From Desulfovibrio ferrophilus (GTDB lineage Bacteria > Desulfobacterota > Desulfovibrionia > Desulfovibrionales > Desulfovibrionaceae): DNA of 32,000 nucleotides. The stretch is taken from contig NZ_AP017378.1 in assembly GCF_003966735.1 (NCBI RefSeq), positions 1,848,905 through 1,880,904 of the forward strand, in the 5' to 3' direction. The notes under the pieces are model-generated. The model searched no databases, had not been told where the DNA came from, and saw only the letters and a list, made by a program, of their open reading frames with translations. Shown piece by piece: positions 1 to 32,000 of the stretch. The translations under genes were made by a program, and so were the position numbers. Each line of letters starts with the position of its first letter. The first letter of the stretch is position 1.

Positions 1-9
1 ACACCGTTT

Positions 10-273
10 TCATCGGCTCACGCCCCGCTCGTTGAGGATTTCTTCCTTCTTTTCCGTGGGCAGGTCCGAATGCAGGATCAGCGCACGCAGCATCCGGAAC
101 TGGATATCAAGCTTGCGCTGGATACTGCCGTTGGTACGGCACTCCTGCTCGTGGTTAAGCCTGCACTGAGCCTTGGTCACAAAAGAACCACCCAGAACCA
201 GACGCACGGACAGAGCCGTGATGATAGAGATAATGGCGCTACCGAGGAGCGTTTCTAGCGGGGTCAGTGTCAT
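10..273 (-). CDS. Hypothetical phage protein with an N-terminal hydrophobic helix
   Basis: 87-aa ORF co-directional with and downstream of the capsid genes. It has a hydrophobic stretch LLGSAIISIITALSVRLVLGG. No family was recognised. Confidence 0.4.
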   Translation of the reverse strand: MTLTPLETLLGSAIISIITALSVRLVLGGSFVTKAQCRLNHEQECRTNGSIQRKLDIQFRMLRALILHSDLPTEKKEEILNERGVSR

Positions 274-299
274 CGTGCGTTCCTGCTTGGAATGTCCGG

Positions 300-680
300 T
301 TACTTTCCGGCCTTCTTCGTATCCTTGGCCTCGGGCTCTTCGCCGCCCTGCCCCGCCTGCTGCAGCTGAGCCTCAAGCCCTTCAGCATATTCCTGAGCCT
401 GCTCCAGCTTGGCGTCGAAATCGGCCTGCGCGATTTGCAGCTCTTCACCCTTGGCTGCAAGCTGCTGGTGCAGTTCGGCCACCTGGGTCCGGAGAGCTTC
501 CATCTCGGGATTGATCAGAGAAGGCGCATCGGCCTCGGCCGCATATTCCTGGGCCAAGCCCTGGTCGATGAGGTCCCGGGCTTCTGCTTCGGGCAGGGGC
601 ACTGCTTTCCCAGCAGGCACCTGGCCTTCCTTGCCGCTATAGGTCACAGCCATGACGACCTTGATTTTCTTCTTTGCCAT
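300..680 (-). CDS. Hypothetical phage head-module protein, coiled-coil / acidic
   Basis: 126-aa ORF starting 10 nt downstream of the major capsid stop. It is rich in A/E/Q heptad-like sequence (ELHQQLAAKGEELQIAQADFDAKLEQAQEYAEGLEAQLQQ). Function unknown. Confidence 0.5.
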   Translation of the reverse strand: MAKKKIKVVMAVTYSGKEGQVPAGKAVPLPEAEARDLIDQGLAQEYAAEADAPSLINPEMEALRTQVAELHQQLAAKGEELQIAQADFDAKLEQAQEYAEGLEAQLQQAGQGGEEPEAKDTKKAGK

Positions 681-689
681 GACGACCTC

Positions 690-1715
690 CTAGAGCACTT
701 TGGCGTAGACAAAGCCGCCGGATTGTTTGGGGAACGGGAGCGGGCGGGACTCGACACCCATCCAATAGGCGGAGGGATTTTCCTCTTCCCAGGCCTTGGC
801 GAAATACTCGTTGGGCTTGCCGTGGTTCTTGAGATCCTCGGGCACGCCGAACTCGATGCTGCACTTGGCAGAGGTGGAGCCCAACAGGACATAATCAGGG
901 TGCAGCAGATGCTGAACCGTGCCATCGAAGTCCTCGTACTCACCGCCGTAGGAGTAGATATCCAGGCCGTTGTATTCACCCTTGCGCAGCTTGTTCACGT
1001 CCGGGGAAAGGCTCCCAATCTCGATGCGACGGCGATCCAAATCGTCCTTAATCTTGGCGTTGCCCTTGAAAGCGCGCCAAGCGTTGGTGCCCATGACGCA
1101 CACATCCGCACCCACCCCGGCGGCATTCAGGATGAGCGCGGCCCAGTCCTCGAAATTGGCTTCGGGATCGCCGCCGTCCTGGCCCCACTTCACGCCATCA
1201 CCAAGCACGATCTTGTGCTCAGCGGGCATGAGAAAATCGATGTCCAGGACCTTCATCCCCTCCTGAACAACGGACAATCCGCCCTTGACCGCTTGGGCGC
1301 ACATGAACTCGATGGTCAGTTCGATGTCGTCTTTGATGGCATCCAGGTCGCGGACGATGGTCTCCTCGATGGCGGCGTCCAGATCTTCTGGCGTATTGCG
1401 ATAGGGTCCCTGACCCGGACGGCTGACGTCGATCAACTCCGGTGCGGAGAAACGTTCGATGGGGTTCATGCGCGGAGTCTTGACCGTGCGCAGCTCACGC
1501 TTGGTTTTGGGGGACAGGGTTCCACCCTCGTAGTCGGTCACAAAGGGGACCAGGGTACGGCCGCGAACCAGCACTTCCAGCTCAGCAAACTTGCTGGGCA
1601 GCTTGTTGCGGGTACGGAAGAATAGCTCCTTGAACAGACCCGGGAGCGGCTTGCGGGCGGTGATGACCTCGGTCAAAGTCCGGGCATCGAACTGAAGAGG
1701 CAGTTGAGTGGGCAT
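690..1715 (-). CDS. Major capsid protein, lambda gpE-like family
   Basis: 341 aa, the same length as lambda gpE. It sits directly after a decoration-protein gene, and the N-terminus (PTQLPLQFDARTL...FFRTRN...VPFVTDYEGG) is typical of the capsid protein E family. An AGGAGAA RBS lies upstream. Confidence 0.85.
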   Translation of the reverse strand: MPTQLPLQFDARTLTEVITARKPLPGLFKELFFRTRNKLPSKFAELEVLVRGRTLVPFVTDYEGGTLSPKTKRELRTVKTPRMNPIERFSAPELIDVSRPGQGPYRNTPEDLDAAIEETIVRDLDAIKDDIELTIEFMCAQAVKGGLSVVQEGMKVLDIDFLMPAEHKIVLGDGVKWGQDGGDPEANFEDWAALILNAAGVGADVCVMGTNAWRAFKGNAKIKDDLDRRRIEIGSLSPDVNKLRKGEYNGLDIYSYGGEYEDFDGTVQHLLHPDYVLLGSTSAKCSIEFGVPEDLKNHGKPNEYFAKAWEEENPSAYWMGVESRPLPFPKQSGGFVYAKVL

Positions 1716-1734
1716 ATTGAATTCTCCTTGCTAG

Positions 1735-2094
1735 TTACTTGACGTACAGGCCCTTGGTAGCCAGGGCGGTGACGGCTGCGGCCTTTTGCTCGGCAGTCGC
1801 GGCATCGGGCCAACCGAGGCCTTTGCCCCGAAACTCACCATGCACGTATACGTTCGCGCTGATGTCTCCCGCGCTGGGCACACGGACGTCCTCCACCAGG
1901 ATCACGGCGGCAACTTCACTGCCGTCAGCGGCGGCAGGGTTCCAAGGCACGGCTTTACCTGTGGCGGTGACAAGACCGAGCACCGTTCCGGCAACGAGAT
2001 CCACTTCCGCACCGCTGGAGGCCAGCACGCAATGCTTCATGATCGCAGGATGACTGCCCACAAAGTTCGGGGCCTGGTAGCTTGCAACGTGCAT
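1735..2094 (-). CDS. Head decoration protein (lambda gpD-like)
   Basis: 119 aa, located between the protease and the major capsid gene as in lambda. It is Gly/Ala/Val-rich and ends in ...GLYVK. Confidence 0.7.
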   Translation of the reverse strand: MHVASYQAPNFVGSHPAIMKHCVLASSGAEVDLVAGTVLGLVTATGKAVPWNPAAADGSEVAAVILVEDVRVPSAGDISANVYVHGEFRGKGLGWPDAATAEQKAAAVTALATKGLYVK

Positions 2095-2097
2095 GGC

Positions 2098-3297
2098 CTA
2101 CCTCCTTTCCAGTTTTTTCATGCGTTCAGCCGAGGCCGCCCGCTTCATATCGGGGGTCTCAGGCTGGGGCTGCCGGGTGGCATGGACGGGGGACGGGCCG
2201 CTGTCATGCAGGGCCTGCAAAATCTGTTTGCGTGACTCGCTTTCGTCCCCGCCTTCGTCCTCGGGCTTCTGCGCGGATGCAGCGAGCAACGGCGCAAGGG
2301 CTTCGAGCTGTACGGAGGAAACCCCGGCATCGGCCAGCGCCTGAAAACGGTCGGCGGCTTCGTCACCGGCCACGGTGCGGATCAGGGTGGCGGCTTCGGC
2401 CATGGCCTGCTTTCGGCCCTGTTCCTGCGCGCCGTCTTTGGCCTCTGTTTCGATCTGCGCGAGCAGCTCCGGATGCTGGGCTTCCAGCTCCTTTCTGGTC
2501 ATGGGAGATGACTCCTGTGTTAGACGTTCGATGAGTTCTTCACGGCCTGCGACGATGCCGCTGACAAGCCCCAATTCCAGGGCCTTTTCAGCGAAAAATG
2601 TTTTGCCGTCCGCCCACTGGTCCACGCCCGAGGCATCAAGGCCCATGCCCTGGGCAACGTCCTCAGTGAACAGGCTGTAGAGGGTGGTGCATTGTTCCTG
2701 CAGGCAGGCTTGATCTTCCTCGGACAAGGGGTTGTCCGGGTTGCCCACAACCTTCCATTTGCCCGCATGGACGTAAGTGACGTTCACGCCGAGCTGGTCG
2801 TTGTACTTGGACCAATCCAGGTGCTGCATGACCACACCCACGGAACCTACCTCGGCAGTCTTGGGTGCGTAAATCTTGCCCGTGGCCGCGCCGATCCAGT
2901 ACGCGGCGGACATCATGGTGCCGTCGGCATAGGCACACATGGGCTTTTCGTCCCGGACCGAATAGATCCAGTCAGCTAGGACCTTCACGCCGTCGGCACC
3001 ACCGCCGGGGCTATCCACATTCAGCAGAAGAGAACGCACTGAGCTATCAGCTAGAGCCGCTTGGATATCCTCGCGAATCTGCTCGTAGCCCTGTGCCCAC
3101 CAGCCGCCGCGCTTGGACAGCACACCTTGGATGTTGATCACGGCCACGCCGCTGATGACGTCATAAGAGGCGCGAGCCTGCTCGGACTGACGACCAAACA
3201 GGCCCGCACCAGCCGAGGGATGGCGGGTTTCAAGATAGATACGTTCCACGGCGCTGGGCGCGACCGCCCACAAGCGCTGCCCCAAAAGCTCAAACAT
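2098..3297 (-). CDS. S49-family (ClpP-fold) head maturation protease / minor capsid protein C, probably with a C-terminal scaffold-like tail
   Basis: Start chosen at ATG 3297, which forms an ATGTTTGA overlap with the portal stop at 3290-3292. S49/SppA-like core (NVDSPGGGADG..., MMSAAYWIGAATGKIYA) followed by an acidic helical tail. Position matches lambda gpC/Nu3. Confidence 0.85.
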   Translation of the reverse strand: MFELLGQRLWAVAPSAVERIYLETRHPSAGAGLFGRQSEQARASYDVISGVAVINIQGVLSKRGGWWAQGYEQIREDIQAALADSSVRSLLLNVDSPGGGADGVKVLADWIYSVRDEKPMCAYADGTMMSAAYWIGAATGKIYAPKTAEVGSVGVVMQHLDWSKYNDQLGVNVTYVHAGKWKVVGNPDNPLSEEDQACLQEQCTTLYSLFTEDVAQGMGLDASGVDQWADGKTFFAEKALELGLVSGIVAGREELIERLTQESSPMTRKELEAQHPELLAQIETEAKDGAQEQGRKQAMAEAATLIRTVAGDEAADRFQALADAGVSSVQLEALAPLLAASAQKPEDEGGDESESRKQILQALHDSGPSPVHATRQPQPETPDMKRAASAERMKKLERR

Positions 3298-4807
3298 CGG
3301 CGATCTCCTGTTGCTTGCTATCCAGTTCACGCAGGCGGGCTTCTTCGGCTTCGCGCTGGTCCCAGACCTCCTCGATATCGCCACCGCGTTCGGCAATAAC
3401 GTCGGCGTAAGTGGTCAAGCGGGCCTCCAGGGCCTTGGTCGAGGCCACGACTTCCTTCACCGGATCCACATACCCACGAGCGGGGCCAATCCAGGTGGCG
3501 TTGGTGTAGGCAGCCATCGCGTCATAAAAATCGGGAGCGCCCTGGGGCAGCGTGATGATGCCGCGCAGCCAGGCTTCTTCCTGGATCATGCTCCAGATGG
3601 GCTGGCAATAATGACGCACCAGCCAGGTGCGGTAGAGCATGAAGATGCGCCAGGCCTCCAACAATGCGGCCCGGGCGGAGGAATAGTTGGTCTTGGAAAA
3701 ATCCTTGGCCAGGACCTCGTAGGGCATGCCCACAGAAGCGGCCATGGAACGCATGATCAGCTCGGCAAACGAGGTGAAGTTGTTGCCGGGCCGTTTGCTT
3801 TCGATGGGGATGGGCTCTTCACCCGGATTGCCATAGGCGACCGTGCCGGGGGGAAGATTCTGGAAATAACGACGCTGATCCTCTTCGCCTTCCACTGGCT
3901 GGGGCTGCGCCCACTGGCGAGCAACGGCTTGGGGGTCCTTGGTGGCGATGAACACCGGGAAGGACGCGGAGACGATCTGCGCCATGAGCTCGTAGTCGAA
4001 GGAGTCGTTCAGATGCCGGAACAGCTTCATGCCCGGGGCGAGCTTGGGCACACCGCGCACCTGTTCGTCCTCCTCCGCTCGGAAGCAGTGGAACACGCCA
4101 GGGCGGTGCCCGGTCAGCGCCGGACGCCGGACAAAGTGGGCCGAACCAAGGAGGGAGAATGGTTGGTTCAGGCCCACTCCCCGGCTCGGCTCAGGGCTGG
4201 CAATCCAATAGGCAAGGGGACGGCCGATGGGCGACAGCTCCACGCCGTCTCGAAGGGACGTATCCATGGTGCGGTCGGAGGGGGTACAAAGACGCGCCGG
4301 ATGCACATCCTGAAACGCCAGAGAAAAGGTACGGCCCGGATCATCGAGCATCAGCGGCAGATGCACCAGCTCGCCCATGCGCAACAGCGAGCGCATGCCC
4401 AGAAAGACAAGGTCGTCAAAATGGAGCTTACCCGAGACGTGCGCCTCAGCAGACCACAGTCGCCAGGCCCACTCCATCTGCTCGTTTAGGTCTTTGGCGG
4501 CTTCCTGCGAGATACCCAAGCGCTTCCAATTCACTCGCGCCTGGGGCTTGATGCCTGAGCCGACCGTATTCACGGTCATGGAATCGACAACCGAAGCGGC
4601 AGCCCAATCGTTGGCGGTCAAATCCTCGGAGCGGGTCTGCGCGGTGCCACGCTCGAAAGCCTCGTGGGAAATGGTCGTGCGGGTGGGACGGTAGTTGCTG
4701 AGGGTACCGCGATGCCGCCCGGCGTCGCGCGAGATAGACGGCATGGAGCGACCAAGGGCGGAGGCCATGCGCAGGGAGCGCTTGCGAGTCAGCGCCGGTG
4801 CCCTCAT
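3290..4807 (-). CDS. Portal protein, lambda gpB family
   Basis: 505 aa, ATGA overlap with the gpW stop. Sequence style is that of the lambda portal family (…NDWAAASVVDSMTVNTVGSGIKPQ…). Order is W-portal-protease. Confidence 0.9.
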   Translation of the reverse strand: MRAPALTRKRSLRMASALGRSMPSISRDAGRHRGTLSNYRPTRTTISHEAFERGTAQTRSEDLTANDWAAASVVDSMTVNTVGSGIKPQARVNWKRLGISQEAAKDLNEQMEWAWRLWSAEAHVSGKLHFDDLVFLGMRSLLRMGELVHLPLMLDDPGRTFSLAFQDVHPARLCTPSDRTMDTSLRDGVELSPIGRPLAYWIASPEPSRGVGLNQPFSLLGSAHFVRRPALTGHRPGVFHCFRAEEDEQVRGVPKLAPGMKLFRHLNDSFDYELMAQIVSASFPVFIATKDPQAVARQWAQPQPVEGEEDQRRYFQNLPPGTVAYGNPGEEPIPIESKRPGNNFTSFAELIMRSMAASVGMPYEVLAKDFSKTNYSSARAALLEAWRIFMLYRTWLVRHYCQPIWSMIQEEAWLRGIITLPQGAPDFYDAMAAYTNATWIGPARGYVDPVKEVVASTKALEARLTTYADVIAERGGDIEEVWDQREAEEARLRELDSKQQEIADV

Positions 4808-5025
4808 CGCACAACCCGCCCGGTGACGAACACGGGGCCGGACTGACCAACGAGCTTGCAGCGCTCCGCATCAAGCCATTCGATAGTGGTGCGGATCTCC
4901 GGCGCGTCCTGCAGCGTGAGCGTGCGCCCTGCTATAGAGTACGCTTTACCCCGCGACACGGAGAGAAGCGCCTTCTTCCAGGCGGCTATCTGCTGCTCAA
5001 GCTCTTCTGTTGACCAAATAGACAT
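4804..5025 (-). CDS. Head-tail joining protein gpW-like
   Basis: 73 aa immediately upstream of the portal gene. Size and motif layout (…GKAYSIAGRTLTLQDAPEIRTTIEWLDAE…) match the lambda gpW family. Confidence 0.7.
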   Translation of the reverse strand: MSIWSTEELEQQIAAWKKALLSVSRGKAYSIAGRTLTLQDAPEIRTTIEWLDAERCKLVGQSGPVFVTGRVVR

Positions 5026-5059
5026 GCCCGGCAGGATAGACCGGGCCGGGCATCATGTC

Positions 5060-5085
5060 GTGGACGTGGTGGACGTGGTGGACGG
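5060..5085. repeat. Tandem 9-mer GTGGACGTG x 2.9 at the high-GC/low-GC junction
   Basis: Read directly: GTGGACGTG GTGGACGTG GTGGACGG, immediately followed by an A-run and the AT-rich island. Confidence 0.8.
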
Positions 5086-5163
5086 AAAAAAATATTATAA
5101 AACGACAAACTAATTATATATTCACAAACACAGACAGTTATCTAACCAACCCCAGGCAATCAT

Positions 5164-7572
5164 CTATCCGAGCAATTTCTTCTTTAATTCTATTTCAATT
5201 TTTTTCAATGAACCTTTAAGAATATTATTTTCTGCATAAAAACTAAAATCAGAAATACAGCCTTGTTTTATTATAGCGGTATCTCCATAACTACCACTCT
5301 CTTTATCAAGAGCATTATTGAAAAACATATCCATTATAACATCATAATTCATCGATAAACCAACCTGAGACATTGAAATATCGGCAAGATCAACACCCTT
5401 CATTATCAATGCATCTCGATAAACAAATTCATCAACAACCCGTTTAATATCTTTAATAAGCAAAATATATGAATATTTCGTTTCGCCGCGTTTTGCTTTC
5501 AACGATTCAATGATATAAACTGTATCTTCATCTAAAAAACAATTTTTGAATGAACTTGAAGCAAAAGTATCACTATTTAAAAGGCTTAAATACTTTGTAT
5601 AACAGGATACAAATTTAGTATTTCTATCAAAAATGCAAGATGAAAACGATGTATGCACAAATCTACAATTTGAAAAATGACAGTTTGAAAAATCAAATGC
5701 AGAAATTTCTCCGTTAAAATACAAATCACTAAACATATCATTTATAGAAAGAAATTTTTTAAAATATCTAGTCCGCTCGTGCACATCCGAACGAGAAGCC
5801 AGCTTTGATATTGCCTGCAAAGCAAGCGTTGTCCCTAGCAACGACAAAGAGCTCAGTTGCGAATTAAAATGAATACTACACCCCATACTCAGCAAAAATT
5901 GAACGATAGATACAACTTCTGATTCAGCTTTACTTAAATCTTGCCGTGAAAAAGAATACTCCACAATCGCTAACGCAACATTAGAGGCATGAAGAGAATT
6001 CAATGATATCAAATCATTTATAAAAGCCAAAAGATCAGACTGAGAGAAAACATCAAGCTCTCCTTTTACATCAGATCGCTCAAGTATATACTCGCAAATA
6101 CGCTGCGCAGCCAAATTATAGAAAATTTGCTCCTGCCTAAATGCCCAAACATTATCTTCGCTATCTTTCAAACACAAAAGAGGATGCGAGGTCAGTTTTC
6201 CAAGAGCTCGATTATCAGCGCCTCCTAACAAATCAACAATTTGATGCGACTCGACGCCATTAGCCTCTAAAACCTCCTCCAATACCTCACCGCTCCCTTC
6301 ACCCAATTTAGAGGCTGTCGCCTCAATAAAATCCTTAAAAACTTTTAATTGAGTTTGAAAATCTAGGCCAATCTGCTGCCTCCTCTCCTCACGCTCGCAC
6401 AAACGCTCCATTAGCCAAGCTAAATAGCTTCTCCCATTGAGATGATCACGCAAATCTGAAACGCTATGCCCATATTTAAATAAATCTGCAAGCAAACTGA
6501 TCGTAACGCCCTTACCAATTGGGTTATACTTTCTATCAGCAAATATAAGGTAAAGATCTTTATATAATTTCAAGGCTTTTTGAACAGCCCCCTCTGATTC
6601 AATCGTTAGTTTAAAATACCTTTCCACCTGCTCATCTTTAAACGATTTCATATGAAACACATCAACATCACAAGGCAATGTGCTTAAAACATCATCGTTT
6701 ACAGCCGCGTTCCAAAAAGTAGTTCTTGAAGTTATTATAATATCAGAATTTGAATCATGTGCGAGCTCAGCCAATGACCGCAAAGCCTCTTCTGCACTTA
6801 CCGTTTTATTGTTCCAAAGAATATACTCATCAAACCCGTCAAATATTATTTGAAATACTCCTGCGGCTAGCATTGCTTTTAAAAATCGCTTCTCGTGCCC
6901 CTCAACCCAGTGGATCGAAGCCCCATAATAATTGAAACAAAAAGTTAAAGTACTCCATATAGATTTCAAGTCACTTTCAAAAATTGATTTCCACTGGTTG
7001 GAAAAAATATAAATAGGTATGATATCGGTCATACTTGAAGCAAAGTGCCTAGAAAAAAAAGACTTACCTTGCCCAGGTGAAGCCAACAAAACTTTCAAAG
7101 CCCCCTTATCACGTGAAGGCCCCACCTTCACCCCAGGAAAAGAACGAGAAGCATCTTCTGATTCAATCGTGGGTTGGATATAATTATCCACTGTAAGATC
7201 AGAAATTTTCTTTTTATAATCATTAATTTCTGATGTAATCAACTTCACTAAGAATTGACGAGTAGTATAAACGCTCAAGTTGTCAAGACCAACTATAGTT
7301 TTTATATTCAACTCCATAGAGACTGGATGGACGACTATCGGATCACCTAATCGTGACACCCTTGAAAACGCTCTATTAACAGAATCCGTTGTGGCATCAG
7401 AGTAAAAATATATTAAATACTTAATTGAAGCAGCATCTAAAGCTTGCCTCATGGAGAATTTATAAATTTGCCAATGCCCTTTTTCCTCATAATCACATTT
7501 GGAGTTGATTGTTATATCACCATGACATCGTAGCAACTCAACAATAACTTTAAAATCTAATTTACTATCCAC
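5164..7572 (-). CDS. NACHT-type STAND NTPase with an unassigned N-terminal domain and C-terminal pentapeptide repeats
   Basis: 802 aa with a GTG start 4 nt after the upstream stop. Walker A is ASPGQGKS (res 164-171), Walker B is IIFDGFDE (242-249, the NACHT DGxDE signature), and a TSR motif lies at 281-283. Phe recurs every 5 residues at 628/633/638/643/648 (FDFSNCHFSNCRFVHTSFSSCIFD). Confidence 0.8.
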   Translation of the reverse strand: MDSKLDFKVIVELLRCHGDITINSKCDYEEKGHWQIYKFSMRQALDAASIKYLIYFYSDATTDSVNRAFSRVSRLGDPIVVHPVSMELNIKTIVGLDNLSVYTTRQFLVKLITSEINDYKKKISDLTVDNYIQPTIESEDASRSFPGVKVGPSRDKGALKVLLASPGQGKSFFSRHFASSMTDIIPIYIFSNQWKSIFESDLKSIWSTLTFCFNYYGASIHWVEGHEKRFLKAMLAAGVFQIIFDGFDEYILWNNKTVSAEEALRSLAELAHDSNSDIIITSRTTFWNAAVNDDVLSTLPCDVDVFHMKSFKDEQVERYFKLTIESEGAVQKALKLYKDLYLIFADRKYNPIGKGVTISLLADLFKYGHSVSDLRDHLNGRSYLAWLMERLCEREERRQQIGLDFQTQLKVFKDFIEATASKLGEGSGEVLEEVLEANGVESHQIVDLLGGADNRALGKLTSHPLLCLKDSEDNVWAFRQEQIFYNLAAQRICEYILERSDVKGELDVFSQSDLLAFINDLISLNSLHASNVALAIVEYSFSRQDLSKAESEVVSIVQFLLSMGCSIHFNSQLSSLSLLGTTLALQAISKLASRSDVHERTRYFKKFLSINDMFSDLYFNGEISAFDFSNCHFSNCRFVHTSFSSCIFDRNTKFVSCYTKYLSLLNSDTFASSSFKNCFLDEDTVYIIESLKAKRGETKYSYILLIKDIKRVVDEFVYRDALIMKGVDLADISMSQVGLSMNYDVIMDMFFNNALDKESGSYGDTAIIKQGCISDFSFYAENNILKGSLKKIEIELKKKLLG

Positions 7573-7576
7573 AGCT

Positions 7577-8419
7577 CTACACCCCTATACAATCAACAAG
7601 AATAGCACTAGACACAGAGTCAACATCAAAGTATACGCACTTGCTAAAATCTATGCCGCGCAATTCCGCCCCACAAAAATCAACTTCTCGCAACTCTGCT
7701 CCTTCAAAATCAACATCAACCAATAATGAGTTACAGAAACTTGCCCCATTTATTACTGACTTTGAAAAATCACTATCAACAATTAGACAATCATCAAAAT
7801 CACCACCACGCATCTTCGACAGCACAAAACTACACTCAATCAACACTGAGCCACTAAATGAAGAATCAATAAACTTGGCCGCGCAAAATCTACACCCACA
7901 CATATCAGATTTCACAAATGACACCTCATTAATGTCTTTATTACATAAACTTAATTTTACTATCTCTATGCAATCCAGATTAAAACCTTTAACTTTCAGC
8001 CTACACAGCTCATCAAAACAGTTAACCAAGCCAGAATGACTATATGGAGTATATACCTCTTTGCATACATCCATCTTTACACGAATAGAATCAATACTTT
8101 CATTTTTCTTTTTTCTCTCCGACAGAATATGAAATACAATACCAAATATAAAAAACTCTAAAATAGCCCCGTGCATTTCAACTTTTACACCAGAAAAAAA
8201 ACTTTGATCATTCAAATAATTTTTTAATGATATTGAAAAAGTAACAACAATTAGCGCTATAAATATAAATACAAGCTCTTTATTCGAAGCACAAAATCTT
8301 TTTATACGACTATAATACAAAAAATAAAATCTCTTCACATTAGATATATAAAACATCAAATCAAAATTTATACACCATGTAGCAAACAAATTGTATTTAT
8401 CATATAAACTTGAAAGCAT
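7577..8419 (-). CDS. Membrane-anchored pentapeptide-repeat protein
   Basis: ATG at 8419 is preferred over the GTG at 8425 because an AGGAG lies 5 nt upstream. Hydrophobic helices LVFIFIALIVVTFSISL and AILEFFIFGIVFHIL. After these come about 24 pentapeptide units, with Phe at ORF residues 170,180,190...260 (e.g. VDFEGAELREVDFCGAELRGIDFSKC). Confidence 0.75.
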   Translation of the reverse strand: MLSSLYDKYNLFATWCINFDLMFYISNVKRFYFLYYSRIKRFCASNKELVFIFIALIVVTFSISLKNYLNDQSFFSGVKVEMHGAILEFFIFGIVFHILSERKKKNESIDSIRVKMDVCKEVYTPYSHSGLVNCFDELCRLKVKGFNLDCIEIVKLSLCNKDINEVSFVKSDMCGCRFCAAKFIDSSFSGSVLIECSFVLSKMRGGDFDDCLIVDSDFSKSVINGASFCNSLLVDVDFEGAELREVDFCGAELRGIDFSKCVYFDVDSVSSAILVDCIGV

Positions 8420-8581
8420 TCCCACTCCTATACATTTTCAAATATATACAATCCATTGAGCAAGTGCCATATTGCTCTTAGCTGAACCGATACATTTTGT
8501 ACAGAAAGTTGTTTTTTTAATTACTTGTATTGGGTTTCTCCTACTCTCCCATGCTTTTTACTGGAAACATCCTTATCTTCT

Positions 8582-8794
8582 TCACCTGCTGAGCCCCGAG
8601 TGCCTACTTAATAAATTATTCACCTCTTCTTCCCACACCCACACCCCGCGCACCTTCCCTGCCCGAAAAGCTGGAAGCTTGCCCTCATTAATCAAATTAT
8701 AAAAATGGCTCTTGGAGCAATTCAGCATCTCGCAGGCTTGCTTCCAGTTCAATTTTCGACCTTTGCCCATCTCTGCGCTTCTATCCATTTTCAT
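8582..8794 (-). CDS. Small helix-turn-helix DNA-binding protein (excisionase/AlpA/MerR-like HTH)
   Basis: 70 aa. LNWKQACEMLNCSKSHFYNLINEGKLPAFRAGKVRGVWVWEEEV matches the excisionase-family HTH pattern. Its ATG lies 2 nt after the terL stop (TAG 8797-8799). Intermediate GC. Confidence 0.6.
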   Translation of the reverse strand: MKMDRSAEMGKGRKLNWKQACEMLNCSKSHFYNLINEGKLPAFRAGKVRGVWVWEEEVNNLLSRHSGLSR

Positions 8795-8796
8795 AG

Positions 8797-10803
8797 CTAT
8801 CTCCTGTTGAACCAGTCCGGGCGAGAACCGTACCCAGCATTTGTATTGGGGTGGGGGATCATCTGCTGCTTACGTTCGTTCGCCTGCTTCGGCTTCGCCC
8901 TTGGCCGCTTCCAGTTGCGGATGTTCAACTCATAGGCCGCCACCAATGCCATGACCTCACAGTCCCAAAAGTGATTATCCTTGCCCTTGGGGCACTGCCA
9001 ACAGAGCTGCTCATCGTCGTAGTATTCGGCCACCATCTCCTGAGCATATTCATTGGTCACACTCGCATGCAGATGAAACGCGCCCGGGTCGCTTGGCTCT
9101 ATCTGCAGTTTAGCGGCGAGATCATTCTTGAAGAAGGTGGTATCCACCTTCCACAGCACAAGGCCACCAGGGATGCGAGATTTTGTACCTGGGTAGAATT
9201 CCTGCGGGGCATACTGCACAGGTGAAGAGAGTGTACGCTTGCCCTGGTAGGGGAACACCCGCCCTCGATTCTTGACGCAGAACTGATAGACTTCTTTGGT
9301 GCGCGTGCCCATAGCGTCCTGCACCGCCAACCGCACACGGTGCTCATTCCCATCCGCATCGCAGTAGGTGTTCTTGCAAAGTACCTGCTCTAGGGCCTCG
9401 AAGCTGGGGACGCTCCCGGCCTGCACCAACCAGCTCTCCTCATCCTCGCCCCAGCCGATGGCCCGGATCACGTAGCGGAAATAGCGCTTCTGGGAGTCCA
9501 CCCCGGCCACCAAAGCGGCCACGTGCGGAGTACCGTCCTCCAGCGCCCCGGGCACGATGCCGCGCGGACGGTCGTCGCACAAGGCCAGGATCGCATCCTC
9601 GTTGCGCTGCACCTCATAGGCTCGCCACGGCTCGGCCTTGTACTGGTTCATAAAGTCCTTCAGGTCGTCGCGGTTGCCGGTCTTCTTCCATTTCAGGAAG
9701 GCCGCCGCGACCTCGGAAAGCGAAACGAAGTAGGACAGCCAGGCCGGGATATGGAACCCAACCTTGGCCGGGCGATGCGCACGCAAATGCCCCGCCAATT
9801 CCAGCCCGGTGTTGCGCGCCCGCCACTCGCCCAAGCGCACGGCCTTGTCTCGGTCGTTGTCGTCCCAGCACACACCACACTGCCCGCATTCGTACCAAGC
9901 CAGGCGACGCGCACGAACCACCTCGGGATCCCGCTCATCCTTGGGCCAACGAATATGGTCAAAATCCATGAGTAGGTGCATCCCGCAATGCGGGCAACGC
10001 ACAAAGTAATCAAAGACGACTTGGACCTCTTCGGTCAGCGACCGCCAGATCGGGCCGCTCTCTATGGTGGGGGTCGAGATCTTCCATATCTTGCGCTTGC
10101 GCCGCCAGGTCGTGGTGCGCTTCTCGGCCAGGGCCTCGCTGGAGGTCTCGTTCTTGGGGTTCTTGTATTTGTCCAGCTCATCCATCACCAGAAAGCGCAC
10201 CGGCTTGTTTCCCAGGCGGGAGACGGAGCCGGACCAGCCAAGGTAGATGGTCATGTGCGCAAGGTTGATACGCAGGCTGCTGGCGTCGTCCGCAAGCCCG
10301 GTCAGATAGTTGCGCAGCTGCGGGCTGGACTCCAGCATCGGGATGATCCGGTCCTGGGCATTCTCCTTGGCTGTCAGCCGATCCGGGAATACATACATCA
10401 CCGGCCCAGGCGCACGGTCGATTGCGTAGCCGATGCAGTTATGAATGGCTTCGGACCCGCCGGTCTGCGGAGTCTTGCAGATGGCCACCGTCTCCACGGA
10501 CGGAAAAAACGAGGCATCCATCACGCCTGCCATGTAGGGGGTCACCTCGTTGTGCCAGCGCCCGGGAATGGACGACTGATGAACGATGCGGTGCTTCTCT
10601 GCCCATTGGCTCACGGGCATGGGCCTGCGCTTGCGGTAGACCTTGCGCTCGCCCAGTGAGAACCGGAAGCGATGCACCACACGGCCATCCTCGCCAATTC
10701 GCCGCGACAAAACGGAGCGCACCGCGTCGGGTAGCCAACGCGGCAGCGCCACCGTCAGGCTGCGGCTATTCACCTGTTTCGGTTCCATTTCCTGCATCAG
10801 CAT
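8797..10803 (-). CDS. Terminase large subunit, lambda GpA family
   Basis: 668 aa. N-terminal ATPase (…ICKTPQTGGSEA… and FLVMDELDKY), a Cys4 zinc-finger-like CPHCG…CGQCG, and GpA-style overall length and organisation. An earlier or later start (M3/M6) is possible. Confidence 0.9.
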   Translation of the reverse strand: MLMQEMEPKQVNSRSLTVALPRWLPDAVRSVLSRRIGEDGRVVHRFRFSLGERKVYRKRRPMPVSQWAEKHRIVHQSSIPGRWHNEVTPYMAGVMDASFFPSVETVAICKTPQTGGSEAIHNCIGYAIDRAPGPVMYVFPDRLTAKENAQDRIIPMLESSPQLRNYLTGLADDASSLRINLAHMTIYLGWSGSVSRLGNKPVRFLVMDELDKYKNPKNETSSEALAEKRTTTWRRKRKIWKISTPTIESGPIWRSLTEEVQVVFDYFVRCPHCGMHLLMDFDHIRWPKDERDPEVVRARRLAWYECGQCGVCWDDNDRDKAVRLGEWRARNTGLELAGHLRAHRPAKVGFHIPAWLSYFVSLSEVAAAFLKWKKTGNRDDLKDFMNQYKAEPWRAYEVQRNEDAILALCDDRPRGIVPGALEDGTPHVAALVAGVDSQKRYFRYVIRAIGWGEDEESWLVQAGSVPSFEALEQVLCKNTYCDADGNEHRVRLAVQDAMGTRTKEVYQFCVKNRGRVFPYQGKRTLSSPVQYAPQEFYPGTKSRIPGGLVLWKVDTTFFKNDLAAKLQIEPSDPGAFHLHASVTNEYAQEMVAEYYDDEQLCWQCPKGKDNHFWDCEVMALVAAYELNIRNWKRPRAKPKQANERKQQMIPHPNTNAGYGSRPDWFNRR

Positions 10804-11347
10804 CTGTAAACGTCACCTCGAATTCTGCTTTACTTGCAAACTGGTTCAGCGCTTCGTTGAGATAGCCATCAAACACTTCCAAAAACCGCTGTGACTTGCG
10901 TGGGTCACCGTCCACCAAGTGGATCAGATCGAGCACGTTCATCTCCACGGCCTGCCGAAGACCAGACTCCAAAACAACAGCCCGGCCCGCCAGCTCCAGC
11001 TCCACCTGTTCACGAGGGATGAAGCGGCCACGCTCCACCTCCCGCTTAAAGCGGATCCGCGCGGTCTCTTCCTCAATCTTCTGAATGGTTGCTTCCTGCC
11101 TGCGCCTGGCGAGCTCCTTGATATTGTCGGAGTCCACCTTGGGCACGGCCACCAAGGGCAACGCCTGCGCGTAGGCATCCACAGCGGCCTTGCTAAATCC
11201 GCCTCCGGGCTGTCGCGCGAGCAGTCCTGTTTTCACATCCTGATACAACTTGGATTTTCTCACCTTGCGACCGCAGTCCTGCAGGTGCTCAAGAACCTCG
11301 TTAACGCTCGTAAGATTCTCCATCGGCATCTGATCTGTCTTGCTCAT
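10766..11347 (-). CDS. Putative terminase small subunit / DNA-recognition protein
   Basis: 193 aa directly upstream of and overlapping terL. Has a helical, charged middle region. Assigned by position only. Confidence 0.4.
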   Translation of the reverse strand: MSKTDQMPMENLTSVNEVLEHLQDCGRKVRKSKLYQDVKTGLLARQPGGGFSKAAVDAYAQALPLVAVPKVDSDNIKELARRRQEATIQKIEEETARIRFKREVERGRFIPREQVELELAGRAVVLESGLRQAVEMNVLDLIHLVDGDPRKSQRFLEVFDGYLNEALNQFASKAEFEVTFTDADAGNGTETGE

Positions 11348-12759
11348 CAGATCCTCACCACCAGGTTATCCGCCGTGATAATCGCGGCGGGATGTCGGTC
11401 GAGATAAGCCCCTAGTTCGTCGTCCTGAAAGCACAACTCCTTGAGCCGTCGCAGAATGCCAGTGTGTCCACGAAGGGGCTTCGGAATATCGAAAGGTTGA
11501 GAACCACTGAACGTCAGCTGAATGCCGGTCTCCCGCAGCAAACGCTCCAAGGCCGCCAGGCTGGTGGTTTTTTGTTCAGGCTGCTTAGACTCAGGTGAGG
11601 CCAGGGCCGGAGCCGAGACCTCGGGAGTGGGTTGGGGTTTGGCTGGACGCACAGGGGCCGCAGGCATGAGCATGACCGGCGGCAGGCCCGCCTTGATCCA
11701 GTCCGCGATACTCACACCCGCCGCGAAGGCCTCGCCGGGATCCTTGGCTTCGGGCACTGGCCAGCGTTCGGCGTGATCGTAGGTCACCTGCCACCAGTCA
11801 CGCACGCGGCGTTGCTGGCGCACCTTGCGCTCGGCTTCCAGCTGAGCCTTTTCGCTGCTATCCGTCGGCACGAAGGACTCAAAATCCAGTGCATTCAGAA
11901 TGGTCAGAGATTGGGAGAGGACCCCATGCGTCCAGGCATCCGGCTTGGCGGAGATAGTGCCCAGCCCCAGAGCGCCCACGTCGTCACCTGTAGCAAAGTC
12001 GCAGAGCATGGCGTCCAGCTCCGCTTCCACAGCCACAAAGGCCCGGGCACCAGGGGAGAGAACCATGGTCCCGCTACCACTGCCCGGCACCCAGCAATAT
12101 TTCTTGGGGCCAAACGGCCCGGGCTTGGGGCGGCGCACACGCACACGGTGCAGTTGACCATCATGGAAAATTGGAATCACCAAGCCCGCTGGTATCCACA
12201 ACTTGCGCGGCTTACCCGTTCGCGGGTTCATCTCGTGCGGCAAACCCCACGCCGAGCGTTCGCGGTACACATCTTTGGAGAGCCACCCCAGCCGATAACG
12301 CTCGACAGCCTCCAAAGGCAGACCTCGCCGCGCAAGGAACTCCAAAGCCTCAGAGGTCCGCAGCAGTTCAGCATGGGCCGCGACCACCAGTTCATTCGCT
12401 CGGGTGCGCCAGCGCTCGGAAGGCTCACGGGCGGGCTCTGGCTGCCACGGAGAGGCCTCACGAAGACGCCGTGGGGGCAGTAGTGGACGCGGGGCGCATG
12501 GCTCCAGCTTTCGCCCAACGAAGGCCGCAGCGGCACGAAAATCCATGTGTCGAAAATCCACCAGGTACTGAATACAATCGCCACCGGAATCGCAGCCACG
12601 GCACCACCAGCTACCATCCCCACCGTTCTGCTCAGGCCAGCAATGGAAACGATCCGTCCCACCACACCCCGGACAAGGGCTGTGGTGCTCACCACCCTTG
12701 GAACCGGACACCTTACGAGGCGAAACACCATCAGCCTGTAGTAACTCAAGCACGTTCAT
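11347..12759 (-). CDS. DNA primase with an N-terminal primase zinc-ribbon (T7 gp4 / P4 alpha type) and a probable TOPRIM region
   Basis: CPGCGGTDRFHCW…WWCRGC…GGDCIQY matches the CPxCGGxDRF primase zinc-ribbon signature. An acidic FVAVEAELDA segment is consistent with TOPRIM. 470 aa. Confidence 0.7.
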   Translation of the reverse strand: MNVLELLQADGVSPRKVSGSKGGEHHSPCPGCGGTDRFHCWPEQNGGDGSWWCRGCDSGGDCIQYLVDFRHMDFRAAAAFVGRKLEPCAPRPLLPPRRLREASPWQPEPAREPSERWRTRANELVVAAHAELLRTSEALEFLARRGLPLEAVERYRLGWLSKDVYRERSAWGLPHEMNPRTGKPRKLWIPAGLVIPIFHDGQLHRVRVRRPKPGPFGPKKYCWVPGSGSGTMVLSPGARAFVAVEAELDAMLCDFATGDDVGALGLGTISAKPDAWTHGVLSQSLTILNALDFESFVPTDSSEKAQLEAERKVRQQRRVRDWWQVTYDHAERWPVPEAKDPGEAFAAGVSIADWIKAGLPPVMLMPAAPVRPAKPQPTPEVSAPALASPESKQPEQKTTSLAALERLLRETGIQLTFSGSQPFDIPKPLRGHTGILRRLKELCFQDDELGAYLDRHPAAIITADNLVVRI

Positions 12760-13059
12760 GTGCGCCTCCCCCCTCCGACCAGTGGAAAAAGCAAATTTTC
12801 TGCATGGTCCTACCCTGCTCCTGCTTCGATCCTGGCTTTGATCCTATCTCTAACATCTTTATTTTCTTTATTATTATAAGTTAAATAGGATAATAGGATG
12901 ATAAGTGTTGATACTTGTCTGAATGTCGCAACAGTACCGTATAAGGGACTCTGCACATGAATCATCCTTGGGTCCTGGCCGCACTCTATGACCCCGAAAT
13001 TGCGGGATATTCACCCAGGAGCGAAAGCGGCTACCCGCTCCTGTCTATGGTCCTTCGTC

Positions 13060-14763
13060 CTAGAACAGCTTCTCTCCACCCATTTCCTCACGGGTTTCAG
13101 CATTGAGCAGCAGGCCGTAGTACCAATTCTTCCCCCCCACCTTTTCCTTACGGAACTTCTTCTGGGCCAACGCGCCGAACTTGCGCTGGGGGAATTGCTT
13201 CTTCTTGGAGATGTTCACCGAAAACCAGCGCACGAAGGCGTCATAGAGATCCGTAGCATTCGTGCGGGTCGAGGGATCATTCAGATCAGCGAGCACAACG
13301 TCGCAGCAGTCGTCCACGAACAAGGCCAGCAAATCCTCATCCCGGCGATAATCATCCGTAGCGGCAAGGACCTTGGCAGGCGGATTCAGGCCATGCTGTT
13401 GCCACTCCAAACAACCACGCACCAGCCAGGCGAGAATGCCCGAGGCCTCAGCCATGAGCGCTTCCCCCAGGGAGTCGTCGCGCCGCATCTCGGTCTCGTC
13501 CTCTGGCTCACGATTCACAAAAGAACGCTCAAACGGGATCAGGTGCATCCGTTCCCAAAAGGCGAAATCATCGGCCGGGGCATGGGGCTTGTGGTTAGTC
13601 AACAGAAAGAGGATGTGCGTAGGCGCAAAGGTGATGGGCCGCTTGTCGTTGGGCCAGCGGCCAGTGAGCATGTCACCGCCAGAGAGCCATTTACAACGAG
13701 CCGAAGAGAAACGACGATTTTCGTCCGTCTCGGAGGCAAACGCCGCACGAAGACCACGCAAAGCCATAATGGAAGGAGACGGTGCGTCGGAGTTGCGGAC
13801 GCTGTTCTGATCCAGCAGCATCTCCGCCGGGATTGGTCCAGCGAGTGGCCCAAGAACATGCATAATAGTTTCGACCAGCATGGATTTGCCGTTGCGCCCC
13901 TTGCCATGCAGCACCGGGAGCACATGCTCCTTGTTACCGCCGCGCATGGAAGCACCGAACAAGCGCGCCAGATAACCGGCCATCTCGGCATCATCCCCCA
14001 TAATCTCATGGAGGAACCGCTCCCAACGAGGAGCCGGGGCATCGATCCCCTGCCATTCAACGGGCGAGGCCTTAAGGATAAAATCTTCCGCCCTCCCCCC
14101 ACGAAACCGACCAGAGCGAAGGTCCAATACTCCATTTGCACAGGCCACCTGCCATTCGCGGGCATCCAATTCTTCACCAGAAATGGCCAAGGGGGTGCGG
14201 TTGGTGTGGGCAAATTCCAAGCAGGCTTCGGGGCCACCCTTCTTGCGGAGCCTTTTGACCCGGGTCATGACCATCTGCTGTTGACGTTGATAGAGCGTGG
14301 CCGCGTCCTTATTTCCGGATTGAGAGGCATCCGTAGCCGATTGCCCAAGGCGCGAATGCTCTTCCAAAAGGCGCTCCGCCACGGCTTCGACCTCGGCCTT
14401 AGCCTGGTCCATCTTATCCAATCCCCAATGGTGGCCACTCCAAACAAGCCACTCCTGGGTCTGTTTGATGAAGAGGAATCTGTCGCGGTGGATTTCCGCA
14501 TAAAGCATCCCAAGTCCGAGATCCTCCGCACGTACGCAAGGCATAACAAAATCCGAAGGAACCGTGCGGCTCCCTCCGCCAGCATGGTTATCCTGACCGT
14601 CTTGATCATCCTCGGTCTGACCGGCCCGCTCCTCCTCCGCACGTCGCGCCTGTACCTTGCGGCGCATCTCTTCCAGGTCCGAAACGGCGACTCCCTGGGT
14701 GCCGGGCACCTGATCACCAGCTTTGGCCTCTGGTCCCGACCCCGTTTTGAGCTCATGGCTCAT
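13060..14763 (-). CDS. SF3 helicase, D5 / phage-plasmid primase P4 C-terminal family
   Basis: Walker A is LHGKGRNGKSMLVETI, followed by ...LRAAFASETDE (Walker B-like). The C-terminal region is typical of D5/P4-type NTPases. 567 aa. Confidence 0.85.
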   Translation of the reverse strand: MSHELKTGSGPEAKAGDQVPGTQGVAVSDLEEMRRKVQARRAEEERAGQTEDDQDGQDNHAGGGSRTVPSDFVMPCVRAEDLGLGMLYAEIHRDRFLFIKQTQEWLVWSGHHWGLDKMDQAKAEVEAVAERLLEEHSRLGQSATDASQSGNKDAATLYQRQQQMVMTRVKRLRKKGGPEACLEFAHTNRTPLAISGEELDAREWQVACANGVLDLRSGRFRGGRAEDFILKASPVEWQGIDAPAPRWERFLHEIMGDDAEMAGYLARLFGASMRGGNKEHVLPVLHGKGRNGKSMLVETIMHVLGPLAGPIPAEMLLDQNSVRNSDAPSPSIMALRGLRAAFASETDENRRFSSARCKWLSGGDMLTGRWPNDKRPITFAPTHILFLLTNHKPHAPADDFAFWERMHLIPFERSFVNREPEDETEMRRDDSLGEALMAEASGILAWLVRGCLEWQQHGLNPPAKVLAATDDYRRDEDLLALFVDDCCDVVLADLNDPSTRTNATDLYDAFVRWFSVNISKKKQFPQRKFGALAQKKFRKEKVGGKNWYYGLLLNAETREEMGGEKLF

Positions 14764-15254
14764 GCAGCGCCTCCAGCCGGTAACACGAAGTCAGAACAAC
14801 GGACGTCAAACAGGTGTAGCGCCTGATGATTTTCCATTTTTCCACGTAATGTTTTCCGCACGCCACGCGAAAAGCGTGAGAGTTTCAGTACCCGTACTTG
14901 GGAAAGGCCAGGAAGGACCCGTGGCCTTCGGCATCGAGAAAACGGCCTATAGGACCATCTGGCTTGCTTCTTAGGGAGGGGGGAGAGGGGGAAGCGCGCG
15001 GGCCGCTGAAAACTCACAGACGTACAAGGCGCGTTCGGATCGTTCGTGCAGGTAGGTTGAAATGTGGACTCAAATACAGACACAGGGTATGATTGCGGGT
15101 CACCACAAGGCCTGCGACGGTTCGGCGCGGATAAGTAGCCGGATAAGTGAAATGCGGATTTTACACGAAAACAGGGGGTAAAAGCCTCCCCCATTAATTC
15201 ATCATAACTACCTGTAATTTGATGGAAAAGTGGGTCTACTGCGGTAACGCTCGC

Positions 15255-15304
15255 CCGGCCTTCTAAGCCGACGGCCGGGGGTTCGAATCCTCCCTGGCGC
15301 ACCA
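15255..15304 (+). other. 3' fragment of tRNA-Arg(UCU): anticodon arm, variable loop, T-arm, acceptor 3' strand and CCA. Probable prophage attachment-site scar.
   Basis: Reads CCGGC-CTTCTAA-GCCGA / CGGCC / GGGGG-TTCGAAT-CCTCC / CTGGCGC-A-CCA. No complementary GCGCCAG acceptor 5' strand or D-arm is found upstream. Confidence 0.55.
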
Positions 15305-15315
15305 TAAAATCAAAT

Positions 15316-15349
15316 GGTTCCGGTGATTTACCGGAGCCATTTTTCTTTT
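15316..15349 (+). terminator. Rho-independent terminator downstream of the tRNA fragment
   Basis: GGTTCCGGT-GATTT-ACCGGAGCC (9 bp including one G.U pair) followed by ATTTTTCTTTT. Confidence 0.6.
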
Positions 15350-15816
15350 GGTTTCTCGATTTGCCATTTTGCTCATTGCGGGCGGAAGACAAACAGACAT
15401 GGAAACACCGGGCCATCGCTGCCGCGAAGCCCCGGCCAGCGCCTCACCCATCCGCCCGGAGCCGTCCCCGCACGACGGAAATCGACAGCTTCCTTGATGG
15501 ACACCTGTGGCGTTCAAAATTTCAAAAAAAGTCCTGTGAGAACGGCCAGTCTAAGCACATAAGGGTAATGCATCACAATAGAAGCGAACGCTATATAAAC
15601 TATATTGAGAACATATAAAACAACAAAACAGCAAGTATACCATATCGAAACACATCATATGAAGACAAACAAATGAACAACGTGTTGCAAGCGCGCTAAA
15701 CATTATGTAATGTTATAAACAGGTACAATTTTATACACATTGCACCCCGGACAGAATCGGCTCGCAGGATCTGCATCACTGTTTTGCGAACGGTCCCGCC
15801 GGAAGGCTGGAATAGC

Positions 15817-18768
15817 ATGGGGCGAGTACAGACGAAAACCAAAAGCAAAAGCAAGAGCGTAGGCTCCTCCTCCCTGCAGTATGAGACGGTGCCCACCAAA
15901 ACAGCAATACCCGCCGATCAGCCAAGCCTGTTTCCCGATGCCTGCCCCGAACCGGTCATGCGGGTGGATTGCGACGGCCGGATTCAGTACGCCAACGAAG
16001 CCAGCGCGATTATTCTTGAGCATTTCAGTTGCCAGGCTGGCGAAGTTCTCCCCGAGCCGCTGTTCTCCAAGGTCTTCCCGAAGCCTTCCCCCGGCAAATG
16101 CCACAGCTTTGAAGCCCTGTGCCCCAAGGCCGTCTTCGCCCTGACCGTGGTCCCCTTCCCGGAGTACGGCTTCGTGCATGTCTACGGCCTGAACACCAGC
16201 TCACACAAACTTCACACGACCAAGCTACAAATCCGGGACCAGATTCTGGATATGTCCCAGACCGCCGTCCTCGTGACAGACCTCGAATTCCACGTCTGCT
16301 ATACCAACGCCTCCTTCCTCTACATGTGGGGATTCACCCACAAGCGGGAAGTCCATGGGCGCCGTTTCCTTGATTTCTGGGATAACGAAGCCGCCGCGTC
16401 CAAAGTGCTCCAGGCCGTTCGCAAAAAGGAATACTGGGCCGGGGAGTTGATGGCCAAGGGGCATGGCCGCCCTCCCTTCCGCATCCGGGCCTCGGCAATG
16501 CTGGTCAAGGACAAGGCCGATACCCCCCTGTGCATTGCCGGGTCGTTCATGGACATCACCGAACAGGCCCAGATCAACGAGGCCCTGCGCCACAGCGAAG
16601 AAAAATATCGCGCCTTGGTCGAAACCACCAGCGACTGGATATGGGAGGTGGATTACAACGGAGTTTACTCATACGTCAGCCCGAAGGTACAAGACATCCT
16701 GGGCTATCCTCCCGAAATTCTCCTTGGGCAGTCACCGTTCGACTTCATGCCCGTAAAGGAGGCCGCCCGAGTCTCTGCAATTTTCCATGACCACATCTCG
16801 AAACGGAAACCCTTCAAGAATCTCGAAAATACTAACTTGCACAAGGATGGCCGCCACGTGGTTCTCGAAACCAGCGCGGATCCTATTTTTGATCAAGACG
16901 GCAAGTATTTAGGATATAGAGGCATCGACAGGGACATCACCGAACGCAAACGAGCTCAAGAGACTCTCAAACAAATTCGCGACGAACTCGAACAGCGCGT
17001 CAGCGAGCGCACCAGAGAATTCGAAAAAGCACACAAGCGCCTGGAAGAAAGTGAGGCCCGCTACCGTGCGGTGCTTGAAGATCAAACTGAACTCATCTGC
17101 CGCTTCACCCCCGATGGAACGCTGACCTTCGTAAACGACGCTTACTGCCGGTACTTCGGGACGGATCGGGAACAATTGATGGGCAGATACTTCAAACCGC
17201 TCATCCCCGAAGAGGACCGCAAGAAATGCGAATTCCACTTTGCCTCGCTCACCAAGGACTCTCCCGTAGGGCGACTTAAGCACAGGACCATCATGCCCGA
17301 CGGTGAAATCCGCTGGCAACACTGGATCGATAAGGCCATCTTTGATGAGCACGATAGGCTTGTGGAATTTCAATCCGTTGGCCGAGATATCACGGCCAGC
17401 GTCCTCGTAGAACAAACCTTGCGCCGCGCCCACAAAGAGCAAGACAAGTTGCGCAACACTTTGCAAGCGGTCTTCCGTAGCATGTCCGATTCCATCATTA
17501 CCGTGGATCAGGACATGCGCCTGTTGAACAAAAACCAGGCACTGACTTCGCTCTGCACAAGGGCTCCCTACATGATCGAGGGCAAAGACCTCAATGAAGC
17601 CTTTGACAATGACCATCATCCCGCTTGCCTGCGTGTATTGAGCCAAGTATTGGAAACCAAGACCGCTATTCGCGGTTACCGGGCAGAATGCCGTTGCGGC
17701 ACTCGCTGTAACCAGGTCACCATGCTCAACGCCTCGCCCCTCATGACCAGCAACAACCAATTCGCTGGTGCGGTTCTCGTGGTCAGAGACGTCACTCGCC
17801 TAGATGAGCTGGAGAAGCGTCTGGACGAACGCGCCAGCTACCGAAGCATCGTGGGCAAAAGTGAACGAATGCGTGAGATTTACACCATTCTGGACCAACT
17901 CACTGACCTGAAAACAACAGTCCTGGTCATGGGAGATTCAGGGACCGGCAAGGAGCTTATCGTCGAGGCTCTGCACTACGGCAGCACCTGCATCACTGGC
18001 CCTCTGGTCAAGGTTAACTGCGCGGCGCTGGCTGAAAACCTGCTGGAAAGCGAACTCTTCGGCCATGTACGGGGCGCCTTTACCGGCGCAGTCCAGGACC
18101 GTATGGGCCGTTTCCAGGCCGCCGAGGGTGGCACCATCTTCCTGGACGAAATCGGGGATCTGAAGCCCAGTACACAGCTCAAGCTGCTTCGTGTCCTTGA
18201 GAGCAAGGAATATGAACGCGTTGGTGATTCAACCACGCACAAGGCAGATGTCCGGGTCGTTGCAGCCACAAATCGCAACCTCTGGGACCGGGTTCAGGAC
18301 GGGCATTTCCGCAAGGACCTCTATTACCGACTCAAGGTCATGGTCATCAAACTGCCGTCCCTGCGTGATCGAACCGGTGACATCCCATTGCTCACAGAAC
18401 ATTTCCTCGACCACTACCGGACCATCTATGGCAAGGACATCACAGGTGTCACCGGAGAGGTCATGGAGGTCTTCGTCCGCTACTCCTGGCCAGGCAATAT
18501 CCGCGAACTCAAGCATTCCCTGGAACACGCCAGCATTCTCTGTCCAGGGGGCCCCATCACGATGCGCCATCTGCCCGTGGAGTTGCAGACCCAGTTGCTG
18601 CCGGATAAACACAACGTCGACAACGCAACGCTCTGGGATTCTGAACGCGCCAGAATCTCCAAAGCCCTAGAACAGGCCCACTGGAATAAAACAGTTGCCT
18701 CAAAACTGATCGGTATCAGCCGCACCACGCTCTACCGAAAGATGCAGGAACTGGGCATCAAACCTTAG
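15817..18768 (+). CDS. Sigma54-dependent enhancer-binding protein with about five PAS domains, an AAA+ domain and a Fis-type HTH
   Basis: GDSGTGKE Walker A, ESELFGHVRGAFTGA (GAFTGA loop), GGTIFLDEIGDL Walker B, C-terminal SRTTLYRKMQELGI HTH. There are repeated PAS-like blocks (e.g. YRALVETTSDWIWEVD, YRAVLEDQTELICRFTPDG). Start at ATG 15817 is preferred over the ORF-track start. Confidence 0.9.
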   Translation: MGRVQTKTKSKSKSVGSSSLQYETVPTKTAIPADQPSLFPDACPEPVMRVDCDGRIQYANEASAIILEHFSCQAGEVLPEPLFSKVFPKPSPGKCHSFEALCPKAVFALTVVPFPEYGFVHVYGLNTSSHKLHTTKLQIRDQILDMSQTAVLVTDLEFHVCYTNASFLYMWGFTHKREVHGRRFLDFWDNEAAASKVLQAVRKKEYWAGELMAKGHGRPPFRIRASAMLVKDKADTPLCIAGSFMDITEQAQINEALRHSEEKYRALVETTSDWIWEVDYNGVYSYVSPKVQDILGYPPEILLGQSPFDFMPVKEAARVSAIFHDHISKRKPFKNLENTNLHKDGRHVVLETSADPIFDQDGKYLGYRGIDRDITERKRAQETLKQIRDELEQRVSERTREFEKAHKRLEESEARYRAVLEDQTELICRFTPDGTLTFVNDAYCRYFGTDREQLMGRYFKPLIPEEDRKKCEFHFASLTKDSPVGRLKHRTIMPDGEIRWQHWIDKAIFDEHDRLVEFQSVGRDITASVLVEQTLRRAHKEQDKLRNTLQAVFRSMSDSIITVDQDMRLLNKNQALTSLCTRAPYMIEGKDLNEAFDNDHHPACLRVLSQVLETKTAIRGYRAECRCGTRCNQVTMLNASPLMTSNNQFAGAVLVVRDVTRLDELEKRLDERASYRSIVGKSERMREIYTILDQLTDLKTTVLVMGDSGTGKELIVEALHYGSTCITGPLVKVNCAALAENLLESELFGHVRGAFTGAVQDRMGRFQAAEGGTIFLDEIGDLKPSTQLKLLRVLESKEYERVGDSTTHKADVRVVAATNRNLWDRVQDGHFRKDLYYRLKVMVIKLPSLRDRTGDIPLLTEHFLDHYRTIYGKDITGVTGEVMEVFVRYSWPGNIRELKHSLEHASILCPGGPITMRHLPVELQTQLLPDKHNVDNATLWDSERARISKALEQAHWNKTVASKLIGISRTTLYRKMQELGIKP

Positions 18769-18788
18769 TCCCTGCCCCGATCCAGCGC

Positions 18789-18812
18789 ACAGATTGTCAT
18801 GTTACAATCTGT
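18789..18812. promoter_or_regulatory. Candidate enhancer (UAS) inverted repeat ACAGATTGT-N6-ACAATCTGT
   Basis: Perfect 9-bp arms lying 109 nt upstream of the -24 element. A second copy, 19/24 identical, occupies the equivalent position upstream of the second sigma54 promoter (28255-28278). Confidence 0.45.
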
Positions 18813-18920
18813 TTCGCGGCACACTTTAGACCCTTCCATTCGTGACGGGTCTCCCGCTTAGCGACGTACAACCCCCTGAAATCAATCAGATCAAAAACGG
18901 ACCTCGCCAAAGGCCGCAAC

Positions 18921-18936
18921 TGGCCCCCATGTTGCT
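18921..18936 (+). promoter_or_regulatory. Sigma54 (-24/-12) promoter TGGCCC-N5-TTGCT
   Basis: TGGCCCCCATGTTGCT fits TGGCAC-N5-TTGCW with exact GG/GC spacing. It lies 63 nt upstream of ATG 18998 and downstream of a sigma54 EBP gene. Confidence 0.6.
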
Positions 18937-18997
18937 TTCATCAGGACCCATGGAGTGCTCATGGGCAACCTGTCAGCGACATGCGTGGAGGGCGGAC

Positions 18998-20368
18998 ATG
19001 TACCTACAGCAAGCACTGCAGAAACTCGTGATGCCTCTGGCTCTGATGCTGCTCTGGGCAGCACCAATGACTGCGGCAGAAACCAGTCAATGCATCGAAT
19101 GCCACACCACCCCGGAAAAACTCATCAATGCCGTGAGGGAAATCGCCAGAAGTACCGTCGGAGTGCCCAGCGGATCGACCCAATTCGCAGGCGAAGGGTG
19201 AGGTGGTGCGGTGGAGCCGTTGGCTCCGCACGAAAAGGTCTTTGTGGACCGGGCTTTCCTTGAGGATGAAAACCACGGGGAAATCGATTGTCACGACTGC
19301 CACGGGGGCAACCCCGGTGAGCCAGATTTCATTGCGGCCCACGATGGACTGGTGCGCGATCCGACCACCGGCGACGCAACCCGGGTCTGCGGTGATTGCC
19401 ACGAGGAAGTGACCACCATCGCCAAGGGTAGCCTGCATGTTACCCTGAAGCCCTTCCAGCTGATGATCGACTCCCGCAGCGGCAACACCCCCGAGACCAA
19501 GGCCAATGTGGACACTGCCAGAAACGCCCATTGCGGGGCCTGCCACGCCAGTTGCGGACAATGCCATATCAGCCGCCCATCCTATGTGGGGGGAGGATTC
19601 CTGGACGGACACCAGTTCATACGCACCCCCCCCATGCGCGAAGTCTGCACGGCCTGTCACGGCAGCCGGATTGAAAACGAATATTTTGGTAAGAATCAGG
19701 GGTCGCCGCCTGACGTACATTGGCGCAAGCGCTTCTTCCGCTGCATCAAATGCCACACCGGTGAGGAAATGCATGGCGATGGTCAAACCGATGCCGCTCA
19801 CCGCTACGAGGCTCCCAGAGCACCGCGCTGCGAGGACTGCCACCTCTCCATCTACGCCGAGGGTGCCGACAACGCAAAGCAACATCGCACGCATCGGGAA
19901 CAGGTAAGTTGCCAAGTCTGTCACTCCGTGCCTTACAAGAACTGCAGCTCATGCCATGTCGCGCTCGATCGCTATGGCTTCAAGTATTTCAATAACGATG
20001 AAAACTTCCTGGGTTTCAAAATCGGGCTCAACCCCCAGCAAAGCCTTAAGCGCCCCCAAAGATTCGTGACGCTCAGGCATGTCCCCGTGGCCCCGAATCT
20101 GTTCGACTTCTACGTGGAAAACGGACTTGCCGAATTTGATGCCCTACCAACATGGAAGCTGGCCACACCCCACAATATTCGCAGGATCACCCCGCAGAAT
20201 AAGACCTGCAACGCCTGCCACGGCAACAAGGCTCTGTTCCTACTGTCAGGGGATGTATCCGAACCCTACCGACGGGCCAACGCCATGGTCATGGTTCCGG
20301 AAACCGAGATTCCACCCCGGCAGGATGAACAAGCCCTGCTGAGCATCGATCAGGGAGAAACGCCATGA
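18998..20368 (+). CDS. Periplasmic multihaem cytochrome c (about 11 CxxCH) containing an in-frame TGA at 19199-19201 (putative selenocysteine, or else a disrupted gene)
   Basis: Signal peptide MYLQQALQKLVMPLALMLLWAAPMTAA plus CIECH lie before the TGA. Ten more CxxCH motifs follow in the SAME frame (the ORF-track entries 18842-19201 and 19211-20368 are both frame 2). GGAGGG RBS before ATG 18998. Confidence 0.6.
19206..19231 (+). promoter_or_regulatory. SECIS-like hairpin immediately 3' of the in-frame UGA
   Basis: GUGC-[GGU bulge]-GGAGCC-GUU-GGCUCC-GCAC: 4+6 bp, with a bulged U and a GU in the apical loop. The loop G lies 20 nt from the U of the UGA. Confidence 0.4.
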
Positions 20369-20790
20369 AAAGAATAATGACCATTCTCCTGACCCTGACC
20401 CTCTGCACCTGCCTGGCTCAGACAGCCCTGCCCCAAGACCTAACCAAAAAGGATCTGGTGCGTGAAGCCAAGGCCGCCGTCACCCATGTCGACGTCAATC
20501 AGGCCAAACTGATGTGGGACAAGGGCGGGGTCTACTTCATCGACTGCCGCGAAGATAAAGAATTCAGGCAGGGCCACATTGCCGGGGCGCTCACCATCCC
20601 CCGGGGCTGGCTGGAATTCAAGATCGAGGAACTGGTGCCGGAACGCGACGCCAGCATCGTCCTCTACTGTCGTAGCGGGGATCGCAGCAGCCTTGGAGTC
20701 CTGTCGCTTCTCCGCATGGGCTATGGCAGAACCGTTAATCTCATAGGAGGATGGCGAGCCTGGAACAAGGCCGAATATCCGGTCGAATAG
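20365..20790 (+). CDS. Periplasmic single-domain rhodanese (sulfurtransferase)
   Basis: Signal peptide MKRIMTILLTLTLCTCLAQTA. Active-site loop YCRSGDRS. ATGA overlap with the cytochrome stop. Confidence 0.85.
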   Translation: MKRIMTILLTLTLCTCLAQTALPQDLTKKDLVREAKAAVTHVDVNQAKLMWDKGGVYFIDCREDKEFRQGHIAGALTIPRGWLEFKIEELVPERDASIVLYCRSGDRSSLGVLSLLRMGYGRTVNLIGGWRAWNKAEYPVE

Positions 20791-20820
20791 GATAATTCCT
20801 CTGCATTTCGGAGGTGCTAC

Positions 20821-21234
20821 ATGTCCAGATTGTTTGCATTGACGGTTTGCCTACTGGCAGCGCTTCTGATCACGGTAGCGCCTTTGGCCGAAGAACAAAC
20901 CCCTGAACCGAAAGCCGTGACCATGGCCGTGGAATACGGACTGACAAGGGCCCAGATCGCCAGTTTCGACACGGCTCTCTGCGCACGTCTGATCCGCTTC
21001 GGCAAGGTCAGTCTGGCCCGGAAACAACATCTTGAGGCCAAACGATTCTTCTGGAAGGCGATTCTGGTGGAACCTACGTCCAAACTGGCCTGGATGTACT
21101 ACGACCAGGCGGTGCTGTTCACACTGGCCGACCAAGTCGAGCGCTCACCGGGACTGGTGGGGTTGCCCGGGCTGTCCGACGATCAGGAGGCGCAACCGGC
21201 TGCACCGGAACCGGAAGCCGAAGAAGGCTGCTGA
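20821..21234 (+). CDS. Secreted hypothetical protein with a Pro/Glu-rich tail ending in a C-terminal Cys
   Basis: Signal peptide MSRLFALTVCLLAALLITVAPLA, a helical core, and the tail ...DDQEAQPAAPEPEAEEGC-stop. Confidence 0.6.
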   Translation: MSRLFALTVCLLAALLITVAPLAEEQTPEPKAVTMAVEYGLTRAQIASFDTALCARLIRFGKVSLARKQHLEAKRFFWKAILVEPTSKLAWMYYDQAVLFTLADQVERSPGLVGLPGLSDDQEAQPAAPEPEAEEGC

Positions 21235-21255
21235 CCACAAACGGGAGTTGACCCC

Positions 21256-22443
21256 ATGAGCATCCGAGACAGCGAATTCCTGGCAACACTGAAACAGGCT
21301 TATGAACGACTGTTCATCAAAGAGTGGCCCACGGGAGTCGGCGGGATCCTCATCGGATTGATGAGCGTCATCTGTTTCACCTGGGCAAGGCCCTGGGGCG
21401 TGGTCGGCGGGTTGCGCGTCTGGGGCGACTGGTTCTTCCACAGTGTGGGGCTCTACGCCACCCCGCCGCATTCGGCCTGGATCGACACCAACTCCATCAT
21501 CACCATGGGCCTGCTCTGGGGATCATTTGCTGCCTCCCTCATCGCCCGTCAGTTCGGATTCCGCGTGCCACCCAAGCTGGAGATTGCCAAGGGCATTGTC
21601 GGCGGCACCCTGCTGGGCATCGGCGCCGGCTTGGCTGGCGGCTGCAATGTGGGCGGTTTCTATTCCGCCATCAGCGCCCTGTCCCTTTCGGGTTTCGCCA
21701 TGATGGCCGGACTGCTGGGGGGGGCCTGGCTAGGCCTCAAATATCTGTACTGGGAAATGGAACATCTGCCCTCTGGCGGCGGTGCCCAGGCCAAACCCAA
21801 AGAAAGCCGACGTGACTGGAGTCCTATCAAACCGTATCTGGGCTGGCTGGTACTCGCCTTGGGGATTGCCGCCAACGAGGTCTATCGACTCCGGGGCTAC
21901 ACCATTGAGGGAGGCATTCTGCTCTGCGGCATGGCCTTCGGATTCATTCTGGTGCGCAGCCGCTTCTGCTTTGCCAGGGCCTTCCGTGAGCCCTTCATGA
22001 CCGGCGACGCCAAGGTCACCCAGGCCGTGGCCGCAAGCCTGATGATCAGTGTTCTGGGCTTTGCGATCCTCAAATGGTCCGGGATCAGGCCCGAGATGTC
22101 CTATGTCTCCTCCAATTTCGCCCTGGGAGGAATGTTGGGCGGCTTCATCTTCGGCTTCGGCATGCTCATGACCGGAGGCTGCGGCAGCGGCACGGCCTGG
22201 CGCGCCGCCGAAGGTCAGATCAAGCTCATAGTGGCGCTGGTGGTCTTCACCCTCTCCAATTCACTGACCAAAGCAGCTATCAACTCCTCCGAGAGCATCA
22301 AGGCACTGGTGGGAACCCGAGTCTTTCTACCTGACTATCTGGGTTATCGGGGCACGGTCCTGTGCATCTTCCTGGTCCTGGCCCTGTGGTACCTGCTGGC
22401 AGCCTGGAATGAAGCCACTGATAAATTTGTTGTTGAGATGTAA
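21256..22443 (+). CDS. YeeE/YedE-family inner-membrane sulfur-compound (thiosulfate-type) transporter
   Basis: 395 aa, polytopic. Conserved Cys motifs GLAGGCNVGG and TGGCGSGTAWR are typical of YeeE/YedE. Confidence 0.9.
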   Translation: MSIRDSEFLATLKQAYERLFIKEWPTGVGGILIGLMSVICFTWARPWGVVGGLRVWGDWFFHSVGLYATPPHSAWIDTNSIITMGLLWGSFAASLIARQFGFRVPPKLEIAKGIVGGTLLGIGAGLAGGCNVGGFYSAISALSLSGFAMMAGLLGGAWLGLKYLYWEMEHLPSGGGAQAKPKESRRDWSPIKPYLGWLVLALGIAANEVYRLRGYTIEGGILLCGMAFGFILVRSRFCFARAFREPFMTGDAKVTQAVAASLMISVLGFAILKWSGIRPEMSYVSSNFALGGMLGGFIFGFGMLMTGGCGSGTAWRAAEGQIKLIVALVVFTLSNSLTKAAINSSESIKALVGTRVFLPDYLGYRGTVLCIFLVLALWYLLAAWNEATDKFVVEM

Positions 22444-22507
22444 CAGCTGGCGCGGGTCAGCGGGCTCTCCGTCCAACCCCCACCGGCATCCACAACAGGA
22501 GGACACC

Positions 22508-22747
22508 ATGACTGAGAACATCACTCCCGACGAAACCCTGGACTGCCGAGGACTGAGTTGTCCCATGCCCATGCTCAAGCTCAAGAAGGCGTTGAAGAGC
22601 ATGGCTCCGGGCACGGTTCTTGAGATGATGGGGACCGACCCCGGGACCACAAACGACATCGAACTGGGAGCCAAGAAGCAGGGCGGGGAATACCTGGGAA
22701 ACAAGGAAGCGGAAGGGTACATCAGCTACTACATCCGCAAGTCCTAA
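22508..22747 (+). CDS. tusA: TusA-family sulfur carrier
   Basis: LDCRGLSCPMPMLKLKKAL carries the CPxP active-site motif. 79 aa. AGGAGG RBS before ATG 22508. Adjacent to YeeE. Confidence 0.9.
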   Translation: MTENITPDETLDCRGLSCPMPMLKLKKALKSMAPGTVLEMMGTDPGTTNDIELGAKKQGGEYLGNKEAEGYISYYIRKS

Positions 22748-22796
22748 CGGATTGTTCCCCGACGCAGGGAACGTCTGCAACGCATGGAGGTTGGTC

Positions 22797-23105
22797 ATGG
22801 ACAAGAAACTGGGTGTCTACGTTTCGTCCAACGAGCACCTGCCGCAACTCGTCAAACTTTGTCAGGCCGCCAGACGCGCCGATGTGGGCGTGGACATCTT
22901 CTTCAGCCATCTCGGATGCAGCATGATGAAAGACCCGCTGTTCGAAGAACTTCCCAAGGTGGTCAATCGTATGGCCATGTGTCTGGTCTGCTTCGAGGAG
23001 CACGGCGGTGAACGGCCCGTCCCCGGATTCGGAGATAAGGATTACGCAACGCAGGAACGGCATTGCGAGATCATCGATGGCTGCGGCCGATATCTGAGTT
23101 TTTGA
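22797..23105 (+). CDS. DsrE/DsrF-like protein
   Basis: 102 aa. KLGVYVSS start and a ...GCGRYLSF end are typical of the DsrE/F fold family. GGAGG RBS. Position is after tusA. Confidence 0.55.
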   Translation: MDKKLGVYVSSNEHLPQLVKLCQAARRADVGVDIFFSHLGCSMMKDPLFEELPKVVNRMAMCLVCFEEHGGERPVPGFGDKDYATQERHCEIIDGCGRYLSF

Positions 23106-23144
23106 AGCAACTCGCACGCGAACGGTGCCACGGAGGAACGAACA

Positions 23145-23495
23145 ATGGAAAACATCAAGCATGTCGGCATGATCGTACACCGTTTCGAGGATTTGTGGCA
23201 GTGCACGAGATCAGCGTTGGGGTTGGCCGTGGGCAACTACTTCTCCTACATGTTCCTGTTGGATGTGCCGGCAGAAATGAACGAGAAGCTTCAGGAAAAC
23301 TTCGAGTGGCTTGTCGAGGACATGGAGTGCGAATGCTACTCCAACGTCCGGTTCAAGGAGGAACACCTGATCAAGTATCTCACAACGGACGCCATCGCCA
23401 AAAAACTCAAGGAAATGGATATCGTCATTCCCTTCGGCAATCGCATGGAGGCACCCGTGGGCAGGATGCCCATCCTTTGGATGCTGGACAACTAG
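23145..23495 (+). CDS. Conserved hypothetical protein (first small gene after the DsrE-like gene)
   Basis: 116-aa ORF with tight spacing in the operon. No motif recognised. Confidence 0.55.
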   Translation: MENIKHVGMIVHRFEDLWQCTRSALGLAVGNYFSYMFLLDVPAEMNEKLQENFEWLVEDMECECYSNVRFKEEHLIKYLTTDAIAKKLKEMDIVIPFGNRMEAPVGRMPILWMLDN

Positions 23496-23525
23496 GCCGC
23501 CTCGACCGGCCGACCGGGAGGTCGC

Positions 23526-23768
23526 ATGATGACCGAACGCATTGAACAAGACAATCTGGACATCGGGATATGCCCCAGGCGCAAGCGCAAGAAGATGCTG
23601 CACATCCTGAACTCGGTTCCCGATGATACGCAGCGCAAACTCATCAGCACTCTGTCCCTAGGGTACCACACCATGGAGTTCCCCTTGTACGAGGAAAACA
23701 CGGACGGGGACTACGACGAGCTCATCGAACTGATCTTCGAATACGATGAAGTCGTCTCTTGGTGGTAG
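23526..23768 (+). CDS. Conserved hypothetical protein (second small gene), acidic C-terminus
   Basis: 80-aa ORF with a GGGAGG RBS. Its stop lies 2 nt before the next start. Confidence 0.5.
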   Translation: MMTERIEQDNLDIGICPRRKRKKMLHILNSVPDDTQRKLISTLSLGYHTMEFPLYEENTDGDYDELIELIFEYDEVVSWW

Positions 23769-23770
23769 CC

Positions 23771-25207
23771 ATGCGTGGCGTCGCAAAACTTCGGAAGCAG
23801 GGCCTCTACGCCCTGGCGCTAATGTCGATCCTGTGGGCGCTTACAGCCCATGGTGGGACGACGGCCCCGACGGACTGTGGAGATTGCCATGGCGAACAGG
23901 TCCAGGCTGTCTTCCGCTCGCCTCACTCCACGCTAGCGGGCATCATCAACCAGACCCGCTATCTCTGGGGCGCGCAGGACTCCGTCCTGCCCCACGTCTT
24001 CAGCGCGAACAATGCCCTGCGCCCACTCCCGCAGCCCATCCCAACTCCCCGTTCCCCGGCCATGCTGGTAGACGATTTTTTACGTAGTGAATGCCTGCAC
24101 TGCCACCTCGGCTCCCCGGGCAAGGACGGCAGACGTCCCACAGGCTGCGCCGCCTGCCACAGCCTGGAGGGTACAACGTCTTGCGGCTTGCCGGAAGCAA
24201 CGCCCAAGACGGCAGATGAACACGCCACGCGCGTGGCTGCCGCAGACGACTCGGCCTGCCTGGAATGTCACCAGGAAAACCACGTCGGCGCAGATTTCCA
24301 CGGGGTGTTTCAAGGCGAGATCTACGGAAATCAACGGCAGACCTCACCCGTCATCCAACTCACGCAGGACATCCATGCTAGCCGGGGGCTCGGCTGCCTG
24401 GATTGCCACAGCGGGGCAGAGGTCATGGGGCAAGGCGGACGCGCGCCATCGTGCACCGCCTGCCATGGGGGATATACGGGCGAACCTCCCGACCCCACGC
24501 GGCGAGGCGTTCGCCTCCAGAACGGTACAGCGATGTTCGACGCCCGGGACGGCAGGACTAGGGTTCTTCCCAGGATTTCGACGGATACTGCCGGGCACGA
24601 CGAAATGCTGCATAGTCGCCTGCGTTGCAGCGCCTGCCATGCCCAATGGGCCTTCGGGGAGTACGGCCTGTCCGTGATGCGCCTGGATGCGCCTACGCAC
24701 GACCCGCGCACGGCTCGAGCGTTGAGGAGTCCCCAAAAAAAGACGAGATGGCTGGTGGGATGGCGCTTCCGCCGCTGGGAGCAACTGCCGCTGGGCGTGG
24801 ACGCCAGAGGACGTATCTCGGTCCTACGCCCCAAGAACCAGTACCTCGTCTCCTTCACGAACTCTCTGGGACGGGTCGTGCTTGAGAGCGTGATTCCCCA
24901 GCGCGGAGACTCATCCGGCCCAGGCTGGGCCTTTCTGCCCTATGAGCCGCACACCACAGGGGCAAAGGGCCGGCTGTGCTCATCCTGCCACGAAAACCAG
25001 GAGGCAACAGGCCTCGCCCCAGCGTGGGCCGTCCCGCCTGACCTCGTCCTGTTCGAAGCGACTCCTCCCACGCCCGGAAACGGGCAGTTGTTGACGACGA
25101 AAGACGCCGAACGTTTGCTTCACTCGTCGCAGGACTTCCGCCGCCGATTCGCGGCATATCTCTCAAGGCTGCTGGAGAAGAACAGATGTTGCGTCGAACA
25201 GCCCTAG
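23771..25207 (+). CDS. Periplasmic octahaem cytochrome c
   Basis: Signal peptide MRGVAKLRKQGLYALALMSILWALTAHG. CxxCH x8: CGDCH, CLHCH, CAACH, CLECH, CLDCH, CTACH, CSACH, CSSCH. Confidence 0.8.
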   Translation: MRGVAKLRKQGLYALALMSILWALTAHGGTTAPTDCGDCHGEQVQAVFRSPHSTLAGIINQTRYLWGAQDSVLPHVFSANNALRPLPQPIPTPRSPAMLVDDFLRSECLHCHLGSPGKDGRRPTGCAACHSLEGTTSCGLPEATPKTADEHATRVAAADDSACLECHQENHVGADFHGVFQGEIYGNQRQTSPVIQLTQDIHASRGLGCLDCHSGAEVMGQGGRAPSCTACHGGYTGEPPDPTRRGVRLQNGTAMFDARDGRTRVLPRISTDTAGHDEMLHSRLRCSACHAQWAFGEYGLSVMRLDAPTHDPRTARALRSPQKKTRWLVGWRFRRWEQLPLGVDARGRISVLRPKNQYLVSFTNSLGRVVLESVIPQRGDSSGPGWAFLPYEPHTTGAKGRLCSSCHENQEATGLAPAWAVPPDLVLFEATPPTPGNGQLLTTKDAERLLHSSQDFRRRFAAYLSRLLEKNRCCVEQP

Positions 25208-25581
25208 GATGGATGAAGTCCGCCCTGCACTTGGTCATCGCAGGCCTTGTAGCTTGGCCTGTGCTACGCTTCGTGTCCTGGCGCAGAGCCGGCACCCGCA
25301 GAGTCCGCTTCGGCCCCGAAGAGCAGACGGACCACAGCTATCGGGACGGGGTCTACCTGATCCGCACGGATTCGGGGCTTCTGGCCCTGTCGGCGCGCTG
25401 CACGCATCTATGCTGCACGGTCTGTTGGCAGGAGTCTCGAGGGCAATTCCTTTGTCCCTGCCACGACAGCCGCTACGACGCCCGGGGCAGAAGACTCTCG
25501 GGCCAGGCCCGGGAGGATCTCACTTCCCTGGAAATCCATCATCTGGGCAACGGCAGCATTGAGGTGGAGGCTCCCTTGTAA
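25186..25581 (+). CDS. Rieske [2Fe-2S] protein with an N-terminal membrane anchor
   Basis: CTHLCC ... CPCHDSRY (CxH / CxxH boxes). TM helix ALHLVIAGLVAWPVL. Overlaps the upstream stop. Confidence 0.85.
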   Translation: MLRRTALGWMKSALHLVIAGLVAWPVLRFVSWRRAGTRRVRFGPEEQTDHSYRDGVYLIRTDSGLLALSARCTHLCCTVCWQESRGQFLCPCHDSRYDARGRRLSGQAREDLTSLEIHHLGNGSIEVEAPL

Positions 25582-25596
25582 CCTAGGAGAAGAAGC

Positions 25597-26457
25597 ATGA
25601 GGCACGAACCGCTCAGACAATGCCCGTGTTGGTGGAAACTTTTGTCCGGCCTGTTTCTGCCCTGCCTGATCATCAGTCTAAGCTCCGGTTTAGTCCTCCT
25701 CTTCCAGTACCGCCCCCAGGGCAACGTCTTCCAGAGCGTCGAGCACATCACCACCCTGGTGCCCTATGGATTTTTCTTCAGACGGCTCCACTTCGCCAGT
25801 GGGCAGGCCTGCGCCCTCTTGGCCCTGATCCATGTGACGCATCACCTCGCCAAAGGAGCCTCTGCCCGCACTTCCCTCAGAGTCTGGCTGCGCCTGACCG
25901 GCGGACTGGGCATCTGTTTCCTGCTCCTGCTCACGGGCTTCATTCTCAAGGGCGATCAGGAATCCGTGCTGGCCGGGACCATCCTCAAGAACCTCGCGGG
26001 GGCCGTGCCCCTTGTGGGAGCGTGGCTGGCTCCCTTGGCCGTAGGCGAGGGCCAGTCCTTTTTCCTGCCGCCCTACATCGCCCATTGCTTCATTTTACCC
26101 GTGGCGCTGCTCGCCCTGTTGCATGGGCATCTGCGCTCCTGGCGGCCCGACAACAACACACTGGCCATTGCCGCGCTCCTCCTGGGGGGGTGGACCGTGA
26201 CCGTGCCCCTGGGCCTGCCCGCACCCCCAGGAATGCCCGTGGACGGGGCGTCCGGCCCCTGGTTTTTACTGGGATTGCAGGAACTTTTACGACTCATGCC
26301 CCCCCTCTGGGGTGGCATCATCCTGCCCGGACTATTCTTCGTGCTGGTCGCGGCCCTGCCCATTCTGCGAGGGCGCTGGGCCAAGCCCGCGCACTACGCG
26401 GTGCTGATCTGCGTAGGGTTGTACCTGCTGCTCGAACTGAAACGGGCCTTGGCCTGA
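25597..26457 (+). CDS. Cytochrome b-like membrane subunit
   Basis: 286 aa, polytopic. His pair H...H at i/i+14 (RRLHFASGQACALLALIH) and a second pair in YIAHCFILPVALLALLHGH, as in bc/b6f cytochrome b. Confidence 0.8.
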   Translation: MRHEPLRQCPCWWKLLSGLFLPCLIISLSSGLVLLFQYRPQGNVFQSVEHITTLVPYGFFFRRLHFASGQACALLALIHVTHHLAKGASARTSLRVWLRLTGGLGICFLLLLTGFILKGDQESVLAGTILKNLAGAVPLVGAWLAPLAVGEGQSFFLPPYIAHCFILPVALLALLHGHLRSWRPDNNTLAIAALLLGGWTVTVPLGLPAPPGMPVDGASGPWFLLGLQELLRLMPPLWGGIILPGLFFVLVAALPILRGRWAKPAHYAVLICVGLYLLLELKRALA

Positions 26458-26467
26458 AGGAGGAAAC

Positions 26468-28228
26468 ATGCGGACGCTCATCATCCTGCTTGCCTTTCTC
26501 GTCCTGGCCGCGACCGTGACCCGGCAGGAAAACCATCTGGCCGCCTCCAGAGGCAATCCCCGCGAAGGTTGCATATCCTGCCATATGGCACGCGGAGGGC
26601 TGGGATCTGCAGCCCATGACGCGGTGACCATGGGCTGCTCGTCCTGCCACCTCGGCAACCCCCACGCCTTCGAGGCCGACAGAGCCCACCAAGGCATGGT
26701 GGTCAACCCTGGCGACCTGCGCGTGGCGGCGCAGACCTGCGGCCAGCGGCAATGCCATCCGGCCATGGTCCCTGCGGTCAAGCATTCGGTCATGGCCACG
26801 GCCAGCGGCATCCTGGGAGCCCTGGACTCTCTCTGGGGCATCGATCACGGCCCACGCAACGCAGCCCTGCTCTGGGACCAAGCCCCAACCGTCCGAACGG
26901 CCCCCGAACAGTATTTCGCCAAGCTCTGCGCAGCCTGCCACCTGTGGTGGCCCAAAGGACGCGGGCGAGGAGAACAGACGGCACGGGGCGGGGGGTGTAG
27001 CGCCTGCCACGTGGTCTCCAGTCCCGGAAAAGCTTTCTTGCTCGCGGGTGAATTCGACCATTGCGCACTGTCCATGCAGGTGCCCCTAGATAACTGCGTG
27101 CGCTGCCACAACCGCTCGGCGCGCGTGGGCCTGACCTACCAGGGCCAGTGGGAAGCCAACGGCTACGGCACTCCGCACACGCAAGGAACCCTCAACGCCC
27201 GTCGGCTCTCGGGAGGACGATTCTTCCAGTCCATCCCGCCGGACGCCCATTTCCAGGCGGGGATGGTCTGCATCGACTGTCACACTGGAACCGAACTGAT
27301 GGGCGGGGGCCTGGCCCACCGCCGTCTGCGGGACCAGTTGGACGTGGCCTGCCAGGATTGCCACGCTCCCAGATTCTCATCCGGACGGGACGCCCTGGCC
27401 GAAGCCGCCCGGATGGCGAAATTGAACCCCGCGGTTCCCACCTTCGAGGCACGGGCCGTAGCCACAACCAGCCGCGGGGCCACCCCCCTCTACGCCCTGC
27501 AGCTGTCAACCAGGCCCGGAGACGGTCCGTCGCGACAACCGCAAAACCCGCAGGCCCTGCTCTTTCGTAAACTGGACGGCAAGCCGCTTCTCCTGTCCCT
27601 ACCTGCCAACCCCGCCGAGCATCACGCCTTGCCTGGACATGAACGTCTGACCTGCCAGGCCTGCCACAGTCGGTTCATGCCCCGCTGCTACGGTTGCCAT
27701 GTCCAACTCGATCCCACCGGGCGGCAGTATGATGCCCTGGCGGACGAACACACGTCGGGCAAATGGCAGGAAAGCGCCTCCCACACGCGCTTCGAGGATC
27801 CGCCGCTGGCCGTGGACGCAACAGGGCGGCTGGCCCCGTATTCGCCCTGCGAGGTGCGCGTGGACCTTTGCCCGGAACAAGGCCGGACCCCGATGGCCCC
27901 GGCACGAAACGCCATAGCCTTCTTCGATCCGCATTCCACGGTCCCCCCGGCCAGAACATGCCAGGACTGCCATCTGGCCCTGCTGGGCCCAAGCCTAGAG
28001 GCCCTGGGGAATCCCGCGTGGCAGGCCTTCCCGGACGGCGGCAGGAAACTGAACGCAGACGAACGGCGCGCCGCTGCCGAGGTCACCCCATGCCTGCCCT
28101 GTCATGCCCGTTACGACGACGCCGTATTCAAGGACTTCGCCGCGAGCCGCAAGCGCCTCGCGGTCGGAGCGGCAACGGCCTGCACCGCGCCCCGAACCGC
28201 AATTTCTGTAGCAAGGAAAGGACAATGA
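26468..28228 (+). CDS. Periplasmic multihaem cytochrome c (about 11 CxxCH plus one CxxxxCH)
   Basis: Signal peptide MRTLIILLAFLVLAATV. Motifs CISCH, CSSCH, CGQRQCH, CAACH, CSACH, CVRCH, CIDCH, CQDCH, CQACH, CYGCH, CQDCH, CLPCH. Confidence 0.85.
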   Translation: MRTLIILLAFLVLAATVTRQENHLAASRGNPREGCISCHMARGGLGSAAHDAVTMGCSSCHLGNPHAFEADRAHQGMVVNPGDLRVAAQTCGQRQCHPAMVPAVKHSVMATASGILGALDSLWGIDHGPRNAALLWDQAPTVRTAPEQYFAKLCAACHLWWPKGRGRGEQTARGGGCSACHVVSSPGKAFLLAGEFDHCALSMQVPLDNCVRCHNRSARVGLTYQGQWEANGYGTPHTQGTLNARRLSGGRFFQSIPPDAHFQAGMVCIDCHTGTELMGGGLAHRRLRDQLDVACQDCHAPRFSSGRDALAEAARMAKLNPAVPTFEARAVATTSRGATPLYALQLSTRPGDGPSRQPQNPQALLFRKLDGKPLLLSLPANPAEHHALPGHERLTCQACHSRFMPRCYGCHVQLDPTGRQYDALADEHTSGKWQESASHTRFEDPPLAVDATGRLAPYSPCEVRVDLCPEQGRTPMAPARNAIAFFDPHSTVPPARTCQDCHLALLGPSLEALGNPAWQAFPDGGRKLNADERRAAAEVTPCLPCHARYDDAVFKDFAASRKRLAVGAATACTAPRTAISVARKGQ

Positions 28229-28254
28229 GCGATCGTACTGGGCTGTTCAAGATG

Positions 28255-28278
28255 ACACATTGCAATGTGACAAACTGT
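28255..28278. promoter_or_regulatory. Second copy of the candidate UAS: ACACATTGC-N6-ACAAACTGT
   Basis: 19/24 identical to 18789-18812. It lies 107 nt upstream of the -24 element at 28385. Confidence 0.4.
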
Positions 28279-28384
28279 ACCATTGGAGCGATTGCGCACC
28301 GAGACACAAACGCACACGCCAAATCTGTTATTTTCAAGCAACTGAATTTACGAACCTTTAAAACACAAAGCGTCCCGTTTTCGT

Positions 28385-28400
28385 TGGCATCCTTTCTGCT
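28385..28400 (+). promoter_or_regulatory. Sigma54 (-24/-12) promoter TGGCAT-N5-CTGCT
   Basis: TGGCATCCTTTCTGCT has correct GG/GC spacing. It lies 67 nt upstream of ATG 28466. Confidence 0.5.
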
Positions 28401-28465
28401 TTTGTCTGGATGAACCAGCGGGATGGCCGATCCGCGGGGCCACAAACCAAAAGGCGTGGTGCTCC

Positions 28466-28972
28466 ATGAAAATGTCCAACCTCATACCGACGGAACAATG
28501 GATCGCACTGGAGCAGGAGTTGAACGAACGTTCGGGTTTCAACTGCTGTATCATCGACGAGGTTGGCATCCGAATCACCGCGTACCGCAACTGGGCCAAT
28601 CCGCTGTGCCCCAAAATCAGGAGGGACGCCAAGGGACTCGCCGAGATCTGCGCCCAGGTACCAAGCGCGATCGAGGCTCTCCCCTTAAAACGGAACGAAA
28701 TGCGGCTCACCACCTGCGCGGCCGGACTGCTCGTCATCGCAATGCCGATATTTCTGGGCACGGACTTCGTCGGGTATCTAGGCTGCTGCGGATTACTGCC
28801 CAGCGGAGGGCGGATCGACACACTGAAGGTGGGATTGGCAACGGGCCTGAGCGCACAGAAAATCGAACAGTTGAGCAAGGGAATCGAACGGCTGAACCCC
28901 AAGGAAATCGACGCCGCAGGGGAATACCTGAAGCGCCGCCTTGAGGACATCCTCACCAGGAACAAGAAATAA
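28466..28972 (+). CDS. Stand-alone PocR-type sensory domain protein
   Basis: 168 aa. Pattern ...NPLCPKIRR...ICAQV...TTCAAGLLVIAMPIFLGTDFVGYLGCCG matches the Cys-containing C..C..ChAGL..a.PI core of PocR domains (recognised from memory). Confidence 0.65.
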   Translation: MKMSNLIPTEQWIALEQELNERSGFNCCIIDEVGIRITAYRNWANPLCPKIRRDAKGLAEICAQVPSAIEALPLKRNEMRLTTCAAGLLVIAMPIFLGTDFVGYLGCCGLLPSGGRIDTLKVGLATGLSAQKIEQLSKGIERLNPKEIDAAGEYLKRRLEDILTRNKK

Positions 28973-28984
28973 CGGAGGTGTCCA

Positions 28985-30235
28985 ATGAACTCGGTAACGG
29001 TGGATAACTCACTGTCTCCGCATGGCGGTCAGCTCGTGGACAGGATAATCACCGACAAACAGCTTGCAACGACGATGGCAGGTGAATGCCAAGGCACGCT
29101 GCGCCTCAAGGGAAAGACTGCCCGTGAAATCGTCAATATCGCCTACGGGGTGTTCTCTCCTCTGGAAGGCTTCATGACCAAGGAGCAGTTGGACAGTGTC
29201 CTCACCACCATGATGCTGCCCAACGGCTACGTCTGGTCGCTGCCCATTCTCTACGATATCAGCGAGGAAAACTGCAGGGAAATGGCGATTGAGGTGGGGC
29301 ACAAGCTCCTGCTCGAATACCACAACGTCCCCTTTGCGGTGCTGGAGGTCGAGGACATTTATTCCTATGACAAGGACTACATGGCCAACCAGATTTACAG
29401 CGCCGAAAACGTGGACCACCCTGGCATCAAGCTGATCCATTCCCTCGAGGACTGGTTCCTGGGCGGCAAGGTGACCATGATCAATCCCCCCATCTTCCAA
29501 GATCCGTACGACAGGTACTTCTACACGCCCAAGCAGCTACGCGAGAAGTTCAAGCGGCGCCGCTGGAAGCGGGTGGTGGCCTTCCACACCACCGACGTGC
29601 CGCATACAGGGCACGAATGGATGATGAAGATGGCTTGGTTCCAGCACAGGGCCAGGGGCATCATGGTCAGTTGCGCGGTGGGCGACAAGAGCATCGGGGA
29701 TTGCATCGACGAAAACGTGCTCCTGGGCCACCACGAACTGCAGAAGTCGGGCTACTTCCAGGAAAGCGTCCACCTGACCACCATGCTGCTCTGGGACCGC
29801 CGCTACGCCGGCGCCAAGGAGGCGGTGTTACACGCCATCATGCGCAAAAACATGGGTTGCACCGGCCACATCTTCGGCAAGAACCACGCGCATCCACAGG
29901 GCTTCGGCGACACCTACGCCGCCCACTTCGCCTTCAAGGACCTTCCCGACCTGGGCCTGGAATCCATCCTGTCCAAGGAATGGTTCTACTGCAGCCACTG
30001 CCAGGGCGTGACCTATACGGGGTTCTGCGCGCACCCGGACAAGGTGGACCTGCTGGAATCCAAGAGCGTCTGCAGTCTGCTCTCCACCGGAATCCGGCCC
30101 ACGGACAACCTGTTGCGCCCCGAGGTATTCGACGTAATCGTCGGAGCTGCCGACAAATACGGCTTTGGGGATGGCTACGTCACGGAAGACTACCTGCGCC
30201 GGCGCAGCCCGATCTTCACGCTGGCGAAGTTCTGA
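28985..30235 (+). CDS. Sulfate adenylyltransferase (ATP sulfurylase)-like protein with divergent active-site motifs
   Basis: SPHGGQLVDR N-terminus, RRYAGAKEAVLHAIMRKNMGCTGHIFG core and 416 aa fit the Sat family. However, the canonical QTRNPxHRxH reads HTTDVPHTGH (res 201-210) and GRDHAG reads GKNHAH (298-303). Confidence 0.75.
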   Translation: MNSVTVDNSLSPHGGQLVDRIITDKQLATTMAGECQGTLRLKGKTAREIVNIAYGVFSPLEGFMTKEQLDSVLTTMMLPNGYVWSLPILYDISEENCREMAIEVGHKLLLEYHNVPFAVLEVEDIYSYDKDYMANQIYSAENVDHPGIKLIHSLEDWFLGGKVTMINPPIFQDPYDRYFYTPKQLREKFKRRRWKRVVAFHTTDVPHTGHEWMMKMAWFQHRARGIMVSCAVGDKSIGDCIDENVLLGHHELQKSGYFQESVHLTTMLLWDRRYAGAKEAVLHAIMRKNMGCTGHIFGKNHAHPQGFGDTYAAHFAFKDLPDLGLESILSKEWFYCSHCQGVTYTGFCAHPDKVDLLESKSVCSLLSTGIRPTDNLLRPEVFDVIVGAADKYGFGDGYVTEDYLRRRSPIFTLAKF

Positions 30236-30323
30236 TTCCGGCGAAATCCCGGCGGCGGCCCCCAGGTGCGGAGCCGCCGCCACCGCCCTTGGTTCTCGTA
30301 TCGTAAGAGGAGGCCAGTCCCCC

Positions 30324-31958
30324 ATGCAAATGAAGGATCTGATTTCATCCGACAAATGGAAGAAGTTCGGCGCCGACTTCAACGACCATTCGGGAATGAC
30401 CGCCTATGCCTATGACGCGGCGGGTGATCACGTGATCGAAAAACGAAGATGGGCGAACCAGCTCTGTCCGATCATCCGCGGCGGGGAGCCTCACAGGGAA
30501 GAAAGCGTCTGCGCTAAATCCCACAAGGCCATGGCCGAGTTGGTCCGCAAGGAGGGAAAGATCATCGTCGGCACCTGCCAGGCCGGCCTGCTCAACATCG
30601 CGTTGCCCGTGTTCGTGGGCAACGATTTCGCCGGAATCGTCGGCGGGTGCGGCCTGCTCCCCCCCAAAGGGGAGGTCGATGCCGACGTGGTCAACGCGAT
30701 CACGGGGATGGAGAAAAACGCGGCCACGACCTTGGGGCAGAACATTCGCCGCCTGTCCCCCGAGGAGATTGAAACCCAGGTCCGCTACCTTGAGGACCGC
30801 GTCCTAGACATCGTTGCCCGATACAAGGAAGGCTACCGCAAAACCAAGACGCGCACCTTCAAGAGCCTGATCCGGGATGTCCAGCGCAAGGGCCGCTGCC
30901 ACCAGTGCGGCGCCTGCGTGACCTTCTGCACGGCCATGAACTACGGTGCGCTAGAACTCTCGGAGACCGGACGCCCCATGTTCCGGGATCCCAACAAGTG
31001 CATCGAATGCGGAGTCTGCTACATGATCTGCCCGGCGGTGGACGACCTGAACGAGATGCTCAAGGCCAAGGTGGGCTGGCAGCCACCCCTAGGCCGGACC
31101 GAGCAAATCGGCGTATTCAGAGCGCGGGACGAAGCACTTCGCACACGCGCCACGGACGGGGGCACGGTGACCGCCATCCTCTCCCACCTCTTCGAAGAAA
31201 AGCTCATCGACGGCGCGGCGGTAACGCGACAGGCCGGCCCGTTCAAACGCATCCCCTGGCTGGCTACGGATGCCGACCAAGTCATCGAATCCGCGGGCTC
31301 TAGCTTCGACTTTTCTGTCAGCGGAGCCATCTCCCTCTATGCTCAGGACTATTCGACCTATTCACCTTCCATGCGCATGCTTGGCCCTGCCACACACAAG
31401 GGGCTGTCCAATGTTGCCGTGGTGGGCACACCCTGCCAGATCAACGCGGTGCGCAAGATGGAAACCTTGGGGGTAGTGCCTTCGCAATCGGTTTACTGCC
31501 TGTTGGGATTGTTCTGCTCCGGCGGCTATGTCTTCGGCGACAAACGCAGGGAGAAGATCGAACGCATCGGAAACTTCTCCTGGGAAGAAGTCGACAAGAT
31601 CAACATCAGAGACCGCTTCCTGGTTCGCCTGAAGAACGGCGAGCAACTCTCCCTGCGCCTCGACGAACTGGACTTCGTTAAGCGCAAGGCCTGCCGGTAT
31701 TGCGATGACTACACCTCCGAGTTCGCCGATCTATCCTTTGGCGGCATCGGCGCCCCGGAAGGCTGGACGACGGTCATCGCACGCACGGCCAAGGGCGTAA
31801 AGATTCTCGAGGAGGCCAAGGAGACCGTGCTCGAACAGTACGACGAAGCGCCGGACGCTGAACGGATGATCACCTTACGGGAGGTCATCGAATGGCATTC
31901 CGCGGCCAAAAAGGAATCCGCTGCGCAGCAGTTGGTCAAGCTCCCCAATGGTCGCTAG
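30324..31958 (+). CDS. Fusion protein: PocR-type sensory domain + 2x[4Fe-4S] ferredoxin + FrhB/FdhB-family (F420 hydrogenase/dehydrogenase beta-like) flavoprotein
   Basis: The N-terminus parallels the 28466 protein (NQLCPIIRG...GTCQAGLLNIALPVFVGNDFAGIVGGCG). Ferredoxin motifs are CHQCGACVTFC and CIECGVCYMICP. FrhB motifs are GGTVTAILSHL, VVGTPCQINAVRK, LGLFCSGG and CRYCDDYTSEFADLSFGGIG. Start at ATG 30324 with an AAGAGGAGG RBS. Confidence 0.8.
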   Translation: MQMKDLISSDKWKKFGADFNDHSGMTAYAYDAAGDHVIEKRRWANQLCPIIRGGEPHREESVCAKSHKAMAELVRKEGKIIVGTCQAGLLNIALPVFVGNDFAGIVGGCGLLPPKGEVDADVVNAITGMEKNAATTLGQNIRRLSPEEIETQVRYLEDRVLDIVARYKEGYRKTKTRTFKSLIRDVQRKGRCHQCGACVTFCTAMNYGALELSETGRPMFRDPNKCIECGVCYMICPAVDDLNEMLKAKVGWQPPLGRTEQIGVFRARDEALRTRATDGGTVTAILSHLFEEKLIDGAAVTRQAGPFKRIPWLATDADQVIESAGSSFDFSVSGAISLYAQDYSTYSPSMRMLGPATHKGLSNVAVVGTPCQINAVRKMETLGVVPSQSVYCLLGLFCSGGYVFGDKRREKIERIGNFSWEEVDKINIRDRFLVRLKNGEQLSLRLDELDFVKRKACRYCDDYTSEFADLSFGGIGAPEGWTTVIARTAKGVKILEEAKETVLEQYDEAPDAERMITLREVIEWHSAAKKESAAQQLVKLPNGR

Positions 31959-32000
31959 AGGCGACGCTCAGCGTTCACTTGGCTCTACTCCCATGACGTG

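Follow-up and report, generated by a model that had tools for sequence, protein, structure and literature searches.

Between the large terminase gene (terL) and the gpW-like gene of a lambda-type packaging and head module, the window (the whole 32,000-nucleotide stretch of Desulfovibrio ferrophilus DNA that was analysed) carries a foreign two-gene cassette in an exchange slot, which probably encodes an NLR-like anti-phage defence expressed in the lysogen. The cassette is treated as a defence candidate because known anti-phage systems occupy this slot in sister phages of the prophage, and it is a good candidate for a variant of bacterial NLR-type immunity that matches no curated defence model. 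Feature coordinates are collected in Table 1.

Table 1. Features of the cassette and its flanks (positions in the window, all on the minus strand).
Feature	Position	Strand	Basis or remark
Lambda-family portal (gpB)	3290..4807	-	Pfam Phage_portal_2 3.5e-88
gpW-like head-tail adaptor, conserved right-hand core gene	4804..5025	-	PHROG 118 4.8e-10
Hairpin / inverted repeat ATGCCCGG...CCGGGCAT	5021..5059	-	3' arm ends at gpW start codon
Three tandem 9-bp repeats GTCCACCAC GTCCACCAC GTCCACGAC, right slot edge	5057..5083	-	Conserved backbone element
Foreign AT-rich cassette, actual cargo, 3541 bp	5090..8630	-	G+C and homology breakpoints
Cargo gene 2, 802-aa NLR-like NACHT NTPase	5164..7572	-	AF2 model, Foldseek and motifs
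Cargo gene 1, membrane pentapeptide-repeat protein (282 aa as called)	7577..8425	-	Pfam Pentapeptide 5.1e-13, Pentapeptide_4 3.9e-13
AT-rich cassette leader	8420..8581	-	AGGAG Shine-Dalgarno 6 nt before ATG 8419
70-aa HTH_17/excisionase-family gene, left slot anchor	8582..8794	-	Pfam HTH_17 4.2e-9, TIGR01764 2.3e-8
Large terminase terL, lambda gpA type, conserved left-hand core gene	8797..10803	-	Pfam GpA_ATPase 1.1e-68, GpA_nuclease 2.5e-65

A variable slot with conserved flanks

The gene order that defines a lambda-type packaging and head module is present in the window, where Pfam and PHROG place the gpA terminase, gpW-like adaptor, gpB portal, S49 (gpC-like) protease and gpE capsid in succession on the minus strand. 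Both genes flanking the cassette had been correctly named in the initial annotation. The terL product is 45–97% identical to those of the relatives, and no cultured relative with a terL identity above 32% was found. The gpW-like gene, which also matches Pfam DUF6148 below its cut-off (3.8e-5, 24.1 bits against 27), lies directly upstream of the portal gene in the relatives too. It had been assumed that terL and W abut; in this phage family they do not, even when the slot is empty, as they are separated by a conserved small HTH gene and a repeat/hairpin element. The HTH gene (G+C 0.48) is 2 nt from the terL stop codon and adjoins terL in at least 20 relatives (44–79% identity), empty-slot loci included; because it is kept beside terL, comparative evidence assigns it to the phage backbone and not to the cargo. 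The left recombination breakpoint corresponds to the final ~16 codons of this gene. On the other side, the repeat/hairpin element in the 65 bp before gpW (5021–5083) is conserved phage backbone as well. No second copy of the tandem repeats exists in the window, where the two-repeat pattern has two overlapping exact matches and chance would give 0.2 with up to 2 mismatches allowed. They occur in 17 of 19 family members, in one copy per locus and always just 5' of gpW. The hairpin folds with -22 kcal/mol (z = -3.6), and RNAalifold on 7 relatives gives 5 hairpin pairs with compensatory changes; more distant relatives have a different sequence at this site which still forms an inverted repeat. The 5' side of terS lacks an intergenic space, and this arrangement, together with the repeat and inverted repeat at the slot edge, is no more than suggestive as to an adjacency of the slot to cos.

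The slot was compared across about 24 distinct loci of related Desulfovibrionales (pro)phages, all with the synteny terS-terL-HTH-(variable)-gpW-portal-protease-MCP. The distance from the HTH gene to gpW is 130–140 bp where the slot is empty (L016, L062 and L066), 0.3–0.9 kb in several other loci, and 1.2–7.1 kb in the loci with low-G+C cargo. In several relatives the slot holds a small ORF of backbone G+C. Eleven different cargoes were found in the relatives, including GmrSD type IV restriction (PADLOC Orf5, 3e-73), AbiL (AbiLi 1.8e-93, AbiLii 2.8e-22), SoFic (4e-45), SIR2 (1e-166) with HerA (3e-248) plus FRG/PDC-S15, a KAP NTPase (PDC-S20/PifA-like, 7.8e-66) and the toxin-antitoxin pair HicA and HicB. 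Toxin-antitoxin pairs are carried by L058 and L151 and possibly by L006. One slot cargo has an XRE HTH protein (Pfam HTH_3) adjoining a 92-aa ORF, which has no family match and is possibly a RelE/HigB-like toxin. Since the slot is empty, holds a small ORF or holds one of eleven cargoes depending on the relative, the alignments identify it as a cassette-exchange hotspot, rich in defence genes as judged by the cargo identities; the hotspot behaviour raised in the initial annotation was thus borne out. For the most part the slot cargo of the sister phages is a known anti-phage or toxin-antitoxin system. The term "defence" does not cover all of it, as some cassettes are toxin-antitoxin pairs or unknowns (L108, L003). 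Cassettes would most likely be swapped by homologous recombination in the conserved flanks.

In the relatives, strong A-tract/stem/T-tract hairpins immediately follow the HTH gene on its 3' side, the gpW side is equipped with a conserved control-like element of its own, and the cargo may lie on the opposite strand, as does GmrSD in L002. These features make the slot look like the space that separates two transcription units, where a tolerance of insertions would be understandable, and on the same grounds the earlier placement of the cassette inside the late operon is doubtful. Of the two AT-rich regions previously thought to lie upstream of the cargo, 8420–8581 does so, while 5086–5163 is downstream, the cargo being on the minus strand. 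The leader contains one weak sigma-70-like match (8470–8441, promoter-scan score 9/12), and such sites are no more numerous in this region than chance predicts (12 found, 13.0 expected).

The AT-rich cassette and its two genes

The G+C content is 0.347 in the cassette and 0.595 in the remaining window, and the sliding profile falls from 0.60–0.67 to 0.24–0.44 between about 5100 and 8600 before rising again. All 500-bp windows within the cassette have a G+C of at most 0.416, while those outside it (n = 274) have a mean of 0.596 (sd 0.041, minimum 0.464). GC3 is 0.27 and 0.30 for the two cargo genes, against 0.66–0.78 for the phage genes. The computed profile thus has a clear discontinuity, which together with the GC3 contrast confirms the composition jump first seen in hand counts, and those counts (27%, 32% and 67%) agree with computed windows of 0.24–0.31 and 0.67. 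The island had been taken to fill the whole gap of ~3.7 kb between terL and gpW; an AT-rich segment does lie there, but its foreign part is limited to the cassette, since the HTH gene and the 5021–5083 element are conserved phage backbone. The cassette breakpoints were set where the ~91% DNA identity to L002/L014 stops and resumes, with homology ending at 8631 for L002/L014 and at 8621 for L020/L006/L001. The phage represented by L002/L014, with a terL 97% identical and flanks ~91% identical, holds an unrelated GmrSD system in the slot, so that related phages do not all carry these genes with matching composition, and the GC3 of the cargo is unameliorated, which was counted toward recent acquisition. 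The initial suggestion of a recent foreign origin accordingly holds, and the comparison supports the segment being recently and horizontally acquired cargo.

The true start of cargo gene 1 is likely ATG 8419, giving a protein of 280 aa, and a 280-aa NCBI protein (P0062) is 100% identical to its product. The protein has two TM helices by hydropathy (about aa 50–70 and 85–102), a linker and a pentapeptide beta-helix (about aa 150–270; Pfam PF00805 48.8 bits, PHROG 12514 1e-16), and its family is small, a search of 1.84 billion representatives giving only 30 matches at E<1e-3. Cargo gene 2 codes for a restriction-endonuclease-like fold (1–125), a NACHT module, a helical region, a pentapeptide beta-helix (about 610–680) and a C-terminal alpha/beta domain. 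Walker A (GQGKS, 167–171) and Walker B (IIFDGFDE, 242–249) are intact. The protein itself matches Pfam NACHT weakly (18.7 bits, cut-off 26.7), its homologues carry PF05729, and its AF2 model (pLDDT 89.6, pTM 0.88) retrieves NOD2, NLRP3 and NLRC4 in Foldseek (E 2.6e-9 to 1e-6). Conservation extends over the full length of 47 homologues, in which G167, G169 and K170 are invariant and the motif D245-G-x-D-E249 is conserved. Judged by the model and motifs, the product is a NACHT-clade STAND NTPase of NLR-like type. The PDB profile match of residues 601–683 is to the pentapeptide protein 2w7z (7.8e-6), and no relationship is detectable between the pentapeptide regions of the two cargo proteins. Foldseek relates the model of the N-terminal domain to EcoT38I and AspBHI at a marginal E of 6e-3; across the homologues, no acidic or lysine catalytic residue is conserved in this nuclease-like domain, Y119 and P134 alone being invariant.

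The NACHT gene begins 4 nt past the stop codon of gene 1, and the two genes form a translationally coupled pair. In the two closest NACHT homologues (L045 and L046, 33–35% identity), a 2-TM pentapeptide gene abuts upstream, so that two further, unrelated genomes contain the pair and the abutting order is kept in three distant ones. The L045 pair again forms an island of low G+C (0.316, compared with about 0.50), and that of L046 adjoins an integrase and a resolvase. One distant homologue (L049) has HipA, Mrr-type nuclease and patatin genes as neighbours. More distant members of the family stand alone in ordinary-looking neighbourhoods (L047 and L050–L052), so the NACHT family can do without the partner, and a defence context is not general for it.

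Proposed function and alternative explanations

In the mechanism considered most plausible, the NACHT protein would be held inactive until its C-terminal helical and pentapeptide region recognised a phage-derived trigger. NTP-dependent oligomerisation would then activate an effector, most plausibly the membrane partner, with abortive infection resulting as the membrane loses its integrity; the NACHT protein's own N-terminal nuclease-like domain could be the effector instead. Expressed in the lysogen, such a defence would shield the host, and hence the prophage, from other phages.

The roles within a defence pair could also be reversed, with the effector carried by the NACHT protein (in its N-terminal or C-terminal alpha/beta domain) and the membrane protein acting as co-sensor, anchor or negative regulator (guard), an arrangement that is possible though not probable. 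The core protein must be self-sufficient in most of the NACHT family, whose members (27–30% identical, of equal length and domain order) stand alone, the partner family has very few and divergent members, and the N-terminal fold resembles that of EcoT38I and AspBHI. That resemblance is however marginal and the domain lacks conserved catalytic residues, while the abutting genes in three distant genomes suggest a tight stoichiometric coupling, and small membrane proteins are common effectors in known defence systems. It is distinctly unlikely that the cassette serves no anti-phage function and is a prophage-stabilising (addiction) or lysogenic-conversion module, for instance a signalling NTPase or a Qnr/MfpA-like protector or modulator of a host DNA-binding enzyme. 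The toxin-antitoxin pairs found in the same slot and the several NACHT homologues lying among housekeeping genes would fit such a module, as would the mimicry of DNA by pentapeptide proteins of the Qnr/MfpA type (Kaur et al.), but the gene 1 product remains far under the cut-offs of the Qnr (23.6 bits, cut-off 240) and MfpA (18.7 bits, cut-off 360) models and is membrane-anchored. Moreover, the slot cargo consists mostly of bona fide defence systems, and NACHT/STAND proteins of mobile elements are immune sensors wherever tested.

The origin of the segment is open to two further explanations. A chance insertion of an autonomous mobile element, be it an IS, a transposon or a small integrative element, would account for the sharp composition boundary and for the integrase and resolvase next to the L046 copy of the pair; this is very improbable, as neither a transposase nor an integrase gene lies in the window island, whose ends have no terminal inverted repeats or target-site duplication, while eleven unrelated cargoes use two common breakpoints inside conserved phage sequence. 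An ancestral backbone segment of odd composition, or an assembly artefact, has a negligible chance of being correct. Only the orientation shared with the flanking genes would agree with it, whereas the segment is missing from all relatives, and it is effectively refuted by the empty sites, by the D. ferrophilus genome record, which lists both proteins with 100% identity, and by the intact ORFs, the NACHT protein also folding with high predicted confidence.

Beyond an NLR-like defence of the lysogen as such, the pair could be an NLR-type immune system of two components that has so far escaped recognition, with the membrane beta-helix protein as executioner or co-receptor of an NLR-like sensor which has a pentapeptide beta-helix of its own. 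The slot would then lie beside a packaging or late-control site, formed by the GTCCACNAC repeats (x3–5) and the inverted repeat at gpW, and the repeats would be bound by the HTH protein from the opposite side of the slot, a combination we regard as rather unlikely. If true, it would tie cassette turnover mechanistically to terminase- or activator-bound DNA, a link already speculated upon for the cos-adjacent P2/P4 hotspots.

Comparison with known systems

Like the morons and lysogenic-conversion cassettes of lambda, the cassette consists of foreign, compositionally distinct genes among late genes, potentially with their own transcription in the lysogen. Classical lambda morons lie in the vicinity of lysis or tail-fibre genes, each with a defined promoter and terminator, whereas the window cassette is between packaging and head genes and has no obvious terminator. 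The right-handed quadrilateral beta-helix (Pfam PF00805; PDB 2w7z for the C-terminal region of the NACHT protein) is shared with Qnr, MfpA and AlbG. Qnr/MfpA pentapeptide proteins are DNA mimics acting on gyrase, soluble and made up wholly of repeats over roughly 200 aa; the cargo protein differs in its N-terminal 2-TM hairpin and in the coupling of its gene to an NTPase gene, and its score on the best Qnr model together with its two TM helices rules out a Qnr/MfpA equivalog. Hailong HalA was likewise ruled out (15.8 bits against a cut-off of 250, on the NACHT pentapeptide stretch only), and no HalB nucleotidyltransferase gene is present in the cassette. The Avs/AVAST STAND NTPases, which sense phage terminase and portal and are often prophage-encoded, and the other STAND proteins associated with defence (PMC13581612) have the pattern recognition of the STAND superfamily in common with the cargo protein, but the latter belongs to the NACHT clade and has a helical and pentapeptide region as its putative sensor in place of TPR-like repeats. 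Avs1-5 were ruled out, as neither cargo protein has a PADLOC match at E up to 1.

The slot resembles the defence hotspots of P2/P4 prophages (PMC9122126) in being a fixed site between conserved core genes (the same in the ~24 loci), with many unrelated, mostly low-GC cargoes of variable content, three empty sites, and a cargo rich in anti-phage systems, including STAND NTPases, Abi and type IV restriction, which presumably protects the lysogen. It differs in belonging to a lambda-type gpA/gpW/gpB/gpE module in Desulfovibrionales hosts and in its position, between terL with the HTH gene and gpW, while the P2/P4 hotspot lies between a replication gene and the portal, with cos adjacency as a hallmark (PMC9122126).

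The NACHT protein resembles the bNACHT proteins, which defend against phage and have pentapeptide repeats among their C-terminal sensor repeats (Kibby et al., 10.1101/2022.07.19.500537). The two share a central NACHT module with the NOD2/NLRP3/NLRC4 fold, pentapeptide C-terminal repeats and carriage on mobile elements, and the layout of the cargo protein may likewise be tripartite. The NACHT module of the cargo protein has intact Walker A and B motifs (its best Foldseek E is 2.6e-9, its own Pfam score being sub-threshold), and all three regions are present, the C-terminal one as the putative sensor and the N-terminal one, in contrast to bNACHT proteins, without a recognisable enzymatic effector. 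It also differs in having no PADLOC match and a match to EruA, the NCBIfam model of a NACHT antiphage protein, at 16.3 bits, far under the cut-off of 1000. Finally, bNACHT01 is a single gene, whereas the present subclade has a dedicated, translationally coupled 2-TM pentapeptide partner.

Borders and composition of the cassette

The DNA between terL and gpW had been described in the initial annotation as a recently acquired low-GC island. Along the window, the G+C content falls from 0.60-0.67 to 0.24-0.44 at about 5100-8600, and the cassette, whose limits (5090-8630) were set by homology to relatives, has a G+C content of 0.347 vs 0.595 elsewhere in the window. In a sliding profile, 500-bp windows reach at most 0.416 inside the cassette and at least 0.464 outside it (mean 0.596, sd 0.041, n = 274), with no overlap between the two sets, and GC3 is 0.27 and 0.30 for the two cargo genes vs 0.66-0.78 for the phage genes. 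The composition discontinuity that had been suggested from hand counts is thus real, and far outside the local variation of the window.

The closest relative of the window prophage (L002/L014) has a 97% identical terL and flanks that are ~91% identical in DNA. In the DNA alignment, homology to it ends at window position 8631, within the final ~16 codons of the HTH gene, and returns at 5089; the breakpoints relative to other relatives lie at 8621 on one side and 5083-5094 on the other. The cassette DNA itself is unlike that of L002/L014 despite the similarity of the flanks, which supports its foreign origin. An AT-rich foreign segment therefore does lie between terL and gpW, but it does not fill that interval, as the HTH gene and the element preceding gpW belong to the phage backbone (see the table for all features). 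No transposase or integrase gene was found in the window cassette, and a comparison of its ends gave only short, chance-level matches in place of target-site duplications or terminal inverted repeats, for which reason a transposon was dropped as an explanation. In the absence of all four, recombination within the conserved flanks is the simplest route, and we infer that cassettes are exchanged in this way.

Features of the window and of the corresponding slot (HTH gene to gpW) in related loci
Locus	Feature	Position	Strand	Remark
Window	D5-type primase-helicase	13060-14763	-	lambda-type packaging/head module region
Window	Zn-ribbon primase-like gene	11347-12759	-	
Window	terS	10766-11347	-	
Window	gpA-type terL	8797-10803	-	
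Window	HTH_17/excisionase-family gene, 70 aa	8582-8794	-	2 nt past terL stop codon
Window	AT-rich cargo gene 1 (partner)	7577-8425	-	probable start ATG 8419, AGGAG ahead
Window	AT-rich cargo gene 2 (NACHT protein)	5164-7572	-	begins 4 nt past gene 1 end
Window	repeat/hairpin element	5021-5083	-	directly before gpW
Window	gpW-like adaptor	4804-5025	-	
Window	lambda-family portal	3290-4807	-	
Window	S49 protease	2098-3396	-	
Window	gpE-type capsid protein	690-1715	-	
L002/L014	GmrSD type IV restriction enzyme		opposite	Pfam GmrSD_N 8e-33, PADLOC Orf5 3e-73
L013	AbiLi, AbiLii			1.8e-93, 2.8e-22
L012	SoFic			4e-45
L012	202-aa ORF	8656-9264		unmatched
L020	FRG-domain protein			PDC-S15
L020	SIR2 with HerA			1e-166, 3e-248
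L020	277-aa ORF	10560-11393		unmatched
L020	225-aa ORF	15713-16390		unmatched
L142	KAP NTPase, PifA-like			PDC-S20 7.8e-66
L058	HicA/HicB			
L151	HicB-like			
L006	XRE HTH protein			Pfam HTH_3 6.7e-9; adjoins 92-aa ORF, plus low-GC ORF
L108	3.8-kb block	2350-6124		no Pfam or PADLOC match
L003	1.2 kb			unidentified sequence
L002	repeat/hairpin element	13653-13720		
L062	repeat/hairpin element	6285-6357		
L066	repeat/hairpin element	8456-8547		
L064	repeat/hairpin element	6496-6578		also present in others

The strand opposite the D5-type primase-helicase gene contains an ORF of 612 aa (12988-14826, +). It matches no family and is probably spurious, of a sort common in high-GC DNA. Phage homology stops near 15.3 kb, with an AT-rich dip (G+C 0.41-0.47) at 15450-15900, and no tRNA was found in the window. 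Host genes start directly past this end (15784-31958), with a PAS/sigma-54 activator (15784-18768), several multihaem c-type cytochromes (19211-28228), a sulfur-transport protein, ATP sulfurylase (28985-30235) and an FrhB/FdhB-like Fe-S protein.

Contents of the slot among related loci

Related loci were sought by a terL scan, an HTH-protein alignment scan and a DNA motif scan, which together recovered ~24 distinct loci from Desulfovibrionales genomes, MAGs and IMG/VR contigs; the gene order terS-terL-HTH-[variable]-gpW-portal-protease-MCP was confirmed using tblastn. The 18-base motif scan of viral contigs gave mostly chance matches, and only loci confirmed by tblastn for terL, gpW or portal were kept. 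A portal-protein scan of metagenomes returned two loci only, one of them duplicating L002/L014; L152 proved to be a fragment of L002. No matches were obtained with megablast for 8.5 kb against 50,697 phage records, and terL of cultured phages is at most 32% identical in protein-level searches, so that the cos ends are not inferable from deposited genomes.

In at least 20 of the ~24 loci, the gene immediately after terL is the HTH gene, with 44-79% identity among eight aligned sequences. Since it is also found in loci with nothing more before gpW, it belongs to the backbone, despite an intermediate G+C content of 0.48. Its product shows weak similarity to the HTH of MADS MAD1 and to the HTH at the N-terminus of a terS family (PHROG 57, E 0.043).

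The slot is empty in three loci (L016, L062 and L066), where the HTH-gpW spacing is 130-140 bp. A spacing of 318-720 bp is observed for L017, L005, L015/L067, L064, L160 and L059-61; L059-61 (L059 8961-9389), L015 and L067 share a conserved ORF of 142-162 aa with backbone G+C. The remaining loci have a spacing of 0.9-7.1 kb, with a G+C content nearly always well under that of the flanks. Judging by sequence matches, systems recognised as anti-phage or toxin-antitoxin predominate among their contents. The cargo of the window was found by tblastn in none of the related loci. The 92-aa ORF of L006 has no family match and is possibly a RelE/HigB-like toxin. Empty sites and many different cargoes thus occur at the same position, and the variable spacing and differing cargoes uphold the suggestion that this junction is a hotspot. 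Other positions also vary in this phage family: L002/L014 carry a ParB-N + N6/N4 DNA methyltransferase in the primase-terS gap (L002 5917-7302), for which the equivalent site of the window (11347-11356) is empty, and L064 has a DUF5131 protein and a PAPS-reductase-domain protein in the terS-terL gap (1348-3736).

From their position, the low-GC unmatched ORFs of the slot, notably the L108 block and the L012 and L020 ORFs, are candidate novel defence genes, and the slot could yield further candidate systems. Its landmarks are simple, with the HTH gene on one side and the GTCCACNAC repeat array on the other, and are usable for harvesting candidates from metagenomes. To our knowledge, few genetic tools exist for the sulfate-reducing hosts, and little is known of their phages.

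Flanking elements and transcriptional context

The right flank of the slot is a conserved non-coding element. It has 3-5 tandem 9-bp repeats, GTCCAC[C/G]A[C/G/T], the final copy always being GTCCACGAC, followed by a ~30-nt spacer of variable sequence with retained inverted-repeat potential, and then by the gpW ATG. A TAnnnT-like hexamer lies ~10 nt before this ATG, and gpW has no Shine-Dalgarno sequence. In the window, the hairpin before gpW folds at -22 kcal/mol (z = -3.6), with compensatory changes at 5 pairs. The repeat element occurs once per locus in 17 of the 19 family members, including some with a terL identity of only ~52-55%; the other two, L016 and L017, have different 9-mers (GTTCGTAnn), and L016 also deviates in the putative recognition helix of its HTH protein. 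Possible roles of the element are those of a late promoter that depends on an activator, gpW then being near-leaderless, of a cos or terminase-binding site, or of an RNA attenuator, and the HTH protein is a candidate for binding the 9-bp repeats across the slot. Regarding cos, terS shares 1 nt with the primase-like gene (11345-11349) and 38 nt with terL (10766-10803). This leaves zero intergenic space upstream of terS, the expected place of a lambda-type cos, which is one reason to ask whether cos is in the HTH-gpW gap.

The cargo had been placed inside the late operon, where read-through could reach it. A-tract/GC-stem/T-tract hairpins come after the HTH gene in L013, L002 and L006 (-19, -15.9 and -20.9 kcal/mol; z = -5.8, -3.1 and -3.3, respectively). 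Those of L002 (~10195-10235) and L013 (~10135-10175) resemble bidirectional terminators. No terminator was reported in either locus by consensus scanning, which is likely due to the A-U stem extension using up the T-run, so the two are described as terminator-like from their predicted folding only. Together with the occurrence of cargo on either strand among relatives and with the element that precedes gpW, the hairpins point to a slot lying between two transcription units rather than inside an operon. In the window, folding gave no terminator-like structure behind the HTH gene (z = +0.5), so that transcription could here continue from terL into the cargo. The promoter scan of the island was at chance level, and no promoter is claimed; the interval 5086-5163, previously considered an upstream region of the cargo, in fact lies downstream of the cargo genes.

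The cargo pair and its relation to known systems

Both cargo proteins are 100% identical to Desulfovibrio ferrophilus entries. The first (partner) combines two TM helices with a pentapeptide-repeat beta-helix at its C-terminus, and is similar to a phage family with no assigned function (PHROG 12514, 1e-16). A profile of its N-terminal TM region alone gave only 30 matches at E<1e-3 among 1.84 billion representative proteins, and C-terminal pentapeptide repeats were present in 9 of the 10 matches scanned, which indicates a rare yet genuine 2-TM + pentapeptide family. The second carries Walker A (GQGKS) and Walker B (IIFDGFDE) motifs, with a sub-threshold Pfam NACHT match. Its AlphaFold2 model (pLDDT 89.6, pTM 0.88, from 47 homologues) has NOD2, NLRP3 and NLRC4 as best PDB matches (E 2.6e-9 to 1e-6), and an uncultured siphovirus supplies the best viral match, an "NLR family" protein of 822 aa (1.4e-12). 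Over residues ~600-683, the protein matches pentapeptide-repeat proteins (PDB 2w7z, 7.8e-6); BLASTP of the partner against the NACHT pentapeptide regions was not significant and gave no sign of duplication. The N-terminal 125 residues are modelled as an alpha/beta fold with marginal best matches to EcoT38I and AspBHI (E 6e-3, probability 0.96-0.99). This domain was not called a nuclease, as these restriction-endonuclease matches are marginal and a PDB sequence-profile search with it returned nothing; the homologue alignment showed no conserved acidic or lysine residue in it.

The NACHT protein has ~60 homologues of equal length, 23-37% identical across the full length. For the two closest (P0002 and P0003, from loci L045 and L046), a 2-TM pentapeptide gene abuts upstream, its product being 24-25% identical to the partner, with conserved TM-hairpin residues; five more distant homologues are stand-alone genes. 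The L045 pair (5149-8469) forms a sharp low-GC island (0.316 vs ~0.50) on an unrelated 1.6-Mb contig, so the pair travels as a unit outside phages. It is flanked there by signalling genes (dCache/HD-GYP and PAS-GGDEF). The L046 pair adjoins an integrase and a resolvase.

The analysis shows that the two genes are coupled and recur as a pair on mobile or low-GC DNA, it gives the modelled NLR fold and domain layout, and, judging by sequence matches, it shows the slot to be enriched in defence systems. By analogy with bacterial NACHT/STAND immunity, the NACHT protein would act as an intracellular sensor that detects a phage-derived cue through its C-terminal region of helices and pentapeptide repeats, and NTP-dependent oligomerisation would then activate an effector, leading to abortive infection. 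In the subclade of the window, the membrane partner is the more likely effector, because a small, translationally coupled TM protein suits this role and because the NACHT protein lacks an enzymatic domain with conserved catalytic residues. The existence of stand-alone NACHT homologues makes it a serious alternative that the NACHT core protein is self-sufficient, with the partner serving as a regulator or co-sensor. A role outside defence, for example in addiction or in modulating host enzymes by DNA mimicry, is the less probable reading. The cargo can be cloned and is a concrete candidate for a new type of bacterial NLR immunity that has a dedicated membrane partner. Iron corrosion and extracellular electron transfer are studied in D. 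ferrophilus IS5, and its prophage immunity is therefore relevant to any phage-based control.

The initial annotation was largely right in seeing foreign hotspot cargo here, and is amended as to the extent of the backbone, the upstream side and the operon context. The P2/P4 elements of E. coli have been mined productively as prophage defence hotspots (PMC9122126). The slot follows the same logic, but in another phage lineage (an uncultured lambda-type family of sulfate reducers) and at another position. The cargo NACHT protein has the fold and motifs of bNACHT proteins, but differs from them in its dedicated partner and in having no match to curated models of systems that have been validated: neither cargo protein has a PADLOC match, and the NCBIfam EruA and HalA scores are far under the cut-off. 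Pentapeptide repeats are already listed among bacterial NACHT sensor repeats (Kibby et al., 10.1101/2022.07.19.500537), so the combination of NACHT and pentapeptide repeats is not new. In an incomplete coverage of the literature, we found no account of a defence slot between terL and gpW, nor of an operon that pairs NACHT with a 2-TM pentapeptide protein. The slot and its cargo are an instance of a known phenomenon, carrying an uncharacterised variant within a known class of immune proteins, and the results contradict nothing in current understanding.

Follow-up and report, generated by a model that had tools for sequence, protein, structure and literature searches.

A NACHT NTPase gene abutting a membrane pentapeptide-repeat gene in a prophage defence hotspot of Desulfovibrio ferrophilus: a candidate two-component anti-phage cassette

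Bacterial NACHT and NLR-like proteins are seen as sensors complete in one gene, with the effector built into the same polypeptide. NACHT proteins are established anti-phage sensors (bNACHT), in which a central NACHT domain, defined by a Walker B signature of the form D[GAS]hDE, stands between an N-terminal domain and C-terminal repeats; pentapeptide repeats are counted among these C-terminal sensor repeats, and the genes are sited in defence islands and prophages (Kibby et al., 10.1101/2022.07.19.500537). A division of labour between proteins is described for NLR-like/CARD-protease/gasdermin operons, which combine an NLR-like NTPase with a separately encoded membrane-permeabilising effector, and in which CARD adaptors mediate the activation of a gasdermin pore by a protease (Wein et al., 2025, summarised in PMC13434031). 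Hailong, as outlined in the same source (PMC13434031), likewise comprises two genes, for a small toxic membrane effector (the ion channel HalA) and a cytoplasmic controller (the nucleotidyltransferase HalB). Prophages and satellites carry such functions in hotspots, by which interchangeable low-GC anti-phage cargo occupies a fixed site between conserved phage genes (Rousset et al., 2022, PMC9122126).

The locus described here, a NACHT gene preceded by a gene for a membrane pentapeptide-repeat protein in a prophage of Desulfovibrio ferrophilus, resembles each of these. It has the layout and Walker B signature of bNACHT, but adds a translationally coupled partner with two transmembrane helices and pentapeptide repeats (2TM-pentapeptide), has an apparently degenerate N-terminal domain, and is matched by none of the models for named NACHT systems in PADLOC and NCBIfam. 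It differs from the gasdermin operons in having neither protease nor CARD nor gasdermin, and in that its putative effector, which bears a β-helix, is an integral 2-TM protein. Hailong was rejected as an identification: there is no nucleotidyltransferase, and the HalA model scores 15.8 bits (cut-off 250), on the NACHT protein only, within its pentapeptide repeats, and not on the partner. Avs/AVAST was also rejected, with no PADLOC match and a fold match of Avs3 to the N-terminal domain that is weak (E = 0.04). As the initial annotation had supposed, no named system for the 802-aa/280-aa pair was found in PADLOC 2.0 (2023), NCBIfam 20.0 (2026) or the searchable literature: no PADLOC family matches at E ≤ 1, and all NCBIfam matches fall below cut-off (the best, EruA, at 16.3 bits vs. 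1000). NACHT-pentapeptide fusions, which it had also mentioned, are an already recognised category (Kibby et al., 10.1101/2022.07.19.500537). Because there is no PADLOC match, the defence call rests on context. The explanation that we prefer, to which we give slightly less than an even chance, is that the pair is a mobile anti-phage cassette in a hotspot, with the NACHT protein as sensor and switch and the partner as membrane effector.

The window, i.e., the whole 32,000-nt stretch of D. ferrophilus DNA that was analysed, contains phage genes assigned by PHROGs (large terminase, head-tail adaptor, portal, major head protein, primases, and small terminase), with host cytochrome and sulfate-metabolism genes from ~19 kb on, which bears out the prophage setting first proposed. 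The two ORFs, both of which exist as originally called, make up an island of 3.5 kb in this prophage that is low in GC (36% vs. 60%). The island (5,090–8,581, minus strand) lies between a phage HTH gene and the head-tail adaptor gene, and consists of the two genes, and no more, together with their own upstream region; GC per 100 nt is 0.20–0.49 within it and ~0.6 outside, and the island is horizontally acquired, foreign DNA. Its left edge is the stop codon of the conserved HTH gene, and its right edge was set by alignment to related prophages, in which the conserved backbone starts at TTTTCCGTCCACCACG. A phage-backbone element just upstream of the adaptor gene (5,026–5,083, minus strand) marks the right edge of the hotspot; it is composed of three copies of GTCCACNAC (5,057–5,083) and a GC hairpin (5,026–5,046), and is conserved in four related prophages (L078–L081). 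The HTH gene itself (8,582–8,794), once considered a possible component of the system, is conserved in related prophages as part of the phage backbone outside the island, and is dropped. The AT-rich region upstream of the cassette (8,426–8,581, minus strand) has, from its sequence, one promoter-like site at 8,470–8,441; the total of such sites is not above chance, and the position of this site alone is suggestive.

The same slot was followed through seven relatives (L078–L083 and L086) among IMG/VR prophages with large terminases (TerL) 52–97% identical, all of which keep the gene order TerL, HTH, variable segment, adaptor, portal. The slot holds a GmrSD type IV restriction system with ParE/Phd in L080, AbiLi (1.8e-93) with AbiLii in L079, SIR2 (9.5e-167) and HerA (3e-248) with an FRG protein in L086, and SoFic (4e-45) in L078, and is empty in L081–L083; the cargo of every filled slot is low in GC, like the D. 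ferrophilus island. Because the relatives' slot holds GmrSD with ParE/Phd, AbiL, SIR2 with HerA, SoFic or nothing, the island occupies a prophage defence hotspot, and the earlier reading of the pair as a prophage-borne moron is thereby strengthened. Compared with the hotspots of Rousset et al. (PMC9122126), this slot is distinguished by its site, between TerL-HTH and the head-tail adaptor, and by its occurrence in a Desulfovibrio-type prophage family.

The second gene of the island (5,164–7,572, minus strand; assigned from its ORF, homologues, AF2 model and Foldseek matches) starts with GTG and encodes an 802-aa NACHT (NLR-like STAND) NTPase. The Walker A motif or P-loop, ASPGQGKS (residues 164–171; 7,060–7,083, minus strand), has G167, G169, and K170 invariant in 47 homologues. 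The Walker B motif, IIFDGFDE (residues 242–249; 6,826–6,849, minus strand), includes D245-G-F-D-E249, which fits the D[GAS]hDE signature and is invariant in the NACHT family, and TSR occurs at residue 281. The profile search divides: the 802-aa protein alone gives a partial match to the NACHT domain (PF05729) at 18.7 bits, below the gathering cut-off of 26.7, but precomputed annotation places PF05729 in 45 of its 61 full-length homologues, and the UniRef name is NACHT domain-containing protein. The AF2 model (pLDDT 89.6, pTM 0.88) contains the nucleotide-binding (NBD), helical, and winged-helix fold of NLRs, and the best 40 Foldseek matches in the PDB are to NOD2, NLRP3, NLRC4, NLRP1, and NAIP (E = 2.6e-9 to 1e-5; 2.6e-9 to 1e-6 for NOD2, NLRP3, and NLRC4). 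On its motifs and predicted fold, the protein is a NACHT protein with intact ATPase motifs, as had been called.

Towards the C-terminus, a short pentapeptide-repeat β-helix of ~3 coils is predicted from the family profile and the model at residues ~611–680 (5,533–5,742, minus strand), with FDFSNCHFSNCRFVHTSFSSCIFD at 626, where the repeat block had been placed. Taken alone, this block is sub-threshold in Pfam (15.1 vs. 20.2 bits); the family profile matches the pentapeptide structure 2w7z (E = 7.8e-6), short periodic strands appear at 613–676 in the AF2 model, and F638 and F648 are invariant. The remaining α/β tail (residues 681–802; 5,167–5,532, minus strand) is modelled confidently and conserved across the family; it has no Pfam or PDB sequence match, and is presumed to be part of the sensor region.

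The first gene (7,577–8,419, minus strand) is an ORF for a membrane protein with two TM helices, a juxtamembrane helix, and ~24 pentapeptide units, in agreement with the hydrophobic helices and repeat number originally noted. It could start at a GTG at 8,425 or at an ATG at 8,419 that has AGGAG 5 nt before it; the ATG yields 280 aa and is also the NCBI call (BBD08466.1). Between the stop codon TAG and the NACHT GTG stand the four letters AGCT, so that the reported 4-nt spacer is exact. TM helix 1 spans residues 49–65 (8,225–8,275, minus strand; Kyte–Doolittle peak 2.24), and TM helix 2 residues 80–99 (8,123–8,182, minus strand), with the motif V-E-x-H-G-x3-(D/E). Among 43 family members, conservation in TM2 is 39/43 for V80, 42/43 for E81, 42/43 for G84, and 43/43 for D/E88; the two acidic residues (E81 and D/E88) are spaced i, i+7. 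The β-helix covers residues ~145–265 (7,625–7,987, minus strand), as judged from the Phe register and Pfam stretches at 196–263; Phe recurs every 10 residues as first observed (168, 178, 188 ... 258). Both Pentapeptide (PF00805; 48.8 vs. 20.2 bits) and Pentapeptide_4 (PF13599; 49.7 vs. 38) exceed their gathering thresholds, and phrog_12514 matches residues 39–265 (E = 1e-16). The unusual Cys/Phe/Ser flavour said to be common to the repeat blocks of both proteins does not hold up; the composition is ordinary for pentapeptide repeats, and the similarity is generic. Basic residues flanking both cytoplasmic sides suggest an N-in/C-in topology, which would place the β-helix in the cytoplasm. From its invariant TM2 residues and the neighbours of its relatives, the protein looks like a membrane effector. 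Qnr, MfpA, and AlbG are soluble dimers that protect gyrase. The partner shares their right-handed quadrilateral β-helix repeats and has weak matches to the models of Qnr and MfpA, but was rejected as a member of either, as it lies far under every NCBIfam equivalog cut-off (Qnr 23.6 vs. 240 bits; MfpA 18.7 vs. 360) and has two TM helices.

The 2TM-pentapeptide family comprises 49 representative clusters and is mostly found without a NACHT gene, which is missing beside all seven other relatives examined. Neighbours of these relatives include SNF2 and Eco57I-like genes, a SAVED gene on an integrase/AlpA element, and, nearby in one case, a pentapeptide-TIR protein. A further pentapeptide homologue, P0063, adjoins gyrB and is without the TM module.

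The NACHT protein belongs to a family of ~800 aa in which 71 of 74 loci are single-gene, without a pentapeptide partner. The three paired loci are the one in the window and those of the two closest NACHT homologues (L027 and L028; 33–37% identity), whose partners share the 2TM-pentapeptide architecture; the genes meet as TAAATG in L027 and as TGA, one base and ATG in L028. The paired NACHT proteins form one clade (NJ bootstrap 100/100) with 32–38% mutual identity, and the partner proteins are ~24% identical. The contexts are unrelated: one pair is in the prophage hotspot, another on a chromosomal island of low GC (0.32 vs. 0.50), and the third beside an integrase and a resolvase. The pair is thus conserved in a monophyletic clade; the co-occurrence implied by the initial annotation stands for the two closest homologues, each with an abutting 2TM-pentapeptide gene, but is restricted to this rare clade, of which three loci are known. 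Both families mostly occur alone, and each may therefore be self-sufficient. We nevertheless regard it as unlikely that the genes are two independent single-gene defence systems, each sensing and acting alone, that became adjacent by co-transfer within defence islands. The 71 unpaired NACHT loci and the seven unpaired relatives of the partner, several of them alone in mobile or defence-like contexts, are what that arrangement would give, but it does not readily account for few-base spacing in three loci at such low identities and with differing neighbours, when elsewhere any one neighbour family turns up in at most three of 72 NACHT-family loci. The loss, specifically in the paired clade, of conserved residues in the N-terminal domain also counts against it. 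The partner-protein tree is saturated, and co-divergence with the NACHT protein therefore cannot be shown. PADLOC models matched by neighbours of the single-gene relatives are mad3 (four times), mad8 (three times), AriA, GajA, PglX, PD-Lambda-5, and TIR effectors.

The N-terminal domain (residues 1–125; 7,198–7,572, minus strand) is an α/β domain in the AF2 domain model (pLDDT 85) and stands at the NLR effector position. A fold search gave no match at E ≤ 1e-3; the weak matches are to the EcoT38I restriction endonuclease (E = 9e-3, TM 0.34) and Avs3, as above, with TM 0.40–0.43 to viral restriction endonucleases. A conserved D/ExK in strands 2–3 is absent from the family and from the 802-aa protein, and assignment as a PD-(D/E)xK restriction endonuclease was rejected, with neither a significant fold match nor a canonical motif. 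Single-gene members (n = 44) conserve E/D9 (44/44), N15 (41/44), S/T17 (39/44), T20 (36/44), W34 (44/44), G/A39 (44/44), Q/H79 (38/44), and E/D106 (35/44), and these, including the polar residues, are replaced in the paired clade. There the domain is among the most diverged parts of the protein (identity ratio 0.63 vs. 0.81 for the ATPase core), and identity inside the clade is 0.22 vs. 0.33. These losses are signs of decay of the effector-position domain. The three paired loci represent a single evolutionary event, and the link between having a partner and losing residues of the N-terminal domain is therefore n = 1. In the paired clade, strong divergence is also seen in the C-terminal tail (ratio 0.58), and the partner could therefore bind there or alter sensing rather than be the effector.

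Another reading, which we consider doubtful, is that roles are reversed or regulatory: the partner as sensor, guarded bait (e.g., a membrane-bound DNA mimic that is the target of phage DNA-binding or injection proteins) or inhibitor keeping the NACHT protein inactive at the membrane, and the NACHT protein as the source of output. Pentapeptide β-helices of Qnr and MfpA mimic B-DNA and bind DNA enzymes, according to work cited in PMC7159879, and could serve as bait. The C-terminal region of the paired NACHT proteins has diverged as much as the N-terminal domain, as expected if the sensed cue changed; the TIR of the pentapeptide-TIR protein near one partner relative would be the effector there, and the N-terminal domain is still predicted to fold confidently. 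However, that domain is less constrained and no longer has the residues that the single-gene family conserves, which leaves the NACHT protein without an obvious output domain; the invariant acidic pair in TM2 also makes more sense in a pore or ion path than in a passive anchor. A function outside defence (a moron for host physiology, membrane-level superinfection exclusion unconnected with the NACHT, Qnr-like gyrase modulation, or decaying foreign DNA) is very improbable, for although PADLOC, NCBIfam and PHROG give no functional match and P0063 lies beside gyrB, both ORFs are undamaged and their catalytic motifs conserved, the slot holds recognised defence systems in four relatives, NACHT-family neighbours are enriched in defence genes, and P0063 does not have the TM module.

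Under the preferred explanation, an anti-phage cassette with a membrane effector, the C-terminal region of the NACHT protein (helical domain, three-coil pentapeptide β-helix, and 120-aa tail) would recognise an infection cue, and nucleotide-dependent oligomerisation would gather the N-terminal domains. Most family members would act alone, the conserved N-terminal domain presumably giving the output; in the paired clade this domain has lost its conserved polar residues, and a translationally coupled partner has been added. The partner is envisaged as a 2-TM hairpin, in which two invariant acidic residues share a face of TM2, joined to a cytoplasmic pentapeptide β-helix by which the activated NACHT oligomer would bind and cluster it. 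The hairpins may then assemble into an ion-conducting or membrane-disrupting structure, and the cell would cease to support phage growth (abortive infection). A defence role for the pair is likely, and it probably represents a rare form, with two components, of the bacterial NACHT defences, which otherwise consist of one gene; we infer physical coupling of the two proteins, an effector role for the partner, and membrane depolarisation.

A wider reading, which we offer as speculation with a low chance of being right, is that 2TM-pentapeptide proteins are unrecognised, widespread membrane immune modules, to one of which a NACHT clade outsourced its output after decay of its N-terminal effector. 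The β-helix of such a module would serve for docking or, by mimicking DNA, as bait, the TM hairpin would be a gated ion path, and modules would act alone in defence islands or plug into different switches. If true, a bacterial NLR would here have had its effector naturally replaced in trans.

Phage defence is little studied in sulfate-reducing bacteria. A hotspot in their prophages is now defined and could be mined for more systems, and the conserved 2TM-pentapeptide family is a candidate new membrane effector or sensor. A NACHT clade with a separate membrane partner would show that NLR outputs are exchangeable in trans, comparable to eukaryotic inflammasomes that recruit separate executioners.

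The phage segment of the window is read on the minus strand in the order primase/helicase genes, small terminase, large terminase (8797-10803), a 70-aa HTH_17/excisionase-like gene directly after it (8582-8794), an AT-rich spacer of 155 nt, the 280-aa partner gene (7577-8419), the 802-aa NACHT gene (5164-7572), and a head-tail adaptor gene (4804-5025), followed by genes for the portal, prohead protease, and major head protein. Long plus-strand ORFs at 267-1625, 3311-4489, and 12988-14826, antisense to phage genes in DNA of 60% GC, were rejected as shadow ORFs. From ~19 kb (19000-32000) the window encodes host functions, including several multihaem c-type cytochromes, a cytochrome b, a sulfur-transport protein, and ATP sulfurylase; because host genes start there, the phage segment is taken to be a prophage or prophage remnant. 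Its end is placed only roughly, at ~15-19 kb (GC content dips at 15-16 kb), and neither an integrase nor a tRNA was seen within the window. The stretch from about 5090 to 8600 has a GC content of 0.20-0.49, against ~0.60 outside it. Directly 5' of the adaptor gene, three tandem copies of GTCCACNAC and a GC-rich hairpin (5026-5083) are kept in related prophages, and could constitute a regulatory or recombination element. This conserved element defines the right edge of the slot, such that the island extends over ~5090-8581 and contains two genes only.

Using the large terminase (TerL) as the query, 34 loci were retrieved from IMG/VR. Relatives whose TerL shares 52-97% identity have the genes for TerL, HTH, adaptor, portal, and protease in collinear order; the HTH-to-adaptor distance varies from 0.14 kb to >6.8 kb, and the DNA inserted between them is low-GC in every case. 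The slot (5026-8794 in the window, where it holds the NACHT-partner cassette) carries a GmrSD type IV restriction enzyme and a ParE/Phd pair in L080 (TerL 97%; 7890-11407); AbiLi and AbiLii (RloB) in L079 (76%; 9117-11452); an FRG protein, an unknown protein, SIR2 (E 9.5e-167), and HerA (3e-248) in L086 (79%; 9182-16013); and SoFic and others in L078 (76%; 6707-9297). It is empty in L081-L083 (52-62%). Among the cargo genes are one for a 277-aa protein with no PADLOC or Pfam match (L086:10354-11187) and one for a 202-aa zinc-ribbon-like protein (L078:8656-9264). In this prophage family, the region from the post-terminase HTH gene to the adaptor gene is a defence hotspot; the same pattern of interchangeable cargo has been described for P2/P4 prophage hotspots (PMC9122126). 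The cargo of the relatives provides the strongest available argument that the window cargo is likewise anti-phage. The defence role proposed for the pair in the initial annotation is therefore strengthened by its position, and we regard an anti-phage function of the cassette as probable.

The HTH gene is retained in the relatives (47-92% identity) whatever the cargo, empty slots included, and is thus assigned to the phage backbone; its presence alongside other cargo or none rules it out as the system's own regulator. Its GC content (~0.45) is below that of the backbone, and it has a weak MAD1-like match in PADLOC (MADS MAD1, E = 9e-5).

Both window proteins are identical to NCBI entries (BBD08465.1 and BBD08466.1). 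Each of the sequence features listed for them in the initial annotation was located at the residue given there, as was the 4-nt gap that separates the end of the partner gene from the GTG with which the NACHT gene starts; the probable start of the partner is an ATG at 8419, 5 nt after AGGAG. The partner exceeds the Pfam Pentapeptide cut-offs. The NACHT protein by itself falls below the Pfam NACHT cut-off (18.7 vs. 26.7 bits), yet its identity is secure: the Walker B sequence DGFDE matches the D[GAS]hDE signature that sets NACHT apart from other STAND NTPases (Kibby et al., bioRxiv 10.1101/2022.07.19.500537), PF05729 is present in 45 of 61 full-length homologues, and the AlphaFold2 model (47 homologues; pLDDT 89.6, pTM 0.88) finds its best PDB fold matches in NOD2, NLRP3, and NLRC4 (E 2.6e-9 and weaker). 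A specific relationship between the repeat blocks of the two proteins did not hold, the similarity being generic (E = 0.005 over 22 aa). NCBIfam identities with EruA, HalA, and Qnr were rejected, with scores far under the cut-offs and reflecting generic motifs only.

The 61 homologues of the NACHT protein, of ~800 aa and aligned end to end at 25-37% identity, are found in Acidobacteriota, Gemmatimonadota, Nitrospirota, Mariprofundus, and other groups. All share a ~125-aa N-terminal alpha/beta domain, the NACHT module, a helical region, a short pentapeptide beta-helix in which F638 and F648 are invariant, and a C-terminal domain of ~120 aa. Across 26 loci from genomes and 45 from metagenomes, the NACHT gene has no adjoining pentapeptide gene; the metagenome loci came from a JGI scan in which none belonged to the paired clade or had a partner. 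The clustering of 1140 neighbouring ORFs yielded no other conserved partner, with no neighbour gene family shared by more than 3 among 72 loci. The family is thus normally a single-gene unit. PADLOC matches beside the single-gene relatives (L001-L075) include MADS components, which are the commonest (mad3 in four ORFs, mad8 in three), the PARIS/Gabija-type ATPases AriA and GajA, PglX, PD-Lambda-5, and TIR effectors, which fits residence in defence islands.

Conservation of the pair across genomes, a check proposed in the initial annotation, was found in the two closest NACHT homologues and in none of the other family loci examined. In both P0002 (37% identity) and P0003 (34%), a gene upstream abuts the NACHT start codon, and these genes encode proteins of 283 and 250 aa with partner-like architecture; common to the three partners are two transmembrane (TM) helices, a G-(I/V)-x-V-E-(M/L)-(H/N)-G motif, and then pentapeptide repeats. 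The three paired NACHTs form one clade (NJ bootstrap 100/100), with mutual identity of only 32-38%. Searching IMG/VR with an alignment of the paired-clade NACHTs yielded no relative. The two-gene architecture is real but rare, comprising three loci of one clade. One pair lies in the prophage hotspot, a second in an island of reduced GC (0.32 vs. 0.50) flanked by signalling genes of the chromosome, and the third beside an integrase and a resolvase. Adjacency has been kept while all other neighbours have changed, which favours a functional unit over accidental proximity, and that the two genes act together is, in our judgment, likely. A main rival explanation is that two independent systems stand side by side, as the single-gene habit of the wider NACHT family might allow; a tree of the partner proteins, as a co-divergence test, had no resolution, the distances being saturated (0.83-0.86).

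The partner itself belongs to a wider family. A profile of its TM module, searched against 1.84 billion representative proteins (E <= 1e-3), matched 49 proteins, including the three source sequences of the profile. In the 43 of these that were aligned, TM1, a short loop, and TM2 are common to the members, and TM2 is strongly conserved (V80 39/43, E81 42/43, G84 42/43, D/E88 43/43), one face of it carrying two invariant acidic residues at a spacing of seven positions. TM2 is followed by a basic stretch, a conserved juxtamembrane helix (I..Y.EEIDD.R.W...EA..RI.G.I.RL), and the pentapeptide repeats. An N-in/C-in topology, which would place the beta-helix in the cytoplasm, is suggested by basic residues found at both cytoplasmic flanks. 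A K+-channel-like pore was rejected for the TM module, since the TM1-TM2 loop has only ~14 residues and lacks a filter motif. The partner is matched across its TM and repeat regions by phrog_12514 (PHROGs, function unknown; E = 1e-16); tblastn against 50,697 phage genomes gave only two matches, both generic pentapeptide.

None of the seven 2TM-pentapeptide relatives looked up has a NACHT neighbour, an observation that would sit with independent action of the two genes. P0064 lies downstream of genes for a SNF2-family helicase and an Eco57I-like protein of 1347 aa (region L076:1-8005), surroundings reminiscent of a restriction or BREX-type island. P0072 (region L112:5001-7555) is in an integrase/AlpA element with a layout like that of a P4-like satellite, and adjoins a SAVED-domain protein and a gene assigned to Acb5 by Pfam. 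P0073 has a pentapeptide-repeat-TIR fusion (356 aa) two genes away (L114:229-1299 and L114:3238-4152); here too, an immune-type protein with pentapeptide repeats is close to a 2TM-pentapeptide gene. Another relative is near a pentapeptide-K+-channel protein, another is by a Y1 transposase with BrnT toxin, and the contexts of the remaining two are uninformative. Separately, P0063 (426 aa), a soluble pentapeptide protein that lacks the TM module, is convergent with gyrB (region L029:1613-4889), an MfpA/Qnr-like context with no bearing on the window pair.

The N-domain is treated as an unassigned domain in the effector position of the NACHT protein. Polar positions of this domain are kept in the 44 single-gene members (E/D9 44/44, N15 41/44, S/T17 39/44, T20 36/44, W34 44/44, G/A39 44/44, Q/H79 38/44, and E/D106 35/44), whereas the paired proteins have substitutions at these residues, such as V/S/K at 9 and I/G/L at 20. 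Relative to the family norm, the paired NACHTs are most diverged in the N-domain and C-terminal tail (identity ratios 0.63 and 0.58, vs. 0.81 for the ATPase core), and the N-domain is weakly conserved within the paired clade (0.22 vs. 0.33). Modelled alone (pLDDT 85), it has an alpha-beta-beta-beta-alpha-beta topology, with weak matches in PDB and BFVD to the restriction endonuclease EcoT38I (E = 9e-3) and the Avs3 nuclease region (E = 0.04), and TM-scores of 0.40-0.43 to viral restriction endonucleases. Given these weak fold matches and the lack of a conserved PD-(D/E)xK motif, a nuclease assignment was not accepted. From this single evolutionary event we infer that, once the partner was acquired, the original N-domain function was no longer needed.

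Such a replacement would agree with the partner serving as the effector, an assignment we hold tentatively. In the mechanism that we favour, the NACHT protein would sense infection and then oligomerise, the cytoplasmic beta-helix of the partner would be its docking point, and the TM hairpins would assemble into an ion path or membrane lesion, with abortive infection as the outcome. The other main rival has the roles reversed or regulatory, with the partner as bait, sensor, or inhibitor.

A PADLOC scan of the NACHT, partner, and HTH proteins gave no match for the pair, neither the NACHT protein nor the partner is identified as a named-system component by any PADLOC 2.0 or NCBIfam 20.0 model, and the accessions of the window proteins were not found in the searchable literature. 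NACHT-pentapeptide fusions and prophage NACHT proteins are already described, and the NACHT proteins so described are reported as essentially single-gene (Kibby et al., bioRxiv 10.1101/2022.07.19.500537), whereas the window clade is two-gene with a 2TM-pentapeptide partner. The closest functional analogies are the NLR-like/CARD-protease/gasdermin operons and Hailong, in each of which a controller in the cytoplasm is combined with a membrane effector encoded by a gene of its own, although their parts are unrelated to those of the window pair (PMC13434031). Not categorically new, the pair is nonetheless worth experiment.

What the first reader, a model, noticed from the sequence alone, without database searches (positions are those of the whole stretch)
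18789..31958. A 13-kb sigma54-controlled supercluster as one functional unit
All 16 genes are co-directional, mostly overlapping or less than 40 nt apart. They are served by two look-alike sigma54 promoters and sit next to a multi-PAS EBP. The combination spans periplasmic oxidation/reduction (three multihaem cytochromes, about 31 haems), sulfur transfer (rhodanese, the C-terminal-Cys protein) and import (YeeE). It also covers cytoplasmic relay (TusA/DsrE-like), membrane energy coupling (Rieske/cytochrome b) and a cytoplasmic nucleotidyl-transferase/flavoprotein pair. As an assembly this is not a pathway I can name. It may represent an uncharacterised route for oxidising or disproportionating an intermediate-oxidation-state sulfur (or selenium) compound.
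Basis: inference. Interest (0 to 1): 0.7.

Follow-up and report, generated by a model that had tools for sequence, protein, structure and literature searches.

The report
Conserved sulfur redox-and-relay gene supercluster
A 13-kb, two-operon gene block in the iron-corroding sulfate reducer Desulfovibrio ferrophilus is kept intact in several related bacteria; it joins a Geobacter-like cytochrome chain containing a selenium-bearing haem protein to a known sulfur import-and-relay system, which points to an undescribed way of handling elemental sulfur or polysulfide.

Summary
Each operon sits behind a sigma54 -24/-12 element and a similar palindrome, next to a 4-PAS enhancer-binding protein. The organism is Desulfovibrio ferrophilus.

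The whole block, in the same order, recurs in five other contigs, plus a sixth cut at its end, at 42-72% protein identity, including Desulfocurvus sp. The flanks differ in each.

The block is a mosaic of four modules that also occur alone:
- A: a selenocysteine undecahaem cytochrome plus a rhodanese.
- B: a periplasmic protein ending in EEGC, then YeeE-TusA-DsrEFH type II (the published 'YTD' cluster).
- C: a Rieske/cytochrome b pair with two large multihaem cytochromes, remote homologues of Geobacter ExtMNOP.
- D: PocR, a Sat-like protein with altered catalytic motifs, and PocR-ferredoxin-FrhB.

The closest known system is Geobacter extHIJKLMNOPQS, whose selenoprotein MccSep is a polysulfide reductase.

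Best reading (inference): co-regulated machinery for zero-valent sulfur, probably disproportionation or oxidation. Function is untested. I rate it a new variant of known kinds, of moderately high interest.

The parts
15817..18768 (+). sigma54 enhancer-binding protein: about 270-aa N-terminal region, 4 PAS domains, AAA+ domain (GAFTGA) and HTH_8
   Evidence: Pfam Sigma54_activat 6.4e-65, PAS families and HTH_8. The gene call matches the Logan annotation. The orthologue is adjacent in L002, L049, L084, L085 and L167.
18790..18811 (.). palindrome CAGATTGTCATGTTACAATCTG, candidate EBP-binding site about 120 nt upstream of promoter P1
   Evidence: Read from sequence. Similar TGTCA-N3-(T/G)ACA or TTGTC...TTACA palindromes lie upstream of P1 and/or P2 in L002, L049, L085 and L167. 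That this is a binding site is inference.
18921..18937 (+). sigma54 promoter P1 (TGGCCC-N5-TTGCTT)
   Evidence: The equivalent element lies 75-104 nt before the start codon in L002, L049, L084, L085 and L167.
18998..20368 (+). MHC-A: periplasmic undecahaem cytochrome c with predicted selenocysteine (in-frame TGA 19199-19201, motif GEG-U-GG)
   Evidence: One frame carries a signal peptide, 1 CXXCH before and 10 after the TGA. The TGA, with conserved coding sequence on both sides, is present in L002, L049, L084, L085, L167 and the Desulfobacterales locus L083. Homologue P0088 has Cys at that position. Of the 120 best hits among 2316 (E<=1e-5), almost all are about 371-aa calls that start just after the TGA.
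19209..19232 (+). SECIS-like hairpin (GGUGGAGCC-GUU-GGCUCCGC) starting about 10 nt after the UGA
   Evidence: RNAfold. The sequence is nearly invariant at synonymous positions in 6 genomes, with one G-C to G-U change. There is no Rfam family match. Function is inferred.
20365..20790 (+). periplasmic single-domain rhodanese (active-site loop CRSGDR)
   Evidence: Pfam Rhodanese 1.8e-18; signal peptide and motif read from sequence. A rhodanese follows MHC-A in all seven loci where the neighbours were read.
20821..21234 (+). CtC: periplasmic protein with a helical core, a Pro/Ala/Glu-rich linker and an invariant C-terminal ...EEGC-COOH; candidate swinging-arm sulfur carrier
   Evidence: No Pfam or NCBIfam hit. 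The family has 82 representative clusters, and 64 of them end in [DE]GC. It is fused to the C-terminus of rhodanese proteins in L003, L016, L034, L054 and L085. In an independent metagenome sample, YeeE lies immediately downstream in 41 of 50 loci and TusA in the others.
21256..22443 (+). YeeE/YedE-family membrane sulfur transporter (YTD 'Y')
   Evidence: Pfam Sulf_transp 2.4e-51. NCBIfam YedE/FdhT 141.8 bits and TsuA 111.9 bits, both below cutoff.
22508..22747 (+). TusA sulfur carrier (CPMP motif)
   Evidence: Pfam TusA 9.9e-24; NCBIfam TusA and YedF hits.
22797..23768 (+). DsrE-, DsrF- and DsrH-like genes (102, 116 and 80 aa) = DsrEFH type II of the YTD cluster
   Evidence: Order and sizes match the published YTD cluster (PMC13293266, PMC9751629). 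The DsrE2 family profile hits PDB 3pnx 'putative sulfurtransferase DsrE' at E 4.7e-4, and Pfam DsrE hits 9 of 13 family members. Cys62 is invariant.
23771..25207 (+). MHC-B: periplasmic multihaem cytochrome (8 CXXCH here, 10 in relatives), ExtN/ExtM-like
   Evidence: NCBIfam ExtM 98 bits and ExtN 80 bits, below cutoffs.
25186..25581 (+). Rieske [2Fe-2S] protein (CTHLCC ... CPCH)
   Evidence: Pfam Rieske 5.5e-8; NCBIfam PetC-type 5.2e-15; motifs read from sequence.
25597..26457 (+). cytochrome b (b6-like N-terminus plus a C-terminal part with the GPWFxxGxQ motif), ExtP-like
   Evidence: Pfam Cytochrome_B 6.8e-18. The best NCBIfam hit is ExtP, 81.7 bits against a cutoff of 290. Four His are invariant in 33 homologues.
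26468..28228 (+). MHC-C: dodecahaem cytochrome (11 CXXCH + 1 CX4CH), remote ExtM homologue
   Evidence: NCBIfam ExtM 9.2e-65, 219 bits over residues 28-474, against a cutoff of 800; motif counts.
28256..28279 (.). palindromic element CACATTGCAATGTGACAAACTGTA, candidate EBP site about 118 nt upstream of P2
   Evidence: Read from sequence. By my own comparison, it matches the P1 element at 15 of 21 positions. That this is a binding site is inference.
28385..28401 (+). sigma54 promoter P2 (TGGCAT-N5-CTGCTT)
   Evidence: conserved in L002, L049, L084, L085 and L167.
28466..28972 (+). stand-alone PocR-domain protein with four invariant Cys
   Evidence: PocR assignment from the precomputed Pfam hit. 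Alignment with the fused PocR domains shows 4 invariant Cys.
28985..30235 (+). Sat-like protein (PUA_2 + ATP-sulfurylase fold) with altered catalytic motifs: QTRN becomes HTTD, GRDHAG becomes GKNHAH; HxxH is kept
   Evidence: Pfam. It scores below both NCBIfam Sat cutoffs. It was aligned to solved ATP sulfurylases 8a8d and 1v47. The substitutions are shared by a small clade (the 15 closest clusters, P0164-P0178), while 104 of 120 other hits are canonical.
30324..31958 (+). PocR + 2x[4Fe-4S] ferredoxin + FrhB_N/FrhB_C flavo-iron-sulfur protein (FpoF / Fsr-N-half-like)
   Evidence: Pfam, NCBIfam, and PDB sequence hits to FrhB-type subunits and Fsr 7np8. It always follows the Sat-like gene.

Best explanation
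The block is a conserved regulon of two sigma54 operons under one PAS-rich enhancer-binding protein. It assembles four modules for handling zero-valent sulfur (polysulfide or S0) on both sides of the inner membrane.

Module A, periplasm (inferred): the selenocysteine undecahaem cytochrome MHC-A, working with the rhodanese, makes or breaks S-S bonds. This is by analogy with the Geobacter haem selenoenzyme MccSep, a polysulfide reductase.

Module C, membrane (inferred from homology to ExtMNOP): the Rieske/cytochrome b pair and the two large multihaem cytochromes connect the menaquinone pool to MHC-A.

Module B, sulfur import and relay:
- The rhodanese loads sulfane sulfur onto the C-terminal Cys of CtC (inferred from gene fusions and neighbourhood).
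- CtC hands the sulfur to YeeE for import.
- TusA and DsrEFH type II pass it to DsrC/DsrAB for oxidation to sulfite (shown in vitro for cable-bacterial proteins; inferred here).

Module D: the Sat-like/FrhB-like/PocR trio acts on the oxidised product or a related adenylylated sulfur species. This is the weakest step.

Net result: electrons from cytoplasmic sulfur oxidation re-enter the quinone pool and are used by the cytochrome chain to reduce more periplasmic sulfur. That is disproportionation. Run the other way, the same machinery would perform sulfide or S0 oxidation.
For: Conservation:
- The whole order is kept in five other loci plus a sixth cut at its end, in at least two named genera, at 42-72% identity and with unrelated flanks.
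- sigma54 elements occupy both promoter positions in 6 of 6 genomes, and similar palindromes lie upstream of many of them.

Linkage between modules:
- Of 18 Rieske/cytochrome b loci that carry the 10- and 11-haem cytochromes, 13 have YTD genes adjacent. Of 62 loci without those cytochromes, none do (Fisher p = 3e-11).
- CtC lies immediately upstream of YeeE in 41 of 50 independent loci and is fused to rhodanese in five.
- MHC-A is followed by a rhodanese in all seven loci where the neighbours were read. It is paired with a PAS-type sigma54 activator even when it stands alone.
- A Sat-like paralogue sits directly after DsrEFH type II in L086.

Selenocysteine: a conserved TGA, a Cys-containing homologue and a downstream hairpin.

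Literature:
- DsrEFH type II transfers sulfur from TusA to DsrC (PMC13293266).
- YTD proteins are more abundant during thiosulfate disproportionation (PMC9751629).
- The ext cluster selenoprotein MccSep is a polysulfide reductase essential for S0 respiration (PMC13510729, PMC5877670).
- A published S0-disproportionation model has the same logic, with Psr in place of the cytochromes (PMC12142623).
Against: - No expression, genetic or biochemical data exist for this block in any organism. None was found in the held library.
- All Ext similarities fall below the NCBIfam equivalog cutoffs.
- MHC-A is not an MccSep homologue. It has 11 haems against 5, a different Sec position, no match to the ExtKL/MccSep NCBIfam model (NF040886, as numbered in PMC13188914) and no PDB sequence match. 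Its catalytic role is therefore purely analogical.
- The structure model was poor (pLDDT 58) and Foldseek found nothing.
- A Rieske centre is usually too positive in potential to feed polysulfide reduction, so the direction of electron flow is unclear.
- Module D has no known function, and its Sat-like protein has lost the residues that bind sulfate.
- Each module also occurs alone, so co-function is not obligatory.
- D. ferrophilus is not known to me to disproportionate sulfur.
Confidence: 0.55

Rival explanations
1. The block serves S0/polysulfide respiration only, as a Desulfovibrionaceae version of the Geobacter Ext chain. Menaquinol would feed Rieske/cytochrome b, then the multihaem cytochromes, then the Sec-cytochrome, which reduces polysulfide to sulfide. 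YTD and module D would only salvage or detoxify sulfur that leaks in.
For: The parts list parallels ext: a rhodanese, a Sec multihaem cytochrome, 12- and 10-haem cytochromes, a Rieske protein and a cytochrome b (PMC5877670). MccSep is essential for S0 respiration (PMC13510729).
Against: The tight, repeated linkage to YeeE-TusA-DsrEFH type II (13 of 18 loci) points to an oxidative cytoplasmic branch, which is the biochemically shown role of that system (PMC13293266). No such genes are listed in the Geobacter ext cluster (PMC5877670). There is no porin ExtI.
Confidence: 0.15
2. The block serves selenium metabolism. It would reduce selenite in the periplasm, import selenium via YedE and YedF-like TusA, and activate it with a Sat-like enzyme for selenoprotein synthesis or detoxification.
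For: The best NCBIfam hit of the transporter is 'selenium metabolism membrane protein YedE/FdhT', and TusA also hits YedF. The ext operon was first tied to selenite and tellurite reduction, and MccSep reduces selenite (PMC5877670, PMC13510729). The block itself encodes a selenoprotein.
Against: All those hits are far below cutoff (141.8 bits against 350). MccSep prefers polysulfide about sevenfold by Vmax/K0.5 (PMC13510729). DsrEFH type II is a sulfur relay to DsrC, and it co-occurs with reductive dsrAB in 74% of genomes (PMC13293266). Thirty-one haems and a quinol oxidase are out of scale for trace-element handling.
Confidence: 0.08
3. The block is an extracellular electron-uptake or electron-transfer conduit, related to the iron-corrosion physiology of D. 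ferrophilus. The sulfur genes would be coincidental passengers.
For: D. ferrophilus IS5 is known for multihaem-cytochrome-dependent electron uptake (PMC5815863, PMC8322314). Ext proteins are more abundant in Geobacter grown with Fe(III) than with fumarate, and ExtH/ExtKL are regulated by Fur (PMC5877670).
Against: The block contains no porin or outer-membrane component. The corrosion proteomics paper mentions none of six search terms covering this block's rhodanese, sulfurtransferase, sulfur-transport, Rieske, cytochrome b and Sat components. The same block occurs in genomes and MAGs with no link to corrosion. Sulfur-transfer genes are interleaved within the operon, not appended to it.
Confidence: 0.07
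4. The block is an accidental or merely historical juxtaposition of independent modules with no joint function.
For: Each module exists alone elsewhere. Module C has a distinctly higher G+C content (62-66% against 57-58%), suggesting separate acquisition. Mobile-element genes flank the block in two genomes.
Against: The order is identical in five other loci, plus a sixth cut at its end, at 42-72% identity while the flanks differ. Gene overlaps run across module borders: MHC-A/rhodanese by -4 nt, DsrH/MHC-B by +2 nt. There is one promoter for modules A, B and C, and a matching one for D.
Confidence: 0.05

Closest known systems
Geobacter sulfurreducens extHIJKLMNOPQS cluster with the haem selenoenzyme MccSep (ExtKL) (PMC5877670, PMC13510729)
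   Same: Both are one co-directional cluster combining a rhodanese, a periplasmic selenocysteine-containing multihaem cytochrome, a 12-haem and a (usually) 10-haem cytochrome, a Rieske protein and a cytochrome b. MHC-C, MHC-B and the cytochrome b are detectable remote homologues of ExtM, ExtN and ExtP.
   Different: All scores are below the equivalog cutoffs. There is no porin ExtI, ExtQ or ExtS. The rhodanese is a 141-aa single domain, against 49 kDa for ExtH. The selenoprotein is a different family: 11 haems with Sec after haem 1 (GEG-U-GG), against 5 haems with Sec near the C-terminus. The gene order differs. YTD and the Sat-like/FrhB operon are added, and control is by sigma54.
YTD cluster / YeeE-TusA-DsrEFH type II (PMC13293266, PMC9751629)
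   Same: The gene order, sizes and domains of 21256-23768 match. The DsrE-like subunit has the invariant Cys. It co-occurs with sulfate-reducer lineages.
   Different: Here the cluster is embedded in a 12-gene operon between cytochrome modules. It is preceded by the EEGC-ended periplasmic protein, which the passages of the published descriptions I read do not single out. Most YTD loci stand alone.
Psr-rhodanese plus YeeE/TusA/reverse-Dsr model of S0 disproportionation in Desulfurivibrio (PMC12142623)
   Same: The logic is the same: periplasmic polysulfide reduction assisted by secreted sulfurtransferases, import by YeeE, relay by TusA to Dsr, and exchange of electrons through menaquinone.
   Different: The molybdopterin Psr is replaced by a haem/selenocysteine and Rieske/cytochrome b chain. 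All parts are in one regulon.
SoxYZ carrier (knowledge of the Sox system)
   Same: CtC resembles it in concept: a periplasmic protein whose reactive Cys sits at the very end of a flexible C-terminal arm.
   Different: There is no sequence relationship. The motif is [DE]EGC-COOH, not GGCGG, the core is helical, and the partner is YeeE/rhodanese rather than SoxAX/B/CD.
ATP sulfurylase with APS reductase (Sat/AprBA), and the FrhB-like half of Fsr
   Same: The Sat-like protein has the full PUA plus ATP-sulfurylase fold and the HxxH motif. The FrhB-like protein carries flavin-type and [4Fe-4S] domains, as do AprBA and the electron-input half of Fsr.
   Different: The sulfate/phosphate-binding QxRN and GRD motifs are replaced in the whole clade. 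There is no AprA/B homology and no sirohaem domain. PocR domains with 4 invariant Cys are added.

Membership tests
YTD / YeeE-TusA-DsrEFH type II cluster | Syntenic order yeeE-tusA-dsrE-like followed by two small conserved genes | tested here: met
   Genes 21256-23768 are 395, 79, 102, 116 and 80 aa. The same order recurs in dozens of loci.
YTD / YeeE-TusA-DsrEFH type II cluster | DsrE-like subunit with the conserved active-site Cys (Cys67 in Electronema) | tested here: met
   Cys62 is invariant in 13 aligned family members. The profile hits PDB 3pnx DsrE at E 4.7e-4, and Pfam DsrE hits 9 of 13 members. The exact equivalence to Cys67 is inferred.
YTD / YeeE-TusA-DsrEFH type II cluster | Score above 80 bits with the authors' DsrE/F/H type II HMMs | not testable with these tools
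YTD / YeeE-TusA-DsrEFH type II cluster | [quoted passage not shown] | not testable with these tools
   This needs a biochemical assay.
Geobacter Ext cluster (ExtM/N/O/P equivalogs) | NCBIfam equivalog scores for ExtM, ExtN and ExtP | tested here: not met
   ExtM 219 bits against 800; ExtN 80 against 200; ExtP 81.7 against 290. These are homologues, not equivalogs.
Geobacter Ext cluster (ExtM/N/O/P equivalogs) | Outer-membrane porin ExtI and ExtQ/ExtS present in the cluster | tested here: not met
   No such genes lie between 15817 and 31958.
Geobacter Ext cluster (ExtM/N/O/P equivalogs) | Rieske + cytochrome b + 12-haem + 10-haem cytochromes + rhodanese + Sec-cytochrome in one cluster | tested here: met
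   All six kinds are present. MHC-B has 8 haems here and 10 in relatives.
MccSep (ExtKL) haem selenoenzyme family | Five conserved CXXCH motifs and a Sec/Cys site near the C-terminus (..DGUP..) | tested here: not met
   MHC-A has 11 CXXCH motifs, with Sec in GEG-U-GG between haems 1 and 2. It has no NCBIfam ExtKL hit and no PDB sequence hit.
Bacterial selenoprotein | In-frame UGA conserved among orthologues, with coding conservation on both sides | tested here: met
   Seven genomes.
Bacterial selenoprotein | Cys-containing homologues at the Sec position | tested here: met
   P0088 has GEWCGG. P0071 has Trp instead.
Bacterial selenoprotein | SECIS hairpin just downstream of the UGA | tested here: inconclusive
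   A stable, highly conserved hairpin starts about 10 nt after the UGA. There are no compensatory changes, only one G-C to G-U change, and no Rfam model.
Bacterial selenoprotein | selA/selB/selC/selD in the genome; selenium in the protein | not testable with these tools
   Only 32 kb of the genome is in hand.
ATP sulfurylase (Sat) | PUA_2 + ATP-sulfurylase domains and the HxxH motif | tested here: met
   Pfam 5.7e-42 and 2.5e-55. HTGH aligns with the HxxH of 8a8d and 1v47.
ATP sulfurylase (Sat) | QxRN and GRD substrate-binding motifs; NCBIfam cutoffs | tested here: not met
   HTTD and GKN replace them. The closest clade members carry similar substitutions, while 104 of 120 other hits are canonical. 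Scores are 371.7 against 387 and 299.7 against 322.95 bits.
sigma54-dependent operon | -24 GG / -12 GC element at the correct spacing upstream of the operon, and an adjacent EBP with GAFTGA | tested here: met
   P1 and P2; 12 of 12 positions in six genomes. The transcription start is not mapped.
FrhB / FpoF / Fsr-N flavo-FeS module | FrhB_N + FrhB_C domains preceded by a 2x[4Fe-4S] ferredoxin domain | tested here: met
   Pfam; NCBIfam FpoF and FrhB below cutoff; PDB hits 8rja, 3zfs and 7np8. Use of F420 was not testable.
SoxY-type carrier | SoxY fold and C-terminal GGCGG | tested here: not met
   CtC has no Pfam or NCBIfam hit, and its C-terminus is [DE]EGC. The resemblance is functional analogy only.

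The most novel reading that the evidence does not exclude
The block is a self-contained, sigma54-switched pathway for disproportionating (or electrogenically oxidising) elemental sulfur/polysulfide that runs without a molybdopterin polysulfide reductase.

It would be built around three undescribed protein families:
- A widespread undecahaem selenoenzyme that makes or breaks S-S bonds.
- A periplasmic swinging-arm carrier ending in EEGC that feeds YeeE.
- A Sat-like/FrhB-like pair that replaces or supplements Apr/Sat for the final oxidation step.

If so, many 'sulfate reducers' that carry parts of the block could switch sulfur-cycle direction.
Probability: 0.25. Interest if true: 0.8.

Novelty: new variant of a known kind. 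Interest (0 to 1): 0.62.

Why it matters
How anaerobes disproportionate or oxidise elemental sulfur is still unresolved, and no genetic marker is agreed.

This block physically ties the recently characterised DsrEFH type II relay to a quinol-linked cytochrome chain of the type shown in 2026 to carry out S0 respiration in Geobacter. It does so in culturable organisms (D. ferrophilus IS5, and probably Desulfocurvus sp. DL9XJH121, which by its name looks like an isolate). That makes the link directly testable.

It also points to three protein families worth study in their own right:
- A large, highly conserved selenocysteine undecahaem cytochrome family that gene callers routinely truncate.
- An EEGC-terminated periplasmic partner of YeeE.
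- A Sat paralogue that has lost its sulfate-binding residues.

For D. ferrophilus, a model for microbial corrosion, sulfur cycling at FeS surfaces could be relevant.

Tried and rejected
- Rfam scan of the window: no family, so no curated SECIS or other RNA.
- sigma70 promoter and terminator scans: not above the shuffled expectation.
- AlphaFold2 model of the Cys-type MHC-A homologue P0088 with a 34-sequence alignment: pLDDT 58. Foldseek against the PDB gave no match, so the fold class is unresolved.
- Sequence search of MHC-A against the PDB: only chance hits.
- First CtC alignment (51 sequences): too diverse for the locus scan. A 12-sequence alignment worked.
- My tblastn query 'MHCA_N' was cut one base out of frame (18999 instead of 18998). 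Its absence from other loci is therefore meaningless. The N-terminal part was checked instead by direct translation.
- Literature searches for this cluster in D. ferrophilus or Desulfovibrionaceae, and for PocR/Sat/FrhB together, found nothing relevant.
- PADLOC and PHROGs on the low-GC insert in the neighbouring prophage: no informative hit.
- I considered calling the flavoprotein an APS reductase. I rejected this because it is FrhB-family with no AprA/B similarity.
- I considered filing MHC-A under MccSep. I rejected this on the membership test.

Full report
**1. What is there**

ORF listing, translation and Pfam/NCBIfam scans show an enhancer-binding protein followed by 15 genes, all on the + strand between 15817 and 31958.

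- The EBP has 4 PAS domains, a sigma54 AAA+ domain with GAFTGA, and HTH_8.
- Gaps between genes are -22 to +88 nt. The two exceptions are 230 nt before the first gene and 237 nt between MHC-C and the PocR gene.
- The cytochrome b is 100% identical to a Desulfovibrio ferrophilus protein. The same 17-kb stretch is held as a Logan contig, in which a convergent gene follows the last gene of the block.
- Upstream, window 1-15.4 kb is prophage: terminase, portal, S49 protease and primase.

**2. Correction to the gene count: one gene is a selenoprotein**

ORFs 18842-19201 and 19211-20368 are in the same frame, separated by TGA at 19199-19201. The real start is ATG 18998, after a GGAGG. It gives a signal peptide and a first CXXCH.

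- The TGA is kept in L002, L049, L084, L085, L167 and the Desulfobacterales locus L083. Protein sequence is conserved on both sides (..GEG-U-GG[AE]VE..).
- A hairpin (GGUGGAGCC-GUU-GGCUCCGC) starts about 10 nt after the TGA. It is nearly invariant even at synonymous sites.
- A homology search found 2316 relatives. Almost all of the best 120 are about 371-aa calls that begin just after the TGA. One full-length relative has Cys at that position and one has Trp.

MHC-A is therefore a predicted selenocysteine undecahaem cytochrome. It does not match the NCBIfam ExtKL model or any PDB sequence. It is not among the haem selenoproteins listed in a 2026 selenoproteome review (PMC13188914). The structure model was poor and Foldseek found nothing.

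**3. Regulation**

- TGGC-N8-TGCTT occurs only twice in the window, at 18921 and 28385. Those are the two long intergenic gaps (expected 0.44; 8 of 100 shuffles gave at least 2).
- On its own that is weak. However, -24/-12 elements sit 75-104 nt before the first gene of each operon in all six genomes examined, 12 of 12 positions.
- About 120 nt upstream of each lies a palindrome of the type TGTCA-N3-(T/G)ACA (18790-18811 and 28256-28279). Related palindromes occur in the other genomes.
- That the adjacent EBP binds them is inference.

**4. Is the block conserved?**

I aligned 33 homologues of the cytochrome b and scanned species-representative genomes. I then mapped all window proteins onto the 80 loci by tblastn. 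Further contigs were fetched through identical-protein look-ups.

- The complete order EBP, MHC-A, rhodanese, CtC, YeeE, TusA, DsrEFH, MHC-B, Rieske, cytochrome b, MHC-C, PocR, Sat-like, FrhB-like recurs in:
  - L049 (Desulfovibrionaceae MAG)
  - L084 and L085 (metagenome contigs)
  - L167 (Desulfocurvus sp. DL9XJH121)
  - L002 (cut inside Sat)
- Identity is 42-72%, and the downstream genes differ in each.

**5. It is a mosaic of four modules**

*Module A.* A PAS-type sigma54 activator, MHC-A and a rhodanese stand alone in Desulfobacterales (L082, L083).

*Module B.* This is the published YTD cluster, now identified as YeeE-TusA-DsrEFH type II (PMC13293266, PMC9751629). The DsrE-like family profile reaches a solved DsrE at E 4.7e-4 and has an invariant Cys.

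*Module C.* The Rieske protein, cytochrome b and the 10- and 11/12-haem cytochromes occur in 18 of the 80 loci. Thirteen of those have YTD genes adjacent, against none of the 62 loci that lack the cytochromes (Fisher p = 3e-11). Gene orders are rearranged in Desulfohalobiaceae and Desulfobacteraceae.

*Module D.* PocR, Sat-like and PocR-Fd-FrhB stand alone in L086. In that locus a second Sat-like gene directly follows an EBP-DsrEFH type II unit.

Module C has a higher G+C content than its neighbours.

**6. The small C-terminal-Cys protein (CtC)**

- It has no Pfam or NCBIfam family.
- A full HMMER search found 82 representative clusters. All are about 140 aa, with a signal peptide and a Pro/Ala/Glu-rich linker, and 64 end in [DE]GC.
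- It is fused to the C-terminus of rhodanese proteins in five loci.
- In an independent metagenome sample it lies directly upstream of YeeE in 41 of 50 loci and of TusA in the rest.
- I infer a periplasmic swinging-arm sulfur carrier between rhodanese and YeeE. It would work like SoxY but is not related to it.

**7. The Sat-like protein and its partners**

- The Sat-like protein has the ATP-sulfurylase fold and the HxxH motif. In alignment to solved enzymes, however, QTRN is HTTD and GRDHAG is GKNHAH.
- It scores below both NCBIfam Sat cutoffs.
- Related substitutions mark a small clade, the 15 closest clusters. By contrast, 104 of 120 other hits are canonical.
- Its constant partner is an FpoF/Fsr-N-like flavo-iron-sulfur protein.
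- Both that protein and a stand-alone protein carry a PocR domain with four invariant Cys.
- The function is unknown. An AMP-dependent oxidation step parallel to Apr/Sat is a guess.

**8. Closest known system**

NCBIfam placed MHC-C, MHC-B and the cytochrome b nearest to ExtM, ExtN and ExtP of the Geobacter 'selenite/tellurite reduction operon', all below cutoff.

- That cluster, extHIJKLMNOPQS, holds a rhodanese, a porin, a small protein, the selenoprotein ExtKL, 12- and 10-haem cytochromes, a Rieske protein and a cytochrome b (PMC5877670).
- ExtKL, renamed MccSep, is a pentahaem Sec enzyme. It reduces polysulfide and is essential for S0 respiration (PMC13510729).
- The present block has the same kinds of parts. 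It differs in having a different selenoprotein family, no porin, the YTD relay inserted, a fourth module added, and sigma54 control.
- A published disproportionation model for Desulfurivibrio has the same logic with Psr as the reductase (PMC12142623).

**9. Mechanism**

Shown here:
- Gene content.
- Conservation of order.
- Promoter elements.
- The Sec signature.
- The CtC-YeeE and CtC-rhodanese linkage.
- The altered Sat motifs.

Shown elsewhere: TusA to DsrEFH type II to DsrC transfer, and MccSep activity.

Inferred:
- MHC-A is the sulfur-active enzyme.
- Module C links it to menaquinone.
- CtC feeds YeeE.
- The net process is disproportionation or oxidation of zero-valent sulfur.

The direction of electron flow through a Rieske centre is a real difficulty for the reductive reading. 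I found no description of this assembly in the held literature.

**10. Verdict**

The 'one unit' interpretation is supported by comparative genomics, but much of the assembly is now nameable. The function is plausible but untested. I rate it a new variant of known kinds, with several undescribed components, and an interest of about 0.6.

Noticed in passing
window 19199-19232 (and L002, L049, L083, L084, L085, L167): An in-frame TGA with a conserved downstream hairpin makes the first cytochrome a predicted selenoprotein. Gene callers split or truncate it in almost all of the 120 best public homologues (2316 hits in all). It belongs to none of the haem selenoprotein families listed in a 2026 review.
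   Followed up: yes
window 20821-21234; L003, L016, L034, L054, L085; L087-L166: A small periplasmic protein family has an invariant [DE]EGC C-terminus. It nearly always sits just upstream of YeeE and is sometimes fused to rhodanese. It looks like an unrecognised extra member of the YTD cluster.
   Followed up: yes
window 28985-30235; P0164-P0178: A Sat paralogue clade has replaced the QxRN and GRD motifs. It is rare: the altered motifs mark only the 15 closest clusters among the best 120 hits from 5.8 billion clusters.
   Followed up: partly
L086 7364-11251: A second Sat-like gene lies directly after an EBP-DsrE/F/H type II unit, with no YeeE or TusA. The PocR-Sat-like-FrhB trio sits 4 kb upstream in the same contig.
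   Followed up: no
window 28466-28972 and 30324-30850: The PocR domains (stand-alone and fused) share four invariant cysteines (WANxxC, xxC, CxAG, GGCG). This suggests a metal or Fe-S site rather than a small-molecule sensor.
   Followed up: partly
window 23771-25207: MHC-B has 8 CXXCH motifs in D. ferrophilus (482-aa ORF; 478 aa from the chosen start), but 10 in most relatives (about 520-640 aa). Two haem sites appear to have been lost.
   Followed up: no
window 24000-28000: G+C content is 62-66% across MHC-B to MHC-C, against 57-58% in the rest of the block. This suggests the Rieske/cytochrome module was acquired separately.
   Followed up: no
window 1-15400: A prophage lies next to the block: portal, S49 protease, large and small terminase, and primase.
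   Followed up: partly
window about 5100-8500: A 34-39% G+C insert lies between the portal and terminase genes. It encodes an 802-aa protein with no hit in Pfam, PADLOC or PHROGs, and a pentapeptide-repeat protein.
   Followed up: partly
P0071 (homologue of MHC-A): This full-length homologue has Trp (TGG) where the others have Sec or Cys. It is either a real substitution or a base-call error.
   Followed up: no
L049 5079-5409: The CtC gene is split by a frameshift in this long-read MAG. This is probably an assembly error.
   Followed up: no
L005-L047 and L061-L081: About 62 of the 80 related Rieske/cytochrome b pairs in Desulfobacterota have no multihaem cytochromes beside them. They have other recurring neighbours, for example a series of roughly 570, 160, 214, 342, 213 and 168 aa in Desulfobulbaceae. 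This is a different, uncharacterised complex.
   Followed up: no
one search hit table: JGI names many MHC-A homologues 'thiosulfate/3-mercaptopyruvate sulfurtransferase', although they are multihaem cytochromes. The name was possibly propagated from cytochrome-rhodanese fusions.
   Followed up: no

Follow-up and report, generated by a model that had tools for sequence, protein, structure and literature searches.

An in-frame TGA at positions 19199-19201 (forward strand) of the 32-kb stretch of Desulfovibrio ferrophilus DNA analysed here (hereafter the window) is, on comparative sequence grounds, almost certainly a selenocysteine (Sec) codon within one cytochrome gene. The gene, from the cultured strain IS5, would encode an exported cytochrome c with 11 haems, and it belongs to a widespread family whose predicted members are so far unannotated as 11-haem selenoproteins. 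Taken as a whole, the explanation developed below, which combines the Sec codon, a bacterial SECIS element (bSECIS) just downstream of it and an inferred function in sulfur redox chemistry, is in our judgment highly probable.

Results

The two open reading frame pieces that flank the TGA (18842..19201 and 19211..20368) share one frame, in which a frame check found the TGA alone to stand between them. As the sequence-only reading had described, the upstream piece supplies one CxxCH (CIECH) and a hydrophobic stretch resembling a signal peptide, and the downstream piece carries ten CxxCH motifs with no N-terminal export signal, which rules out its maturation as a c-type cytochrome by itself. The proposal that the two halves make up one protein is likewise upheld: third-position wobble continues through the TGA in a single frame, the halves are never genuinely split, and tblastn alignments cross the stop in 50+ related loci. 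Joined, they form an undecahaem cytochrome c gene (18998..20368, forward strand; 456 codons, stop codon included) whose translation contains 11 CxxCH motifs in a frame unbroken except for the TGA, and whose predicted Sec is residue 68 (U68). All 11 haem motifs and the segment G65-E66-G67-U68-G69-G70 are conserved in the homologue alignment; haem-binding motif 1 (CIECH, 19091..19105, forward strand), the sole haem motif 5' of the Sec codon, is present in 52/52 sequences. The true start is likely ATG 18998 and not GTG 18842, because a Shine-Dalgarno sequence (GGAGGG, 18987-18992) precedes this ATG and a sigma-54-type promoter lies at 18921-18936. Inspection of the translation by eye points to a Sec-type signal peptide, MYLQQALQKLVMPLALMLLWAAPMTAA (18998..19078, forward strand), from which the product is predicted to be a periplasmic, exported 11-haem cytochrome c; signal or lipoprotein peptides are clearer in homologues than in the D. 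ferrophilus protein. The tryptic peptide predicted around residue 68 is STVGVPSGSTQFAGEG-U-GGAVEPLAPHEK.

Outside the haem motifs the alignment holds 11 conserved His residues for 11 haems. All of them could therefore be bis-His ligated, with no open catalytic haem evident, and on this count the argument for a necessarily open or Sec-ligated haem was abandoned. Leaving the Sec column aside, the family alignment has no conserved Cys but those of the CxxCH motifs. In the predicted structure of a natural Cys homologue (P0045), mean pLDDT is 65 and falls below 50 over residues 1-82, the Sec loop included, so the position of Sec relative to the haems is not readable from this model, and a Foldseek search of the PDB with it returned no meaningful match.

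At the column of the UGA codon, aligning the homologues gave TGA in 49 of 51 related loci, each from a different species-level genome and spread over at least six phyla (Desulfobacterota, Chloroflexota, Actinomycetota, Planctomycetota and Spirochaetota, among others), the remaining two reading TGG and TGT. The codons beside it differ solely at third positions on both sides, indicating purifying selection in the same frame. About 118 of the best 120 database homologues break off at exactly the TGA point, and the apparent starts of these truncated homologues vary between records and fall within the conserved hairpin described below. Other members hold Cys at this column, as expected had the TGA been read as Sec: P0045/L081 (TGC) and L043 (TGT) do so at an unchanged distance from the E-K motif, as do P0140, P0144, P0145, P0157, P0158 and P0183, the last reading GGGCGG, and natural full-length Cys forms occur among the homologues. 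Such Sec/Cys pairing is a hallmark of selenoproteins. The TGG (Trp) codon, accompanied by an intact hairpin, is confined to one lineage (L042) represented by two independent MAG chromosomes, a single narrow clade that has retained a Sec-containing FdhA and lost the rhodanese otherwise found beside the gene. Among distant members, P0146 has His and P0164 Tyr at the column, and P0124, P0127 and P0132 have nothing comparable there; since some distant members thus possess neither Sec nor Cys, the residue is not essential in every member. The window contains no other convincing read-through TGA; an in-frame TGA at 21232, between a 137-aa open reading frame and the YedE gene, was considered and set aside as an ordinary stop without a hairpin (-7.7 kcal/mol).

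The predicted bacterial SECIS element (19211..19229, forward strand) is an 8-bp stem pairing 19211-19218 with 19222-19229 beneath an apical GUU loop at 19219-19221. It begins 9 nt 3' of the UGA and places the loop G 17 nt after that codon, which is equivalent to the 20 nt between the U of the UGA and G 19219 that had been noted earlier. Published bSECIS criteria comprise a loop of 3-9 nt with a G in its first two positions, a stem of 4-16 bp, a spacing of 16-37 nt and a minimum free energy (MFE) of -7.5 kcal/mol or lower (PMC13188914). With its GUU loop, 8 bp, 17 nt and -16.2 kcal/mol the hairpin lies within all four constraints, in agreement with the geometry claimed for it. The latter energy is that of the fold of 19199-19240 (z = -2.15, equalled by 5 of 200 shuffles); widening the context to 71 nt brings z to just -0.71, which makes the single-sequence fold weak evidence.

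Covariation across 49 sequences is a different kind of evidence: the stem is paired in 90.2% of cells, against 32-48% in slid controls, six of its eight pairs show double compensatory changes, and none of 500 shuffles matches the observed score. Between homologues the peptide switches from E-P-L-A-P to A-P-L-E-P, and the stem is thereby kept. No sequence departs from G at the first or U at the third loop position, the D. ferrophilus hairpin is the exact family consensus, and the synonymous sites +14, +20 and +23 are frozen, against about 57% variation at flanking third positions. In the TGC gene the GUU loop has become ACA, and from the TGT gene the hairpin is missing. The hairpin is thus conserved with compensatory changes in TGA homologues and its loop motif is gone from Cys forms, as the Sec reading had anticipated. 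The structure first drawn was nevertheless only partly right: its upper 6-bp helix stands (93.6% paired, all six pairs compensated), whereas its lower GUGC/GCAC helix (53.7% paired), GGU bulge and bulged U are rejected on covariation in favour of a continuous 8-bp stem. An Rfam scan of the window gave no family at threshold.

Sec decoding in related genomes is supported by the canonical FdhA Sec site (EHQARI-U-HSATV), which lies near the gene in six related loci and has a similar 8-bp triloop SECIS. Like the hairpin described here, the bacterial SECIS elements of FdhA/FdhF are intra-coding stem-loops just 3' of the UGA; their apical loops are small and start with G, and the spacing is 16-37 nt. 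The FdhA element in the genomes of the related loci combines an 8-bp stem with a 3-nt GGC loop at +26, whereas the present loop is GUU at +20 and the two share no primary-sequence similarity; binding of SelB to the cytochrome hairpin is putative. By the established mechanism, the hairpin would recruit SelB-GTP-Sec-tRNA(Sec), and the ribosome would insert Sec68 without terminating. Within the 32-kb window we found no Sec-machinery genes, and ARAGORN detected no tRNA there, hence no tRNA-Sec.

The gene lies in what appears to be a regulated operon. Upstream of it, a multi-PAS sigma-54-dependent activator (15784..18768, forward strand; Pfam Sigma54_activat, several PAS domains and HTH_8) is the likely operon regulator, and a sigma-54/PAS activator also precedes the homologous gene in about ten related loci. 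A perfect 8-bp inverted repeat read from the sequence, CAGATTGT-N6-ACAATCTG (18790..18811), lies about 110 bp before the sigma-54 promoter and may be a binding site for the activator. The promoter itself, TGGCCCCCATGTTGCT (GG-N10-GC; 18921..18936, forward strand), was located by motif search, recurs at nearly equal offset in the Desulfovibrionaceae loci L003 and L012 and is found upstream of the gene in about eight more, compared with a background rate of 0.07 per 600 nt. The left 15 kb of the window is prophage-like.

Immediately downstream, the start of a periplasmic single-domain rhodanese (20365..20790, forward strand; loop CRSGDRS; Pfam Rhodanese, E = 1.8e-18) overlaps the cytochrome stop (ATGA). 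The rhodanese is linked to the cytochrome in 42 of 52 loci, most exceptions being truncated contigs, and P0131 and P0164 are fusions of the cytochrome with tandem rhodaneses. The following gene (20821..21234, forward strand) encodes a small exported protein with a Pro/Glu-rich tail, the C terminus ...EEGC and no family match; it is common only to the Desulfovibrionaceae loci, and its L012 homologue ends ...EEEGC. Next come the Cys form of a YedE/YeeE-type sulfur/selenium-compound transporter (21256..22443, forward strand; Pfam Sulf_transp, E = 2.4e-51), which scores below the cutoffs of the NCBIfam YedE/FdhT and TsuA models, and a TusA/YedF-like sulfurtransferase (22409..22747, forward strand; Pfam TusA, E = 9.9e-24). 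Farther along the same strand, two ExtM/ExtN-like multihaem cytochromes (23759-25207 and 26468-28228) flank an ExtP-like cytochrome b (25597-26457); the NCBIfam ExtM, ExtN/ExtO and ExtP matches all lie below equivalog cutoffs, and the genes are syntenic in L003. We regard 23759..28228 as a candidate quinol-to-periplasm electron module. A gene for Sat (ATP sulfurylase) is also present downstream in the window.

At E <= 1e-30 the family comprises 146 clusters at 50% identity. In public records it is annotated as a truncated hypothetical protein, the D. ferrophilus entries WP_126378598.1 and BBD08475.1 both starting after the TGA, and a literature search on the gene's accessions found nothing. 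None of the NCBIfam selenoprotein models matches the cytochrome. To our knowledge, no multihaem cytochrome was known before 2025 to use selenocysteine. A 2026 catalogue of prokaryotic selenoprotein families has no corresponding entry, and it does record Sec-containing forms of the tetrathionate-reductase-family octahaem cytochrome (TIGR04315) and of the GSU2204 family (NF041027) (PMC13188914). The latter two are, like the present protein, CxxCH proteins of anaerobes with Sec-containing forms, but TIGR04315 shows weak local similarity only (17.8 bits over 74 residues, far short of the 375-bit cutoff) and NF041027 gives no match at E <= 10.

The closest known parallel is MccSep/ExtKL of Geobacter sulfurreducens (GSU2937-2936; NF040886; PDB 9WT8/9WT9), a multihaem selenoprotein that acts as a polysulfide reductase and whose gene adjoins that of the rhodanese ExtH; the enzyme prefers polysulfide, also reduces selenite and has sulfur respiration as its physiological role (PMC13510729). 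Its publication in 2025/2026 makes the earlier remark that no Sec-containing multihaem cytochrome family had been described out of date (PMC13510729), although the cytochrome studied here is not a member. In both families the proteins are c-type cytochromes of the periplasm with several haems, the gene has one UGA for Sec followed directly by a SECIS hairpin and is annotated as split or truncated, Sec and Cys forms both occur, a rhodanese gene lies next door (ExtH in Geobacter), and the hosts are chiefly anaerobic sulfur-cycling bacteria; the D. ferrophilus gene is, in addition, near ExtM/N/P-like cytochromes. The shared periplasmic location and rhodanese neighbourhood support a similar way of working, not membership. 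At the level of sequence and profile the family is distinct from MccSep/ExtKL, with no detectable similarity: neither phmmer nor a 61-sequence profile retrieved 9WT8/9WT9 from the PDB at E <= 10, though both are present in the database, and NF040886 gave no match at E <= 10. The PDB searches, run with the protein and with the family profile, turned up only weak, partial similarity to multihaem modules of a generic kind (UndA, E = 4e-4). The proteins also differ in architecture, with 11 CxxCH motifs here versus 5 in MccSep, and in the setting of the residue: Sec is predicted at position 68 of 456, in G-E-G-U-G-G ahead of haems 2-11, whereas U325 of MccSep lies in D-G-U-P within a C-terminal Ig-like domain. 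MccSep moreover has a conserved haem-ligating C239, for which the present family, judged from sequence, has no conserved non-haem Cys equivalent.

Discussion

If the TGA were a true stop, whether through a sequencing error, through a recent nonsense mutation that left a pseudogene, or as part of a genuinely split gene, a small monohaem protein and a separately initiated ten-haem protein would result, as implied by the two public annotations that begin after it (WP_126378598.1, BBD08475.1) and by GTG 19211, a possible start in principle. Its presence in the identical column of 49/51 species-level genomes from several phyla effectively refutes this account, against which also stand the purifying selection that keeps to one frame before and after the TGA, a downstream piece whose lack of a signal peptide leaves no route to c-type maturation, the inconsistent starts of truncated homologues inside a conserved hairpin, and the natural full-length Cys forms; we give it next to no credence. 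Readthrough without Sec, in which the hairpin is a generic stimulator and a near-cognate or suppressor tRNA inserts Trp, Cys or Gly, would accommodate the TGG variant whose hairpin is intact on two independent MAG chromosomes. It is, however, very improbable: the substitute that recurs across distant clades is Cys, the hairpin bears the specific bSECIS signature (G then U, small apical loop, 17 nt) in an FdhA-SECIS-like form, the loop motif decays where the codon is TGC, and the Trp lineage, narrow, still equipped with Sec-FdhA and devoid of the rhodanese, fits a loss of function and not equivalence. We likewise think it very improbable that the family is a genuine selenoprotein family of which D. 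ferrophilus keeps a non-expressed relic, its Sec machinery being absent or lost. A literature search did find nothing on selenium use by this species, but neither side of the TGA shows damage to the gene, which has all 11 haem motifs and the family-invariant residues, its hairpin does not deviate from the consensus, the sigma-54 promoter, Shine-Dalgarno sequence and whole operon are preserved, and Desulfovibrio species are documented Sec users, as exemplified by the [NiFeSe] hydrogenase DVU_1918 (PMC1914089). The conserved TGA, its pairing with Cys, the covarying hairpin and the bSECIS fit together support selenocysteine, as the sequence-only reading had suggested.

What the selenocysteine would do is a matter of gene context and analogy only, and we propose tentatively, at a little less than an even chance, that Sec68 is the nucleophile of a periplasmic sulfane-sulfur oxidoreductase. 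Sulfane-sulfur redox chemistry is suggested by the rhodanese, since it is linked to the gene in most loci, fused to it in some members and lost from the TGG lineage. In such an enzyme, Sec68 would sit in the G-E-G-U-G-G segment that links haem 1 to the ten-haem core, a loop rich in glycine and probably flexible, and the substrates would be polysulfide, persulfide or compounds of the thiosulfate type; the rhodanese partner would hand over or take a sulfur atom, a Se-S intermediate would arise on Sec68, and the haem chain would either provide the electrons that resolve it or withdraw electrons. The electron source in D. ferrophilus may be the module of ExtM/N/P-like cytochrome b and multihaem proteins encoded downstream, the handling of sulfur species at the membrane and within the cytoplasm would fall to YedE and TusA, and the PAS sigma-54 activator would govern expression via the sigma-54 promoter. 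The protein is thus proposed to be analogous in function to MccSep (ExtKL) and its rhodanese ExtH in Geobacter, without being a sequence relative.

An unlikely alternative accepts the Sec residue as real and has the enzyme work on selenium or tellurium oxyanions, in selenite reduction or selenium acquisition, with the rhodanese, YedE and the TusA/YedF-like protein forming a selenium relay. The best NCBIfam matches of the downstream cytochromes are indeed to the 'selenite/tellurite reduction operon' families ExtM, ExtN and ExtP, and those of the transporter and sulfurtransferase to 'selenium metabolism' YedE/FdhT and YedF, with none reaching its cutoff; MccSep, too, reduces selenite (PMC13510729). 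Such neighbours are nonetheless confined to three Desulfovibrionaceae loci, the family-wide conserved partner being the rhodanese alone, and both the Sat gene in the window and the preference of MccSep for polysulfide, with its physiological role in sulfur respiration (PMC13510729), count against a selenium role.

Two sulfur systems offer further points of comparison for the proposed sulfane-sulfur enzyme, along with the parallel drawn above. SoxY is a sulfur carrier with a C-terminal GGCGG swinging arm, and the Sud-Psr system of Wolinella carries out rhodanese-coupled polysulfide reduction. Features shared with them are a glycine-flanked reactive chalcogen and a periplasmic rhodanese-type sulfur transferase as partner. 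The likeness to SoxY pointed out from the sequence holds for the glycine-flanked chalcogen, which the GGGCGG of P0183 brings out, but is an analogy only and does not extend to a SoxY-type carrier: the arm of SoxY is C-terminal, and its carrier, Ig-like and without haem, pairs with SoxZ, whereas the motif here is internal (68/456) to an 11-haem protein, and Pfam and NCBIfam gave no Sox family match.

A bolder idea, which we consider doubtful, is that the family represents a second, independently evolved haem-selenium platform, in which Sec68, having no partner Cys, would serve as a glycine-hinged sulfane-sulfur swinging arm between rhodanese and haem chain, or else as a distal axial haem ligand. 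We know of no description of a His/Sec-ligated haem in nature. If a second platform of this kind were real, it would amount to an unrecognised route for sulfur-compound respiration or disproportionation well beyond the Desulfobacterota, extending into Chloroflexota, Actinomycetota, Planctomycetota and Spirochaetota. The hosts of the family include sulfate reducers as well as uncultured members of these last four phyla, in which the respiration of sulfur compounds is poorly understood. Truncation in public records removes the signal peptide, the first haem and the predicted catalytic residue, and for this reason metabolic reconstructions and cytochrome censuses miss or misread the protein, those of the iron-corroding D. 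ferrophilus IS5 included. In Geobacter, MccSep has shown the combination of haem and Sec to be the long-sought catalyst of sulfur respiration (PMC13510729); with the family described here, haem-selenium chemistry may prove to be a repeated evolutionary answer to sulfur or selenium redox, not a one-off.

An In-Frame TGA Is Conserved across an Undecahaem Cytochrome c Family

The ORF pieces at 18842-19201 and 19211-20368 share one reading frame, divided by the TGA at 19199-19201, and the read-through frame holds 11 CxxCH motifs, one ahead of the TGA and ten behind it, which bears out the in-frame stop between two cytochrome pieces described in a sequence-only reading of this DNA. The most plausible start of the gene is the ATG at 18998, preceded by a Shine-Dalgarno-like GGAGGG (18987-18992) and followed by a signal-like hydrophobic segment (MYLQQALQKLVMPLALMLLWAAPMTAA), all on the forward strand. 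Translation from this ATG yields a 456-residue protein with the TGA as its codon 68, flanked as FAGEG-U-GGAVEPLAPHEK. The DNA comes from Desulfovibrio ferrophilus, and WP_126378598.1 and BBD08475.1 match the downstream piece with 100% identity. Public databases list the gene product, in truncated form, as a "hypothetical protein" or a "cytochrome c family protein"; no paper mentioning it was found within the literature searched. An antisense 306-aa ORF overlying the gene (19004-19924, reverse strand), seemingly conserved in 44 loci, was rejected as a gene: in GC-rich DNA the conserved sense frame casts such a shadow.

Searching about 5.8 billion proteins yielded 2316 matches; among the best 120 of these, about 118 are proteins of about 371 aa starting exactly past the Sec column (M-E/T-PLAPHEK), and two are full-length. 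We tallied the column on DNA from one genome per species and mapped it in 51 homologous loci, whose codon is TGA in 49, TGG in one (L042) and TGT in one (L043). By record titles, the sources span several orders of Desulfobacterota, Anaerolineae, Dehalococcoidia, Acidimicrobiia, Actinomycetes, Phycisphaerae, Leptospirales, Spirochaetaceae, Deferribacteres and others. The upstream piece, with its signal or lipoprotein peptide and CxxCH, is always there and in frame, and the codons around the TGA (GGN GAR GGN / TGA / GGN GGN) vary at third positions only, at about 55-60%, a pattern that shows purifying selection on a single translated frame running through both sides. The 11 haem motifs are all conserved in the family together with G65, E66, G67, U68, G69 and G70, and R160, R224, R269 and R360 are invariant arginines.

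The homologue alignment suggested alongside the sequence-only reading came out in its favour, with TGA kept in nearly all loci and Cys at the same column in other homologues. In P0045 (locus L081), a homologue that is naturally full-length, the codon there is TGC. When 1.84 billion cluster representatives were searched exhaustively with HMMER, 146 matched at E <= 1e-30 and 302 at E <= 1e-10, and several distant full-length ones carry Cys at the exact Sec column, 12 residues ahead of a conserved E-K: the column reads SSCGGEAPPLKKYEK in P0140, ESCGG in P0144, GECCGG in P0145 and P0158, DGCGG in P0157 and GGGCGG in P0183. Neither Sec nor Cys is found in P0146 (His) and P0164 (Tyr), or in P0124, P0127 and P0132, which have nothing comparable. 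The Trp variant (TGG at 6160-6162 of L042, CP070657.1; P0271) is real, being present in two independent MAG chromosomes, and is limited to one narrow lineage where the SECIS-like hairpin is fully intact; a relative, P0272 (at least 90% identity), is cut at the column, and a sister group (82% identity) has Cys. L042 retains a TGA-containing FdhA, the rhodanese partner described below is gone from the locus, and this lineage may represent a recent loss of Sec-dependent function.

A Covarying SECIS-Type Hairpin Follows the TGA

Taken alone, the fold of 19199-19240 is unremarkable (-16.2 kcal/mol, z = -2.15; z = -0.71 for the 71-nt context around the hairpin). Among 49 sequences aligned without gaps, a stem of 8 bp (19211-19218 with 19222-19229, forward strand) closing a GUU loop (19219-19221) pairs in 90.2% of cells versus 32-48% in slid controls, double compensatory changes occur in six of its eight pairs (55 cells), and the observed covariation score was matched by none of 500 shuffles. 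Stem variants include GGAGCC/GGCUCC, GGCUCC/GGAGCC, GCCUCC/GGAGGC, GGCGCC/GGCGCC and GUGCCGG/CCGGCAC, and at the protein level E-P-L-A-P is exchanged for A-P-L-E-P, which keeps the stem paired. The loop G and third loop U are invariant, and wobble positions +14, +20 and +23 vary by only 0.08, 0.00 and 0.08, near-frozen values that mark constraint at the RNA level. Of this element, the sequence-only reading had drawn the loop and the upper 6 bp; the lower helix that it added (GUGC/GCAC, bulged at GGU) pairs in just 53.7% of cells and lies outside the conserved structure.

The published bSECIS model describes a loop of 3-9 nt with a G in its first two positions (G[G|U]N), a stem of 4-16 bp, a UGA-to-loop distance of 16-37 nt and an MFE <= -7.5 kcal/mol (PMC13188914), and the GUU loop, 8 bp, 17 nt and folding energy found here all lie within it. 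At the Cys-type loci, the loop has become ACA in L081, and no hairpin is left after the column in L043. As an internal control, the canonical Sec site of FdhA (EHQARI-U-HSATV) is encoded a few kb from the cytochrome gene in six related loci, where its SECIS shares with the cytochrome hairpin an 8-bp stem and a G-initiated triloop.

In six or seven loci from Desulfobacterota, genes for a Tat-signal FdhA-like molybdoenzyme with this Sec site and for an FdhB-like ferredoxin lie 2-6 kb 3' of the paired cytochrome and rhodanese genes, the FdhA-like gene lying in L001 (12005-12580), L004, L016, L036, L042 and L050; this could reflect a functional link or a clustering of selenoprotein genes.

A Rhodanese Is the Conserved Genomic Partner

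The sole family-wide conserved neighbour of the cytochrome gene is a rhodanese. An exported single-domain form lies directly 3' in 32 of 52 loci, here at 20365-20790 (forward strand), its start overlapping the cytochrome stop and its active-site loop reading CRSGDRS; another 10 loci, of Chloroflexota or Actinomycetota type, have a tandem-rhodanese lipoprotein directly 5', and the 10 of 52 without a linked rhodanese are mostly truncated contigs. P0131 and P0164 are natural fusions of the cytochrome with two rhodanese domains, which accounts for the odd JGI label "thiosulfate/3-mercaptopyruvate sulfurtransferase" on matches. Architecture varies across the family (P0131, P0164, P0126, P0128, P0146), some members having C-terminal tandem-rhodanese fusions and others long extra multihaem extensions (MtrC/MtrF-like domain matches) with a C-terminal transmembrane anchor.

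Three Desulfovibrionaceae loci alone (D. ferrophilus, L003 and L012) have an extended downstream operon, in which the pair is followed by genes for a small exported protein ending in EEGC, a YedE/YeeE-type transporter, TusA, ExtM/ExtN-like multihaem cytochromes, an ExtP-like cytochrome b and Sat. This cluster mirrors the Geobacter ext cluster, in which the rhodanese ExtH adjoins ExtKL and ExtM-S. The small exported protein (20821-21234, forward strand), encoded between the rhodanese and the transporter, has no family match and a Pro/Glu-rich tail with ...PEPEAEEGC right before the stop; its L012 homologue ends in ...EEEGC, and the C-terminal Cys on this flexible acidic tail is a possible sulfur-carrier arm. 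The transporter (21256-22443) and the rhodanese are Cys forms of families with catalogued Sec forms (YeeE/YedE with GUxSG; rhodanese-related selenoproteins), so that most of the operon consists of families in which Sec and Cys readily replace each other.

Upstream, a sigma-54-type promoter (TGGCCCCCATGTTGCT, TGGC-N7-TTGC; 18921-18936, forward strand) lies about 60 nt 5' of the ATG, with similar promoters 5' of the cytochrome gene in about 10 related loci, and a multi-PAS sigma-54 activator is encoded immediately 5' of the gene (15784-18768, forward strand). Together with a perfect inverted repeat, CAGATTGT-N6-ACAATCTG, at 18790-18811, about 110 bp 5' of the promoter, these features suggest tightly regulated, signal-dependent expression of the operon. 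Directly beside this sulfur/selenium operon, window positions 1-15400 resemble a prophage remnant or mobile region, with a lambda-type portal protein (3290-4807), an SppA-type protease (2098-3396) and a primase-like protein (11347-12759), all on the reverse strand, as well as a pentapeptide-repeat protein and several large ORFs without family match.

Probable Selenocysteine Assignment and Relation to Known Cytochrome Selenoproteins

The original Sec interpretation is strongly supported by a conserved UGA, by Sec/Cys pairing and by the covariation of a UGA-linked SECIS element, and on this comparative sequence evidence the TGA at 19199-19201 very probably encodes selenocysteine. Desulfovibrio species are documented Sec users (PMC1914089), and the intact gene, consensus hairpin and intact operon argue that the D. 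ferrophilus locus is likely functional.

A multihaem cytochrome c selenoprotein, the pentahaem polysulfide reductase MccSep (GSU2937-2936, = ExtKL), was first flagged in 2007 (PMC1914089) and recently characterised, with U325 on a C-terminal Ig-like domain beside a His/Cys-ligated haem (PMC13510729). We rejected membership of the D. ferrophilus cytochrome in this family given the lack of a sequence or profile match and its different architecture. The MccSep chains 9WT8 and 9WT9, both present in the PDB sequence set searched, were retrieved there at E <= 10 neither by phmmer nor by a 61-sequence profile. The cytochrome-type entries of the 2026 prokaryotic selenoprotein family catalogue are NF040886, NF041027 and TIGR04315 only (PMC13188914); NCBIfam NF040886 (ExtKL) and NF041027 (GSU2204 family) gave no match at E <= 10, and TIGR04315 scored 17.8 bits against a cutoff of 375. 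The D. ferrophilus cytochrome has 11 haems rather than five, its Sec is residue 68 in a Gly-rich segment rather than on a C-terminal Ig-like domain, and its family, unlike MccSep, is without conserved non-motif Cys. As 11 non-motif His residues are conserved, all haems could be bis-His. In a structure model of the natural Cys homologue P0045, pLDDT is below 50 for residues 1-82, so the Sec loop is not placed, and a Foldseek search of the PDB with this model found no neighbour.

From gene context and analogy, we propose that the cytochrome may act as a periplasmic sulfane-sulfur oxidoreductase, in which the rhodanese would pass sulfur to Sec68 on a flexible Gly-rich loop, giving an Se-S intermediate, and the chain of haems would couple this step to the quinone pool; the reaction could be reductive or oxidative, with polysulfide, thiosulfate, tetrathionate or selenite as candidate substrates. 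Overall, the undecahaem cytochrome represents a new, widespread and mis-annotated selenoprotein family outside the MccSep family, and falls within the recently established kind of multihaem cytochrome c selenoproteins.
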